A model generated the notes under the pieces. The model ran no database searches. It saw only the letters and a list, made by a program, of their open reading frames with translations, and was not told the origin of the DNA. A stretch of 64,000 nucleotides of DNA from a virus (taxonomy: Duplodnaviria; Caudoviricetes): positions 64,001 to 128,000 of the IMG/VR virus record IMGVR_UViG_3300033121_000493. One strand, 5' to 3'. Position numbers and translations under genes: made by a program. How positions within the stretch are numbered: position 1 is the first letter of the stretch; every line of letters begins with the position of its first letter. Below, in pieces: positions 1-64,000 of this stretch.

Positions 1-476
1 GCGCCAGACAAGCCACCAACTGCACCTTGACCTAGCATGTCCTGTACGTAGTCTGGATTAGCAGCAGTAATAGCGTGCTGTATGTCATTTGGATCAACGT
101 TGGCGTTAGGAGGAGCTATATCACCTTTATACTTGCGATACAAATTAGACCCGGCATAGCCACCAATACCACCTAGCGCGCTACCAAGTAAAGCATCTGC
201 TAATGGACTAGCCCCACCAGTTAACAATGACGCCGCACCCATACCCGCGCCACCAGCCAGCGATGAAATAAGAGCAGCCTTGGCATCCGGCGATAGTTGG
301 TTATACGCTGCAAGCAATCTAGCTTTTAGATCGCTGGCACCAGACATCATGCTATTTCCAACGTTACTAGCGCCAGATGCTAATTGATCTTTAAGTCCAG
401 CTATAGTGGACATAAAGTCGGCTTTCTTAGTTAAAGCCAGTTTAGCTAATTCTTTTGCTAGTGGTTTGGTATCCAC
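1..476 (-). CDS. Partial Ala/Gly-rich probable virion protein (glycine-zipper, K-x-A motif); runs off window
   Basis: Hand translation from GTG at 476: VDTKPLAKELAKLALTKKADF...GGAGMGAASLLTGG...GSALGGIGGYAG; starts 2 nt past the stop of 479-1669. Confidence 0.6.
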   Translation of the reverse strand, partial: MDTKPLAKELAKLALTKKADFMSTIAGLKDQLASGASNVGNSMMSGASDLKARLLAAYNQLSPDAKAALISSLAGGAGMGAASLLTGGASPLADALLGSALGGIGGYAGSNLYRKYKGDIAPPNANVDPNDIQHAITAANPDYVQDMLGQGAVGGLSG

Positions 477-478
477 GT

Positions 479-1669
479 TTATTCTCCGGGCTGATCGAGC
501 TTCTTAATCTTAGTTTCTGTATCAATTAACTGTCCAGCTTCAAACGGATCTATATGACCTAGCTCAAGTTGGCGTCGTAATACAGCTCGCATAAGTTCTG
601 GTCGGTCATTGAGTCGTGGAGATAGGCTAGACAGTGAATTAAACACAGTAATAACATCACCAGGCTTATGCTTTGAAATAACAGGGTCGCTAGCTATCCA
701 CGAATTCAGCGACGATTTCATATTGATTGCGCGTATGCGCTTATCATAATCCGTGGCTTTGGAAAAATCCGAGTTAGTAAACTCGTCTTCGTCGTTATCG
801 CTAGCGTTTGGATTTAGAAGCCCACCTAACTCCTTATACATAGGCATCTTAGGTAATACCTTGTCTTCGATAAATCCTGCAGCTTTTGTTATTGCATCAA
901 TATCAGCCTGGATACTATCAGCCTTATGTTTATTAGCTGCGTATACAGCGGCTTCATCCATAGCTTTCTTAATAAGAACGTATGGCTTAGCACTAACATC
1001 AAACGCTACAGATACCTTTGCACTGGCTCTCTTTACGTTGTTACTTATACCAGCAGCCACCATATCAAGTACTGGCTTAATGGCATCACCGTACGTAGCA
1101 ACAGCGTTTGCTTCTACAACATCAAATGGAATTGCATTAAACCCGGCAAAATACTCTGTAGCCGATTTAACAAAATCCACAATTCTAGATTTAGCAGCCA
1201 GCGTATCTATATCTGCGCGTGCTTTAGCCTCTTTTAACGAACGCCGCTCGGTGTAAGCAGCTTCTAGTATCTTAGCTGGATCTAGCTTTACAAGTTTGGG
1301 CGGGATAAGAAACGCAGCTTTTGCCATAGGCTCAGCTATGTTATCCGTATCAAATGTTTGTGGAGTCTCAAACCCGACAGACTTAGTGGCCGTAGCGGCT
1401 TTTGTCACTTTTGGCCAAATAGTATCAATGGCTTTTTGCGCATCAGCTAATGGAAAAGAACTACCTTTCTCCATAGGATCTGCCGTTTGAAAATGCGATA
1501 GTACCTTGCTGGTGTTATATACTTCAGCCAAACGTCTAACAAACTCAGGCGACAAATTATTACTTACGGCAGCTTTGCATAGAGCGTCCGTAGGATCTGC
1601 GCCATTGTTTGTAGCCTCTATAACGCCTGTTACAGCGTTGACTACTTTAGCTTCATTAGTATTAGCCAC
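479..1669 (-). CDS. Hypothetical protein, probable virion/head-associated (multiple K-x-A motifs)
   Basis: 396 aa ORF, Ala-rich, VTKAAT, MAKAAF, VKRASA, ITKAAG. Confidence 0.6.
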   Translation of the reverse strand: MANTNEAKVVNAVTGVIEATNNGADPTDALCKAAVSNNLSPEFVRRLAEVYNTSKVLSHFQTADPMEKGSSFPLADAQKAIDTIWPKVTKAATATKSVGFETPQTFDTDNIAEPMAKAAFLIPPKLVKLDPAKILEAAYTERRSLKEAKARADIDTLAAKSRIVDFVKSATEYFAGFNAIPFDVVEANAVATYGDAIKPVLDMVAAGISNNVKRASAKVSVAFDVSAKPYVLIKKAMDEAAVYAANKHKADSIQADIDAITKAAGFIEDKVLPKMPMYKELGGLLNPNASDNDEDEFTNSDFSKATDYDKRIRAINMKSSLNSWIASDPVISKHKPGDVITVFNSLSSLSPRLNDRPELMRAVLRRQLELGHIDPFEAGQLIDTETKIKKLDQPGE

Positions 1670-1689
1670 GCGTCACCTACTTTATTAGT

Positions 1690-2613
1690 TTAAAATCCGC
1701 GAACGGAGTTATTGAACGCCTGCATCGCGGCCATGTTTTGCAGCCACGTTTGTACCGTTTTCTTAAGATATTCGTTATTAGCGGCACCTGGCGAATTCAC
1801 GTAATGCATAAGCGACGACATTAATTGCGGGTTCTGCATCAATGAATCAGACGGTAGTGCTTGCAACATTTGCGCAAACTGATTGGCAGCTTGTTCAGCG
1901 CCAAGGTTTTGTTGGTTTTTACTGAAATCGTTGTACTGGTCGTAGCCCCATTTTCCACCAGCCAAAGCACCAGCTCCGGCTAAAGCAGATAGTCCGTGTC
2001 TTACGTATGGATTACCGCTTGCTTGCCCGGCAAATTGCCCTATCCGATTACCTACGCTTGGTGCGTTTCTAATTACACTACCAGTCATTGCATTTGTTGC
2101 GCCACGTAACTTTGAACCAATCTGACCCACGCCTTCTACCACACGACCAAATATATTGCCCAAAGGTGCTGCTCTTTTTGCCATGTTTATGCCAGCACTA
2201 AAAAGACTAGCCTTTTTAACGAGAGCATTACACAAAGCTTTATCTTCTGGGCTACCGTCATGAAGCTCATTCATAACGCCAAGCGCAACCTTGGCCAACT
2301 CAGCCTCTTTGGTAAATCTAGTCTTTAGTTCCGCTAGAGTATCAGACGCCGATTTAACGTTGGGCTTCTTAATCTTAGACAGCGCAAGTTTAACCAGGTC
2401 TTCAGTAGACAAGCCACTAAGCCGTTCAGTGGCACTCGCAAACTTAATAAGTTCGTCATTTACGCAATTTTGGCCAAACTTAGCCACGCACGTATCAATA
2501 AATCCCCGCACAAATGGCGAGTAATTATTATTCACTTGATTTTCGGATTTCACCGTGCTCATTAGTTTCTCGCTTTTGGGCATTTTGTAGCCGTTGTAGT
2601 AATTCTGGCGCAT
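1690..2613 (-). CDS. Hypothetical probable virion protein (K-x-A motifs, Gly-rich hydrophobic segment)
   Basis: FVRGFIDTC, IKFASA, VKSASD, VKKASL, AKRAAP; GLSALAGAGALAGGKWG; true start probably downstream of 2613. Confidence 0.6.
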   Translation of the reverse strand: MRQNYYNGYKMPKSEKLMSTVKSENQVNNNYSPFVRGFIDTCVAKFGQNCVNDELIKFASATERLSGLSTEDLVKLALSKIKKPNVKSASDTLAELKTRFTKEAELAKVALGVMNELHDGSPEDKALCNALVKKASLFSAGINMAKRAAPLGNIFGRVVEGVGQIGSKLRGATNAMTGSVIRNAPSVGNRIGQFAGQASGNPYVRHGLSALAGAGALAGGKWGYDQYNDFSKNQQNLGAEQAANQFAQMLQALPSDSLMQNPQLMSSLMHYVNSPGAANNEYLKKTVQTWLQNMAAMQAFNNSVRGF

Positions 2614-3445
2614 GTGCTAGTGCCGTAGTCACCTCAACTGACGACACTCCAGTATTATCAATCGGAGCAAGACAAAATTGTATCGAACTGAGTATCGAAG
2701 CTACAAATTGTTTAACGTCTGCATTTTCACCACTACCACCACTTGGCATGGATTTCTGAACTTCAAACTCAGTTCGCTTCGTCTCAAGATACTCTTCTAT
2801 TACTTCATGAGCGTTGAATTGGTTGATATCCCTAACGTTCAACGCCTTAATAGCCTGTCGCCGTATCTGTGATGTGAAGATATCATCCAGCTTGTTTATG
2901 TCAGACTTTTCTAGGGCACCATCATTCCATAGTGCCATTACTGCATTAGTACCACAAGATAGGGCTACTTGCTTCCAAAACGGATCAGGGTCTAAATCTC
3001 TATTACCACGGTCTCTTATTTTAGAACCTATGTACGTTTTGATAGCGCCTGGCTTGTCCAAATGCTGTCGTACGTCGAAGAAGCACAACTCATACGTAGT
3101 TATTACTGAAGTCGGTAAGCCAAGATAATTGGCTATTTCTTCGGTTTCCATTCCCGCTATTACTAATGCTTCTATGTGAAATCTTGGACCTCTATACTCG
3201 CGCGTGAATATGTCATACGCCCAGTATATATCTTGAAATGTTGTTTCCAGTCGTTCTTGCTCAGCTTCAGTTGTTTCACGCCAAGCTTCTATAAACCTGG
3301 TTAACTCAACAACCAACGCGTCTTTCTCTGTAATAAAGAACTTGATACCTGAGTCTACTAGTTTCACGGCACGAGAATACCGCCATTGCGGATCTAATAA
3401 AGACCGCAGTGACGGTATTCTTGATTGGATAGCCGCTTTTTCCAT
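2528..3445 (-). CDS. Hypothetical protein
   Basis: 305 aa ORF abutting 3446-5740. Confidence 0.65.
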   Translation of the reverse strand: MEKAAIQSRIPSLRSLLDPQWRYSRAVKLVDSGIKFFITEKDALVVELTRFIEAWRETTEAEQERLETTFQDIYWAYDIFTREYRGPRFHIEALVIAGMETEEIANYLGLPTSVITTYELCFFDVRQHLDKPGAIKTYIGSKIRDRGNRDLDPDPFWKQVALSCGTNAVMALWNDGALEKSDINKLDDIFTSQIRRQAIKALNVRDINQFNAHEVIEEYLETKRTEFEVQKSMPSGGSGENADVKQFVASILSSIQFCLAPIDNTGVSSVEVTTALAHAPELLQRLQNAQKRETNEHGEIRKSSE

Positions 3446-5740
3446 TTACACTCGGGCACCTAGATTCAGCTCAAGTCCATCCAGCGACGACCCAGAGCTA
3501 ATTCTACGTTGCTTCAAGAATAGGATCAGATCACCCAGCGCGCTAGATACGTTCTTTAGCTGATCTTCTAATTCTGGCAAGTTCTCATTACCATATCGCT
3601 CTTTGAACTTATCTCCGAACCAGTAGTAGATACACATGATACGGTTTACACGGTCAAGGCCAAGAATCAGATCGCCTAGATACTTACCAATTAAGTCATC
3701 GTTATCGATGGTCTTGATAAGCGAAGCGATGGCCGACGTATCGAAGACTTCTTTTTGACCAGTCTGTGCGGCCTGCATCATCTGTTCTTTTTCGGCTTTA
3801 CCTAGATACGCTTCTGGATTAGCGTCCATCTGAGGTGACTGCATAAGTGCGTTCATCTCATATTGTTCTGGTACGCCAGCATACGAATCAAACCCCATAC
3901 CAGGCTCTGGAATAGGAGGAGCGTAGTCAGCACTAAGTTTCATCAGATACTCAGCCGACTTACCAGGAGCAATATCTACAAGACTATCAGCATCTTTTGC
4001 CGAAGCTCCAGACTTCTTTATCGCAGCTAGAACAACGCGCTGCCGACTAAATGGACCTGTACCGTTAACAAAGTAGCTGTTACTATAGTCACGGCTTACC
4101 TTCACAACACTCATACCAGACTTCATTAGCCCCATCTCAAAAGAGATGAGTGAACCTGGGTCTATAGACGACCACGTATTAACGTTGTCTTTATTTGCAG
4201 ACTTAGCGAGCTTTATGACCTTAGCCGAATTAGGCACAAACAGCGTATTACCCACACATTTGATAGCTATATCTCGGTCTACAATAACTATCTGAGTCAC
4301 ATTCCAGTTACCAACAGTTGGATATGAGCTATCACTACTTTCTGGTAGCGGACTGGATACGTGCATACCGTTTATACCACGTGTCCCTGTGTACTTGGTG
4401 TAATCGCTGGCTGGGTTTCTGGCAAAAGCTTTGCTATTGTCAGACTCAACCCATCCACGTCCTTCGTGGTTTTGCTCAAACGTGCGTAATGGGTTGGCTA
4501 CACTAGGTTCAGCGGTCATGGGACAAACAATTACACGCGTAGTACCATCTTTATCCGTTAGCTTGTTTTCAACTTTGAACGCTACCGTAGCAGCCATTCT
4601 GTTAGTAGCGATCACGTAGTTGTTACCAGTTGTCATGGAAGTGACATCGTCAAGCTTGTCCATAGCTTCAAGATTTTCAGCTCTGTCACCTTCCATCGGC
4701 TTACACCACAATAGTGTAGGCCACTGATAGAAGAACTCGTTATCTTTGTCTAGGTTAACAACTAGTGCAGCTCTGGATACACCCTCGCCAATAGGATGCG
4801 GGGCTATAAACACCCACACATTGACAAATGTGTTCTTGTCCGTAAGCAGTTCATACTTACCACTGATAGTAGGATTTACCAGATTGTACGAACCACGTTT
4901 ATAAATACCGTTATGCTCAGAGCGGTTATCGCGTACGATTATTTCACCGCGCATCAGTGCTTCACGGTCTTTATCGAAGATGGCATCCGCCGCAGCTTCC
5001 TTACCAAAGATTACTTTTACAGTATTGGTAGATCTGTCAATGGCTCTAGCTGCTTTAAAGACATTGAAATCTTTTTCAGCTGCGGTATTTGGATTAAACT
5101 TCTTTGAGTTATCTAACGCACGCTTAGTAATGAGCTTATCTAGCGAGTAGTAATTGGTTACGGCGGCATTGAACCGCTCATCCTTTTTCATAGCGTCCAG
5201 CATCATTACTACTGTGCCGCAGTTGGCTGTCTTCTCTAAGAATTCAGGCAACTGTAGCGCGCTACCGTTTCGTGTCGTAAATACTTTTGGTAGTTCACCA
5301 AGATCACTGGCCGATCGAACGTTGAACAACTCCAACCCAGGACGTCCAGCTCTACCCGTAATACCTCTAATGTCTGGTGACATGACACCTAGCTGTTGTT
5401 CAGTTCTAGGTTCTTTCTCGCCAAGCTTAAACGGTCTACGATTAAGTAGAAACGAAATCCAATTATCCGCCAGCGGAAGGAAAAGATCCTGTTCTTTCAA
5501 ATACATGAAATTACATTTGAGCTCACCGTTCAAATAGAAGCACGGCACAAGTATCAGCTGCTCGCCAACTTTAAACCCAAATACACCAAGTGCGTGAGTT
5601 TGATCGTCGTTTGCGTCGACTATCTCAAACCCCAACATGTAATCCATTAATGACGGAGCTTTATCGCGCAACTGAGCGTGCGATAAATTTGCAAGTGTTA
5701 GTTCAAAATCACTATCTGGAGATTGTGCTATAGACGCCAC
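3446..5740 (-). CDS. Large hypothetical protein, probable virion structural protein
   Basis: 764 aa ORF with repeated K-x-A (EKTAN, TKRAL, GKEAA) in a putative structural block. Confidence 0.6.
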   Translation of the reverse strand: MASIAQSPDSDFELTLANLSHAQLRDKAPSLMDYMLGFEIVDANDDQTHALGVFGFKVGEQLILVPCFYLNGELKCNFMYLKEQDLFLPLADNWISFLLNRRPFKLGEKEPRTEQQLGVMSPDIRGITGRAGRPGLELFNVRSASDLGELPKVFTTRNGSALQLPEFLEKTANCGTVVMMLDAMKKDERFNAAVTNYYSLDKLITKRALDNSKKFNPNTAAEKDFNVFKAARAIDRSTNTVKVIFGKEAAADAIFDKDREALMRGEIIVRDNRSEHNGIYKRGSYNLVNPTISGKYELLTDKNTFVNVWVFIAPHPIGEGVSRAALVVNLDKDNEFFYQWPTLLWCKPMEGDRAENLEAMDKLDDVTSMTTGNNYVIATNRMAATVAFKVENKLTDKDGTTRVIVCPMTAEPSVANPLRTFEQNHEGRGWVESDNSKAFARNPASDYTKYTGTRGINGMHVSSPLPESSDSSYPTVGNWNVTQIVIVDRDIAIKCVGNTLFVPNSAKVIKLAKSANKDNVNTWSSIDPGSLISFEMGLMKSGMSVVKVSRDYSNSYFVNGTGPFSRQRVVLAAIKKSGASAKDADSLVDIAPGKSAEYLMKLSADYAPPIPEPGMGFDSYAGVPEQYEMNALMQSPQMDANPEAYLGKAEKEQMMQAAQTGQKEVFDTSAIASLIKTIDNDDLIGKYLGDLILGLDRVNRIMCIYYWFGDKFKERYGNENLPELEDQLKNVSSALGDLILFLKQRRISSGSSLDGLELNLGARV

Positions 5741-5753
5741 AGGTTATTACCCC

Positions 5754-5990
5754 TTACATTATTTTGGTAGTTGATTGGTTTAACCCTTTTGCCGGATTAG
5801 TCATAGGCTTTATAGGCATACTGATCGGCTTAGTACCAGCCGGTTTATTACCAAGTCCTATACCACCCATTCCAGTTAAACCACGCATACCAACACCTTG
5901 CGTTGATTGCATTGGACCTATGCTGGGTATACCAGTGGCTAACGCCTGCTTATACAATTCAACGCCTAGGTTATATGCAAAATCATTCAT
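5754..5990 (-). CDS. Small Gly/Pro-rich protein with K-x-A motif
   Basis: MNDFAYNLGVELYKQALA... Confidence 0.55.
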   Translation of the reverse strand: MNDFAYNLGVELYKQALATGIPSIGPMQSTQGVGMRGLTGMGGIGLGNKPAGTKPISMPIKPMTNPAKGLNQSTTKIM

Positions 5991-6029
5991 GGCTTATGTT
6001 ACCTTATAGTAGTGGCATCCGCCAAAAAG

Positions 6030-8834
6030 TTAATAGACACCTTTAGTTTCTAAATCTTTACCAAATGTAGTGCCTTCTGCCAGCGCGTGTCCAAAGTTAG
6101 GTCCGTGTATTTGTGAACTAGATCCACGTCGAGCAGCGTCCATAAATCCTTTGCCTACATAAAATCCTTGAAGGCGCTTGAACCAATCTTTGTCATATAT
6201 GGTTGATTCAAGTGCTCTTGTCATGTACGGTTCAAATGGTGGTGGTTCTGTATGCGCAGTTATAGAATTTACACTGTGCTTATTAAGTGTCTTGGCAACA
6301 CTAGGAGTTATACGCGTACCAATAGAGTAATGTAACACTGGCTGTTCTAAGAACTTACCTACAGACTTATCTGGCTTATCAGTAACACTACCGTGGCGCG
6401 GCTTCCATCGGCTAGCCAGGTCGTCATAGGAAATGATGTCGTCTGGTATTAGATTTTCTCCAGCGTCAAAGTCTGTCACTTTAACGTGGTTTAATAGACC
6501 GCGCGCCATAATCTCTATGTTACGACGGTTTACTTTTATACCACTGTTAGCCAACGTTTCTCTTAGTGTCTTCATAAAGTAACGTCGACCTTCGCCTACG
6601 TGCTTAAAGCGTACTACTTCAGCAGGATTAGCTATACCTGTAGATAAAGCGTCACCAGCCTCTACAGTATCACCGACCTTAACTTTTAATGTTGCCTCTG
6701 GTGGCACGTAATGCTTTTCACCGTCAACTAGTACATAGTTACCGCCCTGCGGCGCTGCCTCTACACTTTCCACTCTACCGTCTTGTGAAGCTAAAGTAGC
6801 AGCCCCAACGAAAGTACTTGGAACACTGACAAGCTGTTCTATAGCTCTAAACCCAGACAGCCCAGTCTCATGCGACGAACCTATAACGCCCGCGCCGTGC
6901 TTAGCGCTATTAGATACTATTAGACCATTGGCCAATACAAACAAATGGTCTTCATGATCTACTTCTATGTCCATCGTGTTAAGTTGGCCGACGTCATGTG
7001 CAAACCAAAATTTTAATGTGTAATCGGCGTGTTTCCCACTTTCATATACAACAACCCGCTGTTTATCTACATCGCCAACTGGCATTACAACGTGATCGTC
7101 TTCATTATTTGATACAAGGATTTTATGATCTTTGGTGGATACAACAGCAATCTCGTGGCCACTGTATTTAGCAAATACAGATTTAATACACGGACGAATC
7201 CCGTTGTTGTACTTGTTCAATACTCTAACTGGGAAAACGTTACCAAACTTGTTAGCTCCCAGCACTAACTCCTGTAACTCTATGTCTTTAAGTTTCTTTA
7301 CAGACCCGTCAGCCATGCGAACTTCAGTATTCTCATCCAAGCATAACTGAGACTGGCTAAGTGGCTCACTTATAGCCTGCGCGGCAGATATACCTACGTT
7401 ATCACCAATCGCACTACGACCTCTATCACGCATTCCTGCAGCTAGTCTAGGCACACCAATCCCACCAGCAGATATAGGAGAATGGATTAGTATCTCGTCG
7501 TTGTCTTTTCTCAACTCTTTAAGTATCGACGGTGTTATTGTCGTACCGGCTTTGAACTTGCCGTAATCTCTGGCTAGCGCAGCTCCAACACTATCGTCAT
7601 CGTCTGTGTCTACTGGCAAACCAGTTCCAGCGCCTGGCTCTTCATCAGTTACTATCAGTCTGGCATTGGCGTTGGCCAAAAGTTTGCCTAGATAACCGGC
7701 ATCGGCAGTCGAGTTTGAAACGATTAAACCGTTCTCCAACACGAATAGATGGTCCTCATTTGCCACTTCTATATCAAAAGTATCAACAGTGCCAACTGCT
7801 ATTTTTTCAATGGCACGCGATGTTTTACGGTACGCTTTTGTATCACGTGTATTATCAAGTAGCTGCGCGACGCAAGCAGAAAAATTGTTCTTGTGTGGGT
7901 TTGCCCAGAATTTTGCACGGCTTAACGGCTGGATACTAAAAGATCTATCCCAGTGTACTGTTTTATTTGCGCGAGTAATACTACAAAGGATTTTATGATC
8001 CTCTGTGCAGATAAGCTCTAGTGTGTTATTTTCGTGTTCTAGCTTGAGCTTTCGTCCGTTTCTGAATTTAAACTTGTAGCACTCACGCGGCCCATTCGCG
8101 AATACTTTAGTAACCAGTGTTGGAAAAGTTTGACCGGCTTTATTTGCCCCTAGCACCCAGTCACCAGGTTGTATGGCTTCAATTGGCTTTACTGTAAAGT
8201 CCGCCATGCGTACTTTGGTACCTACTGAAACGCATCGCTTGGTGGATATGATGCCCTTTCGTGTTCCATAGCTCGTTGCAAAGTATTCAGCAGGAGATAG
8301 CCCCTCTGAATAGTTACTTAAAATAGGAATAGGTATAGGCTTATCGTTATGGTCGGCAACTAACAAATCAGCCGCTCTTAGAGTACTAAGGTTAGCCGCA
8401 CTACCTCTAGCGCCAGATTTGATCGCCATAGCAAAGTTATTGCCTTCGTCGAGACTTTCTTTGTATGTAGCGTCGCGTAAAGGATCTATCTTACTCATCA
8501 GAAAACTGATTAGCTGTTGATTCCTGGTTTTCTCATCTAGCCGCTTGTCAGCAAACAACTTAGATACATGCTCTTTTATTTGCTGAATAATTGGTTCTTT
8601 AGCTTTTGCAGTTTCTAGGTCTTTCAGCGACAGCGATGTACCAGATGAAAACGCTACATCAGCGCCTACCTTAGAAAGATTATGTACTATCTCTTTATAT
8701 TTGTCCGGATAACGCTGCTGCACTTCTCGTAGTACATTCATCATGGTCTTTTTGTCCATGACTCTATCGTAGTCCCGCATGTCTTCGGGAAGTGCTTCAT
8801 TAACCATTAATTTGCCAAGAGTAGTTGTTAACAT
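6030..8834 (-). CDS. rpoC: DNA-directed RNA polymerase beta' subunit, C-terminal part, with two inteins
   Basis: TTLGKLMVNEALP, KSGARGS, SNYSEGLSPAEYF..GTRKG, TADAGYL (bridge helix), AAQAISEP..KH (trigger loop), VGDTVEAGDALSTG. Confidence 0.92.
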   Translation of the reverse strand: MLTTTLGKLMVNEALPEDMRDYDRVMDKKTMMNVLREVQQRYPDKYKEIVHNLSKVGADVAFSSGTSLSLKDLETAKAKEPIIQQIKEHVSKLFADKRLDEKTRNQQLISFLMSKIDPLRDATYKESLDEGNNFAMAIKSGARGSAANLSTLRAADLLVADHNDKPIPIPILSNYSEGLSPAEYFATSYGTRKGIISTKRCVSVGTKVRMADFTVKPIEAIQPGDWVLGANKAGQTFPTLVTKVFANGPRECYKFKFRNGRKLKLEHENNTLELICTEDHKILCSITRANKTVHWDRSFSIQPLSRAKFWANPHKNNFSACVAQLLDNTRDTKAYRKTSRAIEKIAVGTVDTFDIEVANEDHLFVLENGLIVSNSTADAGYLGKLLANANARLIVTDEEPGAGTGLPVDTDDDDSVGAALARDYGKFKAGTTITPSILKELRKDNDEILIHSPISAGGIGVPRLAAGMRDRGRSAIGDNVGISAAQAISEPLSQSQLCLDENTEVRMADGSVKKLKDIELQELVLGANKFGNVFPVRVLNKYNNGIRPCIKSVFAKYSGHEIAVVSTKDHKILVSNNEDDHVVMPVGDVDKQRVVVYESGKHADYTLKFWFAHDVGQLNTMDIEVDHEDHLFVLANGLIVSNSAKHGAGVIGSSHETGLSGFRAIEQLVSVPSTFVGAATLASQDGRVESVEAAPQGGNYVLVDGEKHYVPPEATLKVKVGDTVEAGDALSTGIANPAEVVRFKHVGEGRRYFMKTLRETLANSGIKVNRRNIEIMARGLLNHVKVTDFDAGENLIPDDIISYDDLASRWKPRHGSVTDKPDKSVGKFLEQPVLHYSIGTRITPSVAKTLNKHSVNSITAHTEPPPFEPYMTRALESTIYDKDWFKRLQGFYVGKGFMDAARRGSSSQIHGPNFGHALAEGTTFGKDLETKGVY
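6909..7343 (-). mobile_element. Mini-intein 2 (145 aa, residues 498-642) in the RNAP trigger loop
   Basis: CLDENTEVRMADG...STKDHKIL...DIEVDHEDHLFVLANGLIVSN, +1 Ser; removal restores AAQAISEPLSQSQLSAKHGAG. Confidence 0.9.
7713..8234 (-). mobile_element. Mini-intein 1 (174 aa, residues 201-374) in the RNAP bridge helix
   Basis: Starts C (CVSVGTKVRMAD), block B CTEDHKIL, ends DIEV..DHLFVLENGLIVSN, +1 Ser; removal restores GTRKGIISTKRSTADAGYL. Confidence 0.9.
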
Positions 8835-8835
8835 A

Positions 8836-9054
8836 TTATTTCAATGATGTTACTTGCACGTTTTGCTTAATACCCATTTGCGCCGCAAGTCTATTAAAAT
8901 CTTCTTCACCGGCCCTAGACACAGCGATGAAACCTTGATCGCTTTCCCACATTATAACAAGCAAATAGCCGTCGTTGTCGTAGACGGCTATTTGCTTTAC
9001 TTTTTCAGTTTCTTCGACTGTGTGTAGCGCGCTACGCTCAAACACACATTTCAT
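8836..9054 (-). CDS. Small hypothetical protein directly upstream of the beta'-C gene
   Basis: 72 aa, tight packing, globular-looking composition. Confidence 0.6.
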   Translation of the reverse strand: MKCVFERSALHTVEETEKVKQIAVYDNDGYLLVIMWESDQGFIAVSRAGEEDFNRLAAQMGIKQNVQVTSLK

Positions 9055-9058
9055 GACA

Positions 9059-9685
9059 TCACTCTTTTTTAGTTATGGCCTTAGCATACTTCGCTGCTGC
9101 GCTGACAGTCATACCAGAACCTGGCATACCGGCTGGCATAGTTGTACCTTGCGCGCCAAACGGTTGAGTCATTTGGCTAGGAGATACACCAGGCGCTGGC
9201 GGTTGTCCGCCTGCCTGGCTTGGATCAGCTACGCCTAATTGCGTCGCAATACTCTGCAGCAATTGAAGTACCTTGTCTCCACCACCAGCAGCGGCTGCTC
9301 CACCGCCGCCACCACGTTTACTACCACCACCCCCAGCAGCTAAGAAACCATCAATCTTACCTATCAGCTGGTCCAGTTTAGAATTTAAAGCAGCTAGTGG
9401 ATCTGGGCCAGCAGGCGCTGGTGCTGGTGCTGGTGGCATACCGCCACCCATAGACGGATCACCGCCAGGAGGCATACCACCCATAGATGGGTCACCGCCA
9501 GGCGGCATTGGAGCTCCACCCGGTGGCATGCCCGGAGGCATACCACCCATAGACGGATCACCGCCAGGAGGCGCACCACCTGGCGGCATTACGCCTGATG
9601 CGTCAGCTGGTACAAACGCTACTTTATGAGCTCTATCTAAATTAGCGTGTACCAAATCTGCCAATCTGTCATTAAACAGTTTCAT
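9059..9685 (-). CDS. Pro/Gly/Met low-complexity protein with 3x PPGGDPSMGG repeats
   Basis: Translation; N-terminal AHKVAF (K-x-A). Confidence 0.7.
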   Translation of the reverse strand: MKLFNDRLADLVHANLDRAHKVAFVPADASGVMPPGGAPPGGDPSMGGMPPGMPPGGAPMPPGGDPSMGGMPPGGDPSMGGGMPPAPAPAPAGPDPLAALNSKLDQLIGKIDGFLAAGGGGSKRGGGGGAAAAGGGDKVLQLLQSIATQLGVADPSQAGGQPPAPGVSPSQMTQPFGAQGTTMPAGMPGSGMTVSAAAKYAKAITKKE

Positions 9686-9702
9686 AGTTTGTCCTACAGT
9701 CT

Positions 9703-9927
9703 TTATGGTCTTGGCGTAACAGTCTGCTTCGCCGCATCGCCACGGCCCATATACCCATTGTAGTCGGTCGTGTGTACCACTGTAACTTCAGCTGGCGCGC
9801 CTGGCAATCCACCTCTACGCATATCGGACGAGGTACTAGCTTTATCCACGCCGCCATTAGGATTACTGTCCTGATGCTGCACTGTACGACTGGCGAAATT
9901 TGGCAGCACATCTACTCTATCAGACAT
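9703..9927 (-). CDS. Small hypothetical protein
   Basis: 74 aa, AGGAG RBS upstream. Confidence 0.6.
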   Translation of the reverse strand: MSDRVDVLPNFASRTVQHQDSNPNGGVDKASTSSDMRRGGLPGAPAEVTVVHTTDYNGYMGRGDAAKQTVTPRP

Positions 9928-9939
9928 TGGATATCTCCT

Positions 9940-10188
9940 TTATCTATGATCATTCAAAGCTGGATCAAACGGAGCTCCAGCAGGGTTTGTTATATAGTTA
10001 CTGCGCATAGTATCAGCAGACCGTTCCAAAATATTTGGATACGGATTGCCGATCACAGCATTCATTCTTAGATCTGTCAGACCTAATAGTTCCTTTGCCG
10101 TTGTCGGCACGTTGTGAGGAATACCGTACGCCGGTGGATAGTATTTACCGGCAAAATAAACACCAGCAAAATACTTATGTGAAAACAT
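9940..10188 (-). CDS. Small hypothetical protein (YFAG repeats)
   Basis: 82 aa, start overlaps the stop of 10188-10766. Confidence 0.55.
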   Translation of the reverse strand: MFSHKYFAGVYFAGKYYPPAYGIPHNVPTTAKELLGLTDLRMNAVIGNPYPNILERSADTMRSNYITNPAGAPFDPALNDHR

Positions 10189-10766
10189 TAGTCACCGCCG
10201 TTCACAGTAACCGCCGTACGGTTACCGTTTGCATCAACTGTAGCTGTAATGCGCGTTACCGTATTGTTGATGTCCTTAAACGTAATCGAATTTCCTTCAG
10301 CGCCTGCAACGCGACCAGTTAGCGCAGCCAAAATAAGGCGCAAGCTCTGAATAACGTTGAAGTCGGTTTCTACGGTAGCATAATTGTGATTGTAGCGGTT
10401 TTCTAGTGAAAACGTACCAACTAGCATGCCGTCAGCAGTAACGCCGCCAATAAGACCTGCGTCCACAATTACAGCGTAGTCTTCTCCAGTAGAGAAGAAT
10501 GCGTCACTAGTATCAATATAGGCTGTGTTAAACCCAGTGTAGCTTTCTGTGTTTTCATTGATAACCACACTGGTTGAGTTTCGTAGCAAGCCGGTAACAG
10601 CATCAATTCCAACCGCCGAACTTAGGTTGTTAATCTCATTAGCACCAACCTTGATAACAGCTAAAGTTGGCGTAGAATCAAACGCCGCTGCAGCTTTTGT
10701 AACAGGGTTAATGGAGTTAAACGGAATAGCTACTATAGAGTTAGCCTTAAAATCGCCTACGTACAT
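10188..10766 (-). CDS. Probable virion/tail-associated beta-rich protein
   Basis: 192 aa Thr/Asn/Val-rich, C-terminal RITATVDANGNRTAV. Confidence 0.5.
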   Translation of the reverse strand: MYVGDFKANSIVAIPFNSINPVTKAAAAFDSTPTLAVIKVGANEINNLSSAVGIDAVTGLLRNSTSVVINENTESYTGFNTAYIDTSDAFFSTGEDYAVIVDAGLIGGVTADGMLVGTFSLENRYNHNYATVETDFNVIQSLRLILAALTGRVAGAEGNSITFKDINNTVTRITATVDANGNRTAVTVNGGD

Positions 10767-10769
10767 TTG

Positions 10770-11918
10770 TTAGCTCCTGATTAAAACGCTATCAAGCAGA
10801 CCAGCGTTCTGAATGTCTATTTGTGATATCATTGGAATAACTGGATAGATACGAGCGCCGGTAGCTGAGTAATCAGTCCACGTCAATCCGCTCGTAGCTG
10901 TAGTACCGCAGAAAGAACTATCGTAGCCCACCAGACTGGCAAGCCCCAGATTAGCCGTAGAATCTGCAATTAACCCGTTAGCAAACGAACTTGGGTTATT
11001 CACCGTAGTAGGTTCTAGGTACACGCGTACTGTATCGCCTTTATTAAAAGTGGCGTCTATAGGCAATATACCGATTGCTGGAGAAGGGTTGCCGGAATCG
11101 TAGTTAGGATCAGTCATAAGCTGGCTGACGTCAATTGCGTAGTTAGTATCGACAGAACTGTTATTTGGCGCAGTCACGCGTACATGTACTTTAAAATCCC
11201 AGTTTGTACCTGGATCTAATGTGCCGACGTATACGCCACCTATTTTACCACTAAACCCAGGTACCCATTTATTGCCACGGTGAAGCGCAGTGCTACCGCT
11301 GTTCCACGTAGAATTGGACGTTACAGCCGAGTACACAGTAGTACCGCGTGCCCATTTCAGAGGAAACGCGTGCGTACCATCAAACGCACCATCGCAGTAA
11401 GCTATGTTCGGTCGAATAGTATTACTGGTAGTCCACGAACTTGCAGTCATAGTGCCAGTTTTGGCAACCAATGAAACCACATTACTCGGCGACTTCTGTA
11501 CTGCGGTATATCCGTACGAGATGGTGGCGTTGTTTGAGCCGTCGATTGTCCCAGACTGATACTTGATCACAATAGCAAATGGCTGACCAGCTGTAGGTGT
11601 AGCTGGCGCTGTAAAGTACGCATTATTCGTGCCAACTGCTACTTGCATATCAGCGAACGCATTAGCGGTTACAGGCGTAGCTGTAGGTAAGCCAGACGTA
11701 TCGACTGTGTAGCATCCAACACGATAAGTAGGTGACGTACCAGTCTTAGAAGCATAAAATGATACGCCAGTTATACTTATATCGGCTGGGGCAACAAAAA
11801 CAGCGCAAACAGCTTTAGTGCTAGCGTCTATGGCAAACGTAGAAAGAGCTACGTTTGTTGGTAAGCGGTTTATATCTATTAGGGGAACAAGTCCTATATC
11901 TAGCATAATAGCCTCCAA
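10770..11918 (-). CDS. Probable virion surface/tail appendage protein
   Basis: 382 aa Thr/Ser/Gly/Ala-rich, beta-sandwich-like composition. Confidence 0.5.
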   Translation of the reverse strand: MEAIMLDIGLVPLIDINRLPTNVALSTFAIDASTKAVCAVFVAPADISITGVSFYASKTGTSPTYRVGCYTVDTSGLPTATPVTANAFADMQVAVGTNNAYFTAPATPTAGQPFAIVIKYQSGTIDGSNNATISYGYTAVQKSPSNVVSLVAKTGTMTASSWTTSNTIRPNIAYCDGAFDGTHAFPLKWARGTTVYSAVTSNSTWNSGSTALHRGNKWVPGFSGKIGGVYVGTLDPGTNWDFKVHVRVTAPNNSSVDTNYAIDVSQLMTDPNYDSGNPSPAIGILPIDATFNKGDTVRVYLEPTTVNNPSSFANGLIADSTANLGLASLVGYDSSFCGTTATSGLTWTDYSATGARIYPVIPMISQIDIQNAGLLDSVLIRS

Positions 11919-11977
11919 AAAAGATATTCACGCTATTGGACTCGAAACGTATAGTTTAGTCAAATTTCACTGATACC

Positions 11978-12020
11978 TAAAAAAAAGACCCCACACAACA
12001 AATAGTTGTGTAGGGTCTTG
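11978..12020 (-). terminator. Intrinsic terminator
   Basis: Hairpin AAGACCC..ACAAC/GTTGT..GGGTCTT followed by a T-run on the minus strand, downstream of 12129-12656. Confidence 0.7.
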
Positions 12021-12128
12021 GTGTATCGTATAAAAACACGCAGCGAGTCACAATCCAATAGTCCGGTAGACTAAAGAACCATAACCCGCTGGTAGCTCAA
12101 AGCGCCGATACTGAGTTTAGCTCAGTAT

Positions 12129-12656
12129 TTAGTCGCGAGCGCGACGCTGCTTCTCGTCCATGTCCACGGTACGCTGGAATCGAATCGCGTACACGCCAGG
12201 AGGCAACACGAACGCGCCGTGCTCGGGGTGATTCAGCGTGCGCTTCTTCTCCAGCGCCAGAATCGCCCCATCGTACTCGTTGGCCTCGGCCAGGGTGTAC
12301 ATGGTCACACCTTCTCCCGAGTCCAGGATGTGTCGCGAGCCGGGAGTGTTACCCGGAGCGAGCTGCAGATTGACGGTATCCATCTTGCGGATACCGACCT
12401 TTCCTTCCTTGCTGTCGCGGATGACGTGCTTCTTGCCTTCCATCTGAGCACGCAGGATCATCACATCACCCTGGCGAACGAAATCGCCAACGCTGGCAGC
12501 CTCGGGAAAGTTCTGCGGCTTACGGCGATCGATGACCTCGCCGGGGCGCACGGGAACCTTGCAGCTGGCCACTTCCTTGCCGCGATTGATCACGGTCTCG
12601 ACAGCACGAGCGGCGGCAACAGCGGCGGGAGTCTTCAGAGTAGCAGTGGTCGACAT
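12129..12656 (-). CDS. Conserved hypothetical protein (RQGDV...H...HPEHG..LPPGVY family), GC-rich
   Basis: Motifs typical of the family that I recall occurring next to DUF6745 genes; start reassigned to ATG at 12656. Confidence 0.65.
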   Translation of the reverse strand: MSTTATLKTPAAVAAARAVETVINRGKEVASCKVPVRPGEVIDRRKPQNFPEAASVGDFVRQGDVMILRAQMEGKKHVIRDSKEGKVGIRKMDTVNLQLAPGNTPGSRHILDSGEGVTMYTLAEANEYDGAILALEKKRTLNHPEHGAFVLPPGVYAIRFQRTVDMDEKQRRARD

Positions 12657-12836
12657 TTGTCTTTTTCCTTGTCTTGGTTTCGGATTCAGAAACAGGTCAC
12701 AGCGATACAATCGTTATATACAGCTTAGTAAAAGTCTACGGCCTACAGGCACAATACCCAAACAAAGTTTGTATTTTTATTATCTATATGCTCATACTAA
12801 CGCGTACTTTTAGATTATCAACTGTAGATCACTAAA

Positions 12837-14099
12837 TTACGAAGTTGCGAGGCACTTGCCCTGGGACGTAGCGCCGCCAGGCAAATTGGCCATCCAGGTC
12901 TGGGCGTCCACGCACTTGACGACTTCACGCCCAACACGAATGGGGTAAGTACGTCCAGTTGACGAGCAAGCGCAGATCATTACGGTACCGTCGCGGTCGC
13001 CGCAATCAAACAGCACTTCATGCGTTTTGTCAATCGGGTTCTCGCGCTCGTCGATGATCTTGGCTTCCACCAGCTGAACGTAGTTTGGCCAGCCGTACTG
13101 CTGGATCATGATACGGCGAACTTCTTCGTCGCTGGCGTCATTGAAGTCTTTGATCGTCAGCGTCTCTGGGCGCATAACGATCTGTTCGGTGACCGGATTG
13201 CCTTCGATGCAGTAGATCTTCCAGCCATCACGGAATGCCAGCGCAGGACCAGTTGTGTTGTGCAATTGGCCTTCAGCTGTAATGTGGATCTCGCTGGGGC
13301 GCTCACAGAGAATGATGAAATGCGTGTTCAGCCACGCATACCCGCCAAACTCAGACGCCTCTTCGAAATCGCGTGCGATCGGCGCGATTTCCATACCGAG
13401 GATGTCGCGGCAAAACGATGTGTACGCGGGCCAGGCATCCCACAACGGAATACCCTGACAAACGTGCCAGTTCTGCTTCTGCAGCGCTGTGACGGTAGCC
13501 GACACATCTTCTTTGTCGTTCTTGGTGGTTGTCGAGCCCTTTTTCAGGTCGCTCGGTACCAGCGGCGCGATCGCCTTGAACGAGAGCTCGACAATCGCCT
13601 TGATGGATTTGTCGATGAGATCTGTGCTGAGATCGATGTCGTTCTTGTGCATGCGGTCAGCGAGCAGCTTGGTGTACCACTCCTCGCCTCGCCGCCAGAC
13701 AGCCGTCACTGCGTCTTCAGAGTTAATCAGAGCTTTTGTGAACGCCGCCGCCAGAGTACCGACGACAGGCGACTGCACATGAATGATTGCGTGTTCGGGC
13801 CACGGGAGCTCAACTTCCCAGAACGTATTACGATACGCCGTTGCGGTGCGCTCGAAGTCGACGGGTTCGGTCGACAGTGAGATGTCCTGCCAACGCTTCT
13901 CGTGCGCGTCGCGTAGTTTGTTTTGCTCGGGGGTCAGTGACTCGACGGACGGGGCGCTCACCGGCGAGTATGTAGAACTTTTTCGGCGCGGCTGGCCAGT
14001 CACAGGGTCGAGGGGGTGGTAGGCGGCTACCGCCGGTGCTGGCGTTTCAACGGTGGTTTTCTTGGACGCGGGCTTGGCTTTTTTGATTTGTTTGGCCAC
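12837..14099 (-). CDS. DUF6745-like domain protein, GC-rich
   Basis: CERP...GQLHNTTGPALAFRDGWKIY..EG, EEVRRIMI..YG; GTG start at 14099 with AAGGAG RBS. Confidence 0.7.
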   Translation of the reverse strand: MAKQIKKAKPASKKTTVETPAPAVAAYHPLDPVTGQPRRKSSTYSPVSAPSVESLTPEQNKLRDAHEKRWQDISLSTEPVDFERTATAYRNTFWEVELPWPEHAIIHVQSPVVGTLAAAFTKALINSEDAVTAVWRRGEEWYTKLLADRMHKNDIDLSTDLIDKSIKAIVELSFKAIAPLVPSDLKKGSTTTKNDKEDVSATVTALQKQNWHVCQGIPLWDAWPAYTSFCRDILGMEIAPIARDFEEASEFGGYAWLNTHFIILCERPSEIHITAEGQLHNTTGPALAFRDGWKIYCIEGNPVTEQIVMRPETLTIKDFNDASDEEVRRIMIQQYGWPNYVQLVEAKIIDERENPIDKTHEVLFDCGDRDGTVMICACSSTGRTYPIRVGREVVKCVDAQTWMANLPGGATSQGKCLATS

Positions 14100-14216
14100 A
14101 GAGTGCTCCTTGAGCTGATGATTGGTTTCCAGGGAAGACAGAACAAGACACGACACTATAGACATAGTGTATAAAGATATGCCTAGACAAATGTGTAGCG
14201 CGCTACAGCCTAGTTA

Positions 14217-14798
14217 TTACTTGTTGGAAGCTCTGTTATTTTCAGCAATAACGTAAGCCAGAAAATTGTTTAACGGCGCAGCAATGATTGCAGTGCCATC
14301 GTACGGCATTGATATTTTATGATTGCAATTGTGGCACTGCGCCAGATACTGGCCAGGATTGATTGGATCAACCAAATATCTGTGTGCCGTAGCCAGAATT
14401 AGACCGCCGCACGTGTGACACGAAGCCTGACCTATTGTGATGAACACATTGCCGTTTAACTTTACAGGAGCGTCACAAAGACCTCCATCGCCAAAGTAGA
14501 TCGATTCTCCGCGATTTGCTGGAGTAAACGCGCCGCTATTGAGCACGCTTACCCACAGTCTCGAAATACAGTTCTGACAACCAAAAACTAGTTCTTTACC
14601 GATATAAATACCGCCAATAATAGGCCGGTTACACGTAATGCTTTTTGCTGGAATGCCAGTGCAGCGCTCATGCTGCAGGACATTCTGAATCGCCTCTTTG
14701 CCCAGCGCGTTATCTTCTGGCGCGGCAAATATCGTTTCAAGGTGGGCTATCGCGCTGGAAATAGCCAAAGGATTTGGTACTGGGAGTTCTGGCAACAT
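14217..14798 (-). CDS. Hypothetical Cys-rich protein (three CxxC)
   Basis: CQNC, CHTC, CHNC. Confidence 0.55.
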   Translation of the reverse strand: MLPELPVPNPLAISSAIAHLETIFAAPEDNALGKEAIQNVLQHERCTGIPAKSITCNRPIIGGIYIGKELVFGCQNCISRLWVSVLNSGAFTPANRGESIYFGDGGLCDAPVKLNGNVFITIGQASCHTCGGLILATAHRYLVDPINPGQYLAQCHNCNHKISMPYDGTAIIAAPLNNFLAYVIAENNRASNK

Positions 14799-14839
14799 AC
14801 GCTTTCTCCTTTGTCTGTCTGCTTGTGCTCGGTATTATA

Positions 14840-15505
14840 TCATAGCATATCTAAATCCTCATAGCTTGGTTTACGTGCCATAGCTATAACATTTACAATT
14901 TGTTGAATCTGATCTAAGTTGTTGTTGGCAACAGCCTGCGTGTACGCACCGAATAACTCTTCAAATATCTTGCTCTTCTGTTTATAGTTTACATGTAAAC
15001 TTACACCGCACTTAAACAAGCCGCCTAGCTTGTTTTGGCGTTCTTTATCTGGTATTTCGCCTACGTCTATGTTACTGATCGTTTCAATCATCAAACGAGG
15101 CCAGTACAGACGTGAAGCACTGTGATCGTTTTGTGTATAAGCTCCTGAAATCTGCGGCAAGGATTTTATCAGTAGCGCATAAAGCCAAAAAGGATTAAAA
15201 CCAATATAAGGACGTAAAACAACGTATTGCTTATAGCAGTGTTTGTGTTCACCGTCAGGCAAAGTATCGACTATGCCAACACCTAAATTTTTATAGTAAA
15301 ATGGCATTGTTAACGAGAGCACGCCGTATACCAACACTGTATCGTTTAATTTGACATCTAATCTCCCACGCTCACGACTGTCCACAGGGTCATTAGTGTA
15401 CTTAAATCCGTACTTATTAAAGTTTTTAAGGCTTATTGTACGCGAAGTGGGATCATCTACACCTGATCCTGATAATAAAAGTTGGTACAAATGGCCTAGT
15501 TTCAT
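14840..15505 (-). CDS. Half-size type I restriction specificity subunit (HsdS/TRD)-like protein
   Basis: MKLGHL...VVLRP...PFWLYALL...PRL..ETISNIDVGEIPDKERQNKL followed by a helical tail resembles one TRD plus conserved region. Confidence 0.55.
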   Translation of the reverse strand: MKLGHLYQLLLSGSGVDDPTSRTISLKNFNKYGFKYTNDPVDSRERGRLDVKLNDTVLVYGVLSLTMPFYYKNLGVGIVDTLPDGEHKHCYKQYVVLRPYIGFNPFWLYALLIKSLPQISGAYTQNDHSASRLYWPRLMIETISNIDVGEIPDKERQNKLGGLFKCGVSLHVNYKQKSKIFEELFGAYTQAVANNNLDQIQQIVNVIAMARKPSYEDLDML

Positions 15506-16358
15506 TTGTCATCAAAAAATAAGAGACGTACAATATTTAATTGTTTAAACACAGTCCAGTGTGTCACGCTACGCACATTAGTTGCAGGGTTGCGTAACTC
15601 CATTGCGTAGTGTAAAGGTCTGTAGAAACCCATTTGACTACAAATATCCTTTCTCAGTTCACTGACAGTGATGTGTCTAGGCATTTAATAGCAATCTTTT
15701 AACGTCTCAAAAATATATTGTATGTGTGATATGTTGCGTGTACAGCGGCTTAACAAAACAGTATGAATGATTCTGCTATAGGCAAACATACGTTTTAGCC
15801 GTATAATATGGATACTAAAATAAGAACGCGCAAACGACTTAGGATAAATTGAATAATGTAATATATGAGTGAATCGGTGGTGTATGTTAATATGCTTAGA
15901 TTCATGCCATCTACGCGCCACGTTACCTCCTAAGATTAAACCTGGCTAGCTATATAGCATAAAGCGTTTTTGAAATCACTGATTTAATTACATCGGCGCT
16001 TCTGCTGTTAATAATCCCTTGTTGCGCAGAAAATTTTGTAATAACTGAATCAAATTCTTCTGCAAGAACATCAAAATCATAGCATACAGAATTGTTATAT
16101 TGCTTTACCCAGTCTGAACAGCTAAATTGTATAGCGTAACTATTTGCCATATAGAATATGCCCTAACCGCATTCGTACAGCGTTGCCTTGCTCTTCTGCA
16201 TGAACAAAGACCATAGCTTGTGCGGCTGAGTTGTTGAATGCTACGTAGTTATGCCGAAAATGATAGTGTACAAGTGAAATATTACACCAACATTTATATT
16301 TGGTATGCCAGACGATAAACACGCCACCAGATACGCGACAGTTAATCTCACAACTGCG

Positions 16359-16836
16359 ATCAGTCTGTATTGCCATACATGACGTCATCCATTATGGTTA
16401 GTAAGGCGTCCTCCAATACGTCGTAAACATTGCGTACAGCACTGGAATTCCCCCAAAATCTAATACTAAACTTATCCATACGATGTTTATTAATTTTGGC
16501 AATTTCAGTGCTACTTATATCGTCTTCTAAATAATAGCTTATAGCTTTAAAGTTCACACTAAATACGACGCCGCGCGACAAATCAGTCTGCATTGCTATA
16601 CACCACGTCACTGAATACGTTACGTAGCACTGAGTCTAAAGTAGTGCGAATACTACGCGCGGTGCTGTGGCTTGGCACAAGCTTACTGATAAACTTATTA
16701 CAAAAATCATACATGCGGCGTCTGTGAATTTTGACAATTTCAGTGTTATTTATGTCGTCGTCTAGATAGTAGCCTATAGCTTTAAAGCATACGGCAAATA
16801 CGATACTGCGGGATAGATCAGTCTGTATTGCCATAC
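16359..16836. repeat. Three copies of an ~18-20 bp repeat ATCAGTCTG(T/C)ATTGC(C/T)ATAC at ~225-235 bp spacing (recent gene triplication, QTD(L/R)S starts)
   Basis: Seen at about 16359, 16582 and 16817; proteins 16360 and 16583 also share FKAI.YYL.DDI..TEI.KI. Confidence 0.8.
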
Positions 16837-18187
16837 TAGGTGTCCTCTGTTGGGTCGTATAGTGAGCTACGTATTGTATAGCCTATACGCTGTATAACGT
16901 TACCAGTTATCTCCCTGCGAGATCTATTATTTTTTGTTTGCAGCTCTATAAAGGCTGACAACAATTTATTAGGGGTTAAAAGCGAGAATACGTGGCCGTG
17001 TTTGGGCGTATTCGGGAATATTGGAGCGAAAGTTATGAAACTGATATAAACCGCAACTTCAAAGCTAGTCATAATGAAATACAGCCGTACACAGTACTAC
17101 GAAACACATGCAGAGTCTTATCTCTAACGACGTTACATAAATTTCTATTGCGGCTTTGTAAATCTACAAATCTACGCAATAGACTACTAGAAGATAAAGT
17201 AATGCTGTGGCAGCGACGCCGTGTTAATCCGACATTTATTACACCTATATGCGTAGTACCACAGACAAATTCTAATTCAACGCTAACTGTCACAACGGAC
17301 CTCTAGCAGTATGGTTATTAGTTTGTCTAGCTGTATATAGCTAGCCGCAGACCGGTCTCTAATACCAAATACTCTATTTTCCAACTTACACGGCGGTGTA
17401 AATATTTGCCACGATAAAAGCAATTTCTTGTTATTTCTTTCGGCTGATTTAATGTATAGTCTAGTAGAGTATCCGCTAATGTAGATTGGTGTGGCCACGC
17501 TTTACTCAGTAAACCAATTAACCGCTAGCACGGCTAAAATATTCATAAGTCTATTTCTTAAACCCGTAGCTCGTATCGCGTACGTACCTAGTTTGGTACG
17601 CAGTAGGATATCTTCATCGGGCTTTGCGGTTTCTGTTAACCCAATAAAACGAGCTTTTACTCCGTCCCTGTCATCCACGAAAAAGCATAAAGCGTAAACG
17701 TTATTTTTACGCGTAGAATAACCCTCTTGCAAGATAATCGCGCTAGATCTGGTTAATGATTTGTTATTTAACAATGCTACCGCTTCGCGTGATCGCGTAC
17801 GAGCAAACTTGCACTAGGTCATAGCCACGGACAGGTGCTGTGTATCTAAACAAGCGCTTATCCATACATGTAACGAGCCGTAAAATATGCCGAGTACAGC
17901 AGTTGTTACGCGCTATTAGAGCTATCTCATTATTGAATCTACGTTCTGGTAAAAAATCACATGACCTTGATTCGCTACTCACTTAGCGTGGTATCCCCAT
18001 TGAAATGTCGAGCGGTGTACTGGTTCGTAGACACGCATAAGCTCTCTACGTAACGCCCGCAGCATTACTCCTGTCCTTGGGAATCTCATAGGCATACTGT
18101 AACTTTCTGGCGCAAATATATCGAAAACTTCGTTCTGTGAAAGATCATGTGGCGTTAAGTCTCTACTTTCTGCTTGCGTTTGCATAC

Positions 18188-18261
18188 TCGGCGCGACAGG
18201 ACTCGAACCTGCGACCCCCTGGGTGTAAACCAAGTGCTCTAGCCAGCTGAGCTACGCGCCA
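18188..18261 (-). tRNA. tRNA-Val(UAC)
   Basis: Cloverleaf, CTTGG-TTTACAC-CCAGG, GTTCGAGTC; no encoded CCA. Confidence 0.92.
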
Positions 18262-18265
18262 TTAG

Positions 18266-18340
18266 TCTAGGTAACTGGATTCGAACCAGCGGCCTCCTGA
18301 CCCCAAATCAGGCGCTCTAGCCAGACTGAGCTATACCTAG
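18266..18340 (-). tRNA. tRNA-Pro(UGG)
   Basis: CCTGA-TTTGGGG-TCAGG, C1:G72, GTTCGAATC. Confidence 0.93.
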
Positions 18341-18923
18341 ATATCGAAGCACAATACAGCACATGTTGTTAAGCGTATACCTTACGCGACTGTACAGCAG
18401 ACAGTACAGCATCTTCTATCTCATCGCACAAGCTTATTATCATGTCATCCATTGTAGGGCTTATCTTCCAGGACAAGAGCCAATTCAACTTTGGCATTAA
18501 CCTATTTAATGACGCAGTGTGCGCGGCATATACCATTACTATGTCATACGCTCTAACGGTTTCTCGAAGTTGTAAGCTTGCCTGAAACGGGCTAGCATCA
18601 TACGCAAAGCGTACACCGAGACAGTTGTCAGCAGGCAATTACATATCTCCAGCAACCAAGTGAAACCACGTCTAAGATAAACCGCCGCACAGCCACCATA
18701 TAAAAACAGCAATTGTAATTATCATTATAGCTATAAGTGCGTCAGCACATTTTGCCGCTAGACGATTATTACGCTCATCGTCTGTCACGGGATGTTATCC
18801 TTGTGATCCAAAAATATCAATTCCAAATATCCCCAACTGGACATTTATGATTTCTCTGATCAGATAGTACCAGAAATCCGGCATAGGGTGCGTTTGCATT
18901 TGTGTCTCCTTACGCGTAGCGCG

Positions 18924-19100
18924 CTACCGCTTTGGAAAACGGCGAATTCCAAAAACATGTGTATGCAATTTATCAACGACAGAGTCAATCTTAGTTTTGT
19001 CTTGAGTATCGTAGTTACCGTTAGCAATATCGCTCTGAATCTTAGCCACCATTGCTCGGCGAGTCACCAGTACGTCTGACATACGCACATCGCGTTTCAT
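18924..19100 (-). CDS. FlgM-like (anti-sigma-28 C-terminal domain-like) 58 aa protein, absent from the ORF track
   Basis: AAGGAG RBS; MKRDVRMSDVLVTRRAMVAKIQSDIANGNYDTQDKTKIDSVVDKLHTHVFGIRRFPKR matches the R..V..I...I..G.Y pattern. Confidence 0.55.
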   Translation of the reverse strand: MKRDVRMSDVLVTRRAMVAKIQSDIANGNYDTQDKTKIDSVVDKLHTHVFGIRRFPKR

Positions 19101-19112
19101 ACTGACTCCTTT

Positions 19113-19595
19113 TTACAGATAACTGCTGTCTTGCCCGCGTTTGCGCTGCTGCAGTTTGACAATTTCAAGCATCAATTCTGCAATTTCATCGGCTGACAAC
19201 TTATCAATAGCTTCCAAAATACCGGCAGCGGCAGTCTTGCATTCCGCAGACCTGCACGTCTCTTCAGTTGAGTTTAGCAAATTACTAACTACATTACCAA
19301 GTGTAGAAAAGCAAGTTTTGTACTCGCTGTCACCTTCAATAGTAAATGTCCACTCGATACCTTTGTTTGTTACTTTGCCTACAGCGGCCTTCAAGTCGAT
19401 GCTGGATATGAACATTACTACTGCGCCACAAGGTAGCTCAACTGGCTTTCGCGTGTCCAGGAATCTACCTTCAAAGTCAAACCCTGTCTTTGCCGGAAGC
19501 TTAACGGCAGTGATATGCCGGTAGTAGTATTTATGAAGACCTTTACCCATGATATTTTGGGCATACGGACAAGGGTCAAGTTGGATTTTCGGCAC
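19113..19595 (-). CDS. Hypothetical protein
   Basis: 160 aa ORF. Confidence 0.6.
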   Translation of the reverse strand: MPKIQLDPCPYAQNIMGKGLHKYYYRHITAVKLPAKTGFDFEGRFLDTRKPVELPCGAVVMFISSIDLKAAVGKVTNKGIEWTFTIEGDSEYKTCFSTLGNVVSNLLNSTEETCRSAECKTAAAGILEAIDKLSADEIAELMLEIVKLQQRKRGQDSSYL

Positions 19596-20133
19596 AGGTT
19601 TAGCCTTTTGTCTTGGGCTTTGTGTGTTTTTTGCGTGGACGTACTGTCATATAGGTACTGACGTTAGGCGAGAACTGGCGTAGCTTGTCGTTCACAATAT
19701 GATCCATTGATTGAGTATTCATACGCATATGAATAGACCTAGACATACCGCCAGCATACGAAAAATGCATTAGATCACTTATTTTTATGGCTATCGCAAA
19801 CGATATATCCTTGGCAATAAAAATTGGTATAGAATAATAGTCGGCATAGCTACATCTACTTAGGGCAGAACGCAGATAGTGAGGGACGTTACTCACGACT
19901 GAATAGCCCAGGATATTCGAATTTACACCAAACCTTAAACAGTTGCCTGTGCATAGTACTAATTACATGTGCCCTACGGCGAGATGTTAATTGCTTATTT
20001 ATATCCATCACCCGATAAACATTCAGTTGCACTTGAATCGATGTTTGTTTGGCAGCAGGACCGTCGATAGCTGCTTTAATGACATCCACTTCGTACGCTG
20101 TGTGCTGTAGATAATAGGGAACTATAGCGGAGC

Positions 20134-20547
20134 TCACTGGCCACTAGACTCTTCATACGTTTTTTTACGCTGCTGCAATTTTTGCATTAATAGTGGCCCA
20201 ATAACTTCCCAATCTGCGCCAGGTCTAGCGCCGAGTCTGGGCAGTTCTCTCAAAGGACAACCTACGGCAGCATCGTCCACGTACAGGTTAGCAAATGCTT
20301 TAGGGCTGCTTGACCAGCTCTGTTGCGGGTTTTTGTTAACGCCCCACAGCTGGATACCGTTAGCCTCACACCATTTGACTGCGTCATCTAGTTCTTTACC
20401 AGAGCGCATAGTCCACAGGATTAACTTCGCACCGGCTGTTTGTAGCTTCACGCACCACTCAACAGCGCCCGGTATAGCTGCGCCGATATCTGGATAAACG
20501 TGGTCAACCAGCGTGCCGTCAAAATCAATAGCAACTATGAACTGCAT
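20134..20547 (-). CDS. HAD-superfamily hydrolase (small, capless type)
   Basis: AIDFDGTL, ILWTMR, K.FANLYVDD. Confidence 0.88.
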   Translation of the reverse strand: MQFIVAIDFDGTLVDHVYPDIGAAIPGAVEWCVKLQTAGAKLILWTMRSGKELDDAVKWCEANGIQLWGVNKNPQQSWSSSPKAFANLYVDDAAVGCPLRELPRLGARPGADWEVIGPLLMQKLQQRKKTYEESSGQ

Positions 20548-20606
20548 TCGACATCTCCGTGTGGCGCGTTGTAGAAATTTACTAGACTAGAATACATTGT
20601 GTAGCC

Positions 20607-21083
20607 CGCCGTAAAATGCGACCTAACGTTATGTTTAAGGGAAGATAGGTAGTACTATATTGCGTATCCACAGGTTGCACGAATTCTTGATAGAGGGGTA
20701 CACGGTGTATTGATGCGTGTGATGTGTAATACTTATGTAACACCTCGCCGCTTATCTCGGTCACGTAGATCGCTACTTCATAACTTTTGCTGGGCTTTGT
20801 CCTCATGAGTTACCTCTGGTGTACTCAACTTAGCAATGCTACGCCGTAAAACGTGACCTAACGTTCTGTTTAAAGGAAGATAGGTATTACTATACCGCGT
20901 CCCTGTAGGCGATGCTATGTTTGGGCAGACGCGTATATAGTAGATTATTATGTCCGATATCTCGTGTAGATACCATGTAATTTCGCCTACATTGGTCACG
21001 TAGATTGCTATTTCATAACTTTTGCTGGGCATTGTCCCCATGAGTTGCCTCTGGTGTACTCAACTTAGCAACGATACGCCGTG
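20607..21083. repeat. Recent tandem duplication of array units (20582/20778/21013)
   Basis: ~85 bp near-identical junction ACGTAGAT.GCTA.TTCATAACTTTTGCTGGGC.TTGTCC.CATGAGTT.CCTCTGGTGTACTCAACTTAGCAA at about 20763 and 20998. Confidence 0.85.
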
Positions 21084-24000
21084 TAATAGTGAACATTAAA
21101 GGTGCGTATAACTGATCTATCCGCATACGAACAGCACTACGCCAATCCCACGACGTTATAATCCTACATGCAAATGATCGATTGGCAAATCGGCTCTTAA
21201 CGACGGCTGCAGGTACGTGGCTTGAATCGTATATTACAAAAACGAGACTATCGCTTAGCACCTAGGTACCTTGCAACCTTAGTCCATAACCTGTATGTGG
21301 CGTTTGATAATCTACTGGCTATTGGTGTACCTGTCCTAACGTTGCCTATTGCACATAGGTGCTCGAATGATGTACCCAATACAATACCAATTAATATACA
21401 GTCATTATTAGTACTGCTAATGGTCGCTGAACCGCTAGAGTAGTAGAAGACATTAAACACTACCCCACGTGAGTTAGACGACTTAGTCAAGTTTACGTTT
21501 GAACCCCTTTTTTACACGCAGTTCGAGCCTGTATAGCGTTGGTAATAGCAAGTCGCGCGTAGAGCTGTTAAGTGAATTATGACGATACAACTTTGAAAAA
21601 GAGTATGCGGCAGCAACATGTACTGCGATTGACTTAGAGTTACTATACTTACGCATATATCTGTTAACCGGAGCAAATGCCAATACGTTGAACTCAACTC
21701 CTTTGGATTTCATCGAAATCTGGCTATAAGCAATTGGCAGCTATATAGTATAATAGTATTCGCTCTAAACGCCATACGCAACGTACGACCTATAACCCGT
21801 GAGTACATTGGTACCACAGCTGGCGTATCACAAAACGATACCCAATATTCTACGATTCGGCAAGCTGGATAGTCTTCTTTACCTGTGCTACGCTCTCCTG
21901 CAGCAGCGAAAAATTTAACACATAGACTAGCGTGAGGCACAGTGCAATATCCCCGCACATACGGATACAATACAAGCACTTGCGTTATTAACTATAGTTA
22001 ATATATTCCACGCCGCTAAGCTATGGCCGTCGCCATCAAACCCATGAGCTAGCGAACACGATATAATCCACACATGTTTATTGCGGATTACTAATACAAC
22101 ACCAGTATTAGGCTCTTCAGTCCAGTTATCTCGTACCGCCGCTCGTATTTCTAAAGTATTAGCTGCGCAGCTCGTCAATAGCACTCCCGTTTCTAAACTC
22201 ATACCTCAAATAGTCTATTAGTCGTATGACTAGCCGCCTGTAGCCGCTATATACATTTATCGAAACATCGCTAAATATAAAATTTGTTGGATAGTAGGCT
22301 ATAGCGTACACGACGCCAGTAGTTTGCCAATACCAAGTATGTATTGGGCTAACACTATCACCGATTCTTTGATATCGTACGCGGAATTGAACTGTTAACG
22401 ATTTACTATGCACGGCCACACTACGGTTGTATAGATAGCTTTTAGGACATTTAGCAACAATAAATATTGATTATGCCATTGCCGGTCAGCTGCGATCTGT
22501 ATATTTGTTTGCCGGTACCAGTTAGATTTCAAAATCGGATTTACGTCTACCAAAATGTCATAATTTTTATTAACTGTTATAAACAATAACACGCGCATAT
22601 ACGGGCAAAAACCAAACACAACTACGCGCGACTTTCTCAATGTGACCAGCCCCGTCTCGTACCAGTATAGACGTCTTCCATAACCCGTAATTCTTGCCAA
22701 CGCCACTCTTGCTTATCAATTGTAAACTGTACCCACCTGGACATATACAAAGTAAACACTTTAACTGGAGTTGCACGTGTCCTAACGGTACCATCCACAT
22801 TAGTTACTTTAATCATATCAACAGCATAATTATATCCATTAAGTTCAAATACGATTGGCTGTGATTTTACCAATTTAACACTACGCTATCATGCGCACGA
22901 GTCATACAGTCATTAAGCAAATTTCTACTAGCTACGAACCATTGGAAACTAAGCACCCGGTAATATACTGATACGTCATCTACGACGAGTATTGGCTTAA
23001 AGCTCAGCTCACAGTATTCATCGCTTAGTTCGCTGTACTGACCAACTTTTAGGATAACTCTGTGTACAGGCTTAAAAACAACCAGCGGTACAAATATTAC
23101 GCTGAGTGACTTATTCATTCCTTATCGTTTTCTATTAAACGATATACGATTTACACCACGCCGCACCAGGCGCTTAGCCAGCCAACGCATAGACGCAGCG
23201 CACATGTCCACAAAGAAAAATAGTGTGGCGCAGTTAAACACGAATGACGTAAAACCAGAGTAGGACAGCACGTACGACGCTAGAAAAAAACCAAGGCCTA
23301 GCACAACAAGCGCGGTTACATACTCACAGTCATGCATTTGCGGCTCCATAGACGGGGCAAGCTACGCCGGTTGCAATAGCTAAGGATAAACGATGAAACA
23401 AAGCCAAAGGAAACATAGGTAAATTGCAAAAACACGGCTTAAGTAGAGCGTATGTATAGTTAAAGCGAAATACGCGGGCATAGCTACAAGAATGACGTCC
23501 GGAGGCGTCACCCCAGCGTAAGCTAAACGTTACGTCGAGAGATTTATCTACCGGCATAACGAGATGCGCAATAGCCTAAGCCATGTTTTATTCTCTACAA
23601 TGAAATAAGGCGATCCTCTTACGACAATCTTCATATCAAACATGCTAAGACTTACTGTATTAAGTAAACACACTAGGTATCTATGGTCACTCCCATGAAA
23701 TGGGTAACCTGTTTTAGAAATTGTCGACGGGGAGGCGCGGTGCACATTAGGTATATCAAACTTAATCTCTTTACTGTGCATCTGACAGGCTGTCTGATTC
23801 AATAAAAGATCTACAAAGTTTTTTCACTGTAATAACAACTACATAATACACACGGCGCGTGACCAATGTAAAACTAGCAAAAAGCGAGCCCATAGACACT
23901 TTCTCCCAGAGTAAATGGTAACCACCGCTTACAACTGCACTACGGAATTTAGAATTAGACATCAAACACTCCGGCAGCCATGCATTTTTCACGAAGTATT

Positions 24001-24215
24001 TTATACTGACTATATATTGTGTTTTCAACGCGCGCTTGAACATGGTGTCTTGTGATGTAAACTCTGTCTGGCGCGTGTATATCGCACAGATTTAACGGTA
24101 AAATTCGCCAAGTGTTAGAAAAAACTAGACCGTCAGGTACTACTAGCATGGTTTGCAATTCGTGTAGTTTTAGATCAAACCGTAGAGAGAACCCAACACC
24201 ACAGCACTTAGGCAT

Positions 24216-24855
24216 TTATCCCATACCATTCGTCATGTGCCATAAAATATTATGACACTCGTCAAATAATGATATAAGGTTACGGGTCACAATGTTTAAG
24301 CGAATAGTGCTGTACGTAAGAACCTTTACATCAATCCAGAAGCTGCCAGTGCGTGGATCAGGATCACACGCTACTGCAGCGCCAACATATGAATACCCAA
24401 GGACGATGTATATCTCTTGATTACAAAACTTAGCCATTCGTCATGCGCCATAAAATATTATGACACTCGTCAAATAATGGTCTATAGTTACGGGTCACAA
24501 TGTTTAAGCGAATAGCGTTGTACGGAAGAACCCTTACATCAATCCAAAGGACGCCAGTGCGTGGATCAGGACCGCATACTACTCCAGCACGGCCAACATA
24601 TGAATACGCAAGGACGGCGTATATCTCTTGACTATAAAACCTAGCCATTCGTCATAAACCGTATAGCGGCGTTACACTTACGGACTACTAGACTATTGTT
24701 ACGGTCCGCAATGTCTAAGCGGGCAGAGAAACAATAAGACTTAAATAAACGCACATCAATCCATAGGCAGCCAATGTCCGGCGTGCAGCCAAAGTCCACT
24801 GTAGCATCATTAGAGCCTATAACGGTAATGGCTATCTCTTGACTCTTAATGAGCT
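24216..24855. repeat. Tandem triplication of an array unit (two near-identical copies plus one diverged copy)
   Basis: 24216-24437 and 24430-24648 align end to end; third copy at ~24641-24855 reads IKSQEIAITV...WIDVR...MTNG*. Confidence 0.85.
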
Positions 24856-27800
24856 TCTCCTAACGACTTTGTCAATAGGCGAATATAGCGTCCAAGTGTC
24901 CTGGTAATAGGCGAAAATTCATTAAAAGCCCAATCCCAGTCAAACATATTATTTGCGCGTATACAGTTCCGTACAATATGAAATATGCCTAATGAACAGT
25001 CATCCCACGAATATACGCTACCATTAAACCCCAAACCACCACCATGCTGAGTATATGTGGCACCGCCAACGTTAAGCATAATTTCACAACTGGTAAATGA
25101 TGGCAATCAGCCTCCTAGCTGCCATTCTAGCGAGTGGAATTACATCTCTATACGTGTGTGGAGTAATATTCATACCAAATCTAATATCTAACGTGCGAAC
25201 TATAGGCCTTACGTCAATGATGTATAGACTATCGTCGTAAGAGGCTGTCGCTAATGACAATACGCGCGGCGCTGTAATCGTAGGGTACAGCGTACATGTA
25301 ACCTCACACGACTTAAAATTTGTCACTAATCTGCTTCCACACGTCTATGAAAACACTACTACAAGTATCTACGTTATCCGGTCGTATGAATCTTGTTTGT
25401 AAATCACTCCAACAAACAAGCTCTAGCTGTACAAAGTAACTATCGATATAGTAACCGCGCCAGGTGTGTACTACTCGCACCCATCGTTCTGTAGAAGCAT
25501 ATAGCCGCCGTACGGCGATATCACGACTAGACCCGTCAGCCATATAGCTGTCCAGTATTACGGAATTGGATACGACAAGCGGCAGAAGACATATGTGCTG
25601 CTATTGCCCTACCATAAAAATCGGCAAACAAATTACTAAACGCTATACATTGTAACGAGACAAGTAGTGCCGGTGGCGCTGTACGGTAGATGTCAACAAT
25701 CGGTGGCCGTATAGTACAATCATCCTCTGGCTCTGATACTAACATTTGTATTCGTAGCACAAGGCTACAAAATTTATTTCCAGCGTCTGGTTGCACCCAC
25801 CAAGCCCCAAAAAAGGATTCGATCAAGAATACTACGAAAGCTTGCACTCAGTGGTGCGTTGTCAAACAAATCACTTCTAGTCATATACTCCATAGCTATA
25901 TACATTCTTTCTTCGTTGTCGTGACTGCGATCACGCTTTACAAAAAAACTATTATTAGCGGCCCTAACAGCGTAACTGCGGCATTTATGCATAAAGTTTA
26001 AGCCACATAGCCTTTGTTACCCTGCCACACAACATAGTAACAGTAGGCGTTATCGCCTCGGGTAGATCTTCATCAAAGAAGACATCGACGACTGTGCGCC
26101 GTCCTATTAAAATGGTCTTTGTGGCAAAAGGATGTGCCTGCCAAAGAGCAACTGCGGGCTGATCAATACGGTGTACTTCCAGTATCAATGCAGTAACGTC
26201 ACAACTAGGGTTAAAGCTCAAGGCTCCCCTCGTATATGCGTCTCAATATGATACATAGTGAGTTCTCGGTGCGGATAGGACGGTTGTTAATTAGAGATCT
26301 TGGGGATGGTACACAATAAACCACACAGAACACGCCTAGTATCAAGGTTTTGTGTTCGTATTTGTATACGCCTACAGTATCGTCAGAGGCGAAGCCTGAT
26401 CTAGTATATATTGCGACGCCGTGTTAACATTCTTTTTAGTAAAATCTCTATCATATATTCTGTCATAGTCAGGAGGTGTGGGACTGGTCGCCACTTAGAA
26501 TTTGAAACGCATATTTCAATTGCCACATACTTGAAATCCATATTCACGTAAAAATAGCACTGGCGTCTATTACGCTCTGCGCCGTCATTTTTGTATATGA
26601 GGTCGTGGTATACGTCTACACATAAACTAGTTTTACGAGCTCTGCGGCTGCGCAAATAGTCTTCCAGTGTTTTCGTCGCCGTATTGTTCTCCCGGCTGCA
26701 GCAGGTGCTTAGCGGTGAGGCCGTAAAGTCACGTACGCACAATCACATACTTTACTAGCTACACGTCCTACGGCAATCATAACATTTAATGAGGCGATGG
26801 GTTTCAAAAGAAAACCACCGCGTAGATGATTCATTTTAATTACTACATTATCTCTAGTTGCTTGTGCGTAAGTAAAATACGCACCACGAACCATCTCCCG
26901 CCACTCAGCTGTGCTAACAGTACGCCAATCGACTGGAAAAACAATATCAACGCCTACGCTACGTTCATAGCACAAAAGGGTTTAGTCCTTTGATAGGATA
27001 CACCGCTTTACACTGTCTAGTACAGCACGCTCAGGCTGCAGCGACTCAATCAGATAGTTGCGTACAATTTCGCGAAATAGCGTAAAGCGATTGGGTATGT
27101 CTATAGCTGTTATTTCAATATAAAAAATAGCATTCAGTGGGGTGAGATGCACCGCTGTTGTAGTCACCGAGGTAACACAACGTACTCTATGTATATAGAC
27201 AGGTGTTGCTTTTTCAAACGGTCGTTTAGATAAATATGCACGTAGTCTTTTTATACTAGTCATCGGCAACTAAGAAAATTGTTTAAACAATAGTCTGTGC
27301 TATCTAATACCGCGATACACCGCCTTCTTATCAAGTGGTTAATTTGCCGCAAATAACTAGGCCTTGTGCCGCCACCTACACAACAATGTAGTCTAATCGT
27401 TATTTCGCCAAACACGCTTACGTCTCCGATGCATGCTGTAGCCGGATATGGTAGCCACGCGCTGTATACCACGTCTATTGGACCAACTTTTCTAGGTGTA
27501 GATAAAAAATTTTTTAGTTGCGGTGTTTGCATCAATTTCTTTTTGGCTGTTTTAAGCACTGTAAAGCAGATTTTGCTACATCAGCACATACAGAGCGTAG
27601 CCTATTTGTAATCCGCCGCGCGACGCTAACCCTGACAAAGTTGACACCCGTCCAGCGTAGCTTGATTACGAACACTTGTCGAAGCATATATACGCGCGTA
27701 GAACTAGTGTCCGCATAAGTTATGGAATTGTTTAATTCTTGCGAAGCACTTATTTCGATAGACTCTCTGTGCACAGGCTGAAAAGATTTTAATGCTGGTG

Positions 27801-28325
27801 ATTGCATCAATCGTGTCTGTAGTCCCGCAAACATCGATACATACTTTCTATTATGTCTCCGCATAAATTATGTATGTAACGTGTATATGAAACCGTCGAC
27901 GAATAGTAGTAATCGTTTATGCAGTATAACGTAATTTCTATCCTGGTATTATACGGGTCTATAGTACCGACGCATCCATTATTTTTGCATTCTCGTAACG
28001 TCGGACGAACAGTATAGGCGATGTCTATCACTAACGATTTTTTCCACTGCGGATTAGACATATAGCGCTTTAATGCCAGCGTTTGCATTACTCTTCTTAC
28101 AACTCGTAGAAGTCGGGGTCTATACGTTTTACTAAATTTCGGCACCAAGTGCGTAAAGTACTCATAGCCTGTCGATTCCTGGACCGTAAAATGTAACGAT
28201 CCAAACAGTATAGCTTAATTATTAATCTACTGCTACGAAATCCGTCTATATCGCCAATACACGAAAACCGAATATCCCTACGCGCAGACTCGCAGATAAC
28301 CTGTATATCCCAAGACTTTTTGCCA

Positions 28326-31300
28326 TTAGCCCTGTAGTATTTTAATTCTGGTGTCTGCGTTTATTTCTCCACGTCTGAACGCCGCTATAGCGTCCGCTTT
28401 GGTAGCAAATGTTTTTGCTTCATGTGCGCTTTGATCGTGAGTAGCCCTAAATAGCCCGTGCAAAAATTCCTGGATAGGTGCATAGTGCACGTCAAAATTT
28501 CTAGCACTGAGTAAATTAGCGCTAGGCATAAGCTTACGCTTAGCTTCACTGACAGCTTCATCACTGACAGGCACGTGGAACTGCATTCTGTCACCGTCGA
28601 AATCAGCGCCGTAGCCACTGACGATTGTAGGGCTTAGCTGCATGGTTTGCGTTTTAGCCAACACAGGCCACGCAGCCATTATTCCGAACTTGTGTAGCGT
28701 AGGAGCTCGGTTGATGAGTACCGGACGCACTTTCATTTCTTCAATCAAAGCGTCCTTAGCAATTCTATCTTTGTTGGCAACCATATTAACAGCCTGTACG
28801 GCAGGAGTACCCCGTCTGACCAACGACCTAATGATAAATGGTCGGTATAGAGTCCATGCTTTCTCTTCTGGCAAACCTACTTGATCCATGTCTAGCGACG
28901 GGTTTGGCGTAATAACAGCGCTACCGACCATGTCAGTTGTGCTGCCTATGATCTTACGCTGAAACACTGAAAACTTTGGCGACGACCGCAGTCCTAGCGC
29001 ATGCGACAAAATGCCTTTTATGTTCTTCTCTTGTAACTTTGGCTGCAGCGGATCTGACAATCCGACCAGTGCCTTGAACGAGCTGTACAACGCTAAACGC
29101 TCGTCACCTGCGGCTTCGTGGCCTAACGTATCTGTTACGTCCTTTACGTTGTTGTTAGCACGTATGATCTCTTTGTACAAGTAGTTAGGGTCACTAACTA
29201 TTGTCATACCTTTAGGCCCAGTTGCGATAGGCCGATACTGAGGCGGCATAATAGGTACTTTAGTCAGCATCAGCTCTTCTGGCTTAATGCCTGTTTTCTT
29301 TAGCATTGTAAAAACGCGCAACCGCTTAATAGCGTCGTCGCGGTTTGTTTTTGATCCATTAGTGACTAGATCTTTTAGTCGATCAATCTCGCTGTGTACG
29401 TTGAGAGACTGTAGCGCGCTACGCAATGCTTCCGGCCCTGTCTTTTCTTTAAGCATGCGTTTACCGGCTATAACATCTTCCAACTGACCTTCAGTAAGCC
29501 CCAGCACTTTACGGATAGAATCTTCGAAAACAGGATTTGGTAATGGGTGATTAAGATTAACGTGCGTAAACCCTGTCCCTTCAGGACCACCAGTTAAACC
29601 TATATCAAACAACCCACCACTTATCGGCTTCATCGTATCGAAATCAAGAGTATCGTCGCTCTTGACTTCGCCTCTAGACATCTTGTCTATGTCTTTATCA
29701 GTCAAAGCCATGATGTTTACGAAGTTACCGGTCTTGCTAACATTGATGCCAGCAGACCTTAAATCGTCCATAAACTTCTTGTACACGAATGGTGCTTCTG
29801 GTGTTGGCGGCGGATACCCCAAACGAAACGCACGCCAGAAATCGTCATTTCGCTGCCCGCGTATGAGCTTAGCATCACGCAGTACTTCAGTAGCACCAGC
29901 AGACAATAATGACATTGTCTCTAGCCCACCTATACGCTTGGCAGAGCCTTCACCACCTTTAGCAGGAACTTTGTCAATAGTGTATGAACCGTCGTCTGCA
30001 CGAGCGTCGGCTTTGTCTTCTGCAGTATGGTGTAGTTTCATCCAGTACTGCACGCCAGACAACACATTATTCACATTAGCGTTTCTATTTGGATCAAATA
30101 GAGTTTCAGTATCCTTTATGCCGTATTTCTTTAGCTCGTCCTGTACAGTCTTTAGATTACTTCCATCTTGGAAAGACGGTACAACATATTTTTTACCTAA
30201 CTTAGCTGCTACCTTACCAAGCGCGAGCTCAAGTATGGCCGCAGGGTTAGATCGAGAGATAGTACCAAACGGATGGATTAGCAACTCTAGCGGATTTTTA
30301 TCACTATCGTGCGGCATTTGATCATCAGGTACTATTGATGAAATAACACCTTTACCGCCGAAGCGCATCGTTAGCTTATCACCAACCACACATGGTCGGT
30401 ACGCTTTTACGATAACGTTTACATCTTTTGGTCCGGCATGTACATCTGTAACTATTCCGTCGTCATCGTATTCCCACACGTGCGACGAATCCATAAATCT
30501 AGCTTTGCTACTGCGCGTTAATACGCCTTGACCCTTAGCAGATTTTTCAGAAATACTAAGAATCAGGGGATCACCCTTCTTCACAACAGTTCCTGGTTTG
30601 ATTAAACCGTTGTCTGTAAAGTTCGCTAGCTGAGCTTTATTGTACGTTGTAGGAAACGCGCTGATAAATGCATTCCTACTAACTTTCTGCCCAGGCTCAA
30701 TGTCCATTGAATGCTGGTACATATGCTCAGACGCCATTTTCTTAGCGGCGCTCTCGCTAACAACAATGGCATCTTCTACGGTAAGACCTTTGAACGGTAA
30801 GTAAGCAGTGCGTAAATTTTTGCCTAACGCCAACTCACCTTCGTCATTTGTGAAATTTGTTTTAGCCAGTAACTGGCCAGGTTTGACATAGTCACCTGGC
30901 TTTACCATAGGTGTATTGTTTACAAACCCACGTCGATTATACGGAAAATTATCGTACAGTTCGTAGCGTTTAATGCCGTTGGGAGTTTTGATACTGATGC
31001 TATCTTTATCCAACTTAGTAACTATTCCAGTTGCATCAGATCTGACTATGCCAGTTTTGCTGCCTAAGAATCTTTCAAAAGAATCATTAGGCTCACCAGA
31101 TGGCCTGCTTGTCTGAACAAACGGTGCTTCGCCGTCTTTGATCGCTAGAGCTTGCGTTGCCATTCTGGCTACCATGTTAGTTCTGTGGCCCTTGATGGAC
31201 GACAGAAACGGCACAAGGTGCGCCAACGTAGACATCATGTGCTCTGGATGCGGGAGCTCGTAGTCAACTTTGCTTGGATCTACGTACTTAATGCGACCGC

Positions 31301-32717
31301 GTACTAATGCTTGTGCCGGTCTATTCTCAGCTATAGCTTTTTTCAACTCACCTGGAAAAGCAATAACGGATCTAGTCGCATCCGTAGATGGTACAAAGAT
31401 CTTTTTGCCGGTCTTATCCAAAAACTGTGAGTACAGTTTACCGTCACTACCACGGTGAACGTTGTACGCAGTTCTATTGTCTACACCGGCTTTCTCAGAT
31501 TCTGCTGTACGAACTACGTCGATGAAACCCATATACGAAGGCTGCACGGCACGTGACTCGTCAGGAATAGCGTCTGTATCTGGAATACCACCATAGCCAA
31601 GTCGAGACACACGCTGCAACTGATCATAGATGTCTAGAGGATTTGATTCCTCCAGCGGCATACCAAGACCGGAACTAAGCAGAACAGATTCCAATTGTTT
31701 GTTACGTTGCTGGTGATTAAGTATAGGATTAAGTGACCTGGCGTATGTAGCTTTCCACAGAGCTCGTCTAGCCACACCACCAACGTCAGCTTTAATACGC
31801 TCAGCCAGCATCTCTGCCGGACCAATCACCTTCTGATACGAGATGTTGTCACGGTCATCTGTATCCATTTCACCTTTACGAATCTTCAGCAACTTATGTG
31901 TAGCGGCCAGTATTGCCTGCGGGCTAACCGTATCGAAGCGTGTACCAAGAGTTTCCTCTGTAATATTGGGGTCTAGCTTCATAGCAGCCATAGCTTTAGC
32001 TATAGCCGTAGGCTTGCTTTTCTCGTCGTCTAGCTTGTCACCAAATTCTTTTCTAATAGCATAATCAGTAAACTTCTCGTACGCTTTAGCGATAGCCGGT
32101 TTATTAGCTTGCGTAGCGTTTGCCGCTAATAGATCTCTACCCCATATAGCTGATAACTCTTTATCTGACACGCCAAGCCCACGTAATAGTGGGTATAACG
32201 CAAACTTAGACTGACCTACTTTAACGTCAAACACACCTGTCTCTGGTTCCATAAACACACGAAAGGACGGACCAGACCCAGGCATAATGTTGAAGTGCGA
32301 TTCTAGTTCGCCGTTTTCTTTTTTGCGCGTATACACACCAGGTAACAGTCGTGCCTGGTGCGACAGCGTGTATTCATTACCACGGTAAATAAACGTACCG
32401 CGCTGTGTCATCTGCGGTATATCAGCAATCTTTGCACGCCGCTGTTCTACTACAGAATTGTCGGCTACGTTACTTAGCCGCCACGTACCATGTAACGGTC
32501 GCGTTAATGACTTACCTGTTAATATAGCCTTACGCTGTGCGGTAATAGGCGATACTTCTGTAGGATCGTCATATCCGACATCGGCTAACTCTAGTTTATA
32601 TTGGCTGTTGGTTATTGGATACGCGCTAGCGTACGCATTTTTGACGTTGTCATAAATGCTACTGCGCAGATAATCCACATCATCAAAAGCATGAATAGAC
32701 GGCTTACTGATATCCAC
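28326..32717 (-). CDS. rpoBC: DNA-directed RNA polymerase, fused beta + beta'-N subunit
   Basis: beta motifs GTFIYRG, GELALGKN, EDAIV, GDKLTMRFGGKG, SRSN, KLHH, KRIGGLE; beta' motifs VLINRAPTLH and catalytic GADFDGD; start reassigned to GTG 32717 (GGAG RBS), since the 32804 extension overlaps a terminator. Confidence 0.93.
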   Translation of the reverse strand: MDISKPSIHAFDDVDYLRSSIYDNVKNAYASAYPITNSQYKLELADVGYDDPTEVSPITAQRKAILTGKSLTRPLHGTWRLSNVADNSVVEQRRAKIADIPQMTQRGTFIYRGNEYTLSHQARLLPGVYTRKKENGELESHFNIMPGSGPSFRVFMEPETGVFDVKVGQSKFALYPLLRGLGVSDKELSAIWGRDLLAANATQANKPAIAKAYEKFTDYAIRKEFGDKLDDEKSKPTAIAKAMAAMKLDPNITEETLGTRFDTVSPQAILAATHKLLKIRKGEMDTDDRDNISYQKVIGPAEMLAERIKADVGGVARRALWKATYARSLNPILNHQQRNKQLESVLLSSGLGMPLEESNPLDIYDQLQRVSRLGYGGIPDTDAIPDESRAVQPSYMGFIDVVRTAESEKAGVDNRTAYNVHRGSDGKLYSQFLDKTGKKIFVPSTDATRSVIAFPGELKKAIAENRPAQALVRGRIKYVDPSKVDYELPHPEHMMSTLAHLVPFLSSIKGHRTNMVARMATQALAIKDGEAPFVQTSRPSGEPNDSFERFLGSKTGIVRSDATGIVTKLDKDSISIKTPNGIKRYELYDNFPYNRRGFVNNTPMVKPGDYVKPGQLLAKTNFTNDEGELALGKNLRTAYLPFKGLTVEDAIVVSESAAKKMASEHMYQHSMDIEPGQKVSRNAFISAFPTTYNKAQLANFTDNGLIKPGTVVKKGDPLILSISEKSAKGQGVLTRSSKARFMDSSHVWEYDDDGIVTDVHAGPKDVNVIVKAYRPCVVGDKLTMRFGGKGVISSIVPDDQMPHDSDKNPLELLIHPFGTISRSNPAAILELALGKVAAKLGKKYVVPSFQDGSNLKTVQDELKKYGIKDTETLFDPNRNANVNNVLSGVQYWMKLHHTAEDKADARADDGSYTIDKVPAKGGEGSAKRIGGLETMSLLSAGATEVLRDAKLIRGQRNDDFWRAFRLGYPPPTPEAPFVYKKFMDDLRSAGINVSKTGNFVNIMALTDKDIDKMSRGEVKSDDTLDFDTMKPISGGLFDIGLTGGPEGTGFTHVNLNHPLPNPVFEDSIRKVLGLTEGQLEDVIAGKRMLKEKTGPEALRSALQSLNVHSEIDRLKDLVTNGSKTNRDDAIKRLRVFTMLKKTGIKPEELMLTKVPIMPPQYRPIATGPKGMTIVSDPNYLYKEIIRANNNVKDVTDTLGHEAAGDERLALYSSFKALVGLSDPLQPKLQEKNIKGILSHALGLRSSPKFSVFQRKIIGSTTDMVGSAVITPNPSLDMDQVGLPEEKAWTLYRPFIIRSLVRRGTPAVQAVNMVANKDRIAKDALIEEMKVRPVLINRAPTLHKFGIMAAWPVLAKTQTMQLSPTIVSGYGADFDGDRMQFHVPVSDEAVSEAKRKLMPSANLLSARNFDVHYAPIQEFLHGLFRATHDQSAHEAKTFATKADAIAAFRRGEINADTRIKILQG

Positions 32718-32757
32718 AATAGTATCTCCGTAGCTATACAGAAATAGAAGTATACAA

Positions 32758-32796
32758 TAAAAAACCGCCGCCAGCAATATGCCAATCGGCGGTTTG
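32758..32796 (-). terminator. Intrinsic terminator upstream of the RNAP gene
   Basis: AAACCGCCG...CGGCGGTTT inverted repeat followed by a T-run on the minus strand. Confidence 0.55.
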
Positions 32797-32830
32797 GCGA
32801 CCAAACGCCAGTAAGCCCGAGTAATTTAGA

Positions 32831-33361
32831 CTAAGTTACGGTTACTGTGCTTTTTGACTCGATAAGCAATGTCGCTACAACATCCCGGCTCAGTTCTTGA
32901 CCCACAGTAGCCGTATTGTTTGGCAATTTTTTGATGATGCCGTCGCAAAAAGCGGCTACGTTTAGACTGCCTACGGCTGAGCGAACAAGATTTTGACGAT
33001 GTGCGTGCAGGTCAACAGCGGTGCAATCTTTTAATAACTTACCGCCAACAGGCAAATTATGAATAGACAATACTTCGTTTAACTCTTCTGGCGTTAGTTT
33101 AGAAAGACTACTACCAGGACGAATAAAAAACTCTGGATCTTTAATAGAATTTTTGATGTTCGCAATGTGGTGTTCTCGCGCAAGGCTGGCGATTTTTTCA
33201 ACCGCAGGAGCCATCAAAACACGCACAATAGCTACGACTTCGTCAACGGTTCTAGCGGCAGCTAGTTTTTTTGTGACCGCTGCCTGCAGGTCAGAACGCA
33301 GTGCCACTAAATTGTGCTGGCGTACTGCAAGATCATTTGCCATTTGGCTTAGCCAGTTCAC
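32831..33361 (-). CDS. Hypothetical protein
   Basis: 176 aa helical-looking ORF. Confidence 0.6.
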   Translation of the reverse strand: MNWLSQMANDLAVRQHNLVALRSDLQAAVTKKLAAARTVDEVVAIVRVLMAPAVEKIASLAREHHIANIKNSIKDPEFFIRPGSSLSKLTPEELNEVLSIHNLPVGGKLLKDCTAVDLHAHRQNLVRSAVGSLNVAAFCDGIIKKLPNNTATVGQELSRDVVATLLIESKSTVTVT

Positions 33362-33364
33362 TGG

Positions 33365-33598
33365 TCAGCTCACTCTTGGTGTGCCAAAAATTTTACTAAC
33401 TGTCGACTGTGGTAAATCAGTATTATTGTGTAAGAGACTAGATAGAAACGCAGGACTAACTAGTCGCGCTAAAAATTCATAGTTAGGCGGATAGGCTATA
33501 AATGACTTGTCTATAACTACAGGAGTGAGATCAGATACATCAAGATTACCGGCGATATTTGAAAATGTTCTAGCGGTCATAAGTAGTGGCATAGGCAT
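33365..33598 (-). CDS. Small hypothetical protein
   Basis: 77 aa, AGGAG RBS. Confidence 0.5.
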   Translation of the reverse strand: MPMPLLMTARTFSNIAGNLDVSDLTPVVIDKSFIAYPPNYEFLARLVSPAFLSSLLHNNTDLPQSTVSKIFGTPRVS

Positions 33599-33612
33599 TT
33601 TGGCTCCTAAAG

Positions 33613-34587
33613 CTACTGTAAAACATTCAATCCAGTTGCTGCAACTTTTTTAACGTGGGCAAACATATCGTATAACGTACTGTTACCAATAGGAAATCTC
33701 GTGCCTACAGAATTTACGGCATACTCCCATTTAACGGCGTCTATGTACATACTGTGGGCACCGTCGTTGCCCATGTAGTGGGTTTCTATGGTATCAGAAG
33801 TTAAAAGTTCATTTAGCCGTAATTGTTTGCCAGCCAGATTATCAAACCCTACACTCCGACACCAAGCCACCAGTCTAGCTAGATAGAAGCGCCACTTGTC
33901 AATATTGTCCATATTTGGACCTTGGCCTCTACCATATGACTTAGCGCCTAACAACAAAATATTACCATTGATACTATGCGCATCTGCGCCACCGTAAAGC
34001 GACTGCGCAAAAGAAATTACATCATTTACGTCATCAATACCAACGATACAGTGTAATACTGAATTTTTACGCAGCGTGTCTGCCATTCGTTCCATCGCGT
34101 CTGACAACAGTGCCGTACCGCCAATTGCTTTATTGTACGATAAACCTAAGCCGTGAAATAGTCCCCAAAAGTCTAATTCAGCTAATTTGTCACTGTATCT
34201 GTTTAAGTGCACAGTGTTAACAGTCAGATTAGCTATACATTTTTTATGGTGCAGTACGCGTAAGAAATCTTCTAATCCTGGATAAGCTAACGGGTTACCG
34301 CCGCCTACCGCTAATTCTATTCCAGGCGGTATGCACTTAGTCGCAAAGTCTAAAAGCCGCGTTTCGTCAGCGTGCACGCCGTTTTTAGTAGAGTCTTCGT
34401 GACAATGTGGGCACCTGGCGTCGCAAAAATCAGTAACCTTTATGTCAATTGACTCTGGAAAATCAGGTACGCCTGTTACGTCATTCTCTACTCTGCGCTT
34501 ACTACCGTCGATATATATGACAGCAGTGTATCCTGGACGAATGATACAACTAACTGGAGCGCTAAAACGATTTGGATTAGTTGTCAT
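33613..34587 (-). CDS. Radical SAM protein
   Basis: CDARCPHC (CxxxCxxC), ELAVGGGNP, NLTVN; start reassigned to ATG 34587 overlapping the upstream stop. Confidence 0.88.
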   Translation of the reverse strand: MTTNPNRFSAPVSCIIRPGYTAVIYIDGSKRRVENDVTGVPDFPESIDIKVTDFCDARCPHCHEDSTKNGVHADETRLLDFATKCIPPGIELAVGGGNPLAYPGLEDFLRVLHHKKCIANLTVNTVHLNRYSDKLAELDFWGLFHGLGLSYNKAIGGTALLSDAMERMADTLRKNSVLHCIVGIDDVNDVISFAQSLYGGADAHSINGNILLLGAKSYGRGQGPNMDNIDKWRFYLARLVAWCRSVGFDNLAGKQLRLNELLTSDTIETHYMGNDGAHSMYIDAVKWEYAVNSVGTRFPIGNSTLYDMFAHVKKVAATGLNVLQ

Positions 34588-35059
34588 TGCCTGTCCGCAG
34601 CACAGAGCTAGGATTGAATATGAACTGTACCATAGCTTCAACTGACGCAAACGCCGGAGCACACGCGTCGCCTTCACCTTCGTACGACTGATGATCAATA
34701 GAACCAAATTCGTAATAGCTGTCGTCTAGCCGCATGATTTTTATCTTATGTCCTGGCTGTACTTTGCGAATAGCGCTCTTTAGTATAGTTAGCCTGCGCC
34801 GCATAGCGCCCGCTATACTCGTATTCAAAGCGTACGTCAGCGCGTAGCTTGCTTTGGTACACGCATCAGTATATTCCGCTTCTTCCCAGCCAAAATCACC
34901 AGGCCAAATCTTTATTACGCCTTGAATCGTTACAGGTAACTTATCTAGTATAGCTGCTTCTTTGTGATTAATAGATATTGAATGAGTAGAGCTACTATTA
35001 GTCTCAAACATAGCTACTCTGATTTTGCAGTATGGTTTAGCAGTTTTTCCAGTTTCCAA
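34577..35059 (-). CDS. Phage 'FETNSSSTH' family protein
   Basis: KIRVAMFETNSSSTHSI...FGWE...KASY...IDHQS...FIFNP..GNDN. Confidence 0.65.
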   Translation of the reverse strand: METGKTAKPYCKIRVAMFETNSSSTHSISINHKEAAILDKLPVTIQGVIKIWPGDFGWEEAEYTDACTKASYALTYALNTSIAGAMRRRLTILKSAIRKVQPGHKIKIMRLDDSYYEFGSIDHQSYEGEGDACAPAFASVEAMVQFIFNPSSVLRTGNDN

Positions 35060-35352
35060 TAGCCGTGAACTCCTTCCATGACAATGGCTTCGGCTTTGAC
35101 GATCGCAGACTCGTCTAGAAACTTAAACGCTATATGTAGAACTTCATGAATGATTTTAGCTAAGCGCCCTTTAGATTTAAGATGTGGCGACAGTTTGATA
35201 CGTCGCTTCGTGAAATCTACAAACGCCCAGTTATTTTTTCCTGGCGGCTCTATTGCTATACGCCACATTTTTTTGTCTAGCTTTATTTTTACTGATTTTG
35301 CTCGCTTTTTCTTTTTTGGCTGGCGAGATGCTTTCGGTTTCATTAGCGGCAC
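35014..35352 (-). CDS. Small zincin-like (HExxH) protein with a basic N-terminus
   Basis: IIHEVLH. Confidence 0.55.
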   Translation of the reverse strand: MPLMKPKASRQPKKKKRAKSVKIKLDKKMWRIAIEPPGKNNWAFVDFTKRRIKLSPHLKSKGRLAKIIHEVLHIAFKFLDESAIVKAEAIVMEGVHGYWKLEKLLNHTAKSE

Positions 35353-35662
35353 CTACCATAAAGTAGACAGGTTTATGACACACTCTTCCAGCCGAATCTG
35401 TACTACGGCGCAAACTGCATTTCATTTTACCGTGTCGCATGAGGGGTTCAATGACGCGCTTGTATATCCACTTGTCACTGCGGTTAAACGCTCGTTGCAG
35501 CTCTACGGCCGTAAGGCCTTTTGGTTGAGCTTGGTTTAGTTTATCCAGCTCAGCTACAACATCCTCAACCGAAATAGTGGGTATTGAATTATTTACTTCG
35601 CTGGGGTTTGCTTGTCCTACGACCTCTATATCCCGCAGCGTTGGTTTTTGCAGTTTTAACAA
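35231..35662 (-). CDS. Probable winged helix-turn-helix protein
   Basis: GLTAVELQRAFNRSDKWIYKRVIEPLMRHGKM. Confidence 0.45.
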   Translation of the reverse strand: MLKLQKPTLRDIEVVGQANPSEVNNSIPTISVEDVVAELDKLNQAQPKGLTAVELQRAFNRSDKWIYKRVIEPLMRHGKMKCSLRRSTDSAGRVCHKPVYFMVGAANETESISPAKKEKASKISKNKARQKNVAYSNRAARKK

Positions 35663-36515
35663 CTTGTGTTACCTCTTCTGGCCCGTCTAGAACTTCAATT
35701 TCTGACCTCTCAATAGGTCTCACGAAATGTCTTGTATACAAAACACCGCTGTGGTGTAGGCGGATTAAACTACCGCCTATTTGCGGTGACGACGTACGTG
35801 CTCCGGCGATTTTATACGCGAACGGAGTCTTTAATTGCCAAGCAGGAGTAACGTATATAAACGACTCACCTTTGGCTGTAGGAACTTTGACTTCGCAATG
35901 GCGATGTCGATGAGACCGAACTGCTGCTGTAGGGATTGGTACTCCCCATCTACCACACTCATTGATTAATTCGTTTAGCTCTTTTCCGACTGCTGACGAT
36001 TCGTAGGCGTTTGATGAAACAGTACTGATGTGGTGTAAGAAATTGATATAGTGCCCGCCCAGCTGTAGCCAAAGATCGTATCGTGCATGCTGCCCAATAC
36101 TATTTGGCTTAGCGCCTAAACGCTTAGCTAGACGTTCCTCTTCAATACCACTTTTGCCTACGTGGGCTTCAGTGCCTCGTATATGGAAATACCCACTAGA
36201 TCGATCTACGATCGGGGCAAGTAATTCATAGGCTATGTTAGCTTGATCTTCTAAATTTTGAGTGATTTGAGTTGTAGAGTCGTGATGCTTGCCGTCAATA
36301 ACATCGCCGTTATGTACTAATATAAATGGCTCATCGCCTATTTCTGACGGCAACCAGGTATTCCAAAAGTAATCCCATATATCATATAACTTAGCTTGAA
36401 ATTTAGAAGGGGTGTACACACCACCTTCATCGAGCCTGACGCCGGTTGGCGGACAAATTGATAACTGGCATCCACAATGTGTGTCTGAGATAGTGACTAC
36501 ATTTGTTACGTTCAT
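35589..36515 (-). CDS. Calcineurin-like metallophosphoesterase
   Basis: ISDTHCG, HNGDVIDG, RGTEAH, FLHH, SHRH. Confidence 0.85.
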   Translation of the reverse strand: MNVTNVVTISDTHCGCQLSICPPTGVRLDEGGVYTPSKFQAKLYDIWDYFWNTWLPSEIGDEPFILVHNGDVIDGKHHDSTTQITQNLEDQANIAYELLAPIVDRSSGYFHIRGTEAHVGKSGIEEERLAKRLGAKPNSIGQHARYDLWLQLGGHYINFLHHISTVSSNAYESSAVGKELNELINECGRWGVPIPTAAVRSHRHRHCEVKVPTAKGESFIYVTPAWQLKTPFAYKIAGARTSSPQIGGSLIRLHHSGVLYTRHFVRPIERSEIEVLDGPEEVTQVVKTAKTNAAGYRGRRTSKPQRSK

Positions 36516-36884
36516 TTAAAGCTACCTTATTTATCCCGACCATTCTAGCTACGTGCAGCATAAAAGCAAAACTAGTAATACGCTACGACTCGTTAGATTG
36601 TATGGCATTGTACACGCGACGCAATTCAGCGCTGTATTCGCTAGCCGGATACTTAGCTAGGTAGCGCGCTAGCAACAACAACACGCGTCTACGTTCTACG
36701 TCAACTCCGGCGTTAAATGAGTTTGCATGAAAACCTACAATGTTATATTCGTTTACAAGTGTATTGATTTTGTCGAGCTCTGACATATTTGGTTTGGTTG
36801 GCATATTAATCTGCTGTTAAAACTGCTAAGAATACATATCCCGTTAGAAACACGACAATAATGACCCATAACGCAGGACACACA

Positions 36885-37298
36885 CTATGTAATGTGGTAC
36901 GACGTTGAGATTGACGCTACAAATCGATAAGAGCGTACATCATTATACATAGCAGATATATCTGTATAGACTGGTTTATTAAGACGCCTGAACAAAGCGC
37001 ATTCTCGCTCAGCGCCGGGCGATTCATACTGCTCATAATTAAGCGGCGCATACGTTGACGCTAGGCGCAAACATCCGTCGCAACGCGGAATTATGGCTAA
37101 ATCATAATCCATCCACGATTCATATGATCTGGGAAACGCGGCATGCTGTAGATGGCTCCACAGCGGAACAATAGGTACGACTATATTGTCATTCCGTAAC
37201 TTATCGAAGAGCTCCATCTGAAATCTGACGTTAACTCCGCTGTCACCTTTTGTATACGGCGATGAAATGTACACGACCGGTCTGTCTATTTTTGTCAT
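36885..37298 (-). CDS. DUF4406 / nucleoside 2-deoxyribosyltransferase-like fold protein
   Basis: VYISSPYT, WMDYDLAIIPRCD, ESPGAERE. Confidence 0.7.
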   Translation of the reverse strand: MTKIDRPVVYISSPYTKGDSGVNVRFQMELFDKLRNDNIVVPIVPLWSHLQHAAFPRSYESWMDYDLAIIPRCDGCLRLASTYAPLNYEQYESPGAERECALFRRLNKPVYTDISAMYNDVRSYRFVASISTSYHIT

Positions 37299-40200
37299 CT
37301 ATATAACCTTTATATCCGCGTCACGTAGCGCGGTTTGAAGTTCAAAGTTGCTGCTGTACTTAGCCATGAAAAATTCCAGAGTAGCAAGCACAGATGAAAC
37401 GTAGTCCGAGCTTTCACCTCTACGTTCTAGGGCAAGCTTTTCACGAACAAGTAGGGCTTTACTTACACTTAGCGCTTGAGTTAGCCCAAGGCTATTCTGT
37501 TTTTGCACAGTCACCATACGTCAGTTTCGTCTTTCTTAGTACGTCCTCGAACCAATTTCGTAATGATAGCAGTGCTGTCATGTACGGATATCGCCAGAAC
37601 ATATCAACATACAGCGCGCGACCCATGTCCCATACGCCGTGTATCATTATGGTTTCACGTATGTGCACACGTGCTGTTAGGGTCAAACTATCCGTAAAAT
37701 TACTGCCAGCCATAATACAGTGTAATCCGAACCAAGCAACAGATTGCTCTGCTCTTACCTCTATCTCGTAAGATCTATTCGTAGACATGATAACCTGTAT
37801 TAGCCAAAGCGATTGCGGCTTCGCGTTTAGTCATGCGATAATTCCATACTTTCCGACGTTAGCCTTAGCAAGTCATGTAACCATTGATACAATACTCGCG
37901 TACTCCTATACCGGTCATCCGACAAGCTATAATTGATTTTTTTATAGTCAAACATCGGTATCGCGATTGTTCGCGTAGGTTGGCTAATTCTGCTAACGCC
38001 TAAGTGCGCGGCACAGAATAGCACTACACGCACTTCCCGACCGTTATATGCTTTAATGCTGTTAGCTATTTGGCTACGCGTAAAATACTCCTCACTGGCC
38101 AAGTATGTCCTCTAGATTAGCATTCAGTGCCTGTAGCGCGCTACCAGGATTTATCTGTATGCCGCACCGCTCTAGTGTTTGCACCAAATGGCTTAACTGC
38201 ACTTCAGTACCGTCATACATACATTTGGCTAGGTCTAGCAGTGCGTCAAATTCGTTAATCGACATTACCACACGCTGTGCGTTGGCTGGTGTAAGTGTAA
38301 GCGGTCTATTTTTAGCGTCAACAATAGTTTCCGTAGCCGCGTCGTAGCGTAGGGGTAAAACAAAATCGATATCCATTTTTCACCGTTGGGTTAGGCTTAG
38401 CTACAATTCAATTCTTAGAAACAGTTGCGTCATTTTACGGTACACGTAAGAATATGCCATACTTGCTTTGCGTGTGTAAGCCAAGCATGGGTAGCCGTAA
38501 GCAGAATAAAGCTGAACCATTATTTCTCGATAAACTGCTCTTGGACCAAAATGTGCCACACGCATATTTACGCTATCATATAAAAAACCATCTAACTGTA
38601 TACAAAACTCTACATCGCGAGAATATGTGCTTAATTTGCGCGTCAAAATTAACCTTTATGTTTCGGTAAAACGGATGGTATAAGACCAGCCAGGCGCAAA
38701 ACTTTTTTTAACGTACGGGTCACAAGTATATTTGGCTGCGTAGCGTAGGGTGGTCTACTAAGTAGCGACTCCTGTGAAAAGAATTTACGGTACGTATTAT
38801 GGTGTAATTTATGTCGTATTATTACGTGCCACCACACGGGACGTACAAAGTCGTGCTTGTTTACGCGAAAAATTAGACGCGATAACTCAATGTCTATGAT
38901 TGGTCTAAACGATATATCGCCGCTATGTTTACTGCGTTTGTGCATCAAGACTATACAACCCAGTCACCAGGCCACGCACGTAGCTCTTTTTTAGTTTTCG
39001 GCTGTAAATCTCTAATCATACCTTCCCATTCAAACAGGTACAGCCGAGTATATGTTAACCTACAACCTGTTTTGGTATTAACGGCTTCGTCAAAATAATC
39101 AAACGTACCGCAATCCCTAAACACGCGTACTTCAAAGTCACCAACTTTGTATTTTGCTGACATTACCTCGAAAGACAGGCGCTGAGGAAGGATATTACCT
39201 AATTTTACGTCTATAAGCGTGCGAATAAACTCAAGTAGAGTTCGCTGTATCTGTTTTGGTGACTGCTTCGAGACTCGCTTCATCGCTGGCCTGCGCTTCA
39301 ATCGGAATGACGCATATCATAAAAGTTTTGCCAGCAGGCAACCCATCTACTATATCACTACCGATATTACCTATTGTGTTATTTACTGAACGTATGACTT
39401 TAAACTCTGGGTCTATGTAGTACTTATGCGGACCTTTAAGCGCAGCTTCCAACTCATCAATCATTGGTTGAAAAATTGAATTTGTCTGTTGCCCAGCGGC
39501 GTACTTTAGATAGCTAATAGCCGTCATTACAGTTTCAACGTTTATATGGCGTGCCACGGTTCGTTTTCTCCTTTAAAGTATGGGTGTTCAATATGGCCTG
39601 CGCCACTGATAAAACCACCAACTGCAACGCACATCCAGCCAGGAACAACGCATCGCGCAGTATGTCAGTATAGGCGTATACAAACGTAGCCGTGCTACAA
39701 GCAACGTGCTTTGTTACTGGATCTCGATATAGTTCGCCGTAATGATCTGCATACAAAGCCATTGCCGTATCGCCAGCATGCGTAAGCTGTATGTAGTGCG
39801 TGGGTTCTAATAGTAAACCAAACGGCACAAATAGAATAGGACAACTTGACGCAGATATCTCTGTACGGCATAAATTGTTAAAGTTAAAAATTACTACCGC
39901 GCCTTTCACTCTACCGCCAGTTTATCGATGCTATACGTCATTGCCGCGAGTATTTGCAGATTAAAACTACGAATATCGAACTTTATGAGTGCTAAATAGA
40001 ACGCCTGATGAATGGTTGCTACACGCGTAATAGCATTAACACACACGCTATACGTTGAATAATGGCTAAGGTCATGCGAAAATACTATTTCATTAGATTG
40101 ATTTTTTTTAAACCAAAGTTTTGGGTTAGCCATTTACAGCATTCTCTTTGATTTTCCTCATTGCAGCCTCAACACTGGACACACACTCAAGGTACGCGGC

Positions 40201-40633
40201 ATGTAAATCTGGCTTTATTAGATCAGGCTTTAGTCTTTCTTCCATTACTTCTAGCCTATATCGTACGCTCTCTAACTCTGAAACAAAGCTATTATTAGCG
40301 TGACGAGCCATAGCAGCGTCTCTGTCGCGTCTATTGGCGTAAATTTCGATGCTAGATATTGAATAACGTTTGGAAAAAGACACGTATATATTAGACATAT
40401 CAGGAGGTGGACTAAACATACTCGGTTTTATTGGACGCGCCTCTACAGTTTTATCGTTAAGATGAGTGTGTGTTACTATCGCGGTATATGGTACAACTGC
40501 GCCACTGGAGTATTTGTAAAACACGTAAATTGGCATGCCTATGACTATACGCACACCATCAACAGTCATAAGTTTGTTAGTAGTATTTTTACGAAGAAAA
40601 GACCGTCTAATAAGTCACCTGTAGTTTGCAAAA

Positions 40634-40665
40634 AAAAATGATTAGCTGATTAGCTAATCATTTTT
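40634..40665. terminator. Probable bidirectional intrinsic terminator
   Basis: AAAAATGATTAGC-TGATTA-GCTAATCATTTTT perfect 13-bp inverted repeat with A/T tails. Confidence 0.65.
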
Positions 40666-40688
40666 GAGTTCATTGATACAGACCAAGA

Positions 40689-41603
40689 CTACGCACGCTT
40701 GGCACTTGCAGTCAACCTTGCGCCAGTCGATAGCTCGACAGGATCACAGTTAACAGACGTTGCCCACTGAAGTTTGCACTCACTAAACGTAGTATTGGGC
40801 GTTGTCGTTGTTGGACGCGCCCAGCCATTACTGAAGTTAATACCTTCCTGATAAATACCACGTCCGGTCTTAACAGCTTCAACCCAACAACCGTCAAAGC
40901 GCGTCCTATACACCGCACCGCGAATAAGAATATCCGCCTGCGGAGCTGCAGTACCAAACTCAGCCAAAACTTTGGAAAGTACTGGCAGTATTTCTGGTGC
41001 ACTTTGCGCAAGCGAAATATCAGTTACATCTACCTTGTTGTCGCAGTTTAGATCGCCTTGTAAAGTTACGCCGTTACCCTGGATCGTACAGTCGCGGAAA
41101 ACGGTGTCTAGAAGCTCTGCATAGCGGCCTTCGGTCTGTAGAACTACACCGTAGCCTTTGTTGTTCTGCATGTTGCAAAAATCAAATAAGATTCCGTTAT
41201 AAGTGCTATCGGCAGGTACGGTAATAGTCACACCGTTACCTTTGCTACCCCAGAACACACAGCCAAAGAACGGCGACCGCTCACCAGTACCGCGAATAAT
41301 CAGACCGTCGCCATTAGGATTTGTAAACCACACGTTTTCTATTGCCGTGTGTTGTGCCAGCTTATCCAGAACAACGCCGCCTTCCAGCGTCATATCACGA
41401 ATATAGCTACCATAGATATTAGCTGTCGTTGGATCATCTTTCATTGCGGGAAAATTGCCGGATGCGCGTACCACTGTTCTAGGACCAGACCCTTCAAACA
41501 AGCAATTATGCCGTCTGATTAATGGCGCGTTAACTACGAACGTGCCAACAGGCAACTTACAATAACCTGAATCTAACTGAGCTTGAATCTCTTGTGTTGT
41601 CAT
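40689..41603 (-). CDS. Right-handed beta-helix (pectin lyase-like) protein with a dockerin/EF-hand-like insert
   Basis: LPVGTFVV..PL....LFEGSG, repeated GDGL/GNGV/GYGV rungs, GDLNCDNKVDVTDI. Confidence 0.7.
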   Translation of the reverse strand: MTTQEIQAQLDSGYCKLPVGTFVVNAPLIRRHNCLFEGSGPRTVVRASGNFPAMKDDPTTANIYGSYIRDMTLEGGVVLDKLAQHTAIENVWFTNPNGDGLIIRGTGERSPFFGCVFWGSKGNGVTITVPADSTYNGILFDFCNMQNNKGYGVVLQTEGRYAELLDTVFRDCTIQGNGVTLQGDLNCDNKVDVTDISLAQSAPEILPVLSKVLAEFGTAAPQADILIRGAVYRTRFDGCWVEAVKTGRGIYQEGINFSNGWARPTTTTPNTTFSECKLQWATSVNCDPVELSTGARLTASAKRA

Positions 41604-42010
41604 GCAGAACCCCCTTTGGCGAGATTATACGTAACAACACACAGACTAAGAAATATTAACCCGTCAGGTGATCTGTAACCTAAATCTTTCGTTAATACTA
41701 ATTAGGCGGCTGTCCATGAGAGCTACCCAACGCGCAATTCTAGTGCTGTTAAAGTAAGTTATCGCCCTAGTCTGGTGGCTACCAAAATATCCTAGGCGGT
41801 CTATATACACCGCCTCAGATTCAAATTTGTGCTCGTGCCGGTATACCGTATAGCATAGATGAAATGTATAGTTAAATTCGCTTACTCGGATCGGGTAGAC
41901 TATCACGGCAGTCGTCTTGTCCACATTTTGTAAATCATCCGCATGGTAACTAGCATCCACAACGCAAAAATAATGTAATACACCATAGATATGAGCTCCG
42001 TTAAATGTAG

Positions 42011-42084
42011 TGCGACCGGTGGGATTCGAACCCACAACGACTGGTTCCTAAGACCAGCGCCTCTGCCAGTTGGGCTACGGTCAC
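42011..42084 (-). tRNA. tRNA-Leu(UAG), short variable loop
   Basis: CTGGT-CTTAGGA-ACCAG, 5-nt variable loop, A73. Confidence 0.88.
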
Positions 42085-42881
42085 ATGCTTACTTGAACAC
42101 TACGCGACGATAAAGGTCACACACAATACTGTATAGGCTATCAACGACTCTGCCTGATATTGTGATTACACTAAATCCTGTCACTACATATCCACAACCC
42201 TTCATAATCATAGCCGATGTAGTAACTGGCACAAATACGCATCTATAATATTTTTTTGTCGGATCTTGACTATTCGAGCTAAAACAAGCGCAGCGGTACG
42301 TTTTATCCGTTATGTAGAAATACACACAAAGAGACTTTGCGGGCTGCTGTAGTAACATCACATTTGTGATTGTTCTAGTATTATACGTGCAAAAACTGTA
42401 CTATGAATTATACGCAACCTTATGTAGTTACGATAATTAGCGATCACACGTGCATGAATATCTTTGTTGTATCGTGTGGTAACAAAACACCAAATTAATC
42501 CAGGCAAAAAATATACAGAAATGGCTAGCCTCCAACCAAGTGGCAATATGTAAATCCTAGCGCAAACCACACCCACGCTAGAACCAATACAGCGATTCCG
42601 TCTCGCGGCTTAGACACGTGCCACTTATCTACCACATAAGCAAATGTAATAATAGCCATTACGATGACAAGGACACGCGTCACATCTGCCACGCTGAGTT
42701 TCCTCGCTATTAGCGGTAATCGCGGTTTGGTTTATGGGCAACGTGCTTTAGCTCTGTTATTTTTACGAAAGTTAACCGTGTTCCCTTCATCTTGGCTACA
42801 GTGTGAATTGTCCAGTCAGGTTCCCATAGACATACCAGCGTATTACCGCGCCACTCCCCTATGCGTTTAGTTGTAGCCGGT

Positions 42882-43460
42882 TTACGCTTTTTCGATTTCT
42901 GTGTTCTCATTTTGGCTTTCCGTACTTGATGTGTGCGCGCCGCAAAAACAACTGCCTGGCGTAGATCGGCATAACTCAACGGCATGAGCGTACGGGCTAG
43001 ATAGGTCTTCCGTAGCACCAGGAAACGCTCGTAATATTTTTACCAACGAATGCAGAACGTGAGTTAACCGTTCATTGGCGGCTTCTGCTGCTTTACACAA
43101 ATCATGCGCGCTAGGCTTATCCGCTCGCCTCACAACAACTTCGTATCTATCATTGTGCACGGGCGAAGAGAATGTTGTGATGGTATAGTTGTAATCACCA
43201 TTTAGGGCGCGAAAGGATTCCACTAGACTAGACATGGTTTCACGAGCCACAGATAGAGCCACCTCGGTATCGGTTAAATCGATTACTTTCGGCTCGTACA
43301 CGCGTAACCGCGCTATCTCAGCATCTTTTTGACGTATGACCTTGCACACTTCATGCTGGCAATCATCGTGATGTGTTCTGTTATTAAGGGCTGCATTTTC
43401 ATCACGTAGTCGCTTAATCTCATTCAACAAATCACTAACATCGATAGCTGGCTCTTCCAT
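42882..43460 (-). CDS. Hypothetical coiled-coil protein
   Basis: 192 aa, LLNEIKRLRDENAAL. Confidence 0.55.
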   Translation of the reverse strand: MEEPAIDVSDLLNEIKRLRDENAALNNRTHHDDCQHEVCKVIRQKDAEIARLRVYEPKVIDLTDTEVALSVARETMSSLVESFRALNGDYNYTITTFSSPVHNDRYEVVVRRADKPSAHDLCKAAEAANERLTHVLHSLVKILRAFPGATEDLSSPYAHAVELCRSTPGSCFCGAHTSSTESQNENTEIEKA

Positions 43461-43463
43461 ATA

Positions 43464-43796
43464 TCACGCTTTCGCATATTCAGTTGTAAGAACATTAAAA
43501 ATAGCCTGTGCCCATACTTCTGGGTCTAGCAATAGCGCATCTTCAAAAGATAGGGTTTTATCTGTCAGAGTTTCCAGTTCACTGATAACGACATGACGCC
43601 ATATAGGCATATCAGCGCAAAGCTTATCCCACAGTTTAGAGACAGCGTCAAGACTTTCAAAGTAATTTGGTATTTCCTGGAATCCGCGCGTAGGACCATA
43701 GCAACCAATCCACACGCCAAAATCGTTACACCTTATCTGCGAATAACCGGCGAACTCAGCCAATAGTCGCATCATGTGATCTCTCGTATCACTCAA
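43464..43796 (-). CDS. Hypothetical phage protein
   Basis: 110 aa, IPNYFESLDA. Confidence 0.55.
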   Translation of the reverse strand: MSDTRDHMMRLLAEFAGYSQIRCNDFGVWIGCYGPTRGFQEIPNYFESLDAVSKLWDKLCADMPIWRHVVISELETLTDKTLSFEDALLLDPEVWAQAIFNVLTTEYAKA

Positions 43797-46219
43797 AGGT
43801 TTCTCCTATGATAGTTTGTACTGTAGATACCAACTAATATGTGTTCCAGCCTAACGCCGTATGCGTTCATAATCGGCATAAGATCATACAGACTTACAAC
43901 ATTCTGGCGTACGTTGTTTATACAGTTAAGCCAAATGGTACAGCGTGAATCGCGATTCTGAGCGTTTAGACCATTAAAGACTAATATAGAACTATGTATG
44001 GACGCATTGTAAACCGATATAAATCGTATTTCTCGAGAACTAATCCACTGCGACATAATGGTCCACATATCCCAACAAAGAATTAAACAACGTTGTGCGC
44101 ACATTAGATGACTTGGTCATTAATTCACGCCTGCGTTTAGAGTATTGAGACATGCCATGCTCTATGTGTAGCGCCTGGTATATAAGCATACGACGGTCAA
44201 GATACAGATTTGTTCCATAAAACGCCCACTCGATGTCAAAAATAATCTCCTTACACATCCGCATCGTAGCAGTGTTTTTTTAAAAGGCGCTATTGTTTAA
44301 CCAAGATTTATACAGTCTCAGATTAAGCAGCCTAGTTACGCGCCAGATTTGCGCAGGTCCGCGAAACTGAGTAACGGTAAAGTACCCTTTAGCCACGCGA
44401 CCAGTTAGCAATTTAAACGTTTGGCATGTTTGGGCGACATCTAACCTAGTTTTAGTATAGATAACTTTAACATTCGCCCTATCATTGTACCATTCCTTAA
44501 AGTCTACTTCATAAGATGCCCACTTATCTGTCAACTGCATTTCTGGCCGCTCTACTACAGATTCGATAAATGTGTTCTCCTGCAAGTGGCATAAACTGGT
44601 CACACACAAGAAAATTGTCGCTAAGAAGAGCGAATGCGCTGTCCCATTTAACGCCCTGGCGCATATGCGATTTAAGCCGTGTACCCATCTTACTGTAAAG
44701 ATACCAAAACGTGAGTTTAGCGCAGGCCTAGCATACGGTATTTGAATACGATACAGTGTGTGCGTTAATGTGCCATTGATAGTTAACCAATCTTTTTTGC
44801 TAGAGTAATTAATTACTGCTATAAAACTAACAGAATTACTGGCGTATGCTCTGGAAAAAGCTTGCCGCACGATGTAGCACCATTGCGCACCTACCGTTTA
44901 TGCGCCGTATACGTCTTTCTGCGAAATTACTAATGCGAGGGGTTGGAAAACATTTAGGTTTAACGTTTGGCACTCTAACATAATACAACGTGTGTGTTGA
45001 CGCCATATTAATGGCTAGCCAGTTTTTTTCTTGCAAAACATTAATCGTTAAGGCTAGCAAAATAGCCTTACTGCCGAACGAACAAGGAGTGTTGCTCAAC
45101 CAGCTTTGCCTCGCAAATGTGTGCAATTCTATTGGCTACATGTGTGGTTATTATGGCGCGTATACCAGGCCGCGAACACAGCGAATATTCTTACGCATTT
45201 GCTAATTATAGAAGCGTGAACACGCTCGCCACGAACAGCTATGCGTTGCGCTAATGTACGTCTACCTAGAAACAGAACATAGCGATGTTCTCTTAAATCT
45301 GTGCGCTGCATCGTTACATTATCAACATCACGAGCGTAGACTAATACCCACCAAACAGGCATACAAACGTTCATCGTTGGTCTCTTTTCAGCTACACCTA
45401 AAAATGCGAGCGTGGTAAGTAACCAGACGCGACATTCCAACATAAACCTGGCTATGTTTACGCCATGCGCGCAGTATTGCGTGTTGATAGTCTGCCTCGT
45501 GCTCAATCAGAGTAAATGCATACCCACAAAAGCCCGCAAAGAAATACGGTATGGTTACTAATATACGCCCCTGCCATTTACGAAAATCAAAGTTAATTTC
45601 TACTGAACGTTGTATGCTACCTCGGCTGCCCATCTAAACCATCGCCTTTCGGGTATTACCCGCCTCTCCTTGGCACATACGTAGTACCAAATCTGCATGT
45701 AACTGCATTAATGCCATGCCATCAAACACAAAAGCTGGATGACGCTCGAAAAAAGAATCAAAAGCGGTGAACATACATACGTGAAAACCACCAGGCGTTA
45801 ATTCAAGCTGTTTTAAGTTGTAACCATTATCACACAGCACAGACCAGAATGAAACTTCTAGGGATGGTGTTAGCATGCGCCTGGCGTACTCATTGTGTGA
45901 CAAATATTAGTCAACGCGACACGACAGTGCTTTTATACGGGATCAAAGAACTCTACCTGAGCAAATTTCAATTATAAGCTTAGCTACAGGCCGCATAGCT
46001 ACACATACAGTGTGGTGTAAACCCGACACCTTTCGTGTAACAGCTAACCAATTAACTGAGCCAAAGGCTAAACAAACGTAGCATAGCAGCGCTGAAGACT
46101 TATTAAAGTACAAAGGTTGTATTAGACCTGACGCAATACAATGATGTAAAAAGCAAACCGATAGCGAACGGCGTCTCGCCGCGCGTTTAGGCATATAGAC
46201 CTACTAAGCGGCTAATAGC

Positions 46220-47347
46220 TCACGCCATAGTCGCCGATGGTGAATTGTACTGCGGCTGACCCCAGCCGATTCCTGTTAGCGTAGACAATATCGGATGGCG
46301 CTGGGCAAATTGCTGCTCCATAGCTGGCATAAGCCTTTCTCGTATGGCTTTCATTGCAGCCGGGTTTTTAAGGAAGTTGTCAATTTGGTTTTGCATAAAT
46401 GTAGGCGATGACATCGCGTTTCCGGCTCGCGCTGCGATCCAGTTACGCCCAATATCAGTATTAGTAGCCAGCCAGCTAGACAGTGCGCCGCCTAAAGCAG
46501 CAGAACCTGTCCACTTAGCTGCACCTCCAATATAAGGCAGAACACGTTTACCAAGAGCGCCCCAGTTAACTCCAGCATCTTTAACTTGGTACGCTTTAAT
46601 TGGAGAAGGTGACGCATATTCGCTACGTTGCTTTTGCTCTTTATACTTTTTGATATCTTCTTTTTCAGCTGTGTTACCGGCCATATTCCAGCCTGCATAA
46701 CCACCTAAAGCCGCTGACAATGTAGCCAGCGTGGCTAGCACGCCTGGAATCGTGTGCGTGAACGGGGTAGTCCAATTACCTAGTGGACTGGCGTCGGCTT
46801 GCTTTGCTTGCGCTATGGTATCTAATGATGGCTGTACTTCGCCGCGAATGTATTCGTCGGCTAGGTCATCAAGCATTGCAGCAAACTTGGTACCACGTTC
46901 AGACTTCAGGGCCGCGTCAAAAGACTTTTCAGCTGTATCCAGATCTTCATCATCTATCTTGCGCTTATGCGCTTTTACCAGTGCACCAGTTCCATACCAG
47001 CCACCTAGAGCAGGTAATAGTGCCGCAGCCAACATTGCCGGGTAGTACTTAGCCGGTAATGGATAGCTAGCTGTCGTATTCGTAGTGGATGGCACTGCGG
47101 GCGCGGACGCAGGGGCTTGTGCGGCTTTCACGCCTGTATTAAAAATGAACTCGCTAGGAGATACTTGTTCTGCTTTACGCTTAGCGTTGGTACGCTGCTG
47201 ATTGAATTTAATTACTTCCGGTATAGCCAGTACAGATCTAAGCCCAGCGCCAAGCAACAAAGAGTTTAGCGCAGTGTACTTCATGTCTTTACGGGCCAGA
47301 CTATCAAGAAACTCTTGTGCTTTATCTGGAGTTAGATTGCCGTCCAT
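46220..47347 (-). CDS. Probable virion (inner head/ejection-type) protein with K-x-A motifs and Gly-rich hydrophobic helices
   Basis: VKAAQ, TKFAA, AKQAD, VKDAG; ALGGWYG, ALGGYAG, ALGGAL. Confidence 0.55.
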   Translation of the reverse strand: MDGNLTPDKAQEFLDSLARKDMKYTALNSLLLGAGLRSVLAIPEVIKFNQQRTNAKRKAEQVSPSEFIFNTGVKAAQAPASAPAVPSTTNTTASYPLPAKYYPAMLAAALLPALGGWYGTGALVKAHKRKIDDEDLDTAEKSFDAALKSERGTKFAAMLDDLADEYIRGEVQPSLDTIAQAKQADASPLGNWTTPFTHTIPGVLATLATLSAALGGYAGWNMAGNTAEKEDIKKYKEQKQRSEYASPSPIKAYQVKDAGVNWGALGKRVLPYIGGAAKWTGSAALGGALSSWLATNTDIGRNWIAARAGNAMSSPTFMQNQIDNFLKNPAAMKAIRERLMPAMEQQFAQRHPILSTLTGIGWGQPQYNSPSATMA

Positions 47348-47349
47348 AG

Positions 47350-47742
47350 TTATTTTCTCGCATAAGTAGGTGGTACTTCAACCTGCGCTGCGTCATATTT
47401 TACAAAGTCTATCCACTCTATGTAAACCTTCCAGTTACCATTATGACATTTTCTGTCTATAAACACAATAGCTGACTTACCACTAGTGGCATTCGTGTAT
47501 AGAGTAGAAACTAACTTTGTGTACTCATCAAGGTCTTTTTGGACAGCCAGATTAAACACAGCGGCGTGAAACACGCCACCTTTTTTTACGTTAGATTTTT
47601 CACCATTTCTATATAGCGGAGGACGCGCGCCTATAAATGGAGCGTCATTATCTCTGTTGAATACTTTTAGACCATTTTGATCTGGATGGTCCTGTCCAGA
47701 CATTATACGAATGATCTCATCATAACTGATCTGTCTGCTCAT
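47350..47742 (-). CDS. Hypothetical protein
   Basis: 130 aa, coupled to neighbouring genes. Confidence 0.6.
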   Translation of the reverse strand: MSRQISYDEIIRIMSGQDHPDQNGLKVFNRDNDAPFIGARPPLYRNGEKSNVKKGGVFHAAVFNLAVQKDLDEYTKLVSTLYTNATSGKSAIVFIDRKCHNGNWKVYIEWIDFVKYDAAQVEVPPTYARK

Positions 47743-49315
47743 CTGTTATACCGCTTCTTCTACGGATGTCAGCCGTCATTTGTCTATAGTAATCAGCTAA
47801 ATCTCGTTTACGTAAATCGTCAACATTATCAGACGTTACGGATAAGCCTTTTCTAGTTAAGCTGCCTAATCCAGCCCCAGCTATAAATGGGATTCCTAGT
47901 AGCGTAGCTATAGCCGTTGGACCTAATTTTGACAAACCCAACCCGCTGGCAATAGCGGCTGTAGTCATTTCACCAGATGTTGGTAAGGCTGCTGTGCCAG
48001 CTAGATTAGTAGCAGCAGCTGGTAGCGCTACAGCAGGATTAGCTTGCTTAGTAATCAGTTCATCTAAACTATCTGGCGTGTACCCTAGCTCTGCCATCTT
48101 AGTCAAAAATCCAACTTTAAATGCTTGCTTGCTATCCACGTTAGCGCCTTTCATAAATCCTTTTAAAGCTGAATATATTGTAGCTGCGCCTAGGGCTGTG
48201 TTCTTGAACCAACTAGGCGCGCCTAGCGCGCTAGACACAGCGTAAGCTGCACCGACGGTAGGAATAGCGTTACCTATTACATCAGGCAACGCAGATAGTA
48301 ACGAGCCCGGACTCGCGCCACCAGTAAGGCCGACACCTTGTTCATGCCCGGCCTGGGCTATCAGCTGCTTCATCTTAACCCGTTCCATCAGATTAGGATA
48401 CGGATTACGCTCAATCTCATCCATCGCAGTTGACACAGAAAAGCTAGGTCGCCAAAGCTGGTCGTTATAGCCATCTGCTTTCTTTGTCAACACATCAGGT
48501 AAATGTACCGGCGTGGCTGCAGGTAATTGAAACTCTGGCTGCGGCAGAGAATGCAACATCTGTGAGCGCCAATCAGAAAAGTTACGTACAGCTGGCGTAT
48601 TAAAGTAACCGCCATATAGCTTTTTGTGAACAGACGATTGCAGTAACCCTGGCAAACTTCCCAGCAGAATGCCAGCTAACGTCATAGTGGTACGCGATCT
48701 GGATGGGTCAAAGCCAAGACGCTCTAGAATAGGGCTACCTATAAATCTACCGCCCAGTCCGCCTAGCGCGCTACCGACACCCAATGTAACACCAGGCTGC
48801 TGAAACATACTATTAGCTTTCTTTTCAGCTAGTTCTATTGGGGTCTTGCTGCCGTCAGTAGAGCAGAAGGACAAATCAGTACACGAAAACTTAACGCCAG
48901 ATAACTTATCGTTACCAGCGTATGCTTGTCCTCTATCTTTTTTTACGTAAGCAAGTGTCACGTGAGGTACAAACCTTTTGCGCGTATCCACAACGTCTGT
49001 TTTATCCCGTACAGCATCTCGCAATCTTGAAAGACCGTCGCCGGTTACTGATACAAAAACCACATCGCCATCGTCATTAGAAAAGTAGTCAGTACTACCT
49101 AACTCCACATCACAACCGTACTGGTCTTGTAACGCAGCCTGTACACTGGCTACGTCATTATCCTTTATGCCGTACTGTACAGTTACATGGGGTTGTTTCT
49201 CAAATTCAACCACATCATCCTTATTGATAATCTGTAAAGCTAAATTGACAACGCGTTCAGCTATATCGCTGGGTAGGTCTAACTGAACAGAGCAGTACTT
49301 ATACGTATCAGACAT
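47720..49315 (-). CDS. 2H phosphoesterase domain fused to a K-x-A/Gly-zipper putative virion domain
   Basis: PHVTVQYG and PHVTLAYV (two HxT motifs) in the first ~165 aa; EKKAN, TKKAD, MKGAN, TKQAN downstream. Confidence 0.8.
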   Translation of the reverse strand: MSDTYKYCSVQLDLPSDIAERVVNLALQIINKDDVVEFEKQPHVTVQYGIKDNDVASVQAALQDQYGCDVELGSTDYFSNDDGDVVFVSVTGDGLSRLRDAVRDKTDVVDTRKRFVPHVTLAYVKKDRGQAYAGNDKLSGVKFSCTDLSFCSTDGSKTPIELAEKKANSMFQQPGVTLGVGSALGGLGGRFIGSPILERLGFDPSRSRTTMTLAGILLGSLPGLLQSSVHKKLYGGYFNTPAVRNFSDWRSQMLHSLPQPEFQLPAATPVHLPDVLTKKADGYNDQLWRPSFSVSTAMDEIERNPYPNLMERVKMKQLIAQAGHEQGVGLTGGASPGSLLSALPDVIGNAIPTVGAAYAVSSALGAPSWFKNTALGAATIYSALKGFMKGANVDSKQAFKVGFLTKMAELGYTPDSLDELITKQANPAVALPAAATNLAGTAALPTSGEMTTAAIASGLGLSKLGPTAIATLLGIPFIAGAGLGSLTRKGLSVTSDNVDDLRKRDLADYYRQMTADIRRRSGITDEQTDQL

Positions 49316-49323
49316 AGTTACGC

Positions 49324-49830
49324 CTAGGCAAAAGGATTATGGCTAAACGTAGACGAATCAGTTAAGCGTGGCATTAACGACGCTCTTAGATAGGGATTTG
49401 TTAATGCTGTCTCTGGGCTAGCGCCAGGAGTACGCAAATATCTAGCCATATTAGGCGAGTATTGAGCTACAGTACCAGCTGCTTCTGCCATAGTTGGTGC
49501 TTTAGGAGCAAAGTGATCCAGAGCCGCAATGGCTGCACCTGTGCCTAGCGTAAACTTAGGAAAGCGATAAGCCCAATAAGCAGAACTTACTGGATCAAGG
49601 CCAAACCCAAAATTCGACAGCATCGCTGCGTTATCTGTAAATCTAGTTGAAGGCATAAATTTCGGTAGAAGCGTTTCTGTTTTATCGCCAAAGCTAAACA
49701 GCCGCTTAGCAAAATTGCCAACGTACGGCGATACTTTATTCCATAGAGGCTTAGCCGCTTGGCCAATGGCACCAATGCCTTCGCTTACAACATTAGCACG
49801 TTTAGCTATTAGCTCATTTAAAGTGTTCAT
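49324..49830 (-). CDS. Hypothetical K-x-A protein
   Basis: MNTLNELIAKRANV. Confidence 0.55.
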   Translation of the reverse strand: MNTLNELIAKRANVVSEGIGAIGQAAKPLWNKVSPYVGNFAKRLFSFGDKTETLLPKFMPSTRFTDNAAMLSNFGFGLDPVSSAYWAYRFPKFTLGTGAAIAALDHFAPKAPTMAEAAGTVAQYSPNMARYLRTPGASPETALTNPYLRASLMPRLTDSSTFSHNPFA

Positions 49831-50126
49831 TTACTGCCTCTAAGCTTAGTGATAAGCTCATTTAGTCTGCTGTGCCGCTGGCTAGCAAGCTTTTCCAACC
49901 GGCTTATTATAGCCGGTGCTAACAAAGAAATCATAGCAAAAGCCGCCTCTTTCTTCACGTGCTGCGGCAAATCTGTGTGCTTAGTTGTGGCAAAATCTTT
50001 TGCATCCTGCTTAGACATAGACGATGCGGCTCGCTGCACTTCCGGCGAAGGATCTTTAAGCTTACCTTTTTGGGCCGCGCGTACCATACCCATAAAGCGT
50101 TGTTGAGCTACTGATTTAGCTGGCAT
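49827..50126 (-). CDS. DUF3008-like small basic protein
   Basis: MPAKSVAQQRFMG...MSKQDAKDFATTKHTDLP. Confidence 0.7.
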   Translation of the reverse strand: MPAKSVAQQRFMGMVRAAQKGKLKDPSPEVQRAASSMSKQDAKDFATTKHTDLPQHVKKEAAFAMISLLAPAIISRLEKLASQRHSRLNELITKLRGSK

Positions 50127-50136
50127 ATATAGATCC

Positions 50137-50694
50137 TTAGAAAGTAGTTCTGCTATTATTATGGTCTAGAAACGAATTTTGTAGATGAGCCTTAGTACCG
50201 TAATAAATCGTTTCTGGTATGGCCTTTAGTGTGTCCCAGCCGAGGCTTAGTACACTGGGACCACCAATCGTATTATTTTTTAACTGCTCCAATCCGATAC
50301 CGGCACCTAACTGAGCTCCAATGCCGCCAGGGACGGCAAAGCCAGCAGTATCTAAAAGCGATTGCGTAAACCGCTTATACCACGGCTGACTAGAGTACTG
50401 ATCCAAGCTATCAAACTTGCGCATATTCAATTTTGATTGATTAGCAGCCTGAGTTTTGTTAATAAGGTTTTGAGAACCATAACTCAACTGTGATCCTAGT
50501 GACCCAACGCCAAACCCATCTGTACCAAAAAAAGCTACTTTAGGTATTGGTGGCGCTGCCGGTTTACGTCGGCCAAGTGCCCACGGAGTTATTTTGTTGT
50601 TCAACAAGACTTTAGCGATCTGCCCCACATCTGGCTTATCAGAGTGCAGAACAGACGTATCAGCCGCTTGTTTGATAAGGGTTAATAGTGTCAT
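50137..50694 (-). CDS. Hypothetical K-x-A protein
   Basis: LIKQAAD, PKVAFF, GGIGAQLGAGIG. Confidence 0.55.
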   Translation of the reverse strand: MTLLTLIKQAADTSVLHSDKPDVGQIAKVLLNNKITPWALGRRKPAAPPIPKVAFFGTDGFGVGSLGSQLSYGSQNLINKTQAANQSKLNMRKFDSLDQYSSQPWYKRFTQSLLDTAGFAVPGGIGAQLGAGIGLEQLKNNTIGGPSVLSLGWDTLKAIPETIYYGTKAHLQNSFLDHNNSRTTF

Positions 50695-50732
50695 AGCCTG
50701 TAGTATAAATCTTCTGGCGTAGTTATCAAAAT

Positions 50733-51600
50733 CTAGAATCTCAACACTGTCATCATGCGGTCGTATAAACGCCGATAGTATAGAGATAAACTTCTGCGAT
50801 AACTGTACAGCTGGTCCGAAAAAGTAAATAGTGACATAAGCGACAACGAACGGGCAAAGTATATTTCTTTCGATTCATGTATACGGTTACTGTTGGTGTT
50901 GTAGTCAATACTTATGCGTATGTAGTTATCCGAATAGCGCTTATCGATTGTCATCGGCTAAAGAATTGCCTTTTTATCATGTAAACTACATGTTCTAAGC
51001 GATAATGAGCTCGTCGTGTAATTTGGCTAAATTGGATTGACTTAATGCGCATAAATCTTTGCGGGTAAAACCTTACACTTTGAGACCTACGATCTGTACG
51101 ACGAGCTACGCGTTTATTTCGTTGATCAAAATTTATAGTTACGCTAATGCCATATCTACCGTTTACGAGTTTAATCATAATTAGAAGTCGCCACGATACC
51201 TGTAGAATAGGCGCTGCAAAATACGCACCATAGACCAATGAACGCGAATAGGCATACCTCCACGCGCGCCAATAAACTGTATACGTTTCCGAGATCGACG
51301 CATCTGTGGATAAAATTGTACTTCTTTAGATTTACGAGGCTTAGGTAGGCTATTACAATTCACAGTCGTATAAATATTGTAAGCGGAGCACGTTGTTTTA
51401 AGCATTTTTAACCAAAAAGATAAGAGTTGAGTTAAACGCAGTTTTTTGCAGCGTCACTAGTTGCCAAACAAGCGGTGCTGTATATCGAGTAATAATAAGA
51501 CGTGTGGCTACAAACATATTAAAATCAGTGTTACTGTTTGTAGTGATTACATCTTTAGATCTAGACTCAGTATGTTCAGTCGTGATAGACTTCGTGTTAC
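50733..51600 (-). other. Microprotein array block (4 related ORFs with an internal S-x-[ES]-[VI]-x-F motif)
   Basis: ESKEIYF, RSQSVRFYPQ, KSKEVQFYPQ, RSKDVI. Confidence 0.6.
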
Positions 51601-53408
51601 TGGCCTCCGGCCATTTGCTGCAGCACTTGCTCTTGTCCAATGCTGCGCGCTTGTGTTCTGAGATTTGACAATTTTTGTTTAACCACGGCGTGCAGCGTCT
51701 CGTCTTGTTGCTTAATAGCAGACAGCTGACGTCTACGCTCACCTTCAGGAATTACTGATAACTGCTGGGCGATCTGATCAGCTTGGCCCAACACATCAGC
51801 TGGTGTTACTCCACCGCCCTGAGCACTACCTGGAGCCCCCATACCACCACCAGCCCCACCACCTGGGGCCACTGGAGCACCGCCTGGTGGCATCATACCG
51901 CCCTGCATAACTTGATTAGTTTCTGCTAGACGTTTATCCATTTCCTGCTGCTGCTGTTGCTCGCGCTGCATCTTAGTTGTTTCATCGCGGAGCATGCGCT
52001 GCTCGTCAAACATACGACGAATCTCTTCGCGAACATCGATACCAAACGGACTCAATGCTGTGGTATCAGATATCTTTTGCGCTGCAGCAAGCTGTAATCT
52101 AACAACGCGCGCTTCCATATCGTCTGCGCGTGAAATAGGTGTCAGCCGAGCTCTAGCTGGCTCCCAGTTGAGTGACGCTGCAAGAATACCCATAAGCCAA
52201 TTTAAAAATTTGTTAAGCGCAGCAATTAAATGCGGCCACGTAGATTCAAATAATCTTAGCGCAGCTGGAAGAGCTTGTAGTTGCAGCGATCCCTTATATA
52301 GATCCGCTGGAACACCGCACGAATTTAGCAACTCATCTAGCCCTAACGTTAGCAAATCACTGGGAGCGAGCTCTCTACCTTCACCGCTTAGGGCTTGATA
52401 CTCTATTGGAAACGGCAAAACGTGAACGCTGAGCGGGTCAATACGGTGTTCACGAATCATAGTTTCAACAAAATTACCAAAGTCGCCTAAGTTGGCCTGT
52501 AGCAACGGATCAATCTTATCAGCGCCACGTGGACCACCTGGCGTTATAACGCGCCAAGGCACAATATAGTCTAATGCCAAAGCTTCATTATACCTCTTAA
52601 GTACTTGTACATAAAAGGCTTGTCTAAAGTTAGACATAGCTCGTGGAATACCCCAGCCTCTATTTTCAAACCCAGCTAAAGTATCCTCACGCATGTGATG
52701 TATCATGTCATCAAAAAACGCGAACAAAGTGTTATCATACGCGGCTCTTATGAGCTCATCTGGCATATTCTGAATGTAGAAAGGCGTACCTAATTGTACG
52801 TGTCTACGCATATCCCCAGTAGGACGCAGCAGGTATTCTGCTGTATGGGAAATAGGGTGAAACATTAACTGAATGTTGTGCGGGTTCCACCGAACAATCT
52901 TAAACTTGTCGTGCTCCATAGTAGAACGGTCGATTGATTCGAGCTCGCCGGTGGCTTTGCACTTTTGACATTTACCGTAGTATTTCAACTGCTTAAAAGT
53001 ATAGATTACTTTATCAATAGGCTGCTCGAACCTACACGACTTACAGCTTAGATACCGACGAAACGGTATGTATGGGCTACTAAACGAGTTACCATAAAAC
53101 AAAAAGTCAAGAGCGACTGAACGCAACAATGACGTAATGTCTAGACTATCGTTCAAAAACTCTTTGTACTTTTTCTTTACACCGTCAGGCACATCCAATA
53201 TTTCAACTTCTGTTAGAAAGTATGAGCATACTCGCTCCATAGCCATACGATAAGTGCCGTTGCCAGACCACAGCATTTCGCACATGGTCAGCATAGAACT
53301 TATGTTGTTGGGAGCGTATAGCGAGCCCTGGTCAAAGAACGGGTTACCAAACCACTGCGTAGGCTGCGACCCGCCAATGCCTAGAGACGAATTTGGAGAT
53401 TCTGACAT
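51597..53408 (-). CDS. Probable portal protein with zinc-ribbon insertion
   Basis: 603 aa; DFLFYGNSF, RWNP, HMRE...GWGIP, GVPADL and a Q/G/P-rich tail resemble portal architecture; CKSC...CQKC insert. Confidence 0.55.
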   Translation of the reverse strand: MSESPNSSLGIGGSQPTQWFGNPFFDQGSLYAPNNISSMLTMCEMLWSGNGTYRMAMERVCSYFLTEVEILDVPDGVKKKYKEFLNDSLDITSLLRSVALDFLFYGNSFSSPYIPFRRYLSCKSCRFEQPIDKVIYTFKQLKYYGKCQKCKATGELESIDRSTMEHDKFKIVRWNPHNIQLMFHPISHTAEYLLRPTGDMRRHVQLGTPFYIQNMPDELIRAAYDNTLFAFFDDMIHHMREDTLAGFENRGWGIPRAMSNFRQAFYVQVLKRYNEALALDYIVPWRVITPGGPRGADKIDPLLQANLGDFGNFVETMIREHRIDPLSVHVLPFPIEYQALSGEGRELAPSDLLTLGLDELLNSCGVPADLYKGSLQLQALPAALRLFESTWPHLIAALNKFLNWLMGILAASLNWEPARARLTPISRADDMEARVVRLQLAAAQKISDTTALSPFGIDVREEIRRMFDEQRMLRDETTKMQREQQQQQEMDKRLAETNQVMQGGMMPPGGAPVAPGGGAGGGMGAPGSAQGGGVTPADVLGQADQIAQQLSVIPEGERRRQLSAIKQQDETLHAVVKQKLSNLRTQARSIGQEQVLQQMAGGQ

Positions 53409-53461
53409 ATGTAACTCTTCTACGTGTAGCTATAAAAAGAGTAGTATACACTACCAGCGTA

Positions 53462-54100
53462 CTAATTGTCAGCTGATAGCTTAGCGAATGATACCGTCTT
53501 TATACAAACAGTGGGGATTTCTACACTTACACCGCAGTGTTTTACTTTGTGTTCGGCATTACTGCCATCGCTTAAAAGAATAACTAGAGTGAAATCGCTG
53601 CCTATGGGCGGCTCAAAGTGTAAGTCATCGTCGCCAACTGTGGTGGAGAACACCAGCGTTATAAGATTGTCGTCGGCAATAACATCAGCCGGACGCGTTT
53701 TAAACTTACCAAAGTCACCAACCATAGTAACTTGCATAGGGCGGTCAGCATACTTTGGAAATGGCGTACCACTAGAAGTAGTTTCTTCTCTAACTACTAC
53801 CGGCGGCAGCACTGGCTGCGTGGCTACTACTGAACGTTTAGTGGCTGCTGTCTTTTTTTTAGCGCTGTTTTGTGGCGAAGGCGATTCAGACTCGGCCGAT
53901 ATAGTCGTAGACTGACCGATGGTCTGTAGCGGAATAGTGATTATGCCATTTGCCGAATTCATATCTGGCCTACCACCTTCTGAATCTTTATACGAACTAG
54001 GTATTACGGTCATACCTTGTTCGTGGTCTCTGTAATACTGGTTATTACGCTCTACGCCTTCAGCGCCTAACAGTGAACTTAGATCTTTCGCCGCTTTCAT
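53462..54100 (-). CDS. Hypothetical protein
   Basis: 212 aa, GAGG RBS. Confidence 0.6.
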   Translation of the reverse strand: MKAAKDLSSLLGAEGVERNNQYYRDHEQGMTVIPSSYKDSEGGRPDMNSANGIITIPLQTIGQSTTISAESESPSPQNSAKKKTAATKRSVVATQPVLPPVVVREETTSSGTPFPKYADRPMQVTMVGDFGKFKTRPADVIADDNLITLVFSTTVGDDDLHFEPPIGSDFTLVILLSDGSNAEHKVKHCGVSVEIPTVCIKTVSFAKLSADN

Positions 54101-54300
54101 ATTTACCTCAATCGTGTAGCGCGCTACAGTCTATGATCCCTAAAAATTTGCCAACTGTTTAATCGTAGTTTTGCCCACTCGGGCTTGTGACAGTAACTAG
54201 TATAGTGTCAGCCTGATTTGCTTCAAATAGGAAGCGTACAGGAGATACCATACTAGTTACTATACTCTACCACGCTGAATACGTCCAGCTGGCTACATAC

Positions 54301-54373
<73 letters not shown>

Positions 54374-54376
54374 GTA

Positions 54377-54430
54377 CCACACTGCGCGTAAACCACAGAG
54401 CCATTACTGGCAGGGAAAAGCACGGTGTGG
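54377..54430 (-). ncRNA. Candidate small structured RNA, copy 1
   Basis: Outer stem CCACACCGTGC/GCGCAGTGTGG enclosing GCCA-GTAA-TGGC. Confidence 0.45.
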
Positions 54431-54433
54431 AAA

Positions 54434-54506
54434 TAGGAGTGGGTGGAATCGAACCACCGACCTAGACTTTATAAGAATCTTGCTCTTACCACTGAGCTAC
54501 ACTCCC
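54434..54506 (-). tRNA. tRNA-Ile(UAU)
   Basis: AGATT-CTTATAA-AGTCT, A73. Confidence 0.88.
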
Positions 54507-54507
54507 A

Positions 54508-54569
54508 TTCATACCGCGCGTAGCGGGAAAAGGCCATTACTGGCCGCGACGTTGAATGCGCAGTATGAA
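54508..54569 (-). ncRNA. Candidate small structured RNA, copy 2
   Basis: Outer stem TTCATACTGCGC/GCGCGGTATGAA enclosing GGCCA-GTAA-TGGCC. Confidence 0.45.
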
Positions 54570-54571
54570 CA

Positions 54572-54645
54572 TGGGCCTAGCAGGGCTCGAACCTGCGACA
54601 AAGGGATTATGAGTCCCCTGCTCTGACCAACTGAGCTATAGGCCC
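54572..54645 (-). tRNA. tRNA(CAU), probably Ile2 (lysidine type) or elongator Met
   Basis: GGGGA-CTCATAA-TCCCT; GGGCCTA acceptor resembles Ile2. Confidence 0.85.
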
Positions 54646-54867
54646 AAAAAACCCCGTAACTTGCCCTAAAGCCCTAATAAGGCTTGCGTTACAGCAAGCA
54701 GCCACTACTATTGGAACAGGCTTGTTTGAGGCCGGTACAGGTAACGGGGGCGTCAAGCAAGATCGCCAAGACTATAATAGTGACAATATTGTCACACCCA
54801 GCTTTCTTGCTTGTTTCCTACATAACACTTGACCTACTAGTAACTATACGACTAGCAGGCTTAAGTC

Positions 54868-55290
54868 TCAACTGCGCCAAAACGACTTACACAGACTCGC
54901 AAAAGAAGCTTTAATACGATGCCACCAGGATGCGGATTTTTGCTTTAGTCGTTTTGCTTCGTCATCAAAATCGCCTAGTGCTGCGCCGAGGCATATAATG
55001 TTATGCCCGGCTAGCGCAGCATTGTAAGAAGTGTAACGACGACTACCAGATGCAATCTCGGCACCAGCGAGGTTATTCTCGTTACGCACAAACGTCGCTG
55101 TAGACCAGAGTACCGGGTCTCCTTCTACAGTAGAATCAGTAGCTACACCTAGAAAAATTGTACTGACTATAACGTGCTCGAAAAAAACACAACCTACATC
55201 AAATCTTCCAGTAGCACCTTGTGCCATAGTTAGCTGGGATGACGGAACTTTTACCGGATTATTATCGTCATCTAGTATGTAATAATTCAT
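54868..55290 (-). CDS. Hypothetical phage protein
   Basis: 140 aa, YYILD...VSTIFLG. Confidence 0.6.
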   Translation of the reverse strand: MNYYILDDDNNPVKVPSSQLTMAQGATGRFDVGCVFFEHVIVSTIFLGVATDSTVEGDPVLWSTATFVRNENNLAGAEIASGSRRYTSYNAALAGHNIICLGAALGDFDDEAKRLKQKSASWWHRIKASFASLCKSFWRS

Positions 55291-55594
55291 ACGCGCCTAT
55301 TTGCAGCGGCCTGCTTTTCTTCTGCTAGACGTAACTTGATATCACCACTCAGTTTAAGAAGTGGGTAGATTACTTCTTCTTGTAACCGCCGCTTCTCGTC
55401 TTGTGTTAAGCCGTACAGAGACACCCCGGTTAGCTTAAAATATGCCTCTTGTAACAGCTGGTTGGCTAGTACCACTAATCACCGCTTAGCGCTGTGTAGT
55501 AACACAGCCAGCGTAAACGAACACGCGAAGATAATTAGCGTTATGGTTGTAATTGTAGAAACAACTTTCGGTTCGAAAAGGATGGTTGCCATAT

Positions 55595-55665
55595 TAGGGC
55601 TACCTGGTGTCGAACCAGGGACTGCTGGTCCAAAGCCAGCCGCGTTACCGCTACGCCATAGCCCT
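55595..55665 (-). tRNA. tRNA-Gln(UUG)
   Basis: GCTGG-CTTTGGA-CCAGC. Confidence 0.9.
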
Positions 55666-55675
55666 GAAAAACCCT

Positions 55676-55941
55676 GACTCATTTAGGTCACCTATAAATG
55701 TGTAAAATAATTACACGTACAGGTTGAACTGCTGCCAGTATGCGTATGCATCCGCTACTGGCACAACGAGTGACGCCTATATAAGTCAGGTACATAGTAG
55801 CAGACTGCGTGTTAATAGCTGTCTACTTTTAGGTCGACAGCTACACCGTAGTGGCTGTGCCAGTACGTCTTAAGTCTGCTACCTCTATAAAGTTGCAAGC
55901 ACTACGGTGCTGGATTTTTCAGCCGCACACCTAAGTGATTC
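55676..55941 (-). ncRNA. Candidate ~265 nt pseudoknotted ncRNA between tRNA-Arg and tRNA-Gln
   Basis: Three perfect 10-bp crossing helices, an 8-bp hairpin and an imperfect terminal stem; no ORF of 60 aa or more. Confidence 0.5.
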
Positions 55942-55946
55942 CAACA

Positions 55947-56020
55947 CGTGCCCGGAGGGACTTGAACCCCCAGTTAGGGGATTAGAAATCCCCTGTTTTG
56001 TCCAATTAAACTACGGGCAC
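55947..56020 (-). tRNA. tRNA-Arg(UCU)
   Basis: GGGGA-TTTCTAA-TCCCC. Confidence 0.92.
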
Positions 56021-56567
56021 AATGCAAGCGGTCAAGAATCAATCATGGCAATACGATCAAACCGTACATAGGACTGGAATTCATTATTGCACAAATCTTG
56101 GTAACTAAGTCTATATCAGACTGTAGCACCACCCATGATTTATGAATTCGACCGCCGCAATTAACACACCTATCAAAAACGAGCTCCGCACACATCAGCT
56201 TTACTACACCTGGCGTATCGGCGGTTATGCTATATGTGCTGTCAGTAAACAGTAAGGAATTTACTATCGCCACGCAATGCATACGCGTAATCACAGTATA
56301 CGGCAATTTGCGTAAAATGGCATTAACCTAGCTACAGTTTGCGGGCTAATGTACGGTATATATGATGCATACGATAGAGCAGATCTAGCCACATATCAGA
56401 GTGTAACTTTCCCCAGAAAGAGATGCGGTGGTTATAGAGTACGTTAAAGTAGTGGTTTGTATGTATAAGTATTGGATTTACCCAGTAATTAGGACGTTTG
56501 CGCTTTATTACACGGGTAGCTCTAGGAAAGATGGATGAGCGCCCATTGTACACGATAAACTTAACGG

Positions 56568-56894
56568 CTAGACTTTCCATGTAATAACAACGTTCCAGCC
56601 ATATTGTGAGCCGTAATCACAACTCTCGCAACCGCGATAGCTTATGTTATCGACATCGTCGATATCTGCTACATCATCACCAAGTGCTTCTTTGATGACA
56701 CCAGCAATAGACTTGTATTTGTCACGTACCGTAGGAACCTCGTACATTCTTGTGATTGTTAGCCTAGACTTATTTGGTTTATCGGTTGGTTTAAGATTTA
56801 ACTTCATGCCAACCAAGTCTGGATCTGACCCAAAATCTACATGCGGCTTAAGCAAATTATATAACTCAGTGCTAGTATAAGTACGAACTGCCAT
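56568..56894 (-). CDS. Hypothetical phage protein (GCESCDYGS)
   Basis: 108 aa, GGAG RBS. Confidence 0.6.
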   Translation of the reverse strand: MAVRTYTSTELYNLLKPHVDFGSDPDLVGMKLNLKPTDKPNKSRLTITRMYEVPTVRDKYKSIAGVIKEALGDDVADIDDVDNISYRGCESCDYGSQYGWNVVITWKV

Positions 56895-56925
56895 GCCCGG
56901 ACTCCATATAGTGATAAACCACGAA

Positions 56926-56998
56926 TGGGTGAGAAGGGAGTCGAACCCTCACTGAAGGGTTTTTAAAACCCCTGCCTCTGCCGTTGGGCTACCCACCC
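56926..56998 (-). tRNA. tRNA-Leu(UAA), short variable loop
   Basis: GGGGT-TTTAAAA-ACCCT, 5-nt variable loop, A73. Confidence 0.85.
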
Positions 56999-57013
56999 AC
57001 TACAAGAAATGAT

Positions 57014-57086
57014 TAGCGGAGGCTGGACTCGAACCAACGACCTCCAGGTTATGAGCCTGGCGAGCTACCGACTGCTCTACCCCGCC
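57014..57086 (-). tRNA. tRNA-Met(CAU), initiator-like
   Basis: GGCGGGGTAGAGCAG..GGTAGCTCG (A11:U24 as in fMet), CCAGG-CTCATAA-CCTGG, G1:U72. Confidence 0.85.
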
Positions 57087-57098
57087 ACTAAGACAAAG

Positions 57099-57167
57099 TC
57101 GTGACACTAGGATTCGAACCTAGAACTTCTACGATGTAGACGTTTTGTTTCATTAAACTACATCACG
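57099..57167 (-). ncRNA. tRNA-like gene with a 3-nt anticodon loop (pseudo-tRNA or decoy)
   Basis: Acceptor CGTGATG/TGTCACG, D stem GTTT/AAAC, TCTAC-ATC-GTAGA, T arm CTAGG-TTCGAAT-CCTAG. Confidence 0.75.
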
Positions 57168-57171
57168 GTTT

Positions 57172-57242
57172 AGCCTTCTGTAGGAATCGAACCTACATCA
57201 GCTGATTACAAATCAGCCGTTTTGCCGTTAAACTAAGAAGGC
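57172..57242 (-). tRNA. tRNA-Thr(UGU)
   Basis: GCTGA-TTTGTAA-TCAGC. Confidence 0.92.
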
Positions 57243-57333
57243 GTCGCATCCAGTGGGTTACGTAGACCGCCTACGTTGAGGGCCACTGGATGGAGTGAGG
57301 AGTTTATCAATGCAGCAATTTGGAGTCAAACTG

Positions 57334-57870
57334 CTACACGGCGGACGTTGGCTCTGTGTTTTGTTGTGTTGTCTGGTCGGATTGCTCGACAGTTGGTTCA
57401 GCGGTGGAGCTGGCCTGTGGGCGCTCCGTGTTCATGAACGCAACAAACTCGTCGTTGTAGTCGTCGATCAGCGAGTCAAAGACAGCCCAGAATTTTGGTT
57501 CTTCTCTAGCCACGTGCTTAATATCTTGTAGTATTAAACTTAACGAGTAATCTTCTTCGACTGCGTATGCTCTTGCCAGGCAAAATAAATCAATAAACAT
57601 TCGTATGCGGGTCTCCGGTCGTACGGTGAGCGGCATACTATGAATCATAGTCTTCAATTCCAGTAGCTTTAACGTAACTGCGTCTTCAACCAGCGGCGGG
57701 TTGTCATCGTCTAGTTCCGATTTGTTACAAAGACAGAAATTGTCTGTTTTGTTACTCACGGCAAAACGATTTTCAATATCAATCATCTTAAAAGCAATGT
57801 AAACAGACAGTAACATACTGGCAACGGCGATAATAGCAAAATATATGTCCACCAACTCTCCTTTGGCCAA
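57334..57870 (-). CDS. Hypothetical protein with an N-terminal TM helix
   Basis: IYFAIIAVASMLLSVYIAF. Confidence 0.55.
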   Translation of the reverse strand: MAKGELVDIYFAIIAVASMLLSVYIAFKMIDIENRFAVSNKTDNFCLCNKSELDDDNPPLVEDAVTLKLLELKTMIHSMPLTVRPETRIRMFIDLFCLARAYAVEEDYSLSLILQDIKHVAREEPKFWAVFDSLIDDYNDEFVAFMNTERPQASSTAEPTVEQSDQTTQQNTEPTSAV

Positions 57871-57902
57871 TAGCTAAAAATTTTGCGTGTGACAGAACAA
57901 AT

Positions 57903-57933
57903 GTAGCCCGCCCCCACACACGGGGCGGGCTAC
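57903..57933. terminator. Strong 12-bp GC hairpin (terminator or RNA stabiliser)
   Basis: GTAGCCCGCCCC-CACACAC-GGGGCGGGCTAC. Confidence 0.6.
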
Positions 57934-58041
57934 GCTCAACACAGACAACAAAGTCAAGTTTGGCTGGTGAATAAACTTGAATAGTTCAAGCTATTACACA
58001 GTCAAACTTAAAAAGACGTGCTCGCGCCGTGGGTCGACCAA

Positions 58042-58077
58042 TTAGTTGGCTTCGTCAAAGAAATTGAAAGTTTTCAT
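58042..58077 (-). CDS. Candidate minigene MKTFNFFDEAN
   Basis: AAGGAGGT RBS 5 nt before the ATG. Confidence 0.4.
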   Translation of the reverse strand: MKTFNFFDEAN

Positions 58078-58160
58078 GGCTAACCTCCTTTCTACTTGAA
58101 AAAGGTGACAAAGCGACAGGTGGCACGCTTCAAGCGGTTCGTACCAAATGAACAAAGTAG

Positions 58161-58187
58161 CTACGCGTAACCGTCAAACATAGACAT
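58161..58187 (-). CDS. Candidate minigene (MS)MFDGYA
   Basis: AGGAGGTGA RBS, well spaced for the second ATG. Confidence 0.35.
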   Translation of the reverse strand: MSMFDGYA

Positions 58188-58643
58188 TCACCTCCTATTC
58201 TTACGCTGCGGCGAAATACCGCCTACAGCTTGCTGCGTTTGCTTACAGGCTGCTTATGCCTGTAGCGCGCTACCGACAGGCCGGCAACAATACCGACAAA
58301 TCCGCCAGCAACACACCCAAAAAATGCAAACAAAGCCCACCAGCCGATGCTGACCGCTACAGGTAGTGTCATCACCGGCCCTTCGCGGCGGCTGCGATGA
58401 TGCCGAACAAGACCAGCAGAAAAATAAGCAGCGTGGACAGAAAACACGCGTCTGGCCACTCAAGAAGTGCCAACATGATTTGCTCTCGCATATGAGACGT
58501 GTTTGACGCCGAACTCAAACCCAAGAGCTAGCAATTTGGCAGCGCAAAAAGCCAACTCTTGGGTTTTACAATCTGCAATAACTACGCGCCCGAAAAAGGT
58601 AACCGACGTGTCGACTACCTCGAACGGCGCTACGTTACTACAG

Positions 58644-59684
58644 TTATTTGTTGCCGTCAACGCGGTCACGCAGCTCCGACACTTCATCGCCGAAGATGGT
58701 GTCGGTGCCGATATCGCTCGAAGTGCGCAGCTGGCCAGCGATCTGCGCGGCAACGTCATCGCCGATGATGGGGCGGTGCTCGCCAGCACTGCGGCTGCTG
58801 GCAACTTCGGTCCGATCTTGATTGTCATTCCGCCTGTTGTGACGATTGCTGCGGTTCGCAGGGTTGGTGTCGGCCCGCAACGTGTAGTCAAGCGAGCCGA
58901 TGGCCAGCTTCGCGGAAAGCTGATCGTCAGGGCGAATGTAGACCGGAGTGTTGACCTTGACATAGATGTTGCTGACGTCGTACACGCCGGAAGACCACCG
59001 AACCGGATACAGCGGGCTGCCGATGTGATCGACAACGTGTTGCGTGATCACGTGCTGCAGAAGCTTCTCGCTGTCTTCGGGATACTGCTGCAGAAGCTTG
59101 GCGAATGCCGCTTGTGACAACCGCGTCGCGCACGCATCGCTGAATGGCTTGCTGAGAACGCCGACAGGAATGGTTCCTTGCGTTTGCCCGGTGACAATTT
59201 GCCAGGCATCCCAGCGCACCACTTCCATGTTGAGCGGCTCAGACGCGGCCGCGCTGAAGTAGATCGGCAGATCACCAAACGGAGTTTCGATCGGCTGGAT
59301 CTCAGAGTCTTTGCCGAGAAGCAACATCGCCGAATCGTAATTGTTGTACGCGTGGCGCGCACGCGTACGATCGGTGATTTGATTGCTCCGCGCCGCCTCG
59401 TAATCCTGCACGATGAACTTGTAATCCCACCACTTGTTCCCGCGCAGCGCGAAAACGCCAGACGTGCCGACATCGAAGCGCAGGTAGCAGAACCGGTTCA
59501 CGGTGATGCTGTTGCCACGGACGCGGTCGCTCCCGGTGCTCTGTCGAGCGGACGGGGTAACGACGTCGATGAACATGGAAAACAGCTTCGAATCAGTGAG
59601 TCGGGCGATCCCGTTCACGGCACGCGCCGACAGCGCCACGAAACCAACGCGATTGATGAATTTGTCCGGAGCAACTGACGTCAT
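58644..59684 (-). CDS. Hypothetical protein, GC-rich coding sequence
   Basis: 346 aa, AGGAG RBS, C/G-ending codons. Confidence 0.7.
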   Translation of the reverse strand: MTSVAPDKFINRVGFVALSARAVNGIARLTDSKLFSMFIDVVTPSARQSTGSDRVRGNSITVNRFCYLRFDVGTSGVFALRGNKWWDYKFIVQDYEAARSNQITDRTRARHAYNNYDSAMLLLGKDSEIQPIETPFGDLPIYFSAAASEPLNMEVVRWDAWQIVTGQTQGTIPVGVLSKPFSDACATRLSQAAFAKLLQQYPEDSEKLLQHVITQHVVDHIGSPLYPVRWSSGVYDVSNIYVKVNTPVYIRPDDQLSAKLAIGSLDYTLRADTNPANRSNRHNRRNDNQDRTEVASSRSAGEHRPIIGDDVAAQIAGQLRTSSDIGTDTIFGDEVSELRDRVDGNK

Positions 59685-59693
59685 GACAATCTC

Positions 59694-60074
59694 CTAGTGG
59701 CTATTAGCCACAATTACTGTTCCGTCGGCGGCGGTCAGCTTCACTTGCACTGTGCGAGTGATTTTAGGCTGTAGCCGTTGGCCTTGGAACATCAGCAAAC
59801 AGTCTGCGGAAATAATTGAAGTGTACTCTAAATAAGTACTAGCCATAGCGTCTACGTCATCAAATTCTAATACCTGTATATCGTTGTGGTTAACTACTAC
59901 TAAGTAGCCATGAAACAACGGTAATACAGAACTTGAGCTGGATTCTTGCGGCAATGCGTCGCCCAAACCAGATGAAGCTAATTGCTCATCCGGTTTGGGC
60001 GAACCGTCGGACTCCACCATTTTACTTCCTTGGAGGCTTGGCAGGCATGGAGAATGTTCGTTTATTAGAATCAC
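59694..60074 (-). CDS. Hypothetical protein
   Basis: 126 aa; probable true start at MVESDG. Confidence 0.5.
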   Translation of the reverse strand: MILINEHSPCLPSLQGSKMVESDGSPKPDEQLASSGLGDALPQESSSSSVLPLFHGYLVVVNHNDIQVLEFDDVDAMASTYLEYTSIISADCLLMFQGQRLQPKITRTVQVKLTAADGTVIVANSH

Positions 60075-60501
60075 TCTTCACAGCCTGGTTTGGTTCTGGT
60101 TGCGGAACGCTCGGCGGCGTATCATTTGTGCTAGCAAGTAACTGGGCTACTTGTAGTCTAGCGCTTATGTCCACGGCGTAAGCGTCGTCAAGTGTCATTA
60201 CAGCTACAGCGAGAATCTCAGTGACCTGAACATACGTATCGCCGTTTTGCTGTATGACTAGAGAACTGGAAGTTATTACAGGACTGGTGCCTGGAGCAAC
60301 AGTCATTTTATTTTCGTCGGCCCACTTGTTGAACTCTTCGTCAACTGGTGGCTGCTCAGAGACAAGTTCCCACTCAGAGCCAGCGGCCCTGTAAACAGTT
60401 ACCGAACTTAACTTTATCAGTTTAATAGGCTTATTGGCTGCGCTAGAAAGCACGATCGATTCTCCCCCGGCTGGTAAGAATTTTCTGCGCACAATCAACA
60501 A
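60022..60501 (-). CDS. Hypothetical protein
   Basis: 159 aa ORF. Confidence 0.5.
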   Translation of the reverse strand: MLIVRRKFLPAGGESIVLSSAANKPIKLIKLSSVTVYRAAGSEWELVSEQPPVDEEFNKWADENKMTVAPGTSPVITSSSLVIQQNGDTYVQVTEILAVAVMTLDDAYAVDISARLQVAQLLASTNDTPPSVPQPEPNQAVKSDSNKRTFSMPAKPPRK

Positions 60502-61033
60502 TGTGTGACGGCGCAGTGTCCCAGACCAGCTTAGCGGGTAGGCCGGGAACTATGTTTAGCTTGCCCTTATTGCCAACGGGCAAAAATACCTGCACACGCG
60601 CCGGTAGCGCGCTAGAGGTGAGAATGAGATCCTCACCTATGTCCTCAACGTCGATGATCCTCGAATGGGTAAACCAAACAAGGTTTTTATTGGCGCTATA
60701 AAAACCTAGAGTACTGACATACCCTGCAAAGGCATCCCAGGCCTCTAGGTTTATAGCTTCCACATAGCGTCCCCAATTGTACACGCCGCTGATCACCGTT
60801 TTGCGGTAATCAATTATGACGCGATCCTGTATGCCTGCTTCCAGTTCAAACTGATCTGGAATGCTGTAGGCAATACCGGCGTGTACGTACAGGGGAGCTA
60901 AAGAAAACATCGCATATTGTCCAACTACTTCTCGTACTGACGCTGGTCGAATTGTTTTGATTTCACGACGTTGTGCACGTCGAGTATCGTGGATTTCACG
61001 CGACCAAGTGTCATCAGAGTTTCGTATAAACAC
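60443..61033 (-). CDS. Hypothetical protein
   Basis: 196 aa ORF. Confidence 0.55.
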   Translation of the reverse strand: MFIRNSDDTWSREIHDTRRAQRREIKTIRPASVREVVGQYAMFSLAPLYVHAGIAYSIPDQFELEAGIQDRVIIDYRKTVISGVYNWGRYVEAINLEAWDAFAGYVSTLGFYSANKNLVWFTHSRIIDVEDIGEDLILTSSALPARVQVFLPVGNKGKLNIVPGLPAKLVWDTAPSHIVDCAQKILTSRGRIDRAF

Positions 61034-61091
61034 GATGTTAGTTCCTGACTAATATCAAGTACATCTTATAGTAACACAATTGTGTCTGAAA

Positions 61092-61661
61092 TTAAGCAGG
61101 AATAACCTGCCCAAATTTTAACACGGCAACGATAATGTCTGTCTCAGACAATGGCTTATTAGATCGTATAAGCCCGGTTAACTTAGCGTAATTAACGAAT
61201 GTGTCAATTGTAGCCTGGGCGTTGCTACCCAGAATCAACGCAAACGGATCTTTCATACACGCTTGTATGCAGTCAAATGAATCGCAATACGGTACAACGC
61301 CTGGCGAAACAGTTACTTTATCTACTAGTAGTGAGTTAACTAAAAGACTCCAGGCGCGGGCCCACTGTTTAGCGTAGAACACAACAGAATCACGGCTGCA
61401 GTTAGTAACAAACTCATACGCGTCTTTGGCGTCTAGAGTCTGTACTTTATCTCCGTTAGCCAGATCTGAAATATGCACACCTGTAACGTTAGCCAGAAGC
61501 GGTGTAGTACCCGCCTCTTCATGAATCTGTTCGGTTCTACGCTCAGTCCAGTCGTTAATAGCCTTATCTGTCTTATAGTTACTGGGCGGTGAGCCTATAG
61601 CAACAATATCTTTATAGAAAGGACGTGGCTCGGATTCTACTGCCAGAATAAACTTGTGCAT
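61092..61661 (-). CDS. Possible degenerate RNase H-fold 3'-5' exonuclease-like protein
   Basis: ILAVES (DxE-like position with Asp lost), PSNYK...W...PLLANV; adjacent to nucleases. Confidence 0.35.
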   Translation of the reverse strand: MHKFILAVESEPRPFYKDIVAIGSPPSNYKTDKAINDWTERRTEQIHEEAGTTPLLANVTGVHISDLANGDKVQTLDAKDAYEFVTNCSRDSVVFYAKQWARAWSLLVNSLLVDKVTVSPGVVPYCDSFDCIQACMKDPFALILGSNAQATIDTFVNYAKLTGLIRSNKPLSETDIIVAVLKFGQVIPA

Positions 61662-61673
61662 TTTTACAAACCT

Positions 61674-62210
61674 TTAAGTCACCGCGTTGAAATCAGGAAT
61701 GTACGTTCGTTTTCCATAGTGAGCAATGAGTAACGCGGCAGCTTTGTCCGCGTCACTCTTTCTAGATAAATTCCCGCTCTGTGTCGGGTGCTGTCTGATT
61801 GCTTGGGCTCTATACAATTCTAGTCTTTCATTTCTATCTTTGGGACACTGCTGTAGCATTACGGACTGCCATCGCTTTGAGGACACCAGCAGGTATGGTA
61901 AATTGTTACACGCTAAAACCTGCTGAATGGCCCAAAACGATCCGCCGAAAGTAAATGCGCTTGATACGCCGTCTCTCGGCATGGCGGATACATTTTCTAA
62001 GAATACAAACTTGTTACCGGGTAAGTCACTAATTTTTTTGAAAAGTGATGCCATTTCTGGAAACACGAACGTTGTCTTGTGGCCCGAACTAGTTTTCTTT
62101 TCTTTAATCGTAGGGAACTTTTCAAGTAGTAGTACGTTTAAGTCATTGTCTAAAACGGCAACTGCCCCATTCACACCTGGGTCTATGCCTATCCATATGT
62201 CAATTCCCAC
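61674..62210 (-). CDS. RuvC-like Holliday junction resolvase
   Basis: IGIDPGVNGAVA, FLENV, SAFTFG, V...WQ, DKAAALLIA. Confidence 0.85.
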   Translation of the reverse strand: MGIDIWIGIDPGVNGAVAVLDNDLNVLLLEKFPTIKEKKTSSGHKTTFVFPEMASLFKKISDLPGNKFVFLENVSAMPRDGVSSAFTFGGSFWAIQQVLACNNLPYLLVSSKRWQSVMLQQCPKDRNERLELYRAQAIRQHPTQSGNLSRKSDADKAAALLIAHYGKRTYIPDFNAVT

Positions 62211-62958
62211 AAATTCTATTCCTTATGTTTTGGTATACAATATGCGTCATGTAACAATCGTTAGCTGCGTCGTGTGCTGTAATGATGCGGTCTGTACTAT
62301 CACTACACGCGTCTTTGTACGCCGCAGCTAAATTCCAAAAAACACCTTTAGCCCGTATCTCACGAACACGTAACGACCACTCGTAAATGGACTCATATTC
62401 ATATGGTGTGGCTTTGATTTTGATTGCTTTAACAAACGCACCAGTATCAAACCAACGAGATACGTCAAACGTAAATTTATCAGCATACTTGAGAAAAGCA
62501 ACTTCTAAAAATGGTAAATCAAACTGTATGGCGTTATGCCCTAGCATAATAGACGTTTTATCTAATGCCAGCGTGTGCCTAATCAAACTGATTATAGAAT
62601 TCAGCGCAGCTTGTCTAGGCTGCCCCAAGGCGCGCACGTCGGCAGATTTAACATAATCAGTTTCACCATTAGCTATTTTATTCCTAACGTACGATGAATT
62701 GTCATACGCGTCTAATATATCATCGTCTGTTTGTATGAAGATGGAATTATTAAACGCCACCTCTCCATTGATACAAGACAAGAATCCTACCTGCAGAATC
62801 TCGTCTTCTGAGGGGCTAACGCCTGTTGTCTCTATGTCAAGCACCGTATACGTATTTGGCAAACAGTCCATGCCGTGACGGTACAGGTGTTCTTTAAACT
62901 TTGAGTCAAAACCGGCGTCATCGAGCTCTCTATCTAAAATTAGCGTAGGACTACTCAT
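62200..62958 (-). CDS. DEDDh 3'-5' exonuclease (DnaQ-like)
   Basis: LDIETTG, GHNAIQFDLPFL, FDT, AHDAANDC. Confidence 0.9.
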   Translation of the reverse strand: MSSPTLILDRELDDAGFDSKFKEHLYRHGMDCLPNTYTVLDIETTGVSPSEDEILQVGFLSCINGEVAFNNSIFIQTDDDILDAYDNSSYVRNKIANGETDYVKSADVRALGQPRQAALNSIISLIRHTLALDKTSIMLGHNAIQFDLPFLEVAFLKYADKFTFDVSRWFDTGAFVKAIKIKATPYEYESIYEWSLRVREIRAKGVFWNLAAAYKDACSDSTDRIITAHDAANDCYMTHIVYQNIRNRICGN

Positions 62959-63835
62959 GACCTTTTAGTATCCTAACAAACTTGTCACAGTCTATGTCTA
63001 GCGCGGATGTCGCCGCTGGTGATATAACAAGACTAGACCAACAGTCTAAATACGACCGTACAAACAAATCAACAAACGCCGCACAAAACTCAAGCTGTAA
63101 TTGGCTGTTCGTGTTTGTGAACATATCGACAGCCGTTGAGTTTGGAACTCTATTTGCTATATCAAAACAAAGCGGCTCTAGGCTAGCCGCTAGTGTGGCC
63201 AATTGACTCAACTTATCTGGCGTAGATAAGAAGTTGTTGCTAGATAACATTTGCTTTTGCAGCCGGTCGATTACAGTACCAACTATTTTTGGTACAAACA
63301 CCGATATGTCTCTAGCTGGGTGAACGCGAGTCGTCGTAGCCTCGAAAGGGAAAAGCTCTTCAGTGTTAGCTGCAGTATGTTCTATTGATGCCGACGCTTT
63401 AACGTGATGCAACTGCCGCAGTAGCCTACGTATTGTGGGAAGATTAGGATCTTCGGAATGCTTATTAAGGCTAAGCGTGTAAGTTTCAGCAAACTTGTGT
63501 AATAGTGTTATCGTAATAGCCATATCGACAACGTCAGCCGCCGATGTTCTATTATTGCAGTATAAGTCCCAAACATCGTAAGGCGGGTTCTTAGATCCAG
63601 CCGTTTTTATGAACTCAGCGTAGAATTTTACTACGCGCTTTATCTGCTCGTACAGATCGTCGCCACTTTGTTCGCAAATCTGTACAAGAAAATTGATAGG
63701 TTTATTAGCATCTTTATATATCATATCACCAAGGGCGTGAAACGTTGACGACAGAGCGTTTGGAAAAATTACGGTTAAGTCACGCTCAACCATCCACCAT
63801 CGTTTGTCGCCGTCAGGTTGTCGTATTCGCAGCAT
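62951..63835 (-). CDS. Hypothetical protein
   Basis: 294 aa, coupled to the exonuclease gene. Confidence 0.6.
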   Translation of the reverse strand: MLRIRQPDGDKRWWMVERDLTVIFPNALSSTFHALGDMIYKDANKPINFLVQICEQSGDDLYEQIKRVVKFYAEFIKTAGSKNPPYDVWDLYCNNRTSAADVVDMAITITLLHKFAETYTLSLNKHSEDPNLPTIRRLLRQLHHVKASASIEHTAANTEELFPFEATTTRVHPARDISVFVPKIVGTVIDRLQKQMLSSNNFLSTPDKLSQLATLAASLEPLCFDIANRVPNSTAVDMFTNTNSQLQLEFCAAFVDLFVRSYLDCWSSLVISPAATSALDIDCDKFVRILKGHE

Positions 63836-64000
63836 TTGTAGTCCCTATGCACGGATGCCGTCTTCTACACGCCACGCAAAAGCCACCATCGTGTGGTGTT
63901 TGCTTATCGCAAACTTTACACGATCTTACAGTAAGTGAAACGAGCCTACAAGCGCGAGATATGGGTGTCTTTACCGGACAGTCATTCTCGCCTAGTGGGC

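Follow-up and report, generated by a model that had tools for sequence, protein, structure and literature searches.

A dispersed, mostly intragenic array of an exact palindrome in the genome of a 203-kb RNA-polymerase-encoding phage

HIP1 (GCGATCGC) of cyanobacteria is an 8-mer that occurs about once per kb and is associated with cognate orphan methyltransferases; alternate iterated palindromes also exist. In Cluster A mycobacteriophages a repressor binds stoperators, 13-bp sites of which about 30 are dispersed over the phage genome and which work at a distance from promoters. The OB operators (TTTAGCSGCTAAA) of KorB occur about once per 5 kb in the IncP plasmid RK2, partly off promoters, and the KorB dimer acts on them at long range. 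Among published cases the nearest is a 17-bp dyad repeat, TGTTCGG-N3-CCGAACA, of Cluster O mycobacteriophages, Corndog and its relatives (PMC4351075, PMC6439249). Corndog carries 34 exact copies and 3 variants, and binding by a dimeric DNA-binding protein was predicted by the authors (PMC4351075).

The 203-kb RNA-polymerase-encoding phage described here resembles Cluster O in its more than 30 invariant, dyad-symmetric copies genome-wide, very few one-offs, and sites neither tied to promoters nor oriented. It differs in that the palindrome is contiguous, 12–14 bp without a spacer, is less dense (1 per 6 kb against 1 per 2 kb) and is more often intragenic (about 88% against about 30–60% in Corndog); sequence similarity is absent. 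Cluster O phages possess a ParB-like protein; none is present here.

Exact copies of the 10-bp palindrome TAGCGCGCTA number 34 in the whole genome (202,582 bp), about 1 per 6 kb. The window, i.e. the whole 64-kb stretch of DNA analysed, contains 13 of them (Table 1), in the number and over the span (174-60614) given in the preliminary description. TAGCGCGCTA is the top over-represented 10-mer of the genome. Expected are 0.15 to 1.7 sites per genome at Markov orders 0 to 5 (order 3, 0.64, or 0.53 with the motif masked). Dinucleotide shuffles of the window average 0.17 copies and never exceed 1, against 13 observed. The mean of 300 within-gene synonymous-codon shuffles is 4.5 copies, 4 of them the intergenic ones that this shuffle leaves in place; the null thus predicts about 0.5 copies in coding DNA, where 30 are observed. 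The proposed enrichment therefore persists after Markov correction and under a codon-aware null, and an artefact of composition or codon usage is ruled out.

The preferred site is 12–14 bp long, B-S-TAGCGCGCTA-S-V. The 12-bp exact palindrome GTAGCGCGCTAC makes up 19 of the 34 copies, in agreement with the extension first proposed; the other extension, TGTAGCGCGCTACA, is not a frequent form (3/34 only). The 68 half-sites have G51/C15/A2/T0 at position -1 and no A at position -2, which gives a symmetric footprint of 14 bp. One-mismatch variants of TAGCGCGCTA are at chance level (15 against 11–12.5 expected), scattered across half-site positions 1–4 and without outer-position bias. The sub-word TAGCGCGC has 77 strand counts, 68 within the palindrome; the other 9 compare with 14 expected. 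As the sub-word is not enriched outside the palindrome, the symmetric whole is the unit under selection. A bipartite, type-I-like TAG-N4-CTA site is rejected: the centre is CGCG in 34 of 80 TAGNNNNCTA words, and any other centre occurs at most twice. A 12-bp insertion or mobile-element footprint is likewise rejected, the RNA polymerase site lying on a conserved A-L without an indel and the flanks being unrelated. In IMG/VR the 14-mer TGTAGCGCGCTACA is found in 42 contigs as one chance copy each; the RNA-polymerase-site pattern retrieves 6 unrelated chance matches only across JGI metagenomes. Salmonella phage Arash and Vibrio phage D69 are without the array.

Of the 34 copies, 22 are read in frame xSAL and 8 in frame ARY, which makes 30 within ORFs; the other 4 are intergenic. 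The third reading frame would give the stop TAG; both stop-free frames are in use. Intergenic and genic placement and the frames SAL and ARY, RNA polymerase included, are thus as first described. T-AGC-GCG-CTA spells 22 of the 52 SAL tripeptides against <1% predicted from codon usage. Selection at the DNA level, also claimed at the outset, is upheld by the codon-aware null, by the use of both frames and by this biased spelling. Residues under the sites vary among homologues. At site 6, in the RNA polymerase, A-L is kept in all homologues, and the Ser and the preceding T-ending codon are phage-specific; site 2 sits in a stretch with indels among homologues. The word has been forced into coding DNA through codon choice and through amino-acid changes at tolerant positions, and the array is mostly intragenic, at some cost to phage proteins. 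Within their ORFs the copies lie at relative positions distributed uniformly between 0.04 and 0.96, with no gene-start association, and density is similar in core and non-core ORFs (1.8 and 1.4 per 10 kb, P=0.3). Sites are independent of gene boundaries and gene age, and the motif behaves as a genome-wide, not a gene-linked, signal. A second palindrome, GGCGCGCC, directly adjoins site 9.

Table 1. Copies of TAGCGCGCTA in the window and the candidate gene pair; strand in brackets.
Feature	Position	Location	Reading or remark
Site 1	174..183	in minus-strand ORF running off window start, 458 aa in genome	xSAL (LLGSALGGI)
Site 2	5255..5264	in core gene ORF 3446-5740 (-), 764 aa	xSAL (RNGSALQLP)
Site 3	9025..9034	in small ORF 8836-9054 (-), 72 aa	xSAL
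Gene pair	12129..14165 (-)	GC-rich (55%)	candidate; DUF6745 protein 12837-14165, 442 aa, and partner 12129-12710, 193 aa
Site 4	14196..14205	intergenic	GTAGCGCGCTAC copy ends 26 nt upstream of DUF6745 gene ATG
Site 5	18917..18926	small-paralogue region	overlaps doubtful 63-aa plus-strand ORF 18888-19079 only
Site 6	29412..29421	in fused RNA polymerase beta/beta' gene 28326-32804 (-)	codes S1129-A1130-L1131
Site 7	36662..36671	in small ORF 36583-36804 (-), 73 aa	ARY
Site 8	38134..38143	in small ORF 38092-38376 (-), 94 aa	xSAL
Site 9	48224..48233	in ORF 47720-49315 (-), 531 aa	xSAL
Site 10	48764..48773	same 531-aa ORF 47720-49315 (-), 540 bp from site 9	xSAL
Site 11	54117..54126	intergenic	17 bp upstream of ORF 53462-54100 (-) start
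Site 12	58263..58272	in small ORF 58223-58459 (-), 78 aa	ARY
Site 13	60605..60614	in ORF 60443-61033 (-), 196 aa	xSAL

The mean gap between copies is 5.4 kb. In a linear test the copies are spaced more evenly than expected at random (CV 0.64, null 0.97, P=0.003; for the largest gap, of 14 kb, P=0.01), and only weakly so when the record is taken as circular (CV 0.78, P=0.077), both tests having been picked after the data were seen. No significant period is observed at 300–6000 bp. The gap 18926-29412 is genuine, yet unexceptional taken alone.

A comparable array occurs in the same family, as defined by RNA polymerase. G040 (about 204 kb) has 39 copies of the 12-bp palindrome AWAGATATCTWT, with a mean gap of 5.1 kb (CV 0.67, P=0.004); G004 has 17 AGATATCT copies (CV 0.54, P=0.005). 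Members of this clade checked were G040, G042, G001 and G004. The clade is like the present phage in the 12-bp length of the site, its density, evenness and copies embedded in ORFs, and unlike it in a wholly different spelling, AT-rich within a 58% GC genome. Orthologous site positions are not found between the GTAGCGCGCTAC phage and the AWAGATATCTWT clade, nor between G001 and G004. In the RNA polymerase tree (quick search), array-less lineages fall between the present phage (G000) and the AWAGATATCTWT clade. The nearest relatives examined at the DNA level, in a comparison that leaves out the closest ones (P0001–P0014), are without the motif. Closer relatives are 55–69% identical in RNA polymerase. 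Palindromes CGCCGGCG of G002 and CCTGCAGG of G003 were rejected as similar arrays; they are spaced at random and are probably a different, compositional effect.

The preliminary description likened the motif to HIP1-, parS- or matS-type signals. What stands of this is a generic array for a two-fold symmetric factor; the HIP1 and the parS/ParB/KorB analogies are not supported. KorB operators are similar in being palindromes with a TAGC/GCTA half-site core at about 1 site per 5 kb, and the 13–16 bp palindrome typical of parS and OB is in keeping with the symmetric footprint here, 12–14 bp. OB sites are, however, mostly promoter-linked and RK2 is a plasmid; no match to ParB_N (PF02195) or KorB (PF08535) is present in the phage genome. 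Stoperators differ in being asymmetric, transcription-oriented and mostly intergenic, as opposed to a perfect, mostly intragenic palindrome.

About 60 ORFs compared with Pfam are mostly orphans, with no reader among them. The pair formed by the DUF6745 gene and its partner is a weak candidate. In the family genomes examined, homologues of the pair are confined to the second clade with an array; the DUF6745 gene of G005 is a separate one and more distant. DUF6745 also occurs in Microcystis phage LMM01, which has no palindrome array, and this counts against the lead. Neither PDB nor VIA-align gives a convincing match to the DUF6745 fold, and no DNA-binding fold is recognised; matches in the viral library are other DUF6745 proteins only. 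An autoregulatory site upstream of the DUF6745 gene was considered and rejected, as it is present in G000 and not in G004, whose nearest copy falls within the gene itself. A 'half-HsdS' ORF (14840-15505) was rejected as the reader: it has no Pfam match to E 10, no PDB sequence match and no homologues, and its single-sequence fold is unreliable (pLDDT 35). Among defence-system families searched near the GC-rich genes, a DEDDh exonuclease alone is found.

The reading preferred here, at about even confidence, is that the array is a genome-wide lattice of duplex-DNA docking sites for a putative homodimeric, sequence-specific DNA-binding protein. In its favour are the enrichment and exactness of the palindrome with its symmetric footprint, the placement of sites on variable residues, the similar density in core and non-core ORFs, the even spacing in the linear test, the parallel array of the other clade at non-orthologous positions, and the Cluster O parallel. 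The putative reader is most likely phage-encoded and co-evolving with its site; a host-encoded one is less likely. Selection appears to act on site number and chromosome coverage, not on exact positions, and the reader would work chromosome-wide. Bridging, spreading or marking of the DNA may start from each site, which would resemble KorB on OB sites or the protein predicted to bind the Cluster O repeats. The outcome would be global silencing, or else compaction or organisation while the DNA is replicated and packaged. From the DNA letters, binding, nicking and modification would each leave the same pattern. That DUF6745 and its partner are a dimeric reader, in an unrecognised, horizontally mobile chromosome-marking module of ~200-kb RNA-polymerase-encoding phages, respelled per lineage (as GTAGCGCGCTAC in this phage and as AWAGATATCTWT in the clade of G040), is improbable. 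Such a module would be acquired, after which the phage would rewrite its own genes until one site stood per ~5 kb.

Nicking or cutting of the sites by a site-specific, two-fold symmetric endonuclease, starting recombination-dependent replication or relieving torsion, is unlikely. An exact palindrome of 12–14 bp suits a homodimeric nuclease equally with a non-catalytic binder, the phage carries an SbcCD-type nuclease and UvsW-like helicase module, and even coverage of the chromosome would suit a role in replication or recombination. Localized single-strand interruptions occur in T5 and phiKMV-type phages; known phage nick sites, however, are asymmetric and on one strand only. No candidate nuclease is tied to the motif, and 34 double-strand cuts would fragment the genome.

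Much the same low probability is given to a host factor that reads the motif, either as a Chi-like tamer of a nuclease or as a nucleoid or defence protein, the sites serving as shield or decoy. No reader was found in the phage, and a palindrome reads alike from 5' to 3' on either strand, a property that would be of use to a linear genome under attack at one end or the other. Known Chi sites, however, are asymmetric words of 5–8 nt; a single-strand Chi-type signal predicts enrichment of short words by themselves, and here sub-words of 7–8 nt are not enriched beyond the full palindrome. That a separate clade spells its site differently is in keeping with a phage reader that co-evolves, but could equally have come about through a change of host.

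A HIP1-like process, in which a methyltransferase and very-short-patch-type repair convert near-cognate words into the palindrome, is more doubtful still. As with HIP1, the palindrome is GC-rich, far above expectation, and present in coding and non-coding DNA (30 ORF, 4 intergenic), and the methyltransferase could be that of the host. The phage itself has no match to C5 or N4/N6 methyltransferases (PF00145/PF01555) in its 202.6-kb genome, with positive controls and with the Dam-type PF02086 outside the search. HIP1 also differs in word length and density from sites of 12–14 bp at 1 per 6 kb. Words one mismatch away show no depletion and no positional bias, and their pool is too small to yield 34 copies, as all 30 neighbour words supply about 12 sites. 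The linear test finds the sites spaced more evenly than by chance, and density is unrelated to the residence time of a gene in the genome. Action at the RNA level, as a hairpin, processing site or mRNA-mRNA pairing element, is very improbable: nearly all copies are transcribed, 271 of 291 ORFs being on one strand, but dyad symmetry is needless in such a genome, six 40-nt contexts show no consistent structure (z-scores -1.9 to +1.8) and a loop-less 12-nt palindrome forms a stem of 4–5 bp only.

Cluster O dyad arrays have been known since 2015, and the same behaviour is now seen in an unrelated, large RNA-polymerase-encoding phage, with sites forced even into essential genes. The phage is uncultivated; the DUF6745 pair offers one concrete candidate reader, as a weak lead. 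Candidate processes that need regular tags are organisation, packaging, self-marking and global silencing. Two separate clades with different spellings and the same length, density and evenness provide a comparative handle on whole-chromosome tagging.

The 10-bp core palindrome TAGCGCGCTA is the top over-represented 10-mer of the whole phage genome (G000), with a total of 34 copies against 0.64 sites expected by a third-order Markov model and 1.7 by a model of order 5. Thirteen copies lie in the window, exact in count and coordinates as the preliminary description had them; dinucleotide shuffles of the window give a mean of 0.17 and a maximum of 1. The enrichment survives the codon-aware null model that had been named beforehand as its possible refutation: after synonymous-codon shuffling within every ORF, about 0.5 coding copies are expected and 30 are observed. 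The proteome has 52 SAL tripeptides, 22 of them spelled T-AGC-GCG-CTA (<1% predicted from codon usage), and 14 ARY tripeptides, 8 of which carry the motif. The array is genuine and far from random, and none of its statistics is ordinary.

Bases 64,001–128,000 of one 202,582-bp IMG/VR record, drawn from a wastewater virome, make up the window; the record is 100% complete by CheckV and without end repeats. G + C content 45%, coding share 93%; of the 291 ORFs given by the ORF model of this analysis, 271 are on the minus strand. Some 60 ORFs were compared with Pfam, PHROGs or PADLOC, and most proved to be orphans. The phage has a fused multisubunit RNA polymerase beta/beta' (1492 aa). RNA polymerases 53–69% identical to it (P0001–P0014) are encoded in Logan and ENA assemblies. 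It belongs to a large family of ~200-kb phages, most of them uncultivated; the closest cultured kin by RNA polymerase, at ~31% identity, are Salmonella phage Arash and Vibrio phages D69, D148 and D181. Many RNA polymerase homologues (P0001, P0008, P0011, P0015, P0016 and others) are 300–900 aa longer and contain intein or LAGLIDADG domains (PF14528, PF14890); intein invasion of the enzyme is common in the family.

Sequence preference reaches outward beyond the core. In 68 stacked half-sites, position −1 holds 51 G, 15 C, 2 A and no T, and position −2 is never A (0/68), which gives a symmetric footprint B-S-TAGCGCGCTA-S-V of 12–14 bp. The extended 12-bp form GTAGCGCGCTAC is present in 19 of 34 copies. 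The centre is fixed: CGCG occupies 34 of 80 TAGNNNNCTA words, and any other centre occurs at most twice. One-mismatch variants (15, against 11–12.5 expected) and two-mismatch variants (89, against 115 expected) mark the motif as all-or-none. Outside the palindrome, the 8-mer TAGCGCGC shows no enrichment in this genome, so the object of selection is the whole symmetric site. Folding six sites as RNA gives no consistent structure. Site 9 runs straight into a second GC palindrome, forming the composite CTAGCGCGCTAGGCGCGCCTAG. Other words are also over-represented in the genome: GGAGCTCC in 6 copies against 0.85 expected, and the hexamer palindrome GAGCTC 2.4-fold (66 sites against 27 expected), the latter spaced randomly (CV 1.0), unlike TAGCGCGCTA.

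Of the 34 copies, 30 are located within ORFs; they are read as xSAL in 22 cases and as ARY in 8, and the third frame would give TAG. Relative positions within ORFs are uniform, and density is equal in core and lineage-specific ORFs. The RNA polymerase site covers a conserved Ala-Leu without an indel, the phage-specific parts being only Ser and the T-ending codon before it; sites in other core proteins fall on residues variable among homologues. Sites thus arose by substitution, partly non-synonymous, and an inserted element is ruled out as their origin. The four intergenic copies each lie 0–31 bp upstream of a start codon, a closeness that carries no weight because intergenic DNA is very short in this genome.

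Mean gap between copies 5.4 kb. The tests of spacing given here were picked after the data had been seen, and evenness is reproduced in relatives (G040, G004). For the linear record, gaps have a coefficient of variation of 0.64, where random placement gives 0.97 (P=0.003); on a circular reading of the record the evidence for evenness weakens (CV 0.78, P=0.077). The widest gap measures 14 kb (P=0.01), and the first 11.2 kb and last 12.5 kb of the genome are without any copy (P=0.02). No periodicity of the copies is found in G000.

Across IMG/VR, other contigs hold at most one chance copy each of the 14-mer form, and scanning of JGI metagenomes for the RNA polymerase site gives unrelated chance matches only. 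A scan for over-represented palindromes in 20 assembled family genomes or fragments yields two results far above the rest, G000 (−log10 P = 44) and G040. The latter is a complete genome of 203,910 bp with terminal repeats, 58% GC. Its palindrome is spelled AGATATCT, 42 copies against 2.0 expected, with the 12-bp form AWAGATATCTWT in 39 copies, mostly within ORFs; mean gap 5.1 kb, CV 0.67, P=0.004. The same array is present in G041, G042 and G045, and a thinner one in G004 (17 copies, CV 0.54, P=0.005). G001, whose RNA polymerase is identical to G040's, probably represents a fragment of that phage. The RNA polymerase tree, a quick search, places G000 on a deep, separate branch, with array-less lineages (G003, G007, G009, G010 and others) between it and the AGATATCT clade. 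Orthologous site positions are lacking both between the two array-bearing clades and between G001 and G004, which share ~70% nucleotide identity; sites therefore change position while the motif itself and its density are kept. The first and last bases of the G004 record, classed as linear, both align to ~0.9 kb of G001/G040, and the record probably has terminal redundancy.

Other repeated words occur in the family. G006 (L165–L169) contains an 18-bp palindrome, TCTATTGGCGCCAATAGA, in 5 copies at 9852, 33222, 46171, 54202 and 82924, mostly intergenic; it looks operator-like, a phenomenon distinct from the coding-embedded arrays. G003 (L104–L113), 60% GC, contains the AT-rich, asymmetric, promoter-like-looking word GGTTTCTAATTAC in 13 copies, and CTGCAG enriched 1.9-fold (204 against 110 expected). 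In G005 (L114–L122), CCACAAGGTCCACA and CCACAAGGACCAC, ~20 copies each, suggest a repeated coding unit, and AAATCCGGATTT has 6 copies against 0.01 expected. L154, an unrelated IMG/VR contig of 12.3 kb, contains ACACCGGTGT in 5 copies against 0.02 expected and may be a further case, from an unrelated virus, of a dense palindrome array.

Features of the window discussed in the text (window coordinates)
Feature	Coordinates	Strand	Remark
DUF6745 pair	12129-14165	−	candidate reader genes
Partner of DUF6745 protein	12129-12710	−	193 aa, adjoining
DUF6745 protein gene	12837-14165	−	
'Half-HsdS' ORF	14840-15505		rejected
Composite CTAGCGCGCTAGGCGCGCCTAG	48221-48243		site 9 and second GC palindrome

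No C5 or N4/N6 DNA methyltransferase and no ParB_N or KorB domain is found in G000. The 'half-HsdS' ORF, beside one copy, is rejected as an orphan without sequence or fold support: no match in Pfam at E values as high as 10 or among PDB sequences, and no homologues outside its own cluster, whose presence on 4 contigs points to near-identical phages in other samples.

The adjacent DUF6745 pair, a 442-aa DUF6745 protein and its 193-aa partner, comprises the only full-length cases among G000 proteins with homologues in the array-bearing G004 but in no array-less near-complete genome. G040 and G042 contain the syntenic counterpart of this pair. DUF6745 is not found in G003, G007, G014, G015, G016, G032, G036, G038, Arash, D69 or 28 other fragments; G005, with its six AAATCCGGATTT copies, has a more distant DUF6745, and its sister G007 lacks both. 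Since the pair has a GC content of 55% against 45% for the genome, and since its homologues (~35% identity) are confined, among the family genomes examined, to the AGATATCT-array clade (G004, G040, G042), composition and distribution suggest horizontal acquisition by G000. One motif copy ends 26 nt 5' of the DUF6745 ATG in G000; the nearest site in G004 falls within the gene. The AlphaFold model (pLDDT 74) matches no DNA-binding fold and no recognisable fold, and Microcystis phage LMM01 has DUF6745 and no palindrome array. The pair is a weak candidate for the reader, the postulated protein recognising the palindrome, and is unlikely to be it.

The array is best explained as a putative docking-site lattice for a homodimeric, chromosome-wide DNA-binding protein, because the site is exact and symmetric, kept by number and coverage rather than by position, and respelled between clades. 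Each copy would dock a homodimer acting on the whole chromosome, and selection would maintain the exact 12–14 bp site without fixed position. The data accommodate a nickase as well as a non-catalytic binder, and a host-encoded as well as a phage-encoded reader. Among published systems, the array comes closest to the 17-bp dyad repeat of Cluster O mycobacteriophages, which has 34 invariant copies in Corndog, function unknown and a dimeric binder predicted (PMC4351075; PMC6439249). As functional or formal analogues, KorB/OB of RK2, Cluster A stoperators and cyanobacterial HIP1 each have at least one defining feature that fails for the TAGCGCGCTA array. The array belongs to a kind of phage feature already seen; new are a second, unrelated spelling of the palindrome, found in this phage family on a deep branch, and the association with the DUF6745 gene pair.

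Follow-up and report, generated by a model that had tools for sequence, protein, structure and literature searches.

The gene for the C-terminal part of the RNA polymerase β′ subunit in an uncultured phage (genome of 202,582 bp, ~203 kb) is interrupted by two mini-inteins, one in the bridge helix and one in the trigger loop. In all likelihood the two were acquired independently, belong to a LAGLIDADG intein family nearly confined to this gene, and are selfish elements that splice constitutively. Within the 64,000-nucleotide stretch of the genome analysed here (the window), the gene lies on the minus strand at 6030..8834 and encodes a 934-aa precursor, an open reading frame whose Pfam matches to RNA_pol_Rpb1_5 (4e-14), Hom_end_hint (1e-10) and Hint (5e-7) all exceed the cut-offs. 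Along the protein, an N-extein (aa 1-200; 8235..8834) whose end, ...YGTRKGIISTKR, supplies the opening half of the bridge helix is followed by intein 1 (aa 201-374, 174 aa; 7713..8234), by a middle extein (aa 375-497; 7344..7712) that takes in the remaining half of the bridge helix (STADAGYLGKLL...) and extends to the first trigger-loop helix (...AAQAISEPLSQSQL), by intein 2 (aa 498-642, 145 aa; 6909..7343) and by a C-extein (aa 643-934; 6030..6908 with the stop codon) that begins SAKHGAGVIG, all on the minus strand. The outermost ends of this intein pair coincide with the span 6909-8234 that a sequence-only reading of this DNA had assigned to them. Removal of both leaves a mature β′ C-terminal part of ~615 aa with no cysteine. 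The partner gene, also on the minus strand (28326..32804), encodes an intein-free fusion of β to the N-terminal part of β′ (1492 aa) in which Pfam finds Rpb2_6, Rpb1_1 and Rpb1_2 only, and profiles of the intein ends returned no further match in the whole 202,582-bp genome.

The intein boundaries follow from the sequence of the junctions, which read ...GIISTKR/CVSVGTKVRMAD...NGLIVSN/STADAGYLGK for intein 1 and ...EPLSQSQL/CLDENTEVRMAD...NGLIVSN/SAKHGAGVIG for intein 2. Intein 1 contains Cys1, Thr77..His80 (TEDH), Asp154, His162 and Ser173-Asn174, and intein 2 the corresponding Cys1, Thr70..His73 (TKDH), Asp125, His133 and Ser144-Asn145; a +1 Ser follows each, and the two have in common the block F and C-terminal sequence DIEV..EDHLFVL.NGLIVSN before that Ser. 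The earlier description of Cys1, a Ser-Asn end, a +1 Ser and no endonuclease is thus borne out in both. The penultimate residue is Ser, and the penultimate His that is common in inteins, although not defining, is absent. On excision of the two inserts, the remaining protein matches 12 intein-free homologues (608-633 aa) without interruption, and the insertion sites fall between adjacent positions of the intein-free profile, 199 and 200 for intein 1 and 323 and 324 for intein 2. This profile matches residues 660-1167 of a solved bacterial β′ subunit (8k60_D) with E=5e-57; its bridge-helix stretch, RKGvvsvklatakaGflgkql, can be aligned to 8k60_D, and its trigger-loop stretch, seplsqsqlsakh, aligns with GEPGTQLTMRTFH. 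The alignment places intein 1 in the bridge helix and intein 2 in the trigger loop, in keeping with the proposal that both sites are mobile catalytic elements. In E. coli bridge-helix numbering (PMC3077646), the site of intein 1 corresponds to the junction of L788 and K789. GC content is 0.43 and 0.40 in the inteins and 0.45 in the extein (GC3 0.38, 0.38 and 0.36), values so close that composition gives no sign of a recent foreign origin. The site of intein 2 corresponds to M932/R933 of E. coli, and the His of SAKHGAGVIG aligns with the catalytic trigger-loop His, H936.

Assignment of the inserts to the HINT superfamily draws on predicted structure as well as sequence. In a sequence search of solved structures, intein 2 gave only a marginal match (Npu DnaE, E=0.06) and intein 1 gave none, so a fold search was needed; likewise, the Pfam family Intein_splicing (PF14890), unlike Hom_end_hint and Hint, did not detect the inteins when run on the genome. 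The AlphaFold2 model of intein 2 is an all-β HINT domain (pLDDT 95.7), and that of intein 1 also has the HINT fold (pLDDT 89.8). For both models the best Foldseek matches are solved inteins, which for intein 2 are the Npu DnaE, Mtu RecA and Npu DnaB inteins at TM ~0.8. By these sequence and fold features both inserts can be classed as class-1 inteins and are predicted to be splicing-competent. At 174 and 145 aa, and with no nuclease family found in either by Pfam, both are mini-inteins devoid of a homing endonuclease.

Endonuclease-bearing relatives exist, and one of them is the nearest relative of intein 1. P0003, a metagenomic homologue of the β′ C-terminal part whose extein is the nearest relative found of the window's extein (67% identity), carries a 390-aa LAGLIDADG intein at the same bridge-helix site and with the same termini (Cys1, Ser-Asn, +1 Ser). 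The two inteins are 70% identical over the splicing blocks: residues 1-123 of intein 1 match the P0003 intein at 65% identity and residues 125-174 match its residues 341-390 at 68%, on either side of a clean gap of 216 residues that are absent from intein 1 and include the LAGLIDADG motifs. On the intein tree the two are sisters (SH-aLRT 98-99). P0003 differs from the window's gene in retaining the 216-residue endonuclease and in having no trigger-loop intein. This comparison shows that intein 1 descends from an endonuclease-bearing intein at its present site and subsequently lost the 216 endonuclease residues.

The relation of intein 1 to intein 2 is more distant. They are homologous (BLASTP E=3e-24; identity 34% over full length and 45% over the splicing blocks), as noted when their similarity at different sites was first pointed out. 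From this similarity it had been proposed that one intein of this gene was recently copied into the second site, which would make the two true siblings. Common family membership and identical termini fit such a duplication, and sibling pairs do exist in other phages: the inteins of P0127 at sites 314 and 323 share 71% identity over the splicing blocks, and in 7 of 152 same-protein pairs each intein is within the other's top five. However, the window pair is no more alike than family members in general, with 45.3% identity over the splicing blocks compared with a median of 44.9% for 62,683 between-protein pairs, mutual ranks of approximately 190th to 255th among 354 relatives, and a sharing of rare residues at the 37th percentile of random pairs. 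Every motif that had been listed as linking the pair is family consensus, and only 3 of 53 shared residues are rare. Moreover, intein 2 is no nearer to intein 1 (0.45) than to the P0003 intein (0.48), and the 70%-identical relative of intein 1 sits at the same site in another phage. We also looked for recent duplication or gene conversion in the DNA and rejected both: synonymous sites show no excess identity and codons mostly differ, with a shared codon at just 7 of the 21 and 12 of the 26 identical residues. Taken with these data, a recent intragenic duplication is highly improbable.

The phylogeny suggested for deciding the matter did so only in part. Intein 1 pairs with the same-site P0003 intein; its profile score favours the bridge-helix zone by only 2.2 bits. 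Intein 2 groups with inteins of the trigger-loop zone and scores 7.0 bits better with the profile of that zone (zone mean 8.2 bits), which assigns it by sequence to the trigger-loop-zone lineages. Each intein thus groups with lineages of its own site or zone, essentially the outcome that the earlier reading had named as refuting its proposal. In an AU test on 77 rows, sisterhood of inteins 1 and 2 was not rejected (delta lnL 1.67, p=0.47), which also accords with a duplication. The tree, a quick one built on 128 columns, is poorly resolved, and given the AU result the two may descend from an early shared ancestor in this gene lineage.

Although intragenic spread does not describe this pair, it looks real at the level of the family. 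In a sample of homologues retrieved with two intein-containing queries, and therefore skewed to intein-bearing proteins, we found 356 inteins in 238 β′-C proteins, distributed over at least 11 sites with at least four inteins each. Two hot zones stand out, at profile positions 184-207 in the bridge helix and 314-334 in the region of the trigger loop. Mini and LAGLIDADG forms are both present at every main site, half of the family retains the homing endonuclease, and all 177 of the 177 endonuclease domains tested are mutually homologous. The catalytic positions are highly conserved among the 356 inteins (Cys1 99%, Thr 96%, His 100%, block-F Asp 100%, block-F His 95%, penultimate Ser 90-91% or 322 inteins, terminal Asn 100%, +1 Ser 95%), and inteins 1 and 2 hold every one of them. 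The nearest neighbour of an intein occupies the same site in 76% of cases by endonuclease and 63% by splicing blocks, and site labels are clustered on the intein tree, with 114 changes compared with 221 after shuffling; well-supported clades nonetheless mix sites. Together, these patterns show that the family has spread by homing and has moved repeatedly to nearby new sites that precede a Ser.

Empty sites were found as well. The 12 intein-free homologues are among the nearest relatives of the window's gene, with extein identities of 50-61%, a range equal to that of the nearest intein-bearing relatives, and the 25 nearest relatives differ in which inteins they carry, every occupancy pattern being seen. 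The family seems to keep closely to its host gene: a profile search of 1.84 billion representative sequences gave 776 matches, of which the best 150 are all β′-C proteins except for one fragment, a scope that means some members may sit in other genes. It is absent from 40 insert-bearing homologues of the partner polymerase gene.

Selfish homing followed by endonuclease loss accounts for these data. After translation each intein would excise itself in the standard four steps, namely an N-S acyl shift at Cys1, transesterification through attack by the +1 Ser, cyclisation of the terminal Asn and an O-N shift, with the rejoined junctions ...STKR-STADAG... and ...SQSQL-SAKHG... yielding the ~615-aa subunit. 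Since the precursor would be unable to form the bridge helix or to fold the trigger loop, it is very probably inactive until both inteins have spliced. Splicing itself is most likely constitutive, and the inteins would be passengers of the enzyme as opposed to regulators.

The earlier reading went further and raised a possible post-translational switch on phage transcription; on this view the inteins would have been kept as a switch or timer that responds, for example, to redox state, temperature or packaging. In its favour, splicing must gate activity, given that neither of the two mobile catalytic elements can be dispensed with; the mini-inteins have lasted without an endonuclease; and the mature subunit is free of cysteine, which leaves Cys1 of each intein as the sole thiol chemistry in the precursor. 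Conditional splicing is also documented for some other inteins. Yet the intein-free alleles and the full range of occupancy patterns among the nearest relatives imply that no intein is required, and the homing endonucleases still carried by half the family explain its distribution without any benefit to the host. Neither is the Ser-Asn terminus a sign of special control, as it occurs in ~90% of the family and ends the fast-splicing Npu DnaE intein as well, and insertion in catalytic motifs is usual for inteins (PMC1635734, PMC4760082). No conserved pair of regulatory residues is present. Cys52, the only second semi-conserved Cys, was considered as a redox partner of Cys1 and discarded, for it is Cys in 66% of the family and otherwise Val, Leu or Ile, the pattern of a buried hydrophobic position. 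Nothing in the data supports a switch, and we regard it as very unlikely. Virions of the distant relative Arash contain abundant polymerase (PMC10585845), and for this reason timing could matter; that the inteins are kept, or at least exploited, as an obligatory maturation step which times or conditions a probably virion-delivered polymerase, with splicing responsive to the intracellular state and the two Cys1 thiols as the sole cysteine chemistry, is nevertheless very unlikely.

A further alternative is that the inserts are domesticated HINT domains that no longer splice and are retained in the mature enzyme, in the manner of SI3 in the E. coli trigger loop. Large trigger-loop insertions are indeed tolerated in some bacteria, but the splicing residues are all intact in both inteins and conserved across the family, an insert retained midway along the bridge helix, or between the residues aligned with M932 and R933 in the first trigger helix, would disrupt the element concerned, and the inserts are absent from close relatives. 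Retention is barely credible on this evidence, and constitutive splicing of selfish inteins remains the preferred reading.

Taken alone, the two inteins of the window are ordinary selfish elements at the usual kind of site, conserved catalytic motifs being where inteins generally insert (PMC1635734, PMC4760082). What is unusual is the family, one lineage of splicing domain plus LAGLIDADG endonuclease nearly restricted to one phage gene, which contradicts the rule from published surveys that a protein's inteins are unrelated when their sites differ (PMC4760082, PMC1635734). The inteins of Methanocaldococcus jannaschii rPol A′/A″ and the non-allelic ones of RPB2, RPA2 and RPC2 in eukaryotes and large DNA viruses likewise lie in conserved catalytic regions of multisubunit RNA polymerases and occupy several sites per gene family (PMC1635734). 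Their hosts are cellular or NCLDV subunits, however, in place of a phage β′ fragment, and in those systems inteins of one site bear no close relationship to those of another, whereas the phage β′ sites all hold one family. A published precedent is the intragenic and intragenomic intein transfer in Anaeramoeba (Prp8 site b to site d), in which related inteins at different sites of one protein break the 'allelic rule' (PMC10710043); that case is one putative event in a eukaryote, compared with hundreds of inteins at 11 or more sites of one phage gene. Among solved structures, the Npu/Ssp DnaE and Mtu RecA mini-inteins (PDB 4kl5, 2keq, 3ifj) are the best matches (TM ~0.8). Their sequences show a weak resemblance in blocks B, F and G, and Npu DnaE likewise has a penultimate Ser, its chain ending ...NGFIASN. 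They differ in sequence (18-25% identity) and host gene, and DnaE is naturally split. In the open-access literature and bioRxiv we found no account of inteins in multisubunit RNA polymerases of phages. The family provides a large natural data set on the retargeting of inteins and endonucleases to new sites and on the frequency of endonuclease loss, and its many compact mini-inteins with Cys1, +1 Ser and a Ser-Asn end are candidate tools for protein engineering.

With the gene as query, Megablast gave no match in 50,697 phage records, nor did the whole protein in a peptide-pattern scan of IMG/VR, and tblastn returned distant matches only (29% identity or less), the best being Salmonella phage Arash, which at 25% identity is also the best match among cultured phages. 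Arash (gp206 and gp216; PMC10585845) and the metagenomic 'mReC' phages (PMC7481178) have the same two-gene layout, a fusion of β with the N-terminal part of β′ and a separate β′ C-terminal part, and neither paper mentions inteins. The lineage of the window's phage resembles Arash and probably corresponds to the mReC phages. C-terminal extensions of 430-530 aa in some β′-C homologues were examined as possible fusions to the 764-aa gene downstream in the window, an idea dropped when BLASTP gave no match. For annotation, β′ genes of 750-1600 codons in this lineage can be read as a ~615-aa protein plus inteins.

The beta-prime-C precursor is a 934-aa open reading frame on the minus strand (6030..8834), in which Pfam recognizes RNA polymerase Rpb1 domain 5 and two Hint-type families, each over its curated cut-off. 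Located by script, intein 1 occupies residues 201-374 (174 aa; 7713..8234, minus strand) and intein 2 residues 498-642 (145 aa; 6909..7343, minus strand), so that their outer limits coincide exactly with 6909-8234, where a sequence-only reading had placed two sibling mini-inteins. Each begins with Cys and has Ser-Asn at its end, the next extein residue being Ser. Searching 5.8 billion proteins yielded 120 homologues, 608 to 1633 aa long, of which 12, sized 608-633 aa, are insert-free. Against a profile of these twelve, the window protein aligns as three pieces that abut at positions 199/200 and 323/324; excision therefore gives back an unbroken conserved protein. Solved beta-prime chains of bacteria match this profile (E=5e-57), and in this alignment the second site lies within the first trigger-loop helix (GEPGTQLTM/RTFH), between M932 and R933 of E. 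coli. The first site lies within the bridge helix, between L788 and K789 in an E. coli numbering that agrees with PMC3077646. AlphaFold2 models (pLDDT 95.7 for intein 2 and 89.8 for intein 1, with lower confidence at the endonuclease-deletion scar of the latter) have as top structural matches the solved inteins Npu DnaE, Mtu RecA, Npu DnaB and Prp8 (TM up to ~0.8), and both inteins retain Cys1, Thr and His of block B, Asp and His of block F, Asn as the last residue and Ser at +1. Excision, alignment, fold and catalytic residues thus bear out in every detail the observation of mini-inteins at the bridge helix and trigger loop. The partner polymerase gene, encoding beta fused to the N-terminal part of beta-prime (28326..32804, minus strand, 1492 aa), is without an intein, and intein-end profiles gave no further match across the 202,582-bp genome, which is complete by CheckV and of which the window covers bases 64001-128000.

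Profiles covering the first 55 residues of the inteins and their last 32 were used to scan the 120 homologues together with 118 further beta-prime-C proteins from the 150 best intein-profile matches among 1.84 billion representatives. The resulting family comprises 356 inteins in 238 proteins, with up to four per gene, and 11 sites hold at least four inteins each (profile positions 184, 194, 195, 198, 199, 207, 314, 318, 323, 324 and 327). Its termini are nearly uniform: Cys start in 350/356, Ser-Asn end in 322/356 and +1 Ser in 338/356. The host is beta-prime-C in every one of the 150 best matches except a 179-aa fragment. Among 120 homologues of the beta/beta-prime-N fusion, 40 (including P0248, P0251, P0255, P0256, P0271 and P0299) are longer by 150-950 aa and contain LAGLIDADG_3 or Intein_splicing domains; none of these 40 contains a member of the beta-prime-C family, and the two polymerase genes therefore host different intein lineages. 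Half of the family retains a homing endonuclease. All 177 endonuclease domains match one another, the median domain matching 174 of 176 others, so that common ancestry across sites extends to whole inteins, not splicing domains alone. For 76% of endonucleases and 63% of splicing blocks, the nearest neighbour sits at the same site, mismatches falling mostly between adjacent sites (323/327, 195/199, 314/323). Site labels are clustered on the intein tree (114 changes versus 221 when shuffled), and its supported clades mix sites. These results are evidence for the radiation of a single intein family, together with its endonuclease and confined to one gene, across at least 11 sites, and at this level the proposal of intragenic spread was right. 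In published surveys (PMC4760082, PMC1635734), by contrast, the inteins that occupy different positions in one protein fall into distinct groups, each acquired independently. The nearest precedent found is a single putative transfer from site b to site d in Prp8 of Anaeramoeba (PMC10710043). Our literature search found no paper on inteins in a multisubunit RNA polymerase encoded by a phage, and inteins are mentioned in neither the mReC nor the Arash paper (PMC10585845).

For the window pair itself, the motifs earlier taken as a sign of kinship are all family consensus, because the consensus of the 356 inteins itself reads CLAEGTLVRMADGS..., VLGADKNGNTFPVRV, ATEDHKVL and TYDIEVDHPDHLFVLANGLIVSN. 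Of the 53 residues common to the two inteins, only three count as rare, with a family frequency under 25%. Their identity over 128 splicing-block columns is 45.3%, against a median of 44.9% for 62,683 between-protein pairs, and they rank about 190th of 354 for each other by identity and 226th-255th by rare-residue score. Identical residues use the same codon in only 12/26 cases in the N-terminal block and 7/21 in the C-terminal block, which excludes any recent event of duplication or gene conversion between them. Forcing the two together in an AU test on a 77-row subset costs a delta lnL of 1.67 (p=0.47), on 128 columns, which offer little resolution, with a long intein 2 branch and most inner branches unsupported. 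Several lines of evidence thus speak against the sibling claim and none positively for it, although the AU test does not reject sisterhood. True sibling pairs do occur in other proteins: 7/152 same-protein pairs fall within each other's top five. The homologue P0127 carries mini-inteins of 137, 137 and 140 aa at sites 207, 314 and 323; those at 314 and 323, separated by a 9-residue extein, are 71% identical in splicing blocks (59% by BLASTP over full length), which looks like a genuine instance of an intein spreading recently to an adjacent site.

Intein 1 shares 70% identity with the site-199 intein of P0003, the closest extein relative found for the window gene (67%), and both trees join the two inteins as sisters (support 99 and 98). 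The P0003 intein, an endonuclease-bearing relative of the kind that the sequence-only reading had suggested seeking, is 390 aa long and contains two LAGLIDADG motifs; its residues 1-123 and 341-390 have counterparts in intein 1, from which the intervening 216 residues are missing. Intein 1 thus derives from a homing intein at the same site by deletion of the endonuclease. Intein 2 lacks close relatives (best, 57% identical); it groups in the trees with inteins of sites 314 and 323 at moderate support. Profiles were trained apart on bridge-helix-zone and trigger-loop-zone inteins (correct in 78% and 95% of cases on cross-validation); by these, intein 2 leans toward the trigger-loop zone by 7.0 bits (zone mean 8.2) and intein 1 toward the bridge-helix zone by a weak 2.2 bits. 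The phylogeny envisaged earlier separates the two by placement, with sisterhood still unrejected. What is added here is the quantitative evidence against siblings, the endonuclease-deletion origin of intein 1 and the evidence for radiation of the family.

The precursor can soundly be predicted to be inactive before splicing, given the role of the bridge helix, as well as of those trigger-loop residues aligned to E. coli M932, R933 and H936. That conditional splicing acts as a post-translational switch on the phage polymerase is very improbable, and we see no signs of regulation. Intein-free alleles exist (twelve of 120 homologues), and the 25 nearest relatives include them along with every site-occupancy pattern; half of the family still bears a homing endonuclease; and position 52, the only other one at which cysteine is partly conserved, has Val, Leu or Ile where Cys is absent. 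Termination in Ser-Asn is normal for the family and is shared by the Npu DnaE chain aligned to intein 2, Npu DnaE being a very fast splicer. A small opening for a switch is left by two facts: cysteine is absent from the mature subunit, and the polymerase is abundant in virions of the distant relative Arash (PMC10585845). The mature subunit has 0 cysteines in 616 residues and the 1492-aa fusion only two; intein 1 has 5 and intein 2 has 2.

Seven homologues (P0071, P0072, P0028, P0050, P0010, P0108 and P0083) remain 1045-1151 aa long after intein removal, owing to a C-terminal extension of 430-530 aa that contains no intein of the beta-prime-C family. These extensions do not match the 764-aa gene (3446..5740, minus strand) located 289 bases downstream from the polymerase gene and itself without a Pfam match; a possible 78-codon ORF (5754..5990, minus strand) lies between the two. 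Positions 12001..14000 and 58001..60000 of the window have 54-55% G+C, against ~44% elsewhere, and the first of these stretches holds the gene for a 442-aa DUF6745 protein (12837..14165, minus strand).

Follow-up and report, generated by a model that had tools for sequence, protein, structure and literature searches.

Large phages commonly carry stretches of small ORFan genes, which have usually been treated as unrelated acquisitions. Does this treatment fit a locus in which ~47 back-to-back tiny genes take up ~12.6 kb (~6%) of the 200-kb genome of an uncultivated phage, with other zones adding more, or do these genes derive from one another, and what might their products do? The locus has been analysed in a 64-kb window, comprising record positions 64,001 to 128,000 of IMGVR_UViG_3300033121_000493 (Caudoviricetes), a record that is 100%-complete.

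The main array (15502–28148, minus strand) consists of ~47 tiling small ORFs of 52–113 aa (median ORF length 82 aa), which mostly overlap or abut by stop and start, with a median stop-to-stop spacing of 232 bp (IQR 217–263). When ORFs of at least 60 aa are counted between 15502 and 28326, the minus strand holds 49 of them at a coverage of 90.3%, whereas the plus strand holds 8 at 15.5%, and 300 first-order Markov resamples have yielded 8.0 ± 2.7 ORFs (maximum 17) at 13.7%; number and coverage are ~6-fold over chance, on the minus strand only. With the longest starts used, 40 of the 49 junctions overlap or lie at most 6 nt apart. The preliminary description had reported about 45 consecutive minus-strand ORFs with a short period and overlapping or abutting ends, as well as additional ones beyond the array, some with a common motif, and both statements have held. 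A second minus-strand zone (37299–46194), in which larger genes and a tRNA-Leu gene intervene, includes motif-bearing members at 37492, 38401, 38649, 39906, 42089, 45634 and 45943; three ORFs of 73–95 aa lie at 50733–51405 and three more at 56043–56894, the latter with SLAVKF in 56332–56580, all on the minus strand. The array is directly adjoined upstream, on the same strand, by a gene for a fused beta/beta'-like phage RNA polymerase (28326–32804, 1492 aa), and its neighbours are RNA polymerase, tRNA and nucleotide-metabolism genes outside the virion module. Also on the minus strand, inside the array, are found tRNA-Val(UAC) and tRNA-Pro(UGG) (18188–18340), a 160-aa ORF without family match (19113–19595) and a gene for a HAD-like hydrolase of 137 aa (20134–20547; phrog_1238, E = 2 × 10−28). 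The 5' portion of the ORF at 17979–18233 is tRNA sequence. Judged by eye, the motif-less minus-strand member at 23122–23349, with its long hydrophobic stretch and basic tail, likely encodes a membrane microprotein, and in the longer members of 95–113 aa (26401–28148, minus strand) a further helix-like segment, LMQxPxLKxF, precedes the strand motif at the N-terminus.

The relationship between neighbouring genes supports an expansion of the array through tandem duplication. A score of at least 35 has been reached by 11 of 44 neighbour pairs (25%), compared with 1.8% of pairs six or more genes apart, and the similarity of neighbours spans from 75% amino-acid identity down to marginal, in line with the earlier remark that every stage of divergence is present. 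The repeat units measure 208–235 nt. All clusters lie on the minus strand: cluster A (16140–16388, 16360–16611, 16583–16834) has N-termini of the form MAIQTD[LR]S-x-x-[VI], cluster B is located at 20582–20806, 20778–21041 and 21013–21261, the three copies of cluster C at 24216–24437, 24430–24648 and 24641–24850, and cluster D (27260/27532/27807) belongs to the longer members. Two weaker neighbour pairs have been observed, E (16836–17072 and 17069–17293; Smith-Waterman score 47) and F (21248–21490 and 21483–21713), both genes of the latter bearing the motif (SRGVVFNV, SKGVEFNV). The B1/B2 pair is a recombinant mosaic, with a DNA identity of 88–92% at the ends and 43% in the middle 30 codons (third positions 47%), and a 99-nt repeat, 89% identical, lies at the junctions of this cluster. 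In cluster C, C1 and C2 are 75% identical in amino acids, and the third copy has retained KSQEIAITV without any ATG, GTG or TTG start; here AGGAG precedes an ATT which overlaps the upstream TAA (ATTAA).

Beyond these clusters, what the members have in common is concentrated at their termini. The N-terminal motif, first given as S-x-[EDSG]-[VI]-x-[FV], has been found to be broader, namely [KR]-S-x-[DE]-[VI]-x-F-x-[IVL], and occurs near the N-terminus in ~20–25 of 47 ORFs versus ~3 in shuffles; about half of the members are without it. Its enrichment over shuffles, a check set beforehand, has been obtained both for the strict form as first described (9/47 ORFs versus 0.33 expected) and for the loose form S..[VI].[FVYAC] when sought in the first 20 residues (20/47 versus 3.2 ± 1.7, maximum 10 in 1000 shuffles), so that the proposal of a shared motif stands. 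The flanking columns, which were not selected by the search pattern, are enriched in K/R at −1 (16/42, p = 1 × 10−5), D/E at +2 (15/42 or 36%, p = 1 × 10−6) and I/V/L at +7 (24/42, p = 2 × 10−6), and this enrichment is seen only for N-terminal matches of small ORFs, with none in decoy frames, large proteins or internal matches. The motif lies 3–12 codons into the gene and its serine is encoded by AGY in 18 and TCN in 24 cases; because both codon families are used, a DNA repeat does not account for the motif. As motif models, a 14-column N-terminal PSSM has been too noisy, and a 16-residue Gibbs motif on full-length ORFs blended N- and C-terminal patterns and has been left unused.

At the other end of the proteins, 67% of the ORFs, versus 29–31% of shuffles and decoys, have their strongest helical hydrophobic moment in the final third of the sequence, as expected from the C-terminal amphipathic helix noted earlier. 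The beta-type moment at the N-terminus is the same as in shuffles, and the "beta-rich middle" of the preliminary description finds support neither in the hydrophobic-moment analysis nor in two AlphaFold models (pLDDT 67 and 73), which coincide in a helical C-terminal half alone, their N-terminal halves being different and of low confidence. The motif residues are predicted in a strand (E7–11) and the long C-terminal helix with confidence (pLDDT 85–93). For the ESM Atlas, its own model has a pLDDT of 0.56, and its feature and structure neighbours are uninformative; a Foldseek search of the better AlphaFold model against PDB and BFVD has returned nothing with an E-value of 0.001 or below. Outside their own cluster, profiles built from the clear paralogues match no array member, and with a leave-one-out family HMM the held-out members reach a median rank of ~65 of 505, entering the top 20 in 9 of 36 cases versus 1.4 expected. 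The data support a motif and a helix common to roughly half to two thirds of the members. Concerning the idea of one small amplified fold, the amplification and these shared ends have stood, whereas a common fold is no more than a possibility in view of the weak leave-one-out result and the unlike N-terminal halves.

So far the family is seen in this phage alone, and the statement that no described family matches it has been upheld by all protein searches. In Pfam and PHROGs, 36 members have matched 0 Pfam families (ribbon-helix-helix included) and gave 1 marginal PHROG match (E = 0.005), while the window's own proteins were all that came back from 5.8 billion proteins in a word-indexed search, queried with a single member and with an alignment of 36 members, and from 1.84 billion representatives in an exhaustive profile search. 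GenBank phages gave no match to the region by megablast, the RNA polymerase protein has led to no related locus in IMG/VR, and among metagenome contigs it matches only a 3-kb fragment at 65% identity (FUIF01016102.1), a sign that a related phage exists, and, at 33% identity, the end of a contig; the array lies outside both. The region round the RNA polymerase gene of Salmonella phage Arash shows no synteny with the array region, and in Vibrio phage D181, a distant relative, the small ORFs have the motif at no more than baseline frequency (9/176). The phage is present in further samples, among them those behind SRR32380191, SRR6747781, ERZ28655916 and ERZ724532. Other assemblies with the same protein are 99.98–100% identical and therefore provide no population variation.

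Are the ORFs genes at all? Their codon score is higher than that of decoys (p = 5 × 10−6) and lower than that of other small genes, the frequency of T at third positions is 0.341 compared with 0.337 in large genes, and Shine-Dalgarno sequences precede 22–28% of array ORFs versus 30–37% of large genes and 3–16% of decoys. The amino-acid composition, in which R, C and Y are abundant and G, E and D scarce, lies at a distance of 4.5 from random nucleotide translation versus 7.3 from the large proteins of the phage. The pN/pS of A2/A3 is 0.46 overall (p = 0.001) and 0.27 across the N-terminal 30 codons, and that of cluster D is 0.60 (p = 0.003), whereas the young copies have given 1.47 (C1/C2, not significant), 0.96 and 1.55. 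Young duplicates are thus without detectable purifying selection; the array ORFs look like genuine translated genes, with older paralogue pairs under purifying selection. That the region is non-coding or decaying DNA with incidental ORFs would agree with the weak codon bias, the odd composition and the lack of homologues in the proteins searched, but such a reading is strongly disfavoured and highly improbable in view of the one-sided ~6-fold excess in ORF number and coverage, a Shine-Dalgarno frequency as in real genes, purifying selection in the called frame and a position-specific protein motif.

It is harder to set aside, although we consider it rather unlikely, that the array is a chain of coupled translation with little protein function, in which frames stay open mainly since any stop or shift of frame would interrupt termination-reinitiation, or leave the RNA exposed, for all that lies downstream. 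The products would then be mostly near-random "proto-proteins" and the conserved termini would reflect constraints on the stop/start junctions. The overlapping or abutting junctions (40 of 49) with few Shine-Dalgarno sequences, the composition near random translation, the pN/pS of about 1 in young copies, the position of the conserved 99-nt repeat across a junction, the ATT start that overlaps a TAA in one copy and the low ESM and AlphaFold confidence all speak for such a chain. Against it, the motif is situated inside the gene and has been kept as amino acids with both serine codon families, the K/R, D/E and I/V/L flanking columns are enriched, purifying selection in older pairs extends over the whole gene and, on general reasoning, 12 kb of pure filler would be expected to be lost by a phage. 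A third reading regards the products as cargo, with the N-terminal motif as a targeting tag into the virion or another phage machine, by which they would enter the cell together with the DNA and confront host defences. This agrees with a ~9-residue N-terminal element as the sole family-wide sequence conservation among otherwise unrelated proteins and with S-x-[DE], which we take to resemble prohead-protease cleavage motifs, but it is improbable, as only 36% of motifs have D/E at +2, the motif in the predicted models has the look of a strand in the protein core, not of a leader to be cleaved off, and the array resides beside RNA polymerase, tRNA and nucleotide-metabolism genes, away from the virion module. 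The T4-type prohead protease (PF03420) has no match in this genome, nor in control genomes, so that its absence here carries no weight.

We return to the tandem family, to which we give an even chance in the following form: a lineage-specific family of microproteins (~80 aa) has grown by tandem duplication, with the ends kept and the middle variable. Downstream of the phage RNA polymerase gene, a long co-directional and translationally coupled gene chain would grow by tandem duplication of one-gene units of ~210–235 bp. New copies would drift apart without detectable purifying selection, recombination or gene conversion among units would create mosaics, and copies that survive would come under purifying selection later. 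Two elements would be retained, an N-terminal amphipathic beta-strand with the broader motif and a long C-terminal amphipathic helix, leaving the segment between them free to vary; the conserved ends may serve as a common scaffold or contact and the variable part may confer specificity. By analogy with the multigene families of large DNA viruses, the products probably play a role in host interaction, and the array could represent an expandable repertoire for host takeover or counter-defence. Unlikely is the more specific proposal, again by analogy, that the array is a genomic binder library, in which the conserved N-terminal strand and C-terminal helix would serve as a fixed scaffold or as a docking or targeting handle and carry a hypervariable middle that is renewed by duplication and recombination and directed at variable host targets such as defence systems, a logic comparable to the antigen and effector gene families of eukaryotic parasites.

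With regard to the opening question, a sizeable share of this genome appears to stem from one ongoing process, in which genes are duplicated in place, recombine and diverge very fast. A single genome shows this process at every stage, with a short protein motif persisting through it. Should the products have a function, the array offers a compact system for studying the origin of small phage proteins and the capacity of a minimal conserved handle to carry varying specificities; should most of them have none, it would be a clear case of ORFs held open by translational coupling and a possible nursery of new genes.

Known systems resemble the array in part. Diversity-generating retroelements likewise flank a variable segment of a phage protein with conserved sequence, but have been rejected because the genome is without a reverse transcriptase: the 100%-complete record contains no PF00078 match. 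In addition, no template/variable repeat pair has been found among the array repeats, and the divergence to 43% identity far exceeds adenine-specific mutagenesis. T4-type phages possess hyperplastic regions whose early ORFan genes are shuffled via PeSL cassettes, in which an early promoter and a stem-loop terminator motif flank each ORFan (PMC2839356, PMC4122927). Similar to the array, these regions line up, over long distances between conserved modules, small co-directional genes that are specific to the phage and have no known function, and repeats at gene boundaries bracket diverged bodies and permit recombination. In contrast, many array genes are mutual paralogues with common protein motifs, and the array boundary repeats are coding (C-terminus plus N-terminus). 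The overlapping and abutting genes leave no room for PeSL cassettes, and promoter and terminator counts are at shuffle level: sigma-70-like promoters (39 versus 44.7 in shuffles) and terminators (15 versus 15.2) are not enriched in the array, with the reservation that the phage's own promoters may differ. The promoter-like word TTCGTAAAAATA has 19 matches versus 9.7 ± 3.2 expected, a count equalled by one shuffle.

The T4 internal proteins IPI–IPIII are polymorphic, small and otherwise unrelated proteins with a common N-terminal capsid-targeting sequence. They resemble the array members in that only a short N-terminal element is held in common, and they differ by a handful of genes against ~47; the tag of the array members lacks an invariant cleavage residue, with D/E at +2 in 15 of 42 cases. 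Large DNA viruses, finally, possess multigene families and "genomic accordions", such as the MGF families of ASFV and the host-range gene amplification of poxviruses. Their tandem amplification by one unit, a similarity decaying with distance and relaxed or positive selection in young copies are matched by the array, whose clusters A–F consist of adjacent paralogues with the same decay. Any link of the array to host range would be by analogy; its units are ~80-aa microproteins in a bacteriophage, and they diverge so fast that just ~9 N-terminal residues and the helix pattern persist.

On the minus strand, 90% of the interval 15502-28326 is occupied by 49 ORFs of 60 aa or more, whereas 300 first-order Markov resamples yielded 8.0 ± 2.7 ORFs (at most 17) with a coverage of 14%; on the plus strand, 8 such ORFs cover 15%. 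The consecutive arrangement of small minus-strand ORFs reported in the preliminary description is therefore far beyond chance. The array ORFs show a median length of 82 aa and a median spacing of 232 bp, and with the longest starts assumed, 40/49 junctions overlap or are at most 6 nt apart, typically through 4-14-nt overlaps of the ATGA or GTGA type. The array is interrupted by tRNA-Val and tRNA-Pro (18188-18340), by a 160-aa ORF without family match and by a HAD-like hydrolase gene. The 5' part of the minus-strand ORF 17979-18233 is translated tRNA-Val (18188-18261), so any real gene there starts further downstream. The coding strand of the array is T-rich; plus-strand AT skew is positive (+0.09 to +0.10) at 22001-26000 and 44-46 kb and negative over most of the window.

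A shared N-terminal motif had been proposed in the strict form S-x-[EDSG]-[VI]-x-[FV], which occurs in 9 of the 47 tiling array ORFs (15502-28148) vs 0.33 in shuffles. The looser S..[VI].[FVYAC], starting in the first 20 residues, is likewise enriched, with 20/47 vs 3.2 ± 1.7 (maximum 10 in 1000 shuffles). Elsewhere in the genome it has been found in 22/129 other small ORFs and 7/147 large proteins, and its baseline in the distant relative D181 is 9/176 small ORFs and 50/639 decoy frames. As the motif serine is encoded by both codon families (AGY 18, TCN 24) and its surroundings share no DNA word, it is the protein that is conserved. The strongest test comes from columns outside those selected by the pattern: K/R at -1 (16/42), D/E at +2 (15/42) and I/V/L at +7 (24/42) are enriched (each p ~1e-5 to 1e-6), exclusively in N-terminal matches of small tiling ORFs; chance matches in decoy frames, in large proteins or at internal sites lack this enrichment. 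Consequently, the motif extends to [KR]-S-x-[DE]-[VI]-x-F-x-[IVL], which is the pattern of an amphipathic strand. Gibbs sampling of the N-terminal 30 residues yielded 9.82 bits vs 8.66 ± 0.19 in shuffles, and a 9-column matrix run on stop-to-stop frames gave ~25 array matches at a threshold passed by 3.6% of plus-strand decoys, a count that is optimistic because the matrix was trained on the same sequences. Six small ORFs at window-equivalent ~129.9-133.0 kb carry the loose motif and, lying beyond the window from which it was first described, constitute a modest independent replication.

Three clear array clusters emerged from genome-internal BLAST and profile searches: A (16140-16834), B (20582-21261) and C (24216-24850). 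Smith-Waterman scores of all non-cluster pairs are slightly shifted (23.6 vs 23.0, p 2e-4), and their tail contains the further neighbour groups D (27260/27532/27807), E (16836-17293) and F (21248-21713). Scores of at least 35 are reached by 25% of neighbours vs 1.8% of distant pairs (p 9e-4), which identifies repeated tandem duplication as the generating process. A leave-one-cluster-out family HMM placed held-out members at a median rank of ~65 among 505, with 9/36 in the top 20 vs 1.4 expected; the signal is weak yet real, and general properties separating real proteins from decoys could add to it. The profiles of clusters A, B and C match no further member.

The repeat units of 208-235 nt correspond to one gene each. 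The youngest duplicates show no purifying selection, and no pN/pS lies significantly above 1: it is 1.47 for C1/C2 (4 synonymous, 21 non-synonymous differences) and 0.96 for the conserved ends of B1/B2. The latter pair is a mosaic, in which DNA identity is 83-92% over codons 1-17 and 47-66, and the middle 30 codons align without gaps at 43% (third codon positions 47%). Since third positions have diverged as well, protein-level selection alone is insufficient as a cause, and the pattern points to inter-unit recombination or gene conversion, for which the conserved ends would act as homology arms. A 99-nt repeat (89% identical) extends across two gene junctions in a row, and in cluster A a junction word of 32 nt recurs at three consecutive boundaries. 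The third copy of cluster C (24641-24850, minus strand) keeps KSQEIAITV in an open frame without ATG, GTG or TTG; an ATT six bases past AGGAG, which overlaps the preceding TAA as ATTAA, may serve as a non-canonical, coupled start, and this overlap fits termination-reinitiation along the gene chain. An independent assembly of the same phage (L004, a Logan contig of SRR32380191) ends at 24268, inside the near-identical C1/C2, which makes the repeat real enough to break an assembly from short reads. A second tandem family, located outside the window (genome 133529-135637, window-equivalent 69529-71637), comprises six adjacent 108-133-aa paralogues with CxxC pairs, a TLPYLL-like tail and 24-39% identity, and amplification of genes in tandem seems to be a general tendency of this genome. 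A dense zone at genome 190-200 kb (window-equivalent 126-136 kb, also outside) contains ~29 small ORFs, six with the N-terminal motif, and a paralogue trio (128170-128873) whose young pair has a pN/pS of 1.55, likewise not significantly above 1.

Regarding the C-terminus, the amphipathic character of the anticipated basic helix is supported: in 67% of array ORFs vs 29-31% of shuffles and decoys, the helical hydrophobic moment peaks in the last third (mean maximum 0.563 vs 0.459 and 0.413). The net positive charge of the C-terminus exceeds that of shuffles only marginally. A MAFFT alignment of 36 members brought an arginine-started helix into register, together with the recurrent pattern C-x-x-[VI]-[LF]-x-x-[VM]-[YW]; for a beta-rich variable middle, no support was found. 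AlphaFold2 with the family alignment predicted an unstructured N-terminal half followed by helices 38-52 and 56-79 for 16583-16834 (pLDDT 67.5; ESM Atlas model 0.56), and for 22637-22873 (pLDDT 73.4, ranging from 43 to 73 across five models) strands 7-11, which coincide with the motif, and 14-18, followed by a single long helix 35-70 (pLDDT 85-93). With the better model, Foldseek returned no match in PDB or BFVD at E 0.001 or better. C-terminal helices are thus common to both models and the N-terminal halves differ, so that one family with one fold is only partly supported.

Several independent signals identify the array ORFs as genes, though the coding signal is weak. With a codon model trained on long genes of the same phage, they score -0.058 per codon vs -0.14 to -0.16 for decoy ORFs (Mann-Whitney p 5e-6), other small genes reaching 0.003 and mid-sized genes 0.073. 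A Shine-Dalgarno core precedes 22-28% of them (large genes 30-37%, decoys 3-16%), and third-position T is 0.341 vs 0.337 in large genes. In the called frame, older pairs of paralogues are under purifying selection, with a pN/pS of 0.46 (p 0.001) for A2/A3, 0.27 across the N-terminal 30 codons, and 0.60 (p 0.003) for a cluster D pair. Against genuine genes counts the unusual amino-acid composition (R 8.6%, C 3.0%, Y 5.2%, G 3.8%, E 3.1%), at a distance of 4.5 to random translation of the local nucleotides and 7.3 to the large phage proteins; small proteins of D181 are of ordinary composition. The main rival, a translationally coupled chain of largely unconstrained proto-proteins, is considered rather unlikely. 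We give about an even chance to a lineage-specific multigene family of ~80-aa microproteins, probably with a host-interaction role, of which the gene-family part appears much more secure than the role. The preliminary interpretation is accordingly half right: the phage-specific, duplication-driven microgene family with conserved termini is real, and the single shared fold and the binder or adaptor function are hypothetical. The array is unusual in scale, and the whole series from birth to divergence is visible in one genome.

The window corresponds to bases 64001-128000 of a single virus record of 202,582 bp (100% complete by CheckV). Nearly all long ORFs are on the minus strand, and the window contains 11-12 tRNA genes. 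A fused beta/beta'-like RNA polymerase of 1492 aa (28326-32804) shares ~31% identity with proteins from Salmonella phage Arash and from the Vibrio phages D181, D148 and D69; the Arash region around its polymerase gene is not syntenic. A 934-aa minus-strand ORF (6030-8834) with a match to RNA_pol_Rpb1_5 and faint Hint/Hom_end_hint matches may be a second polymerase subunit gene with an intein-like insert. The exact word TTCGTAAAAATA lies in two intergenic gaps upstream of genes (40584-40595 and 42758-42769, minus strand) and is a possible phage promoter element, its overall enrichment being not significant. Most large genes have no PHROG match, and the lineage is therefore poorly sampled.

In agreement with the earlier statement that no described family matches, 0/36 array members hit Pfam, 1/36 gave a marginal PHROG match, and from databases of 5.8 billion and 1.84 billion proteins only the phage's own sequences were recovered. 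The same phage is present in several public assemblies (99.98-100% identical), and no diverged relative with the array region was found among GenBank phages, IMG/VR and metagenome contigs. A DGR origin of the variation is excluded, as the genome encodes no reverse transcriptase. The T4 internal proteins, unrelated proteins with one common N-terminal tag, offer an attractive likeness, but the array motif lacks a conserved cleavage residue. Of what has been described, two phenomena come nearest to the array. One is the hyperplastic region of T4-type phages, in which cassettes lie at the gene boundaries (PMC2839356, PMC4122927); the array is devoid of a PeSL-type promoter/terminator signature. 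The other is the multigene family of large DNA viruses, amplified in tandem.
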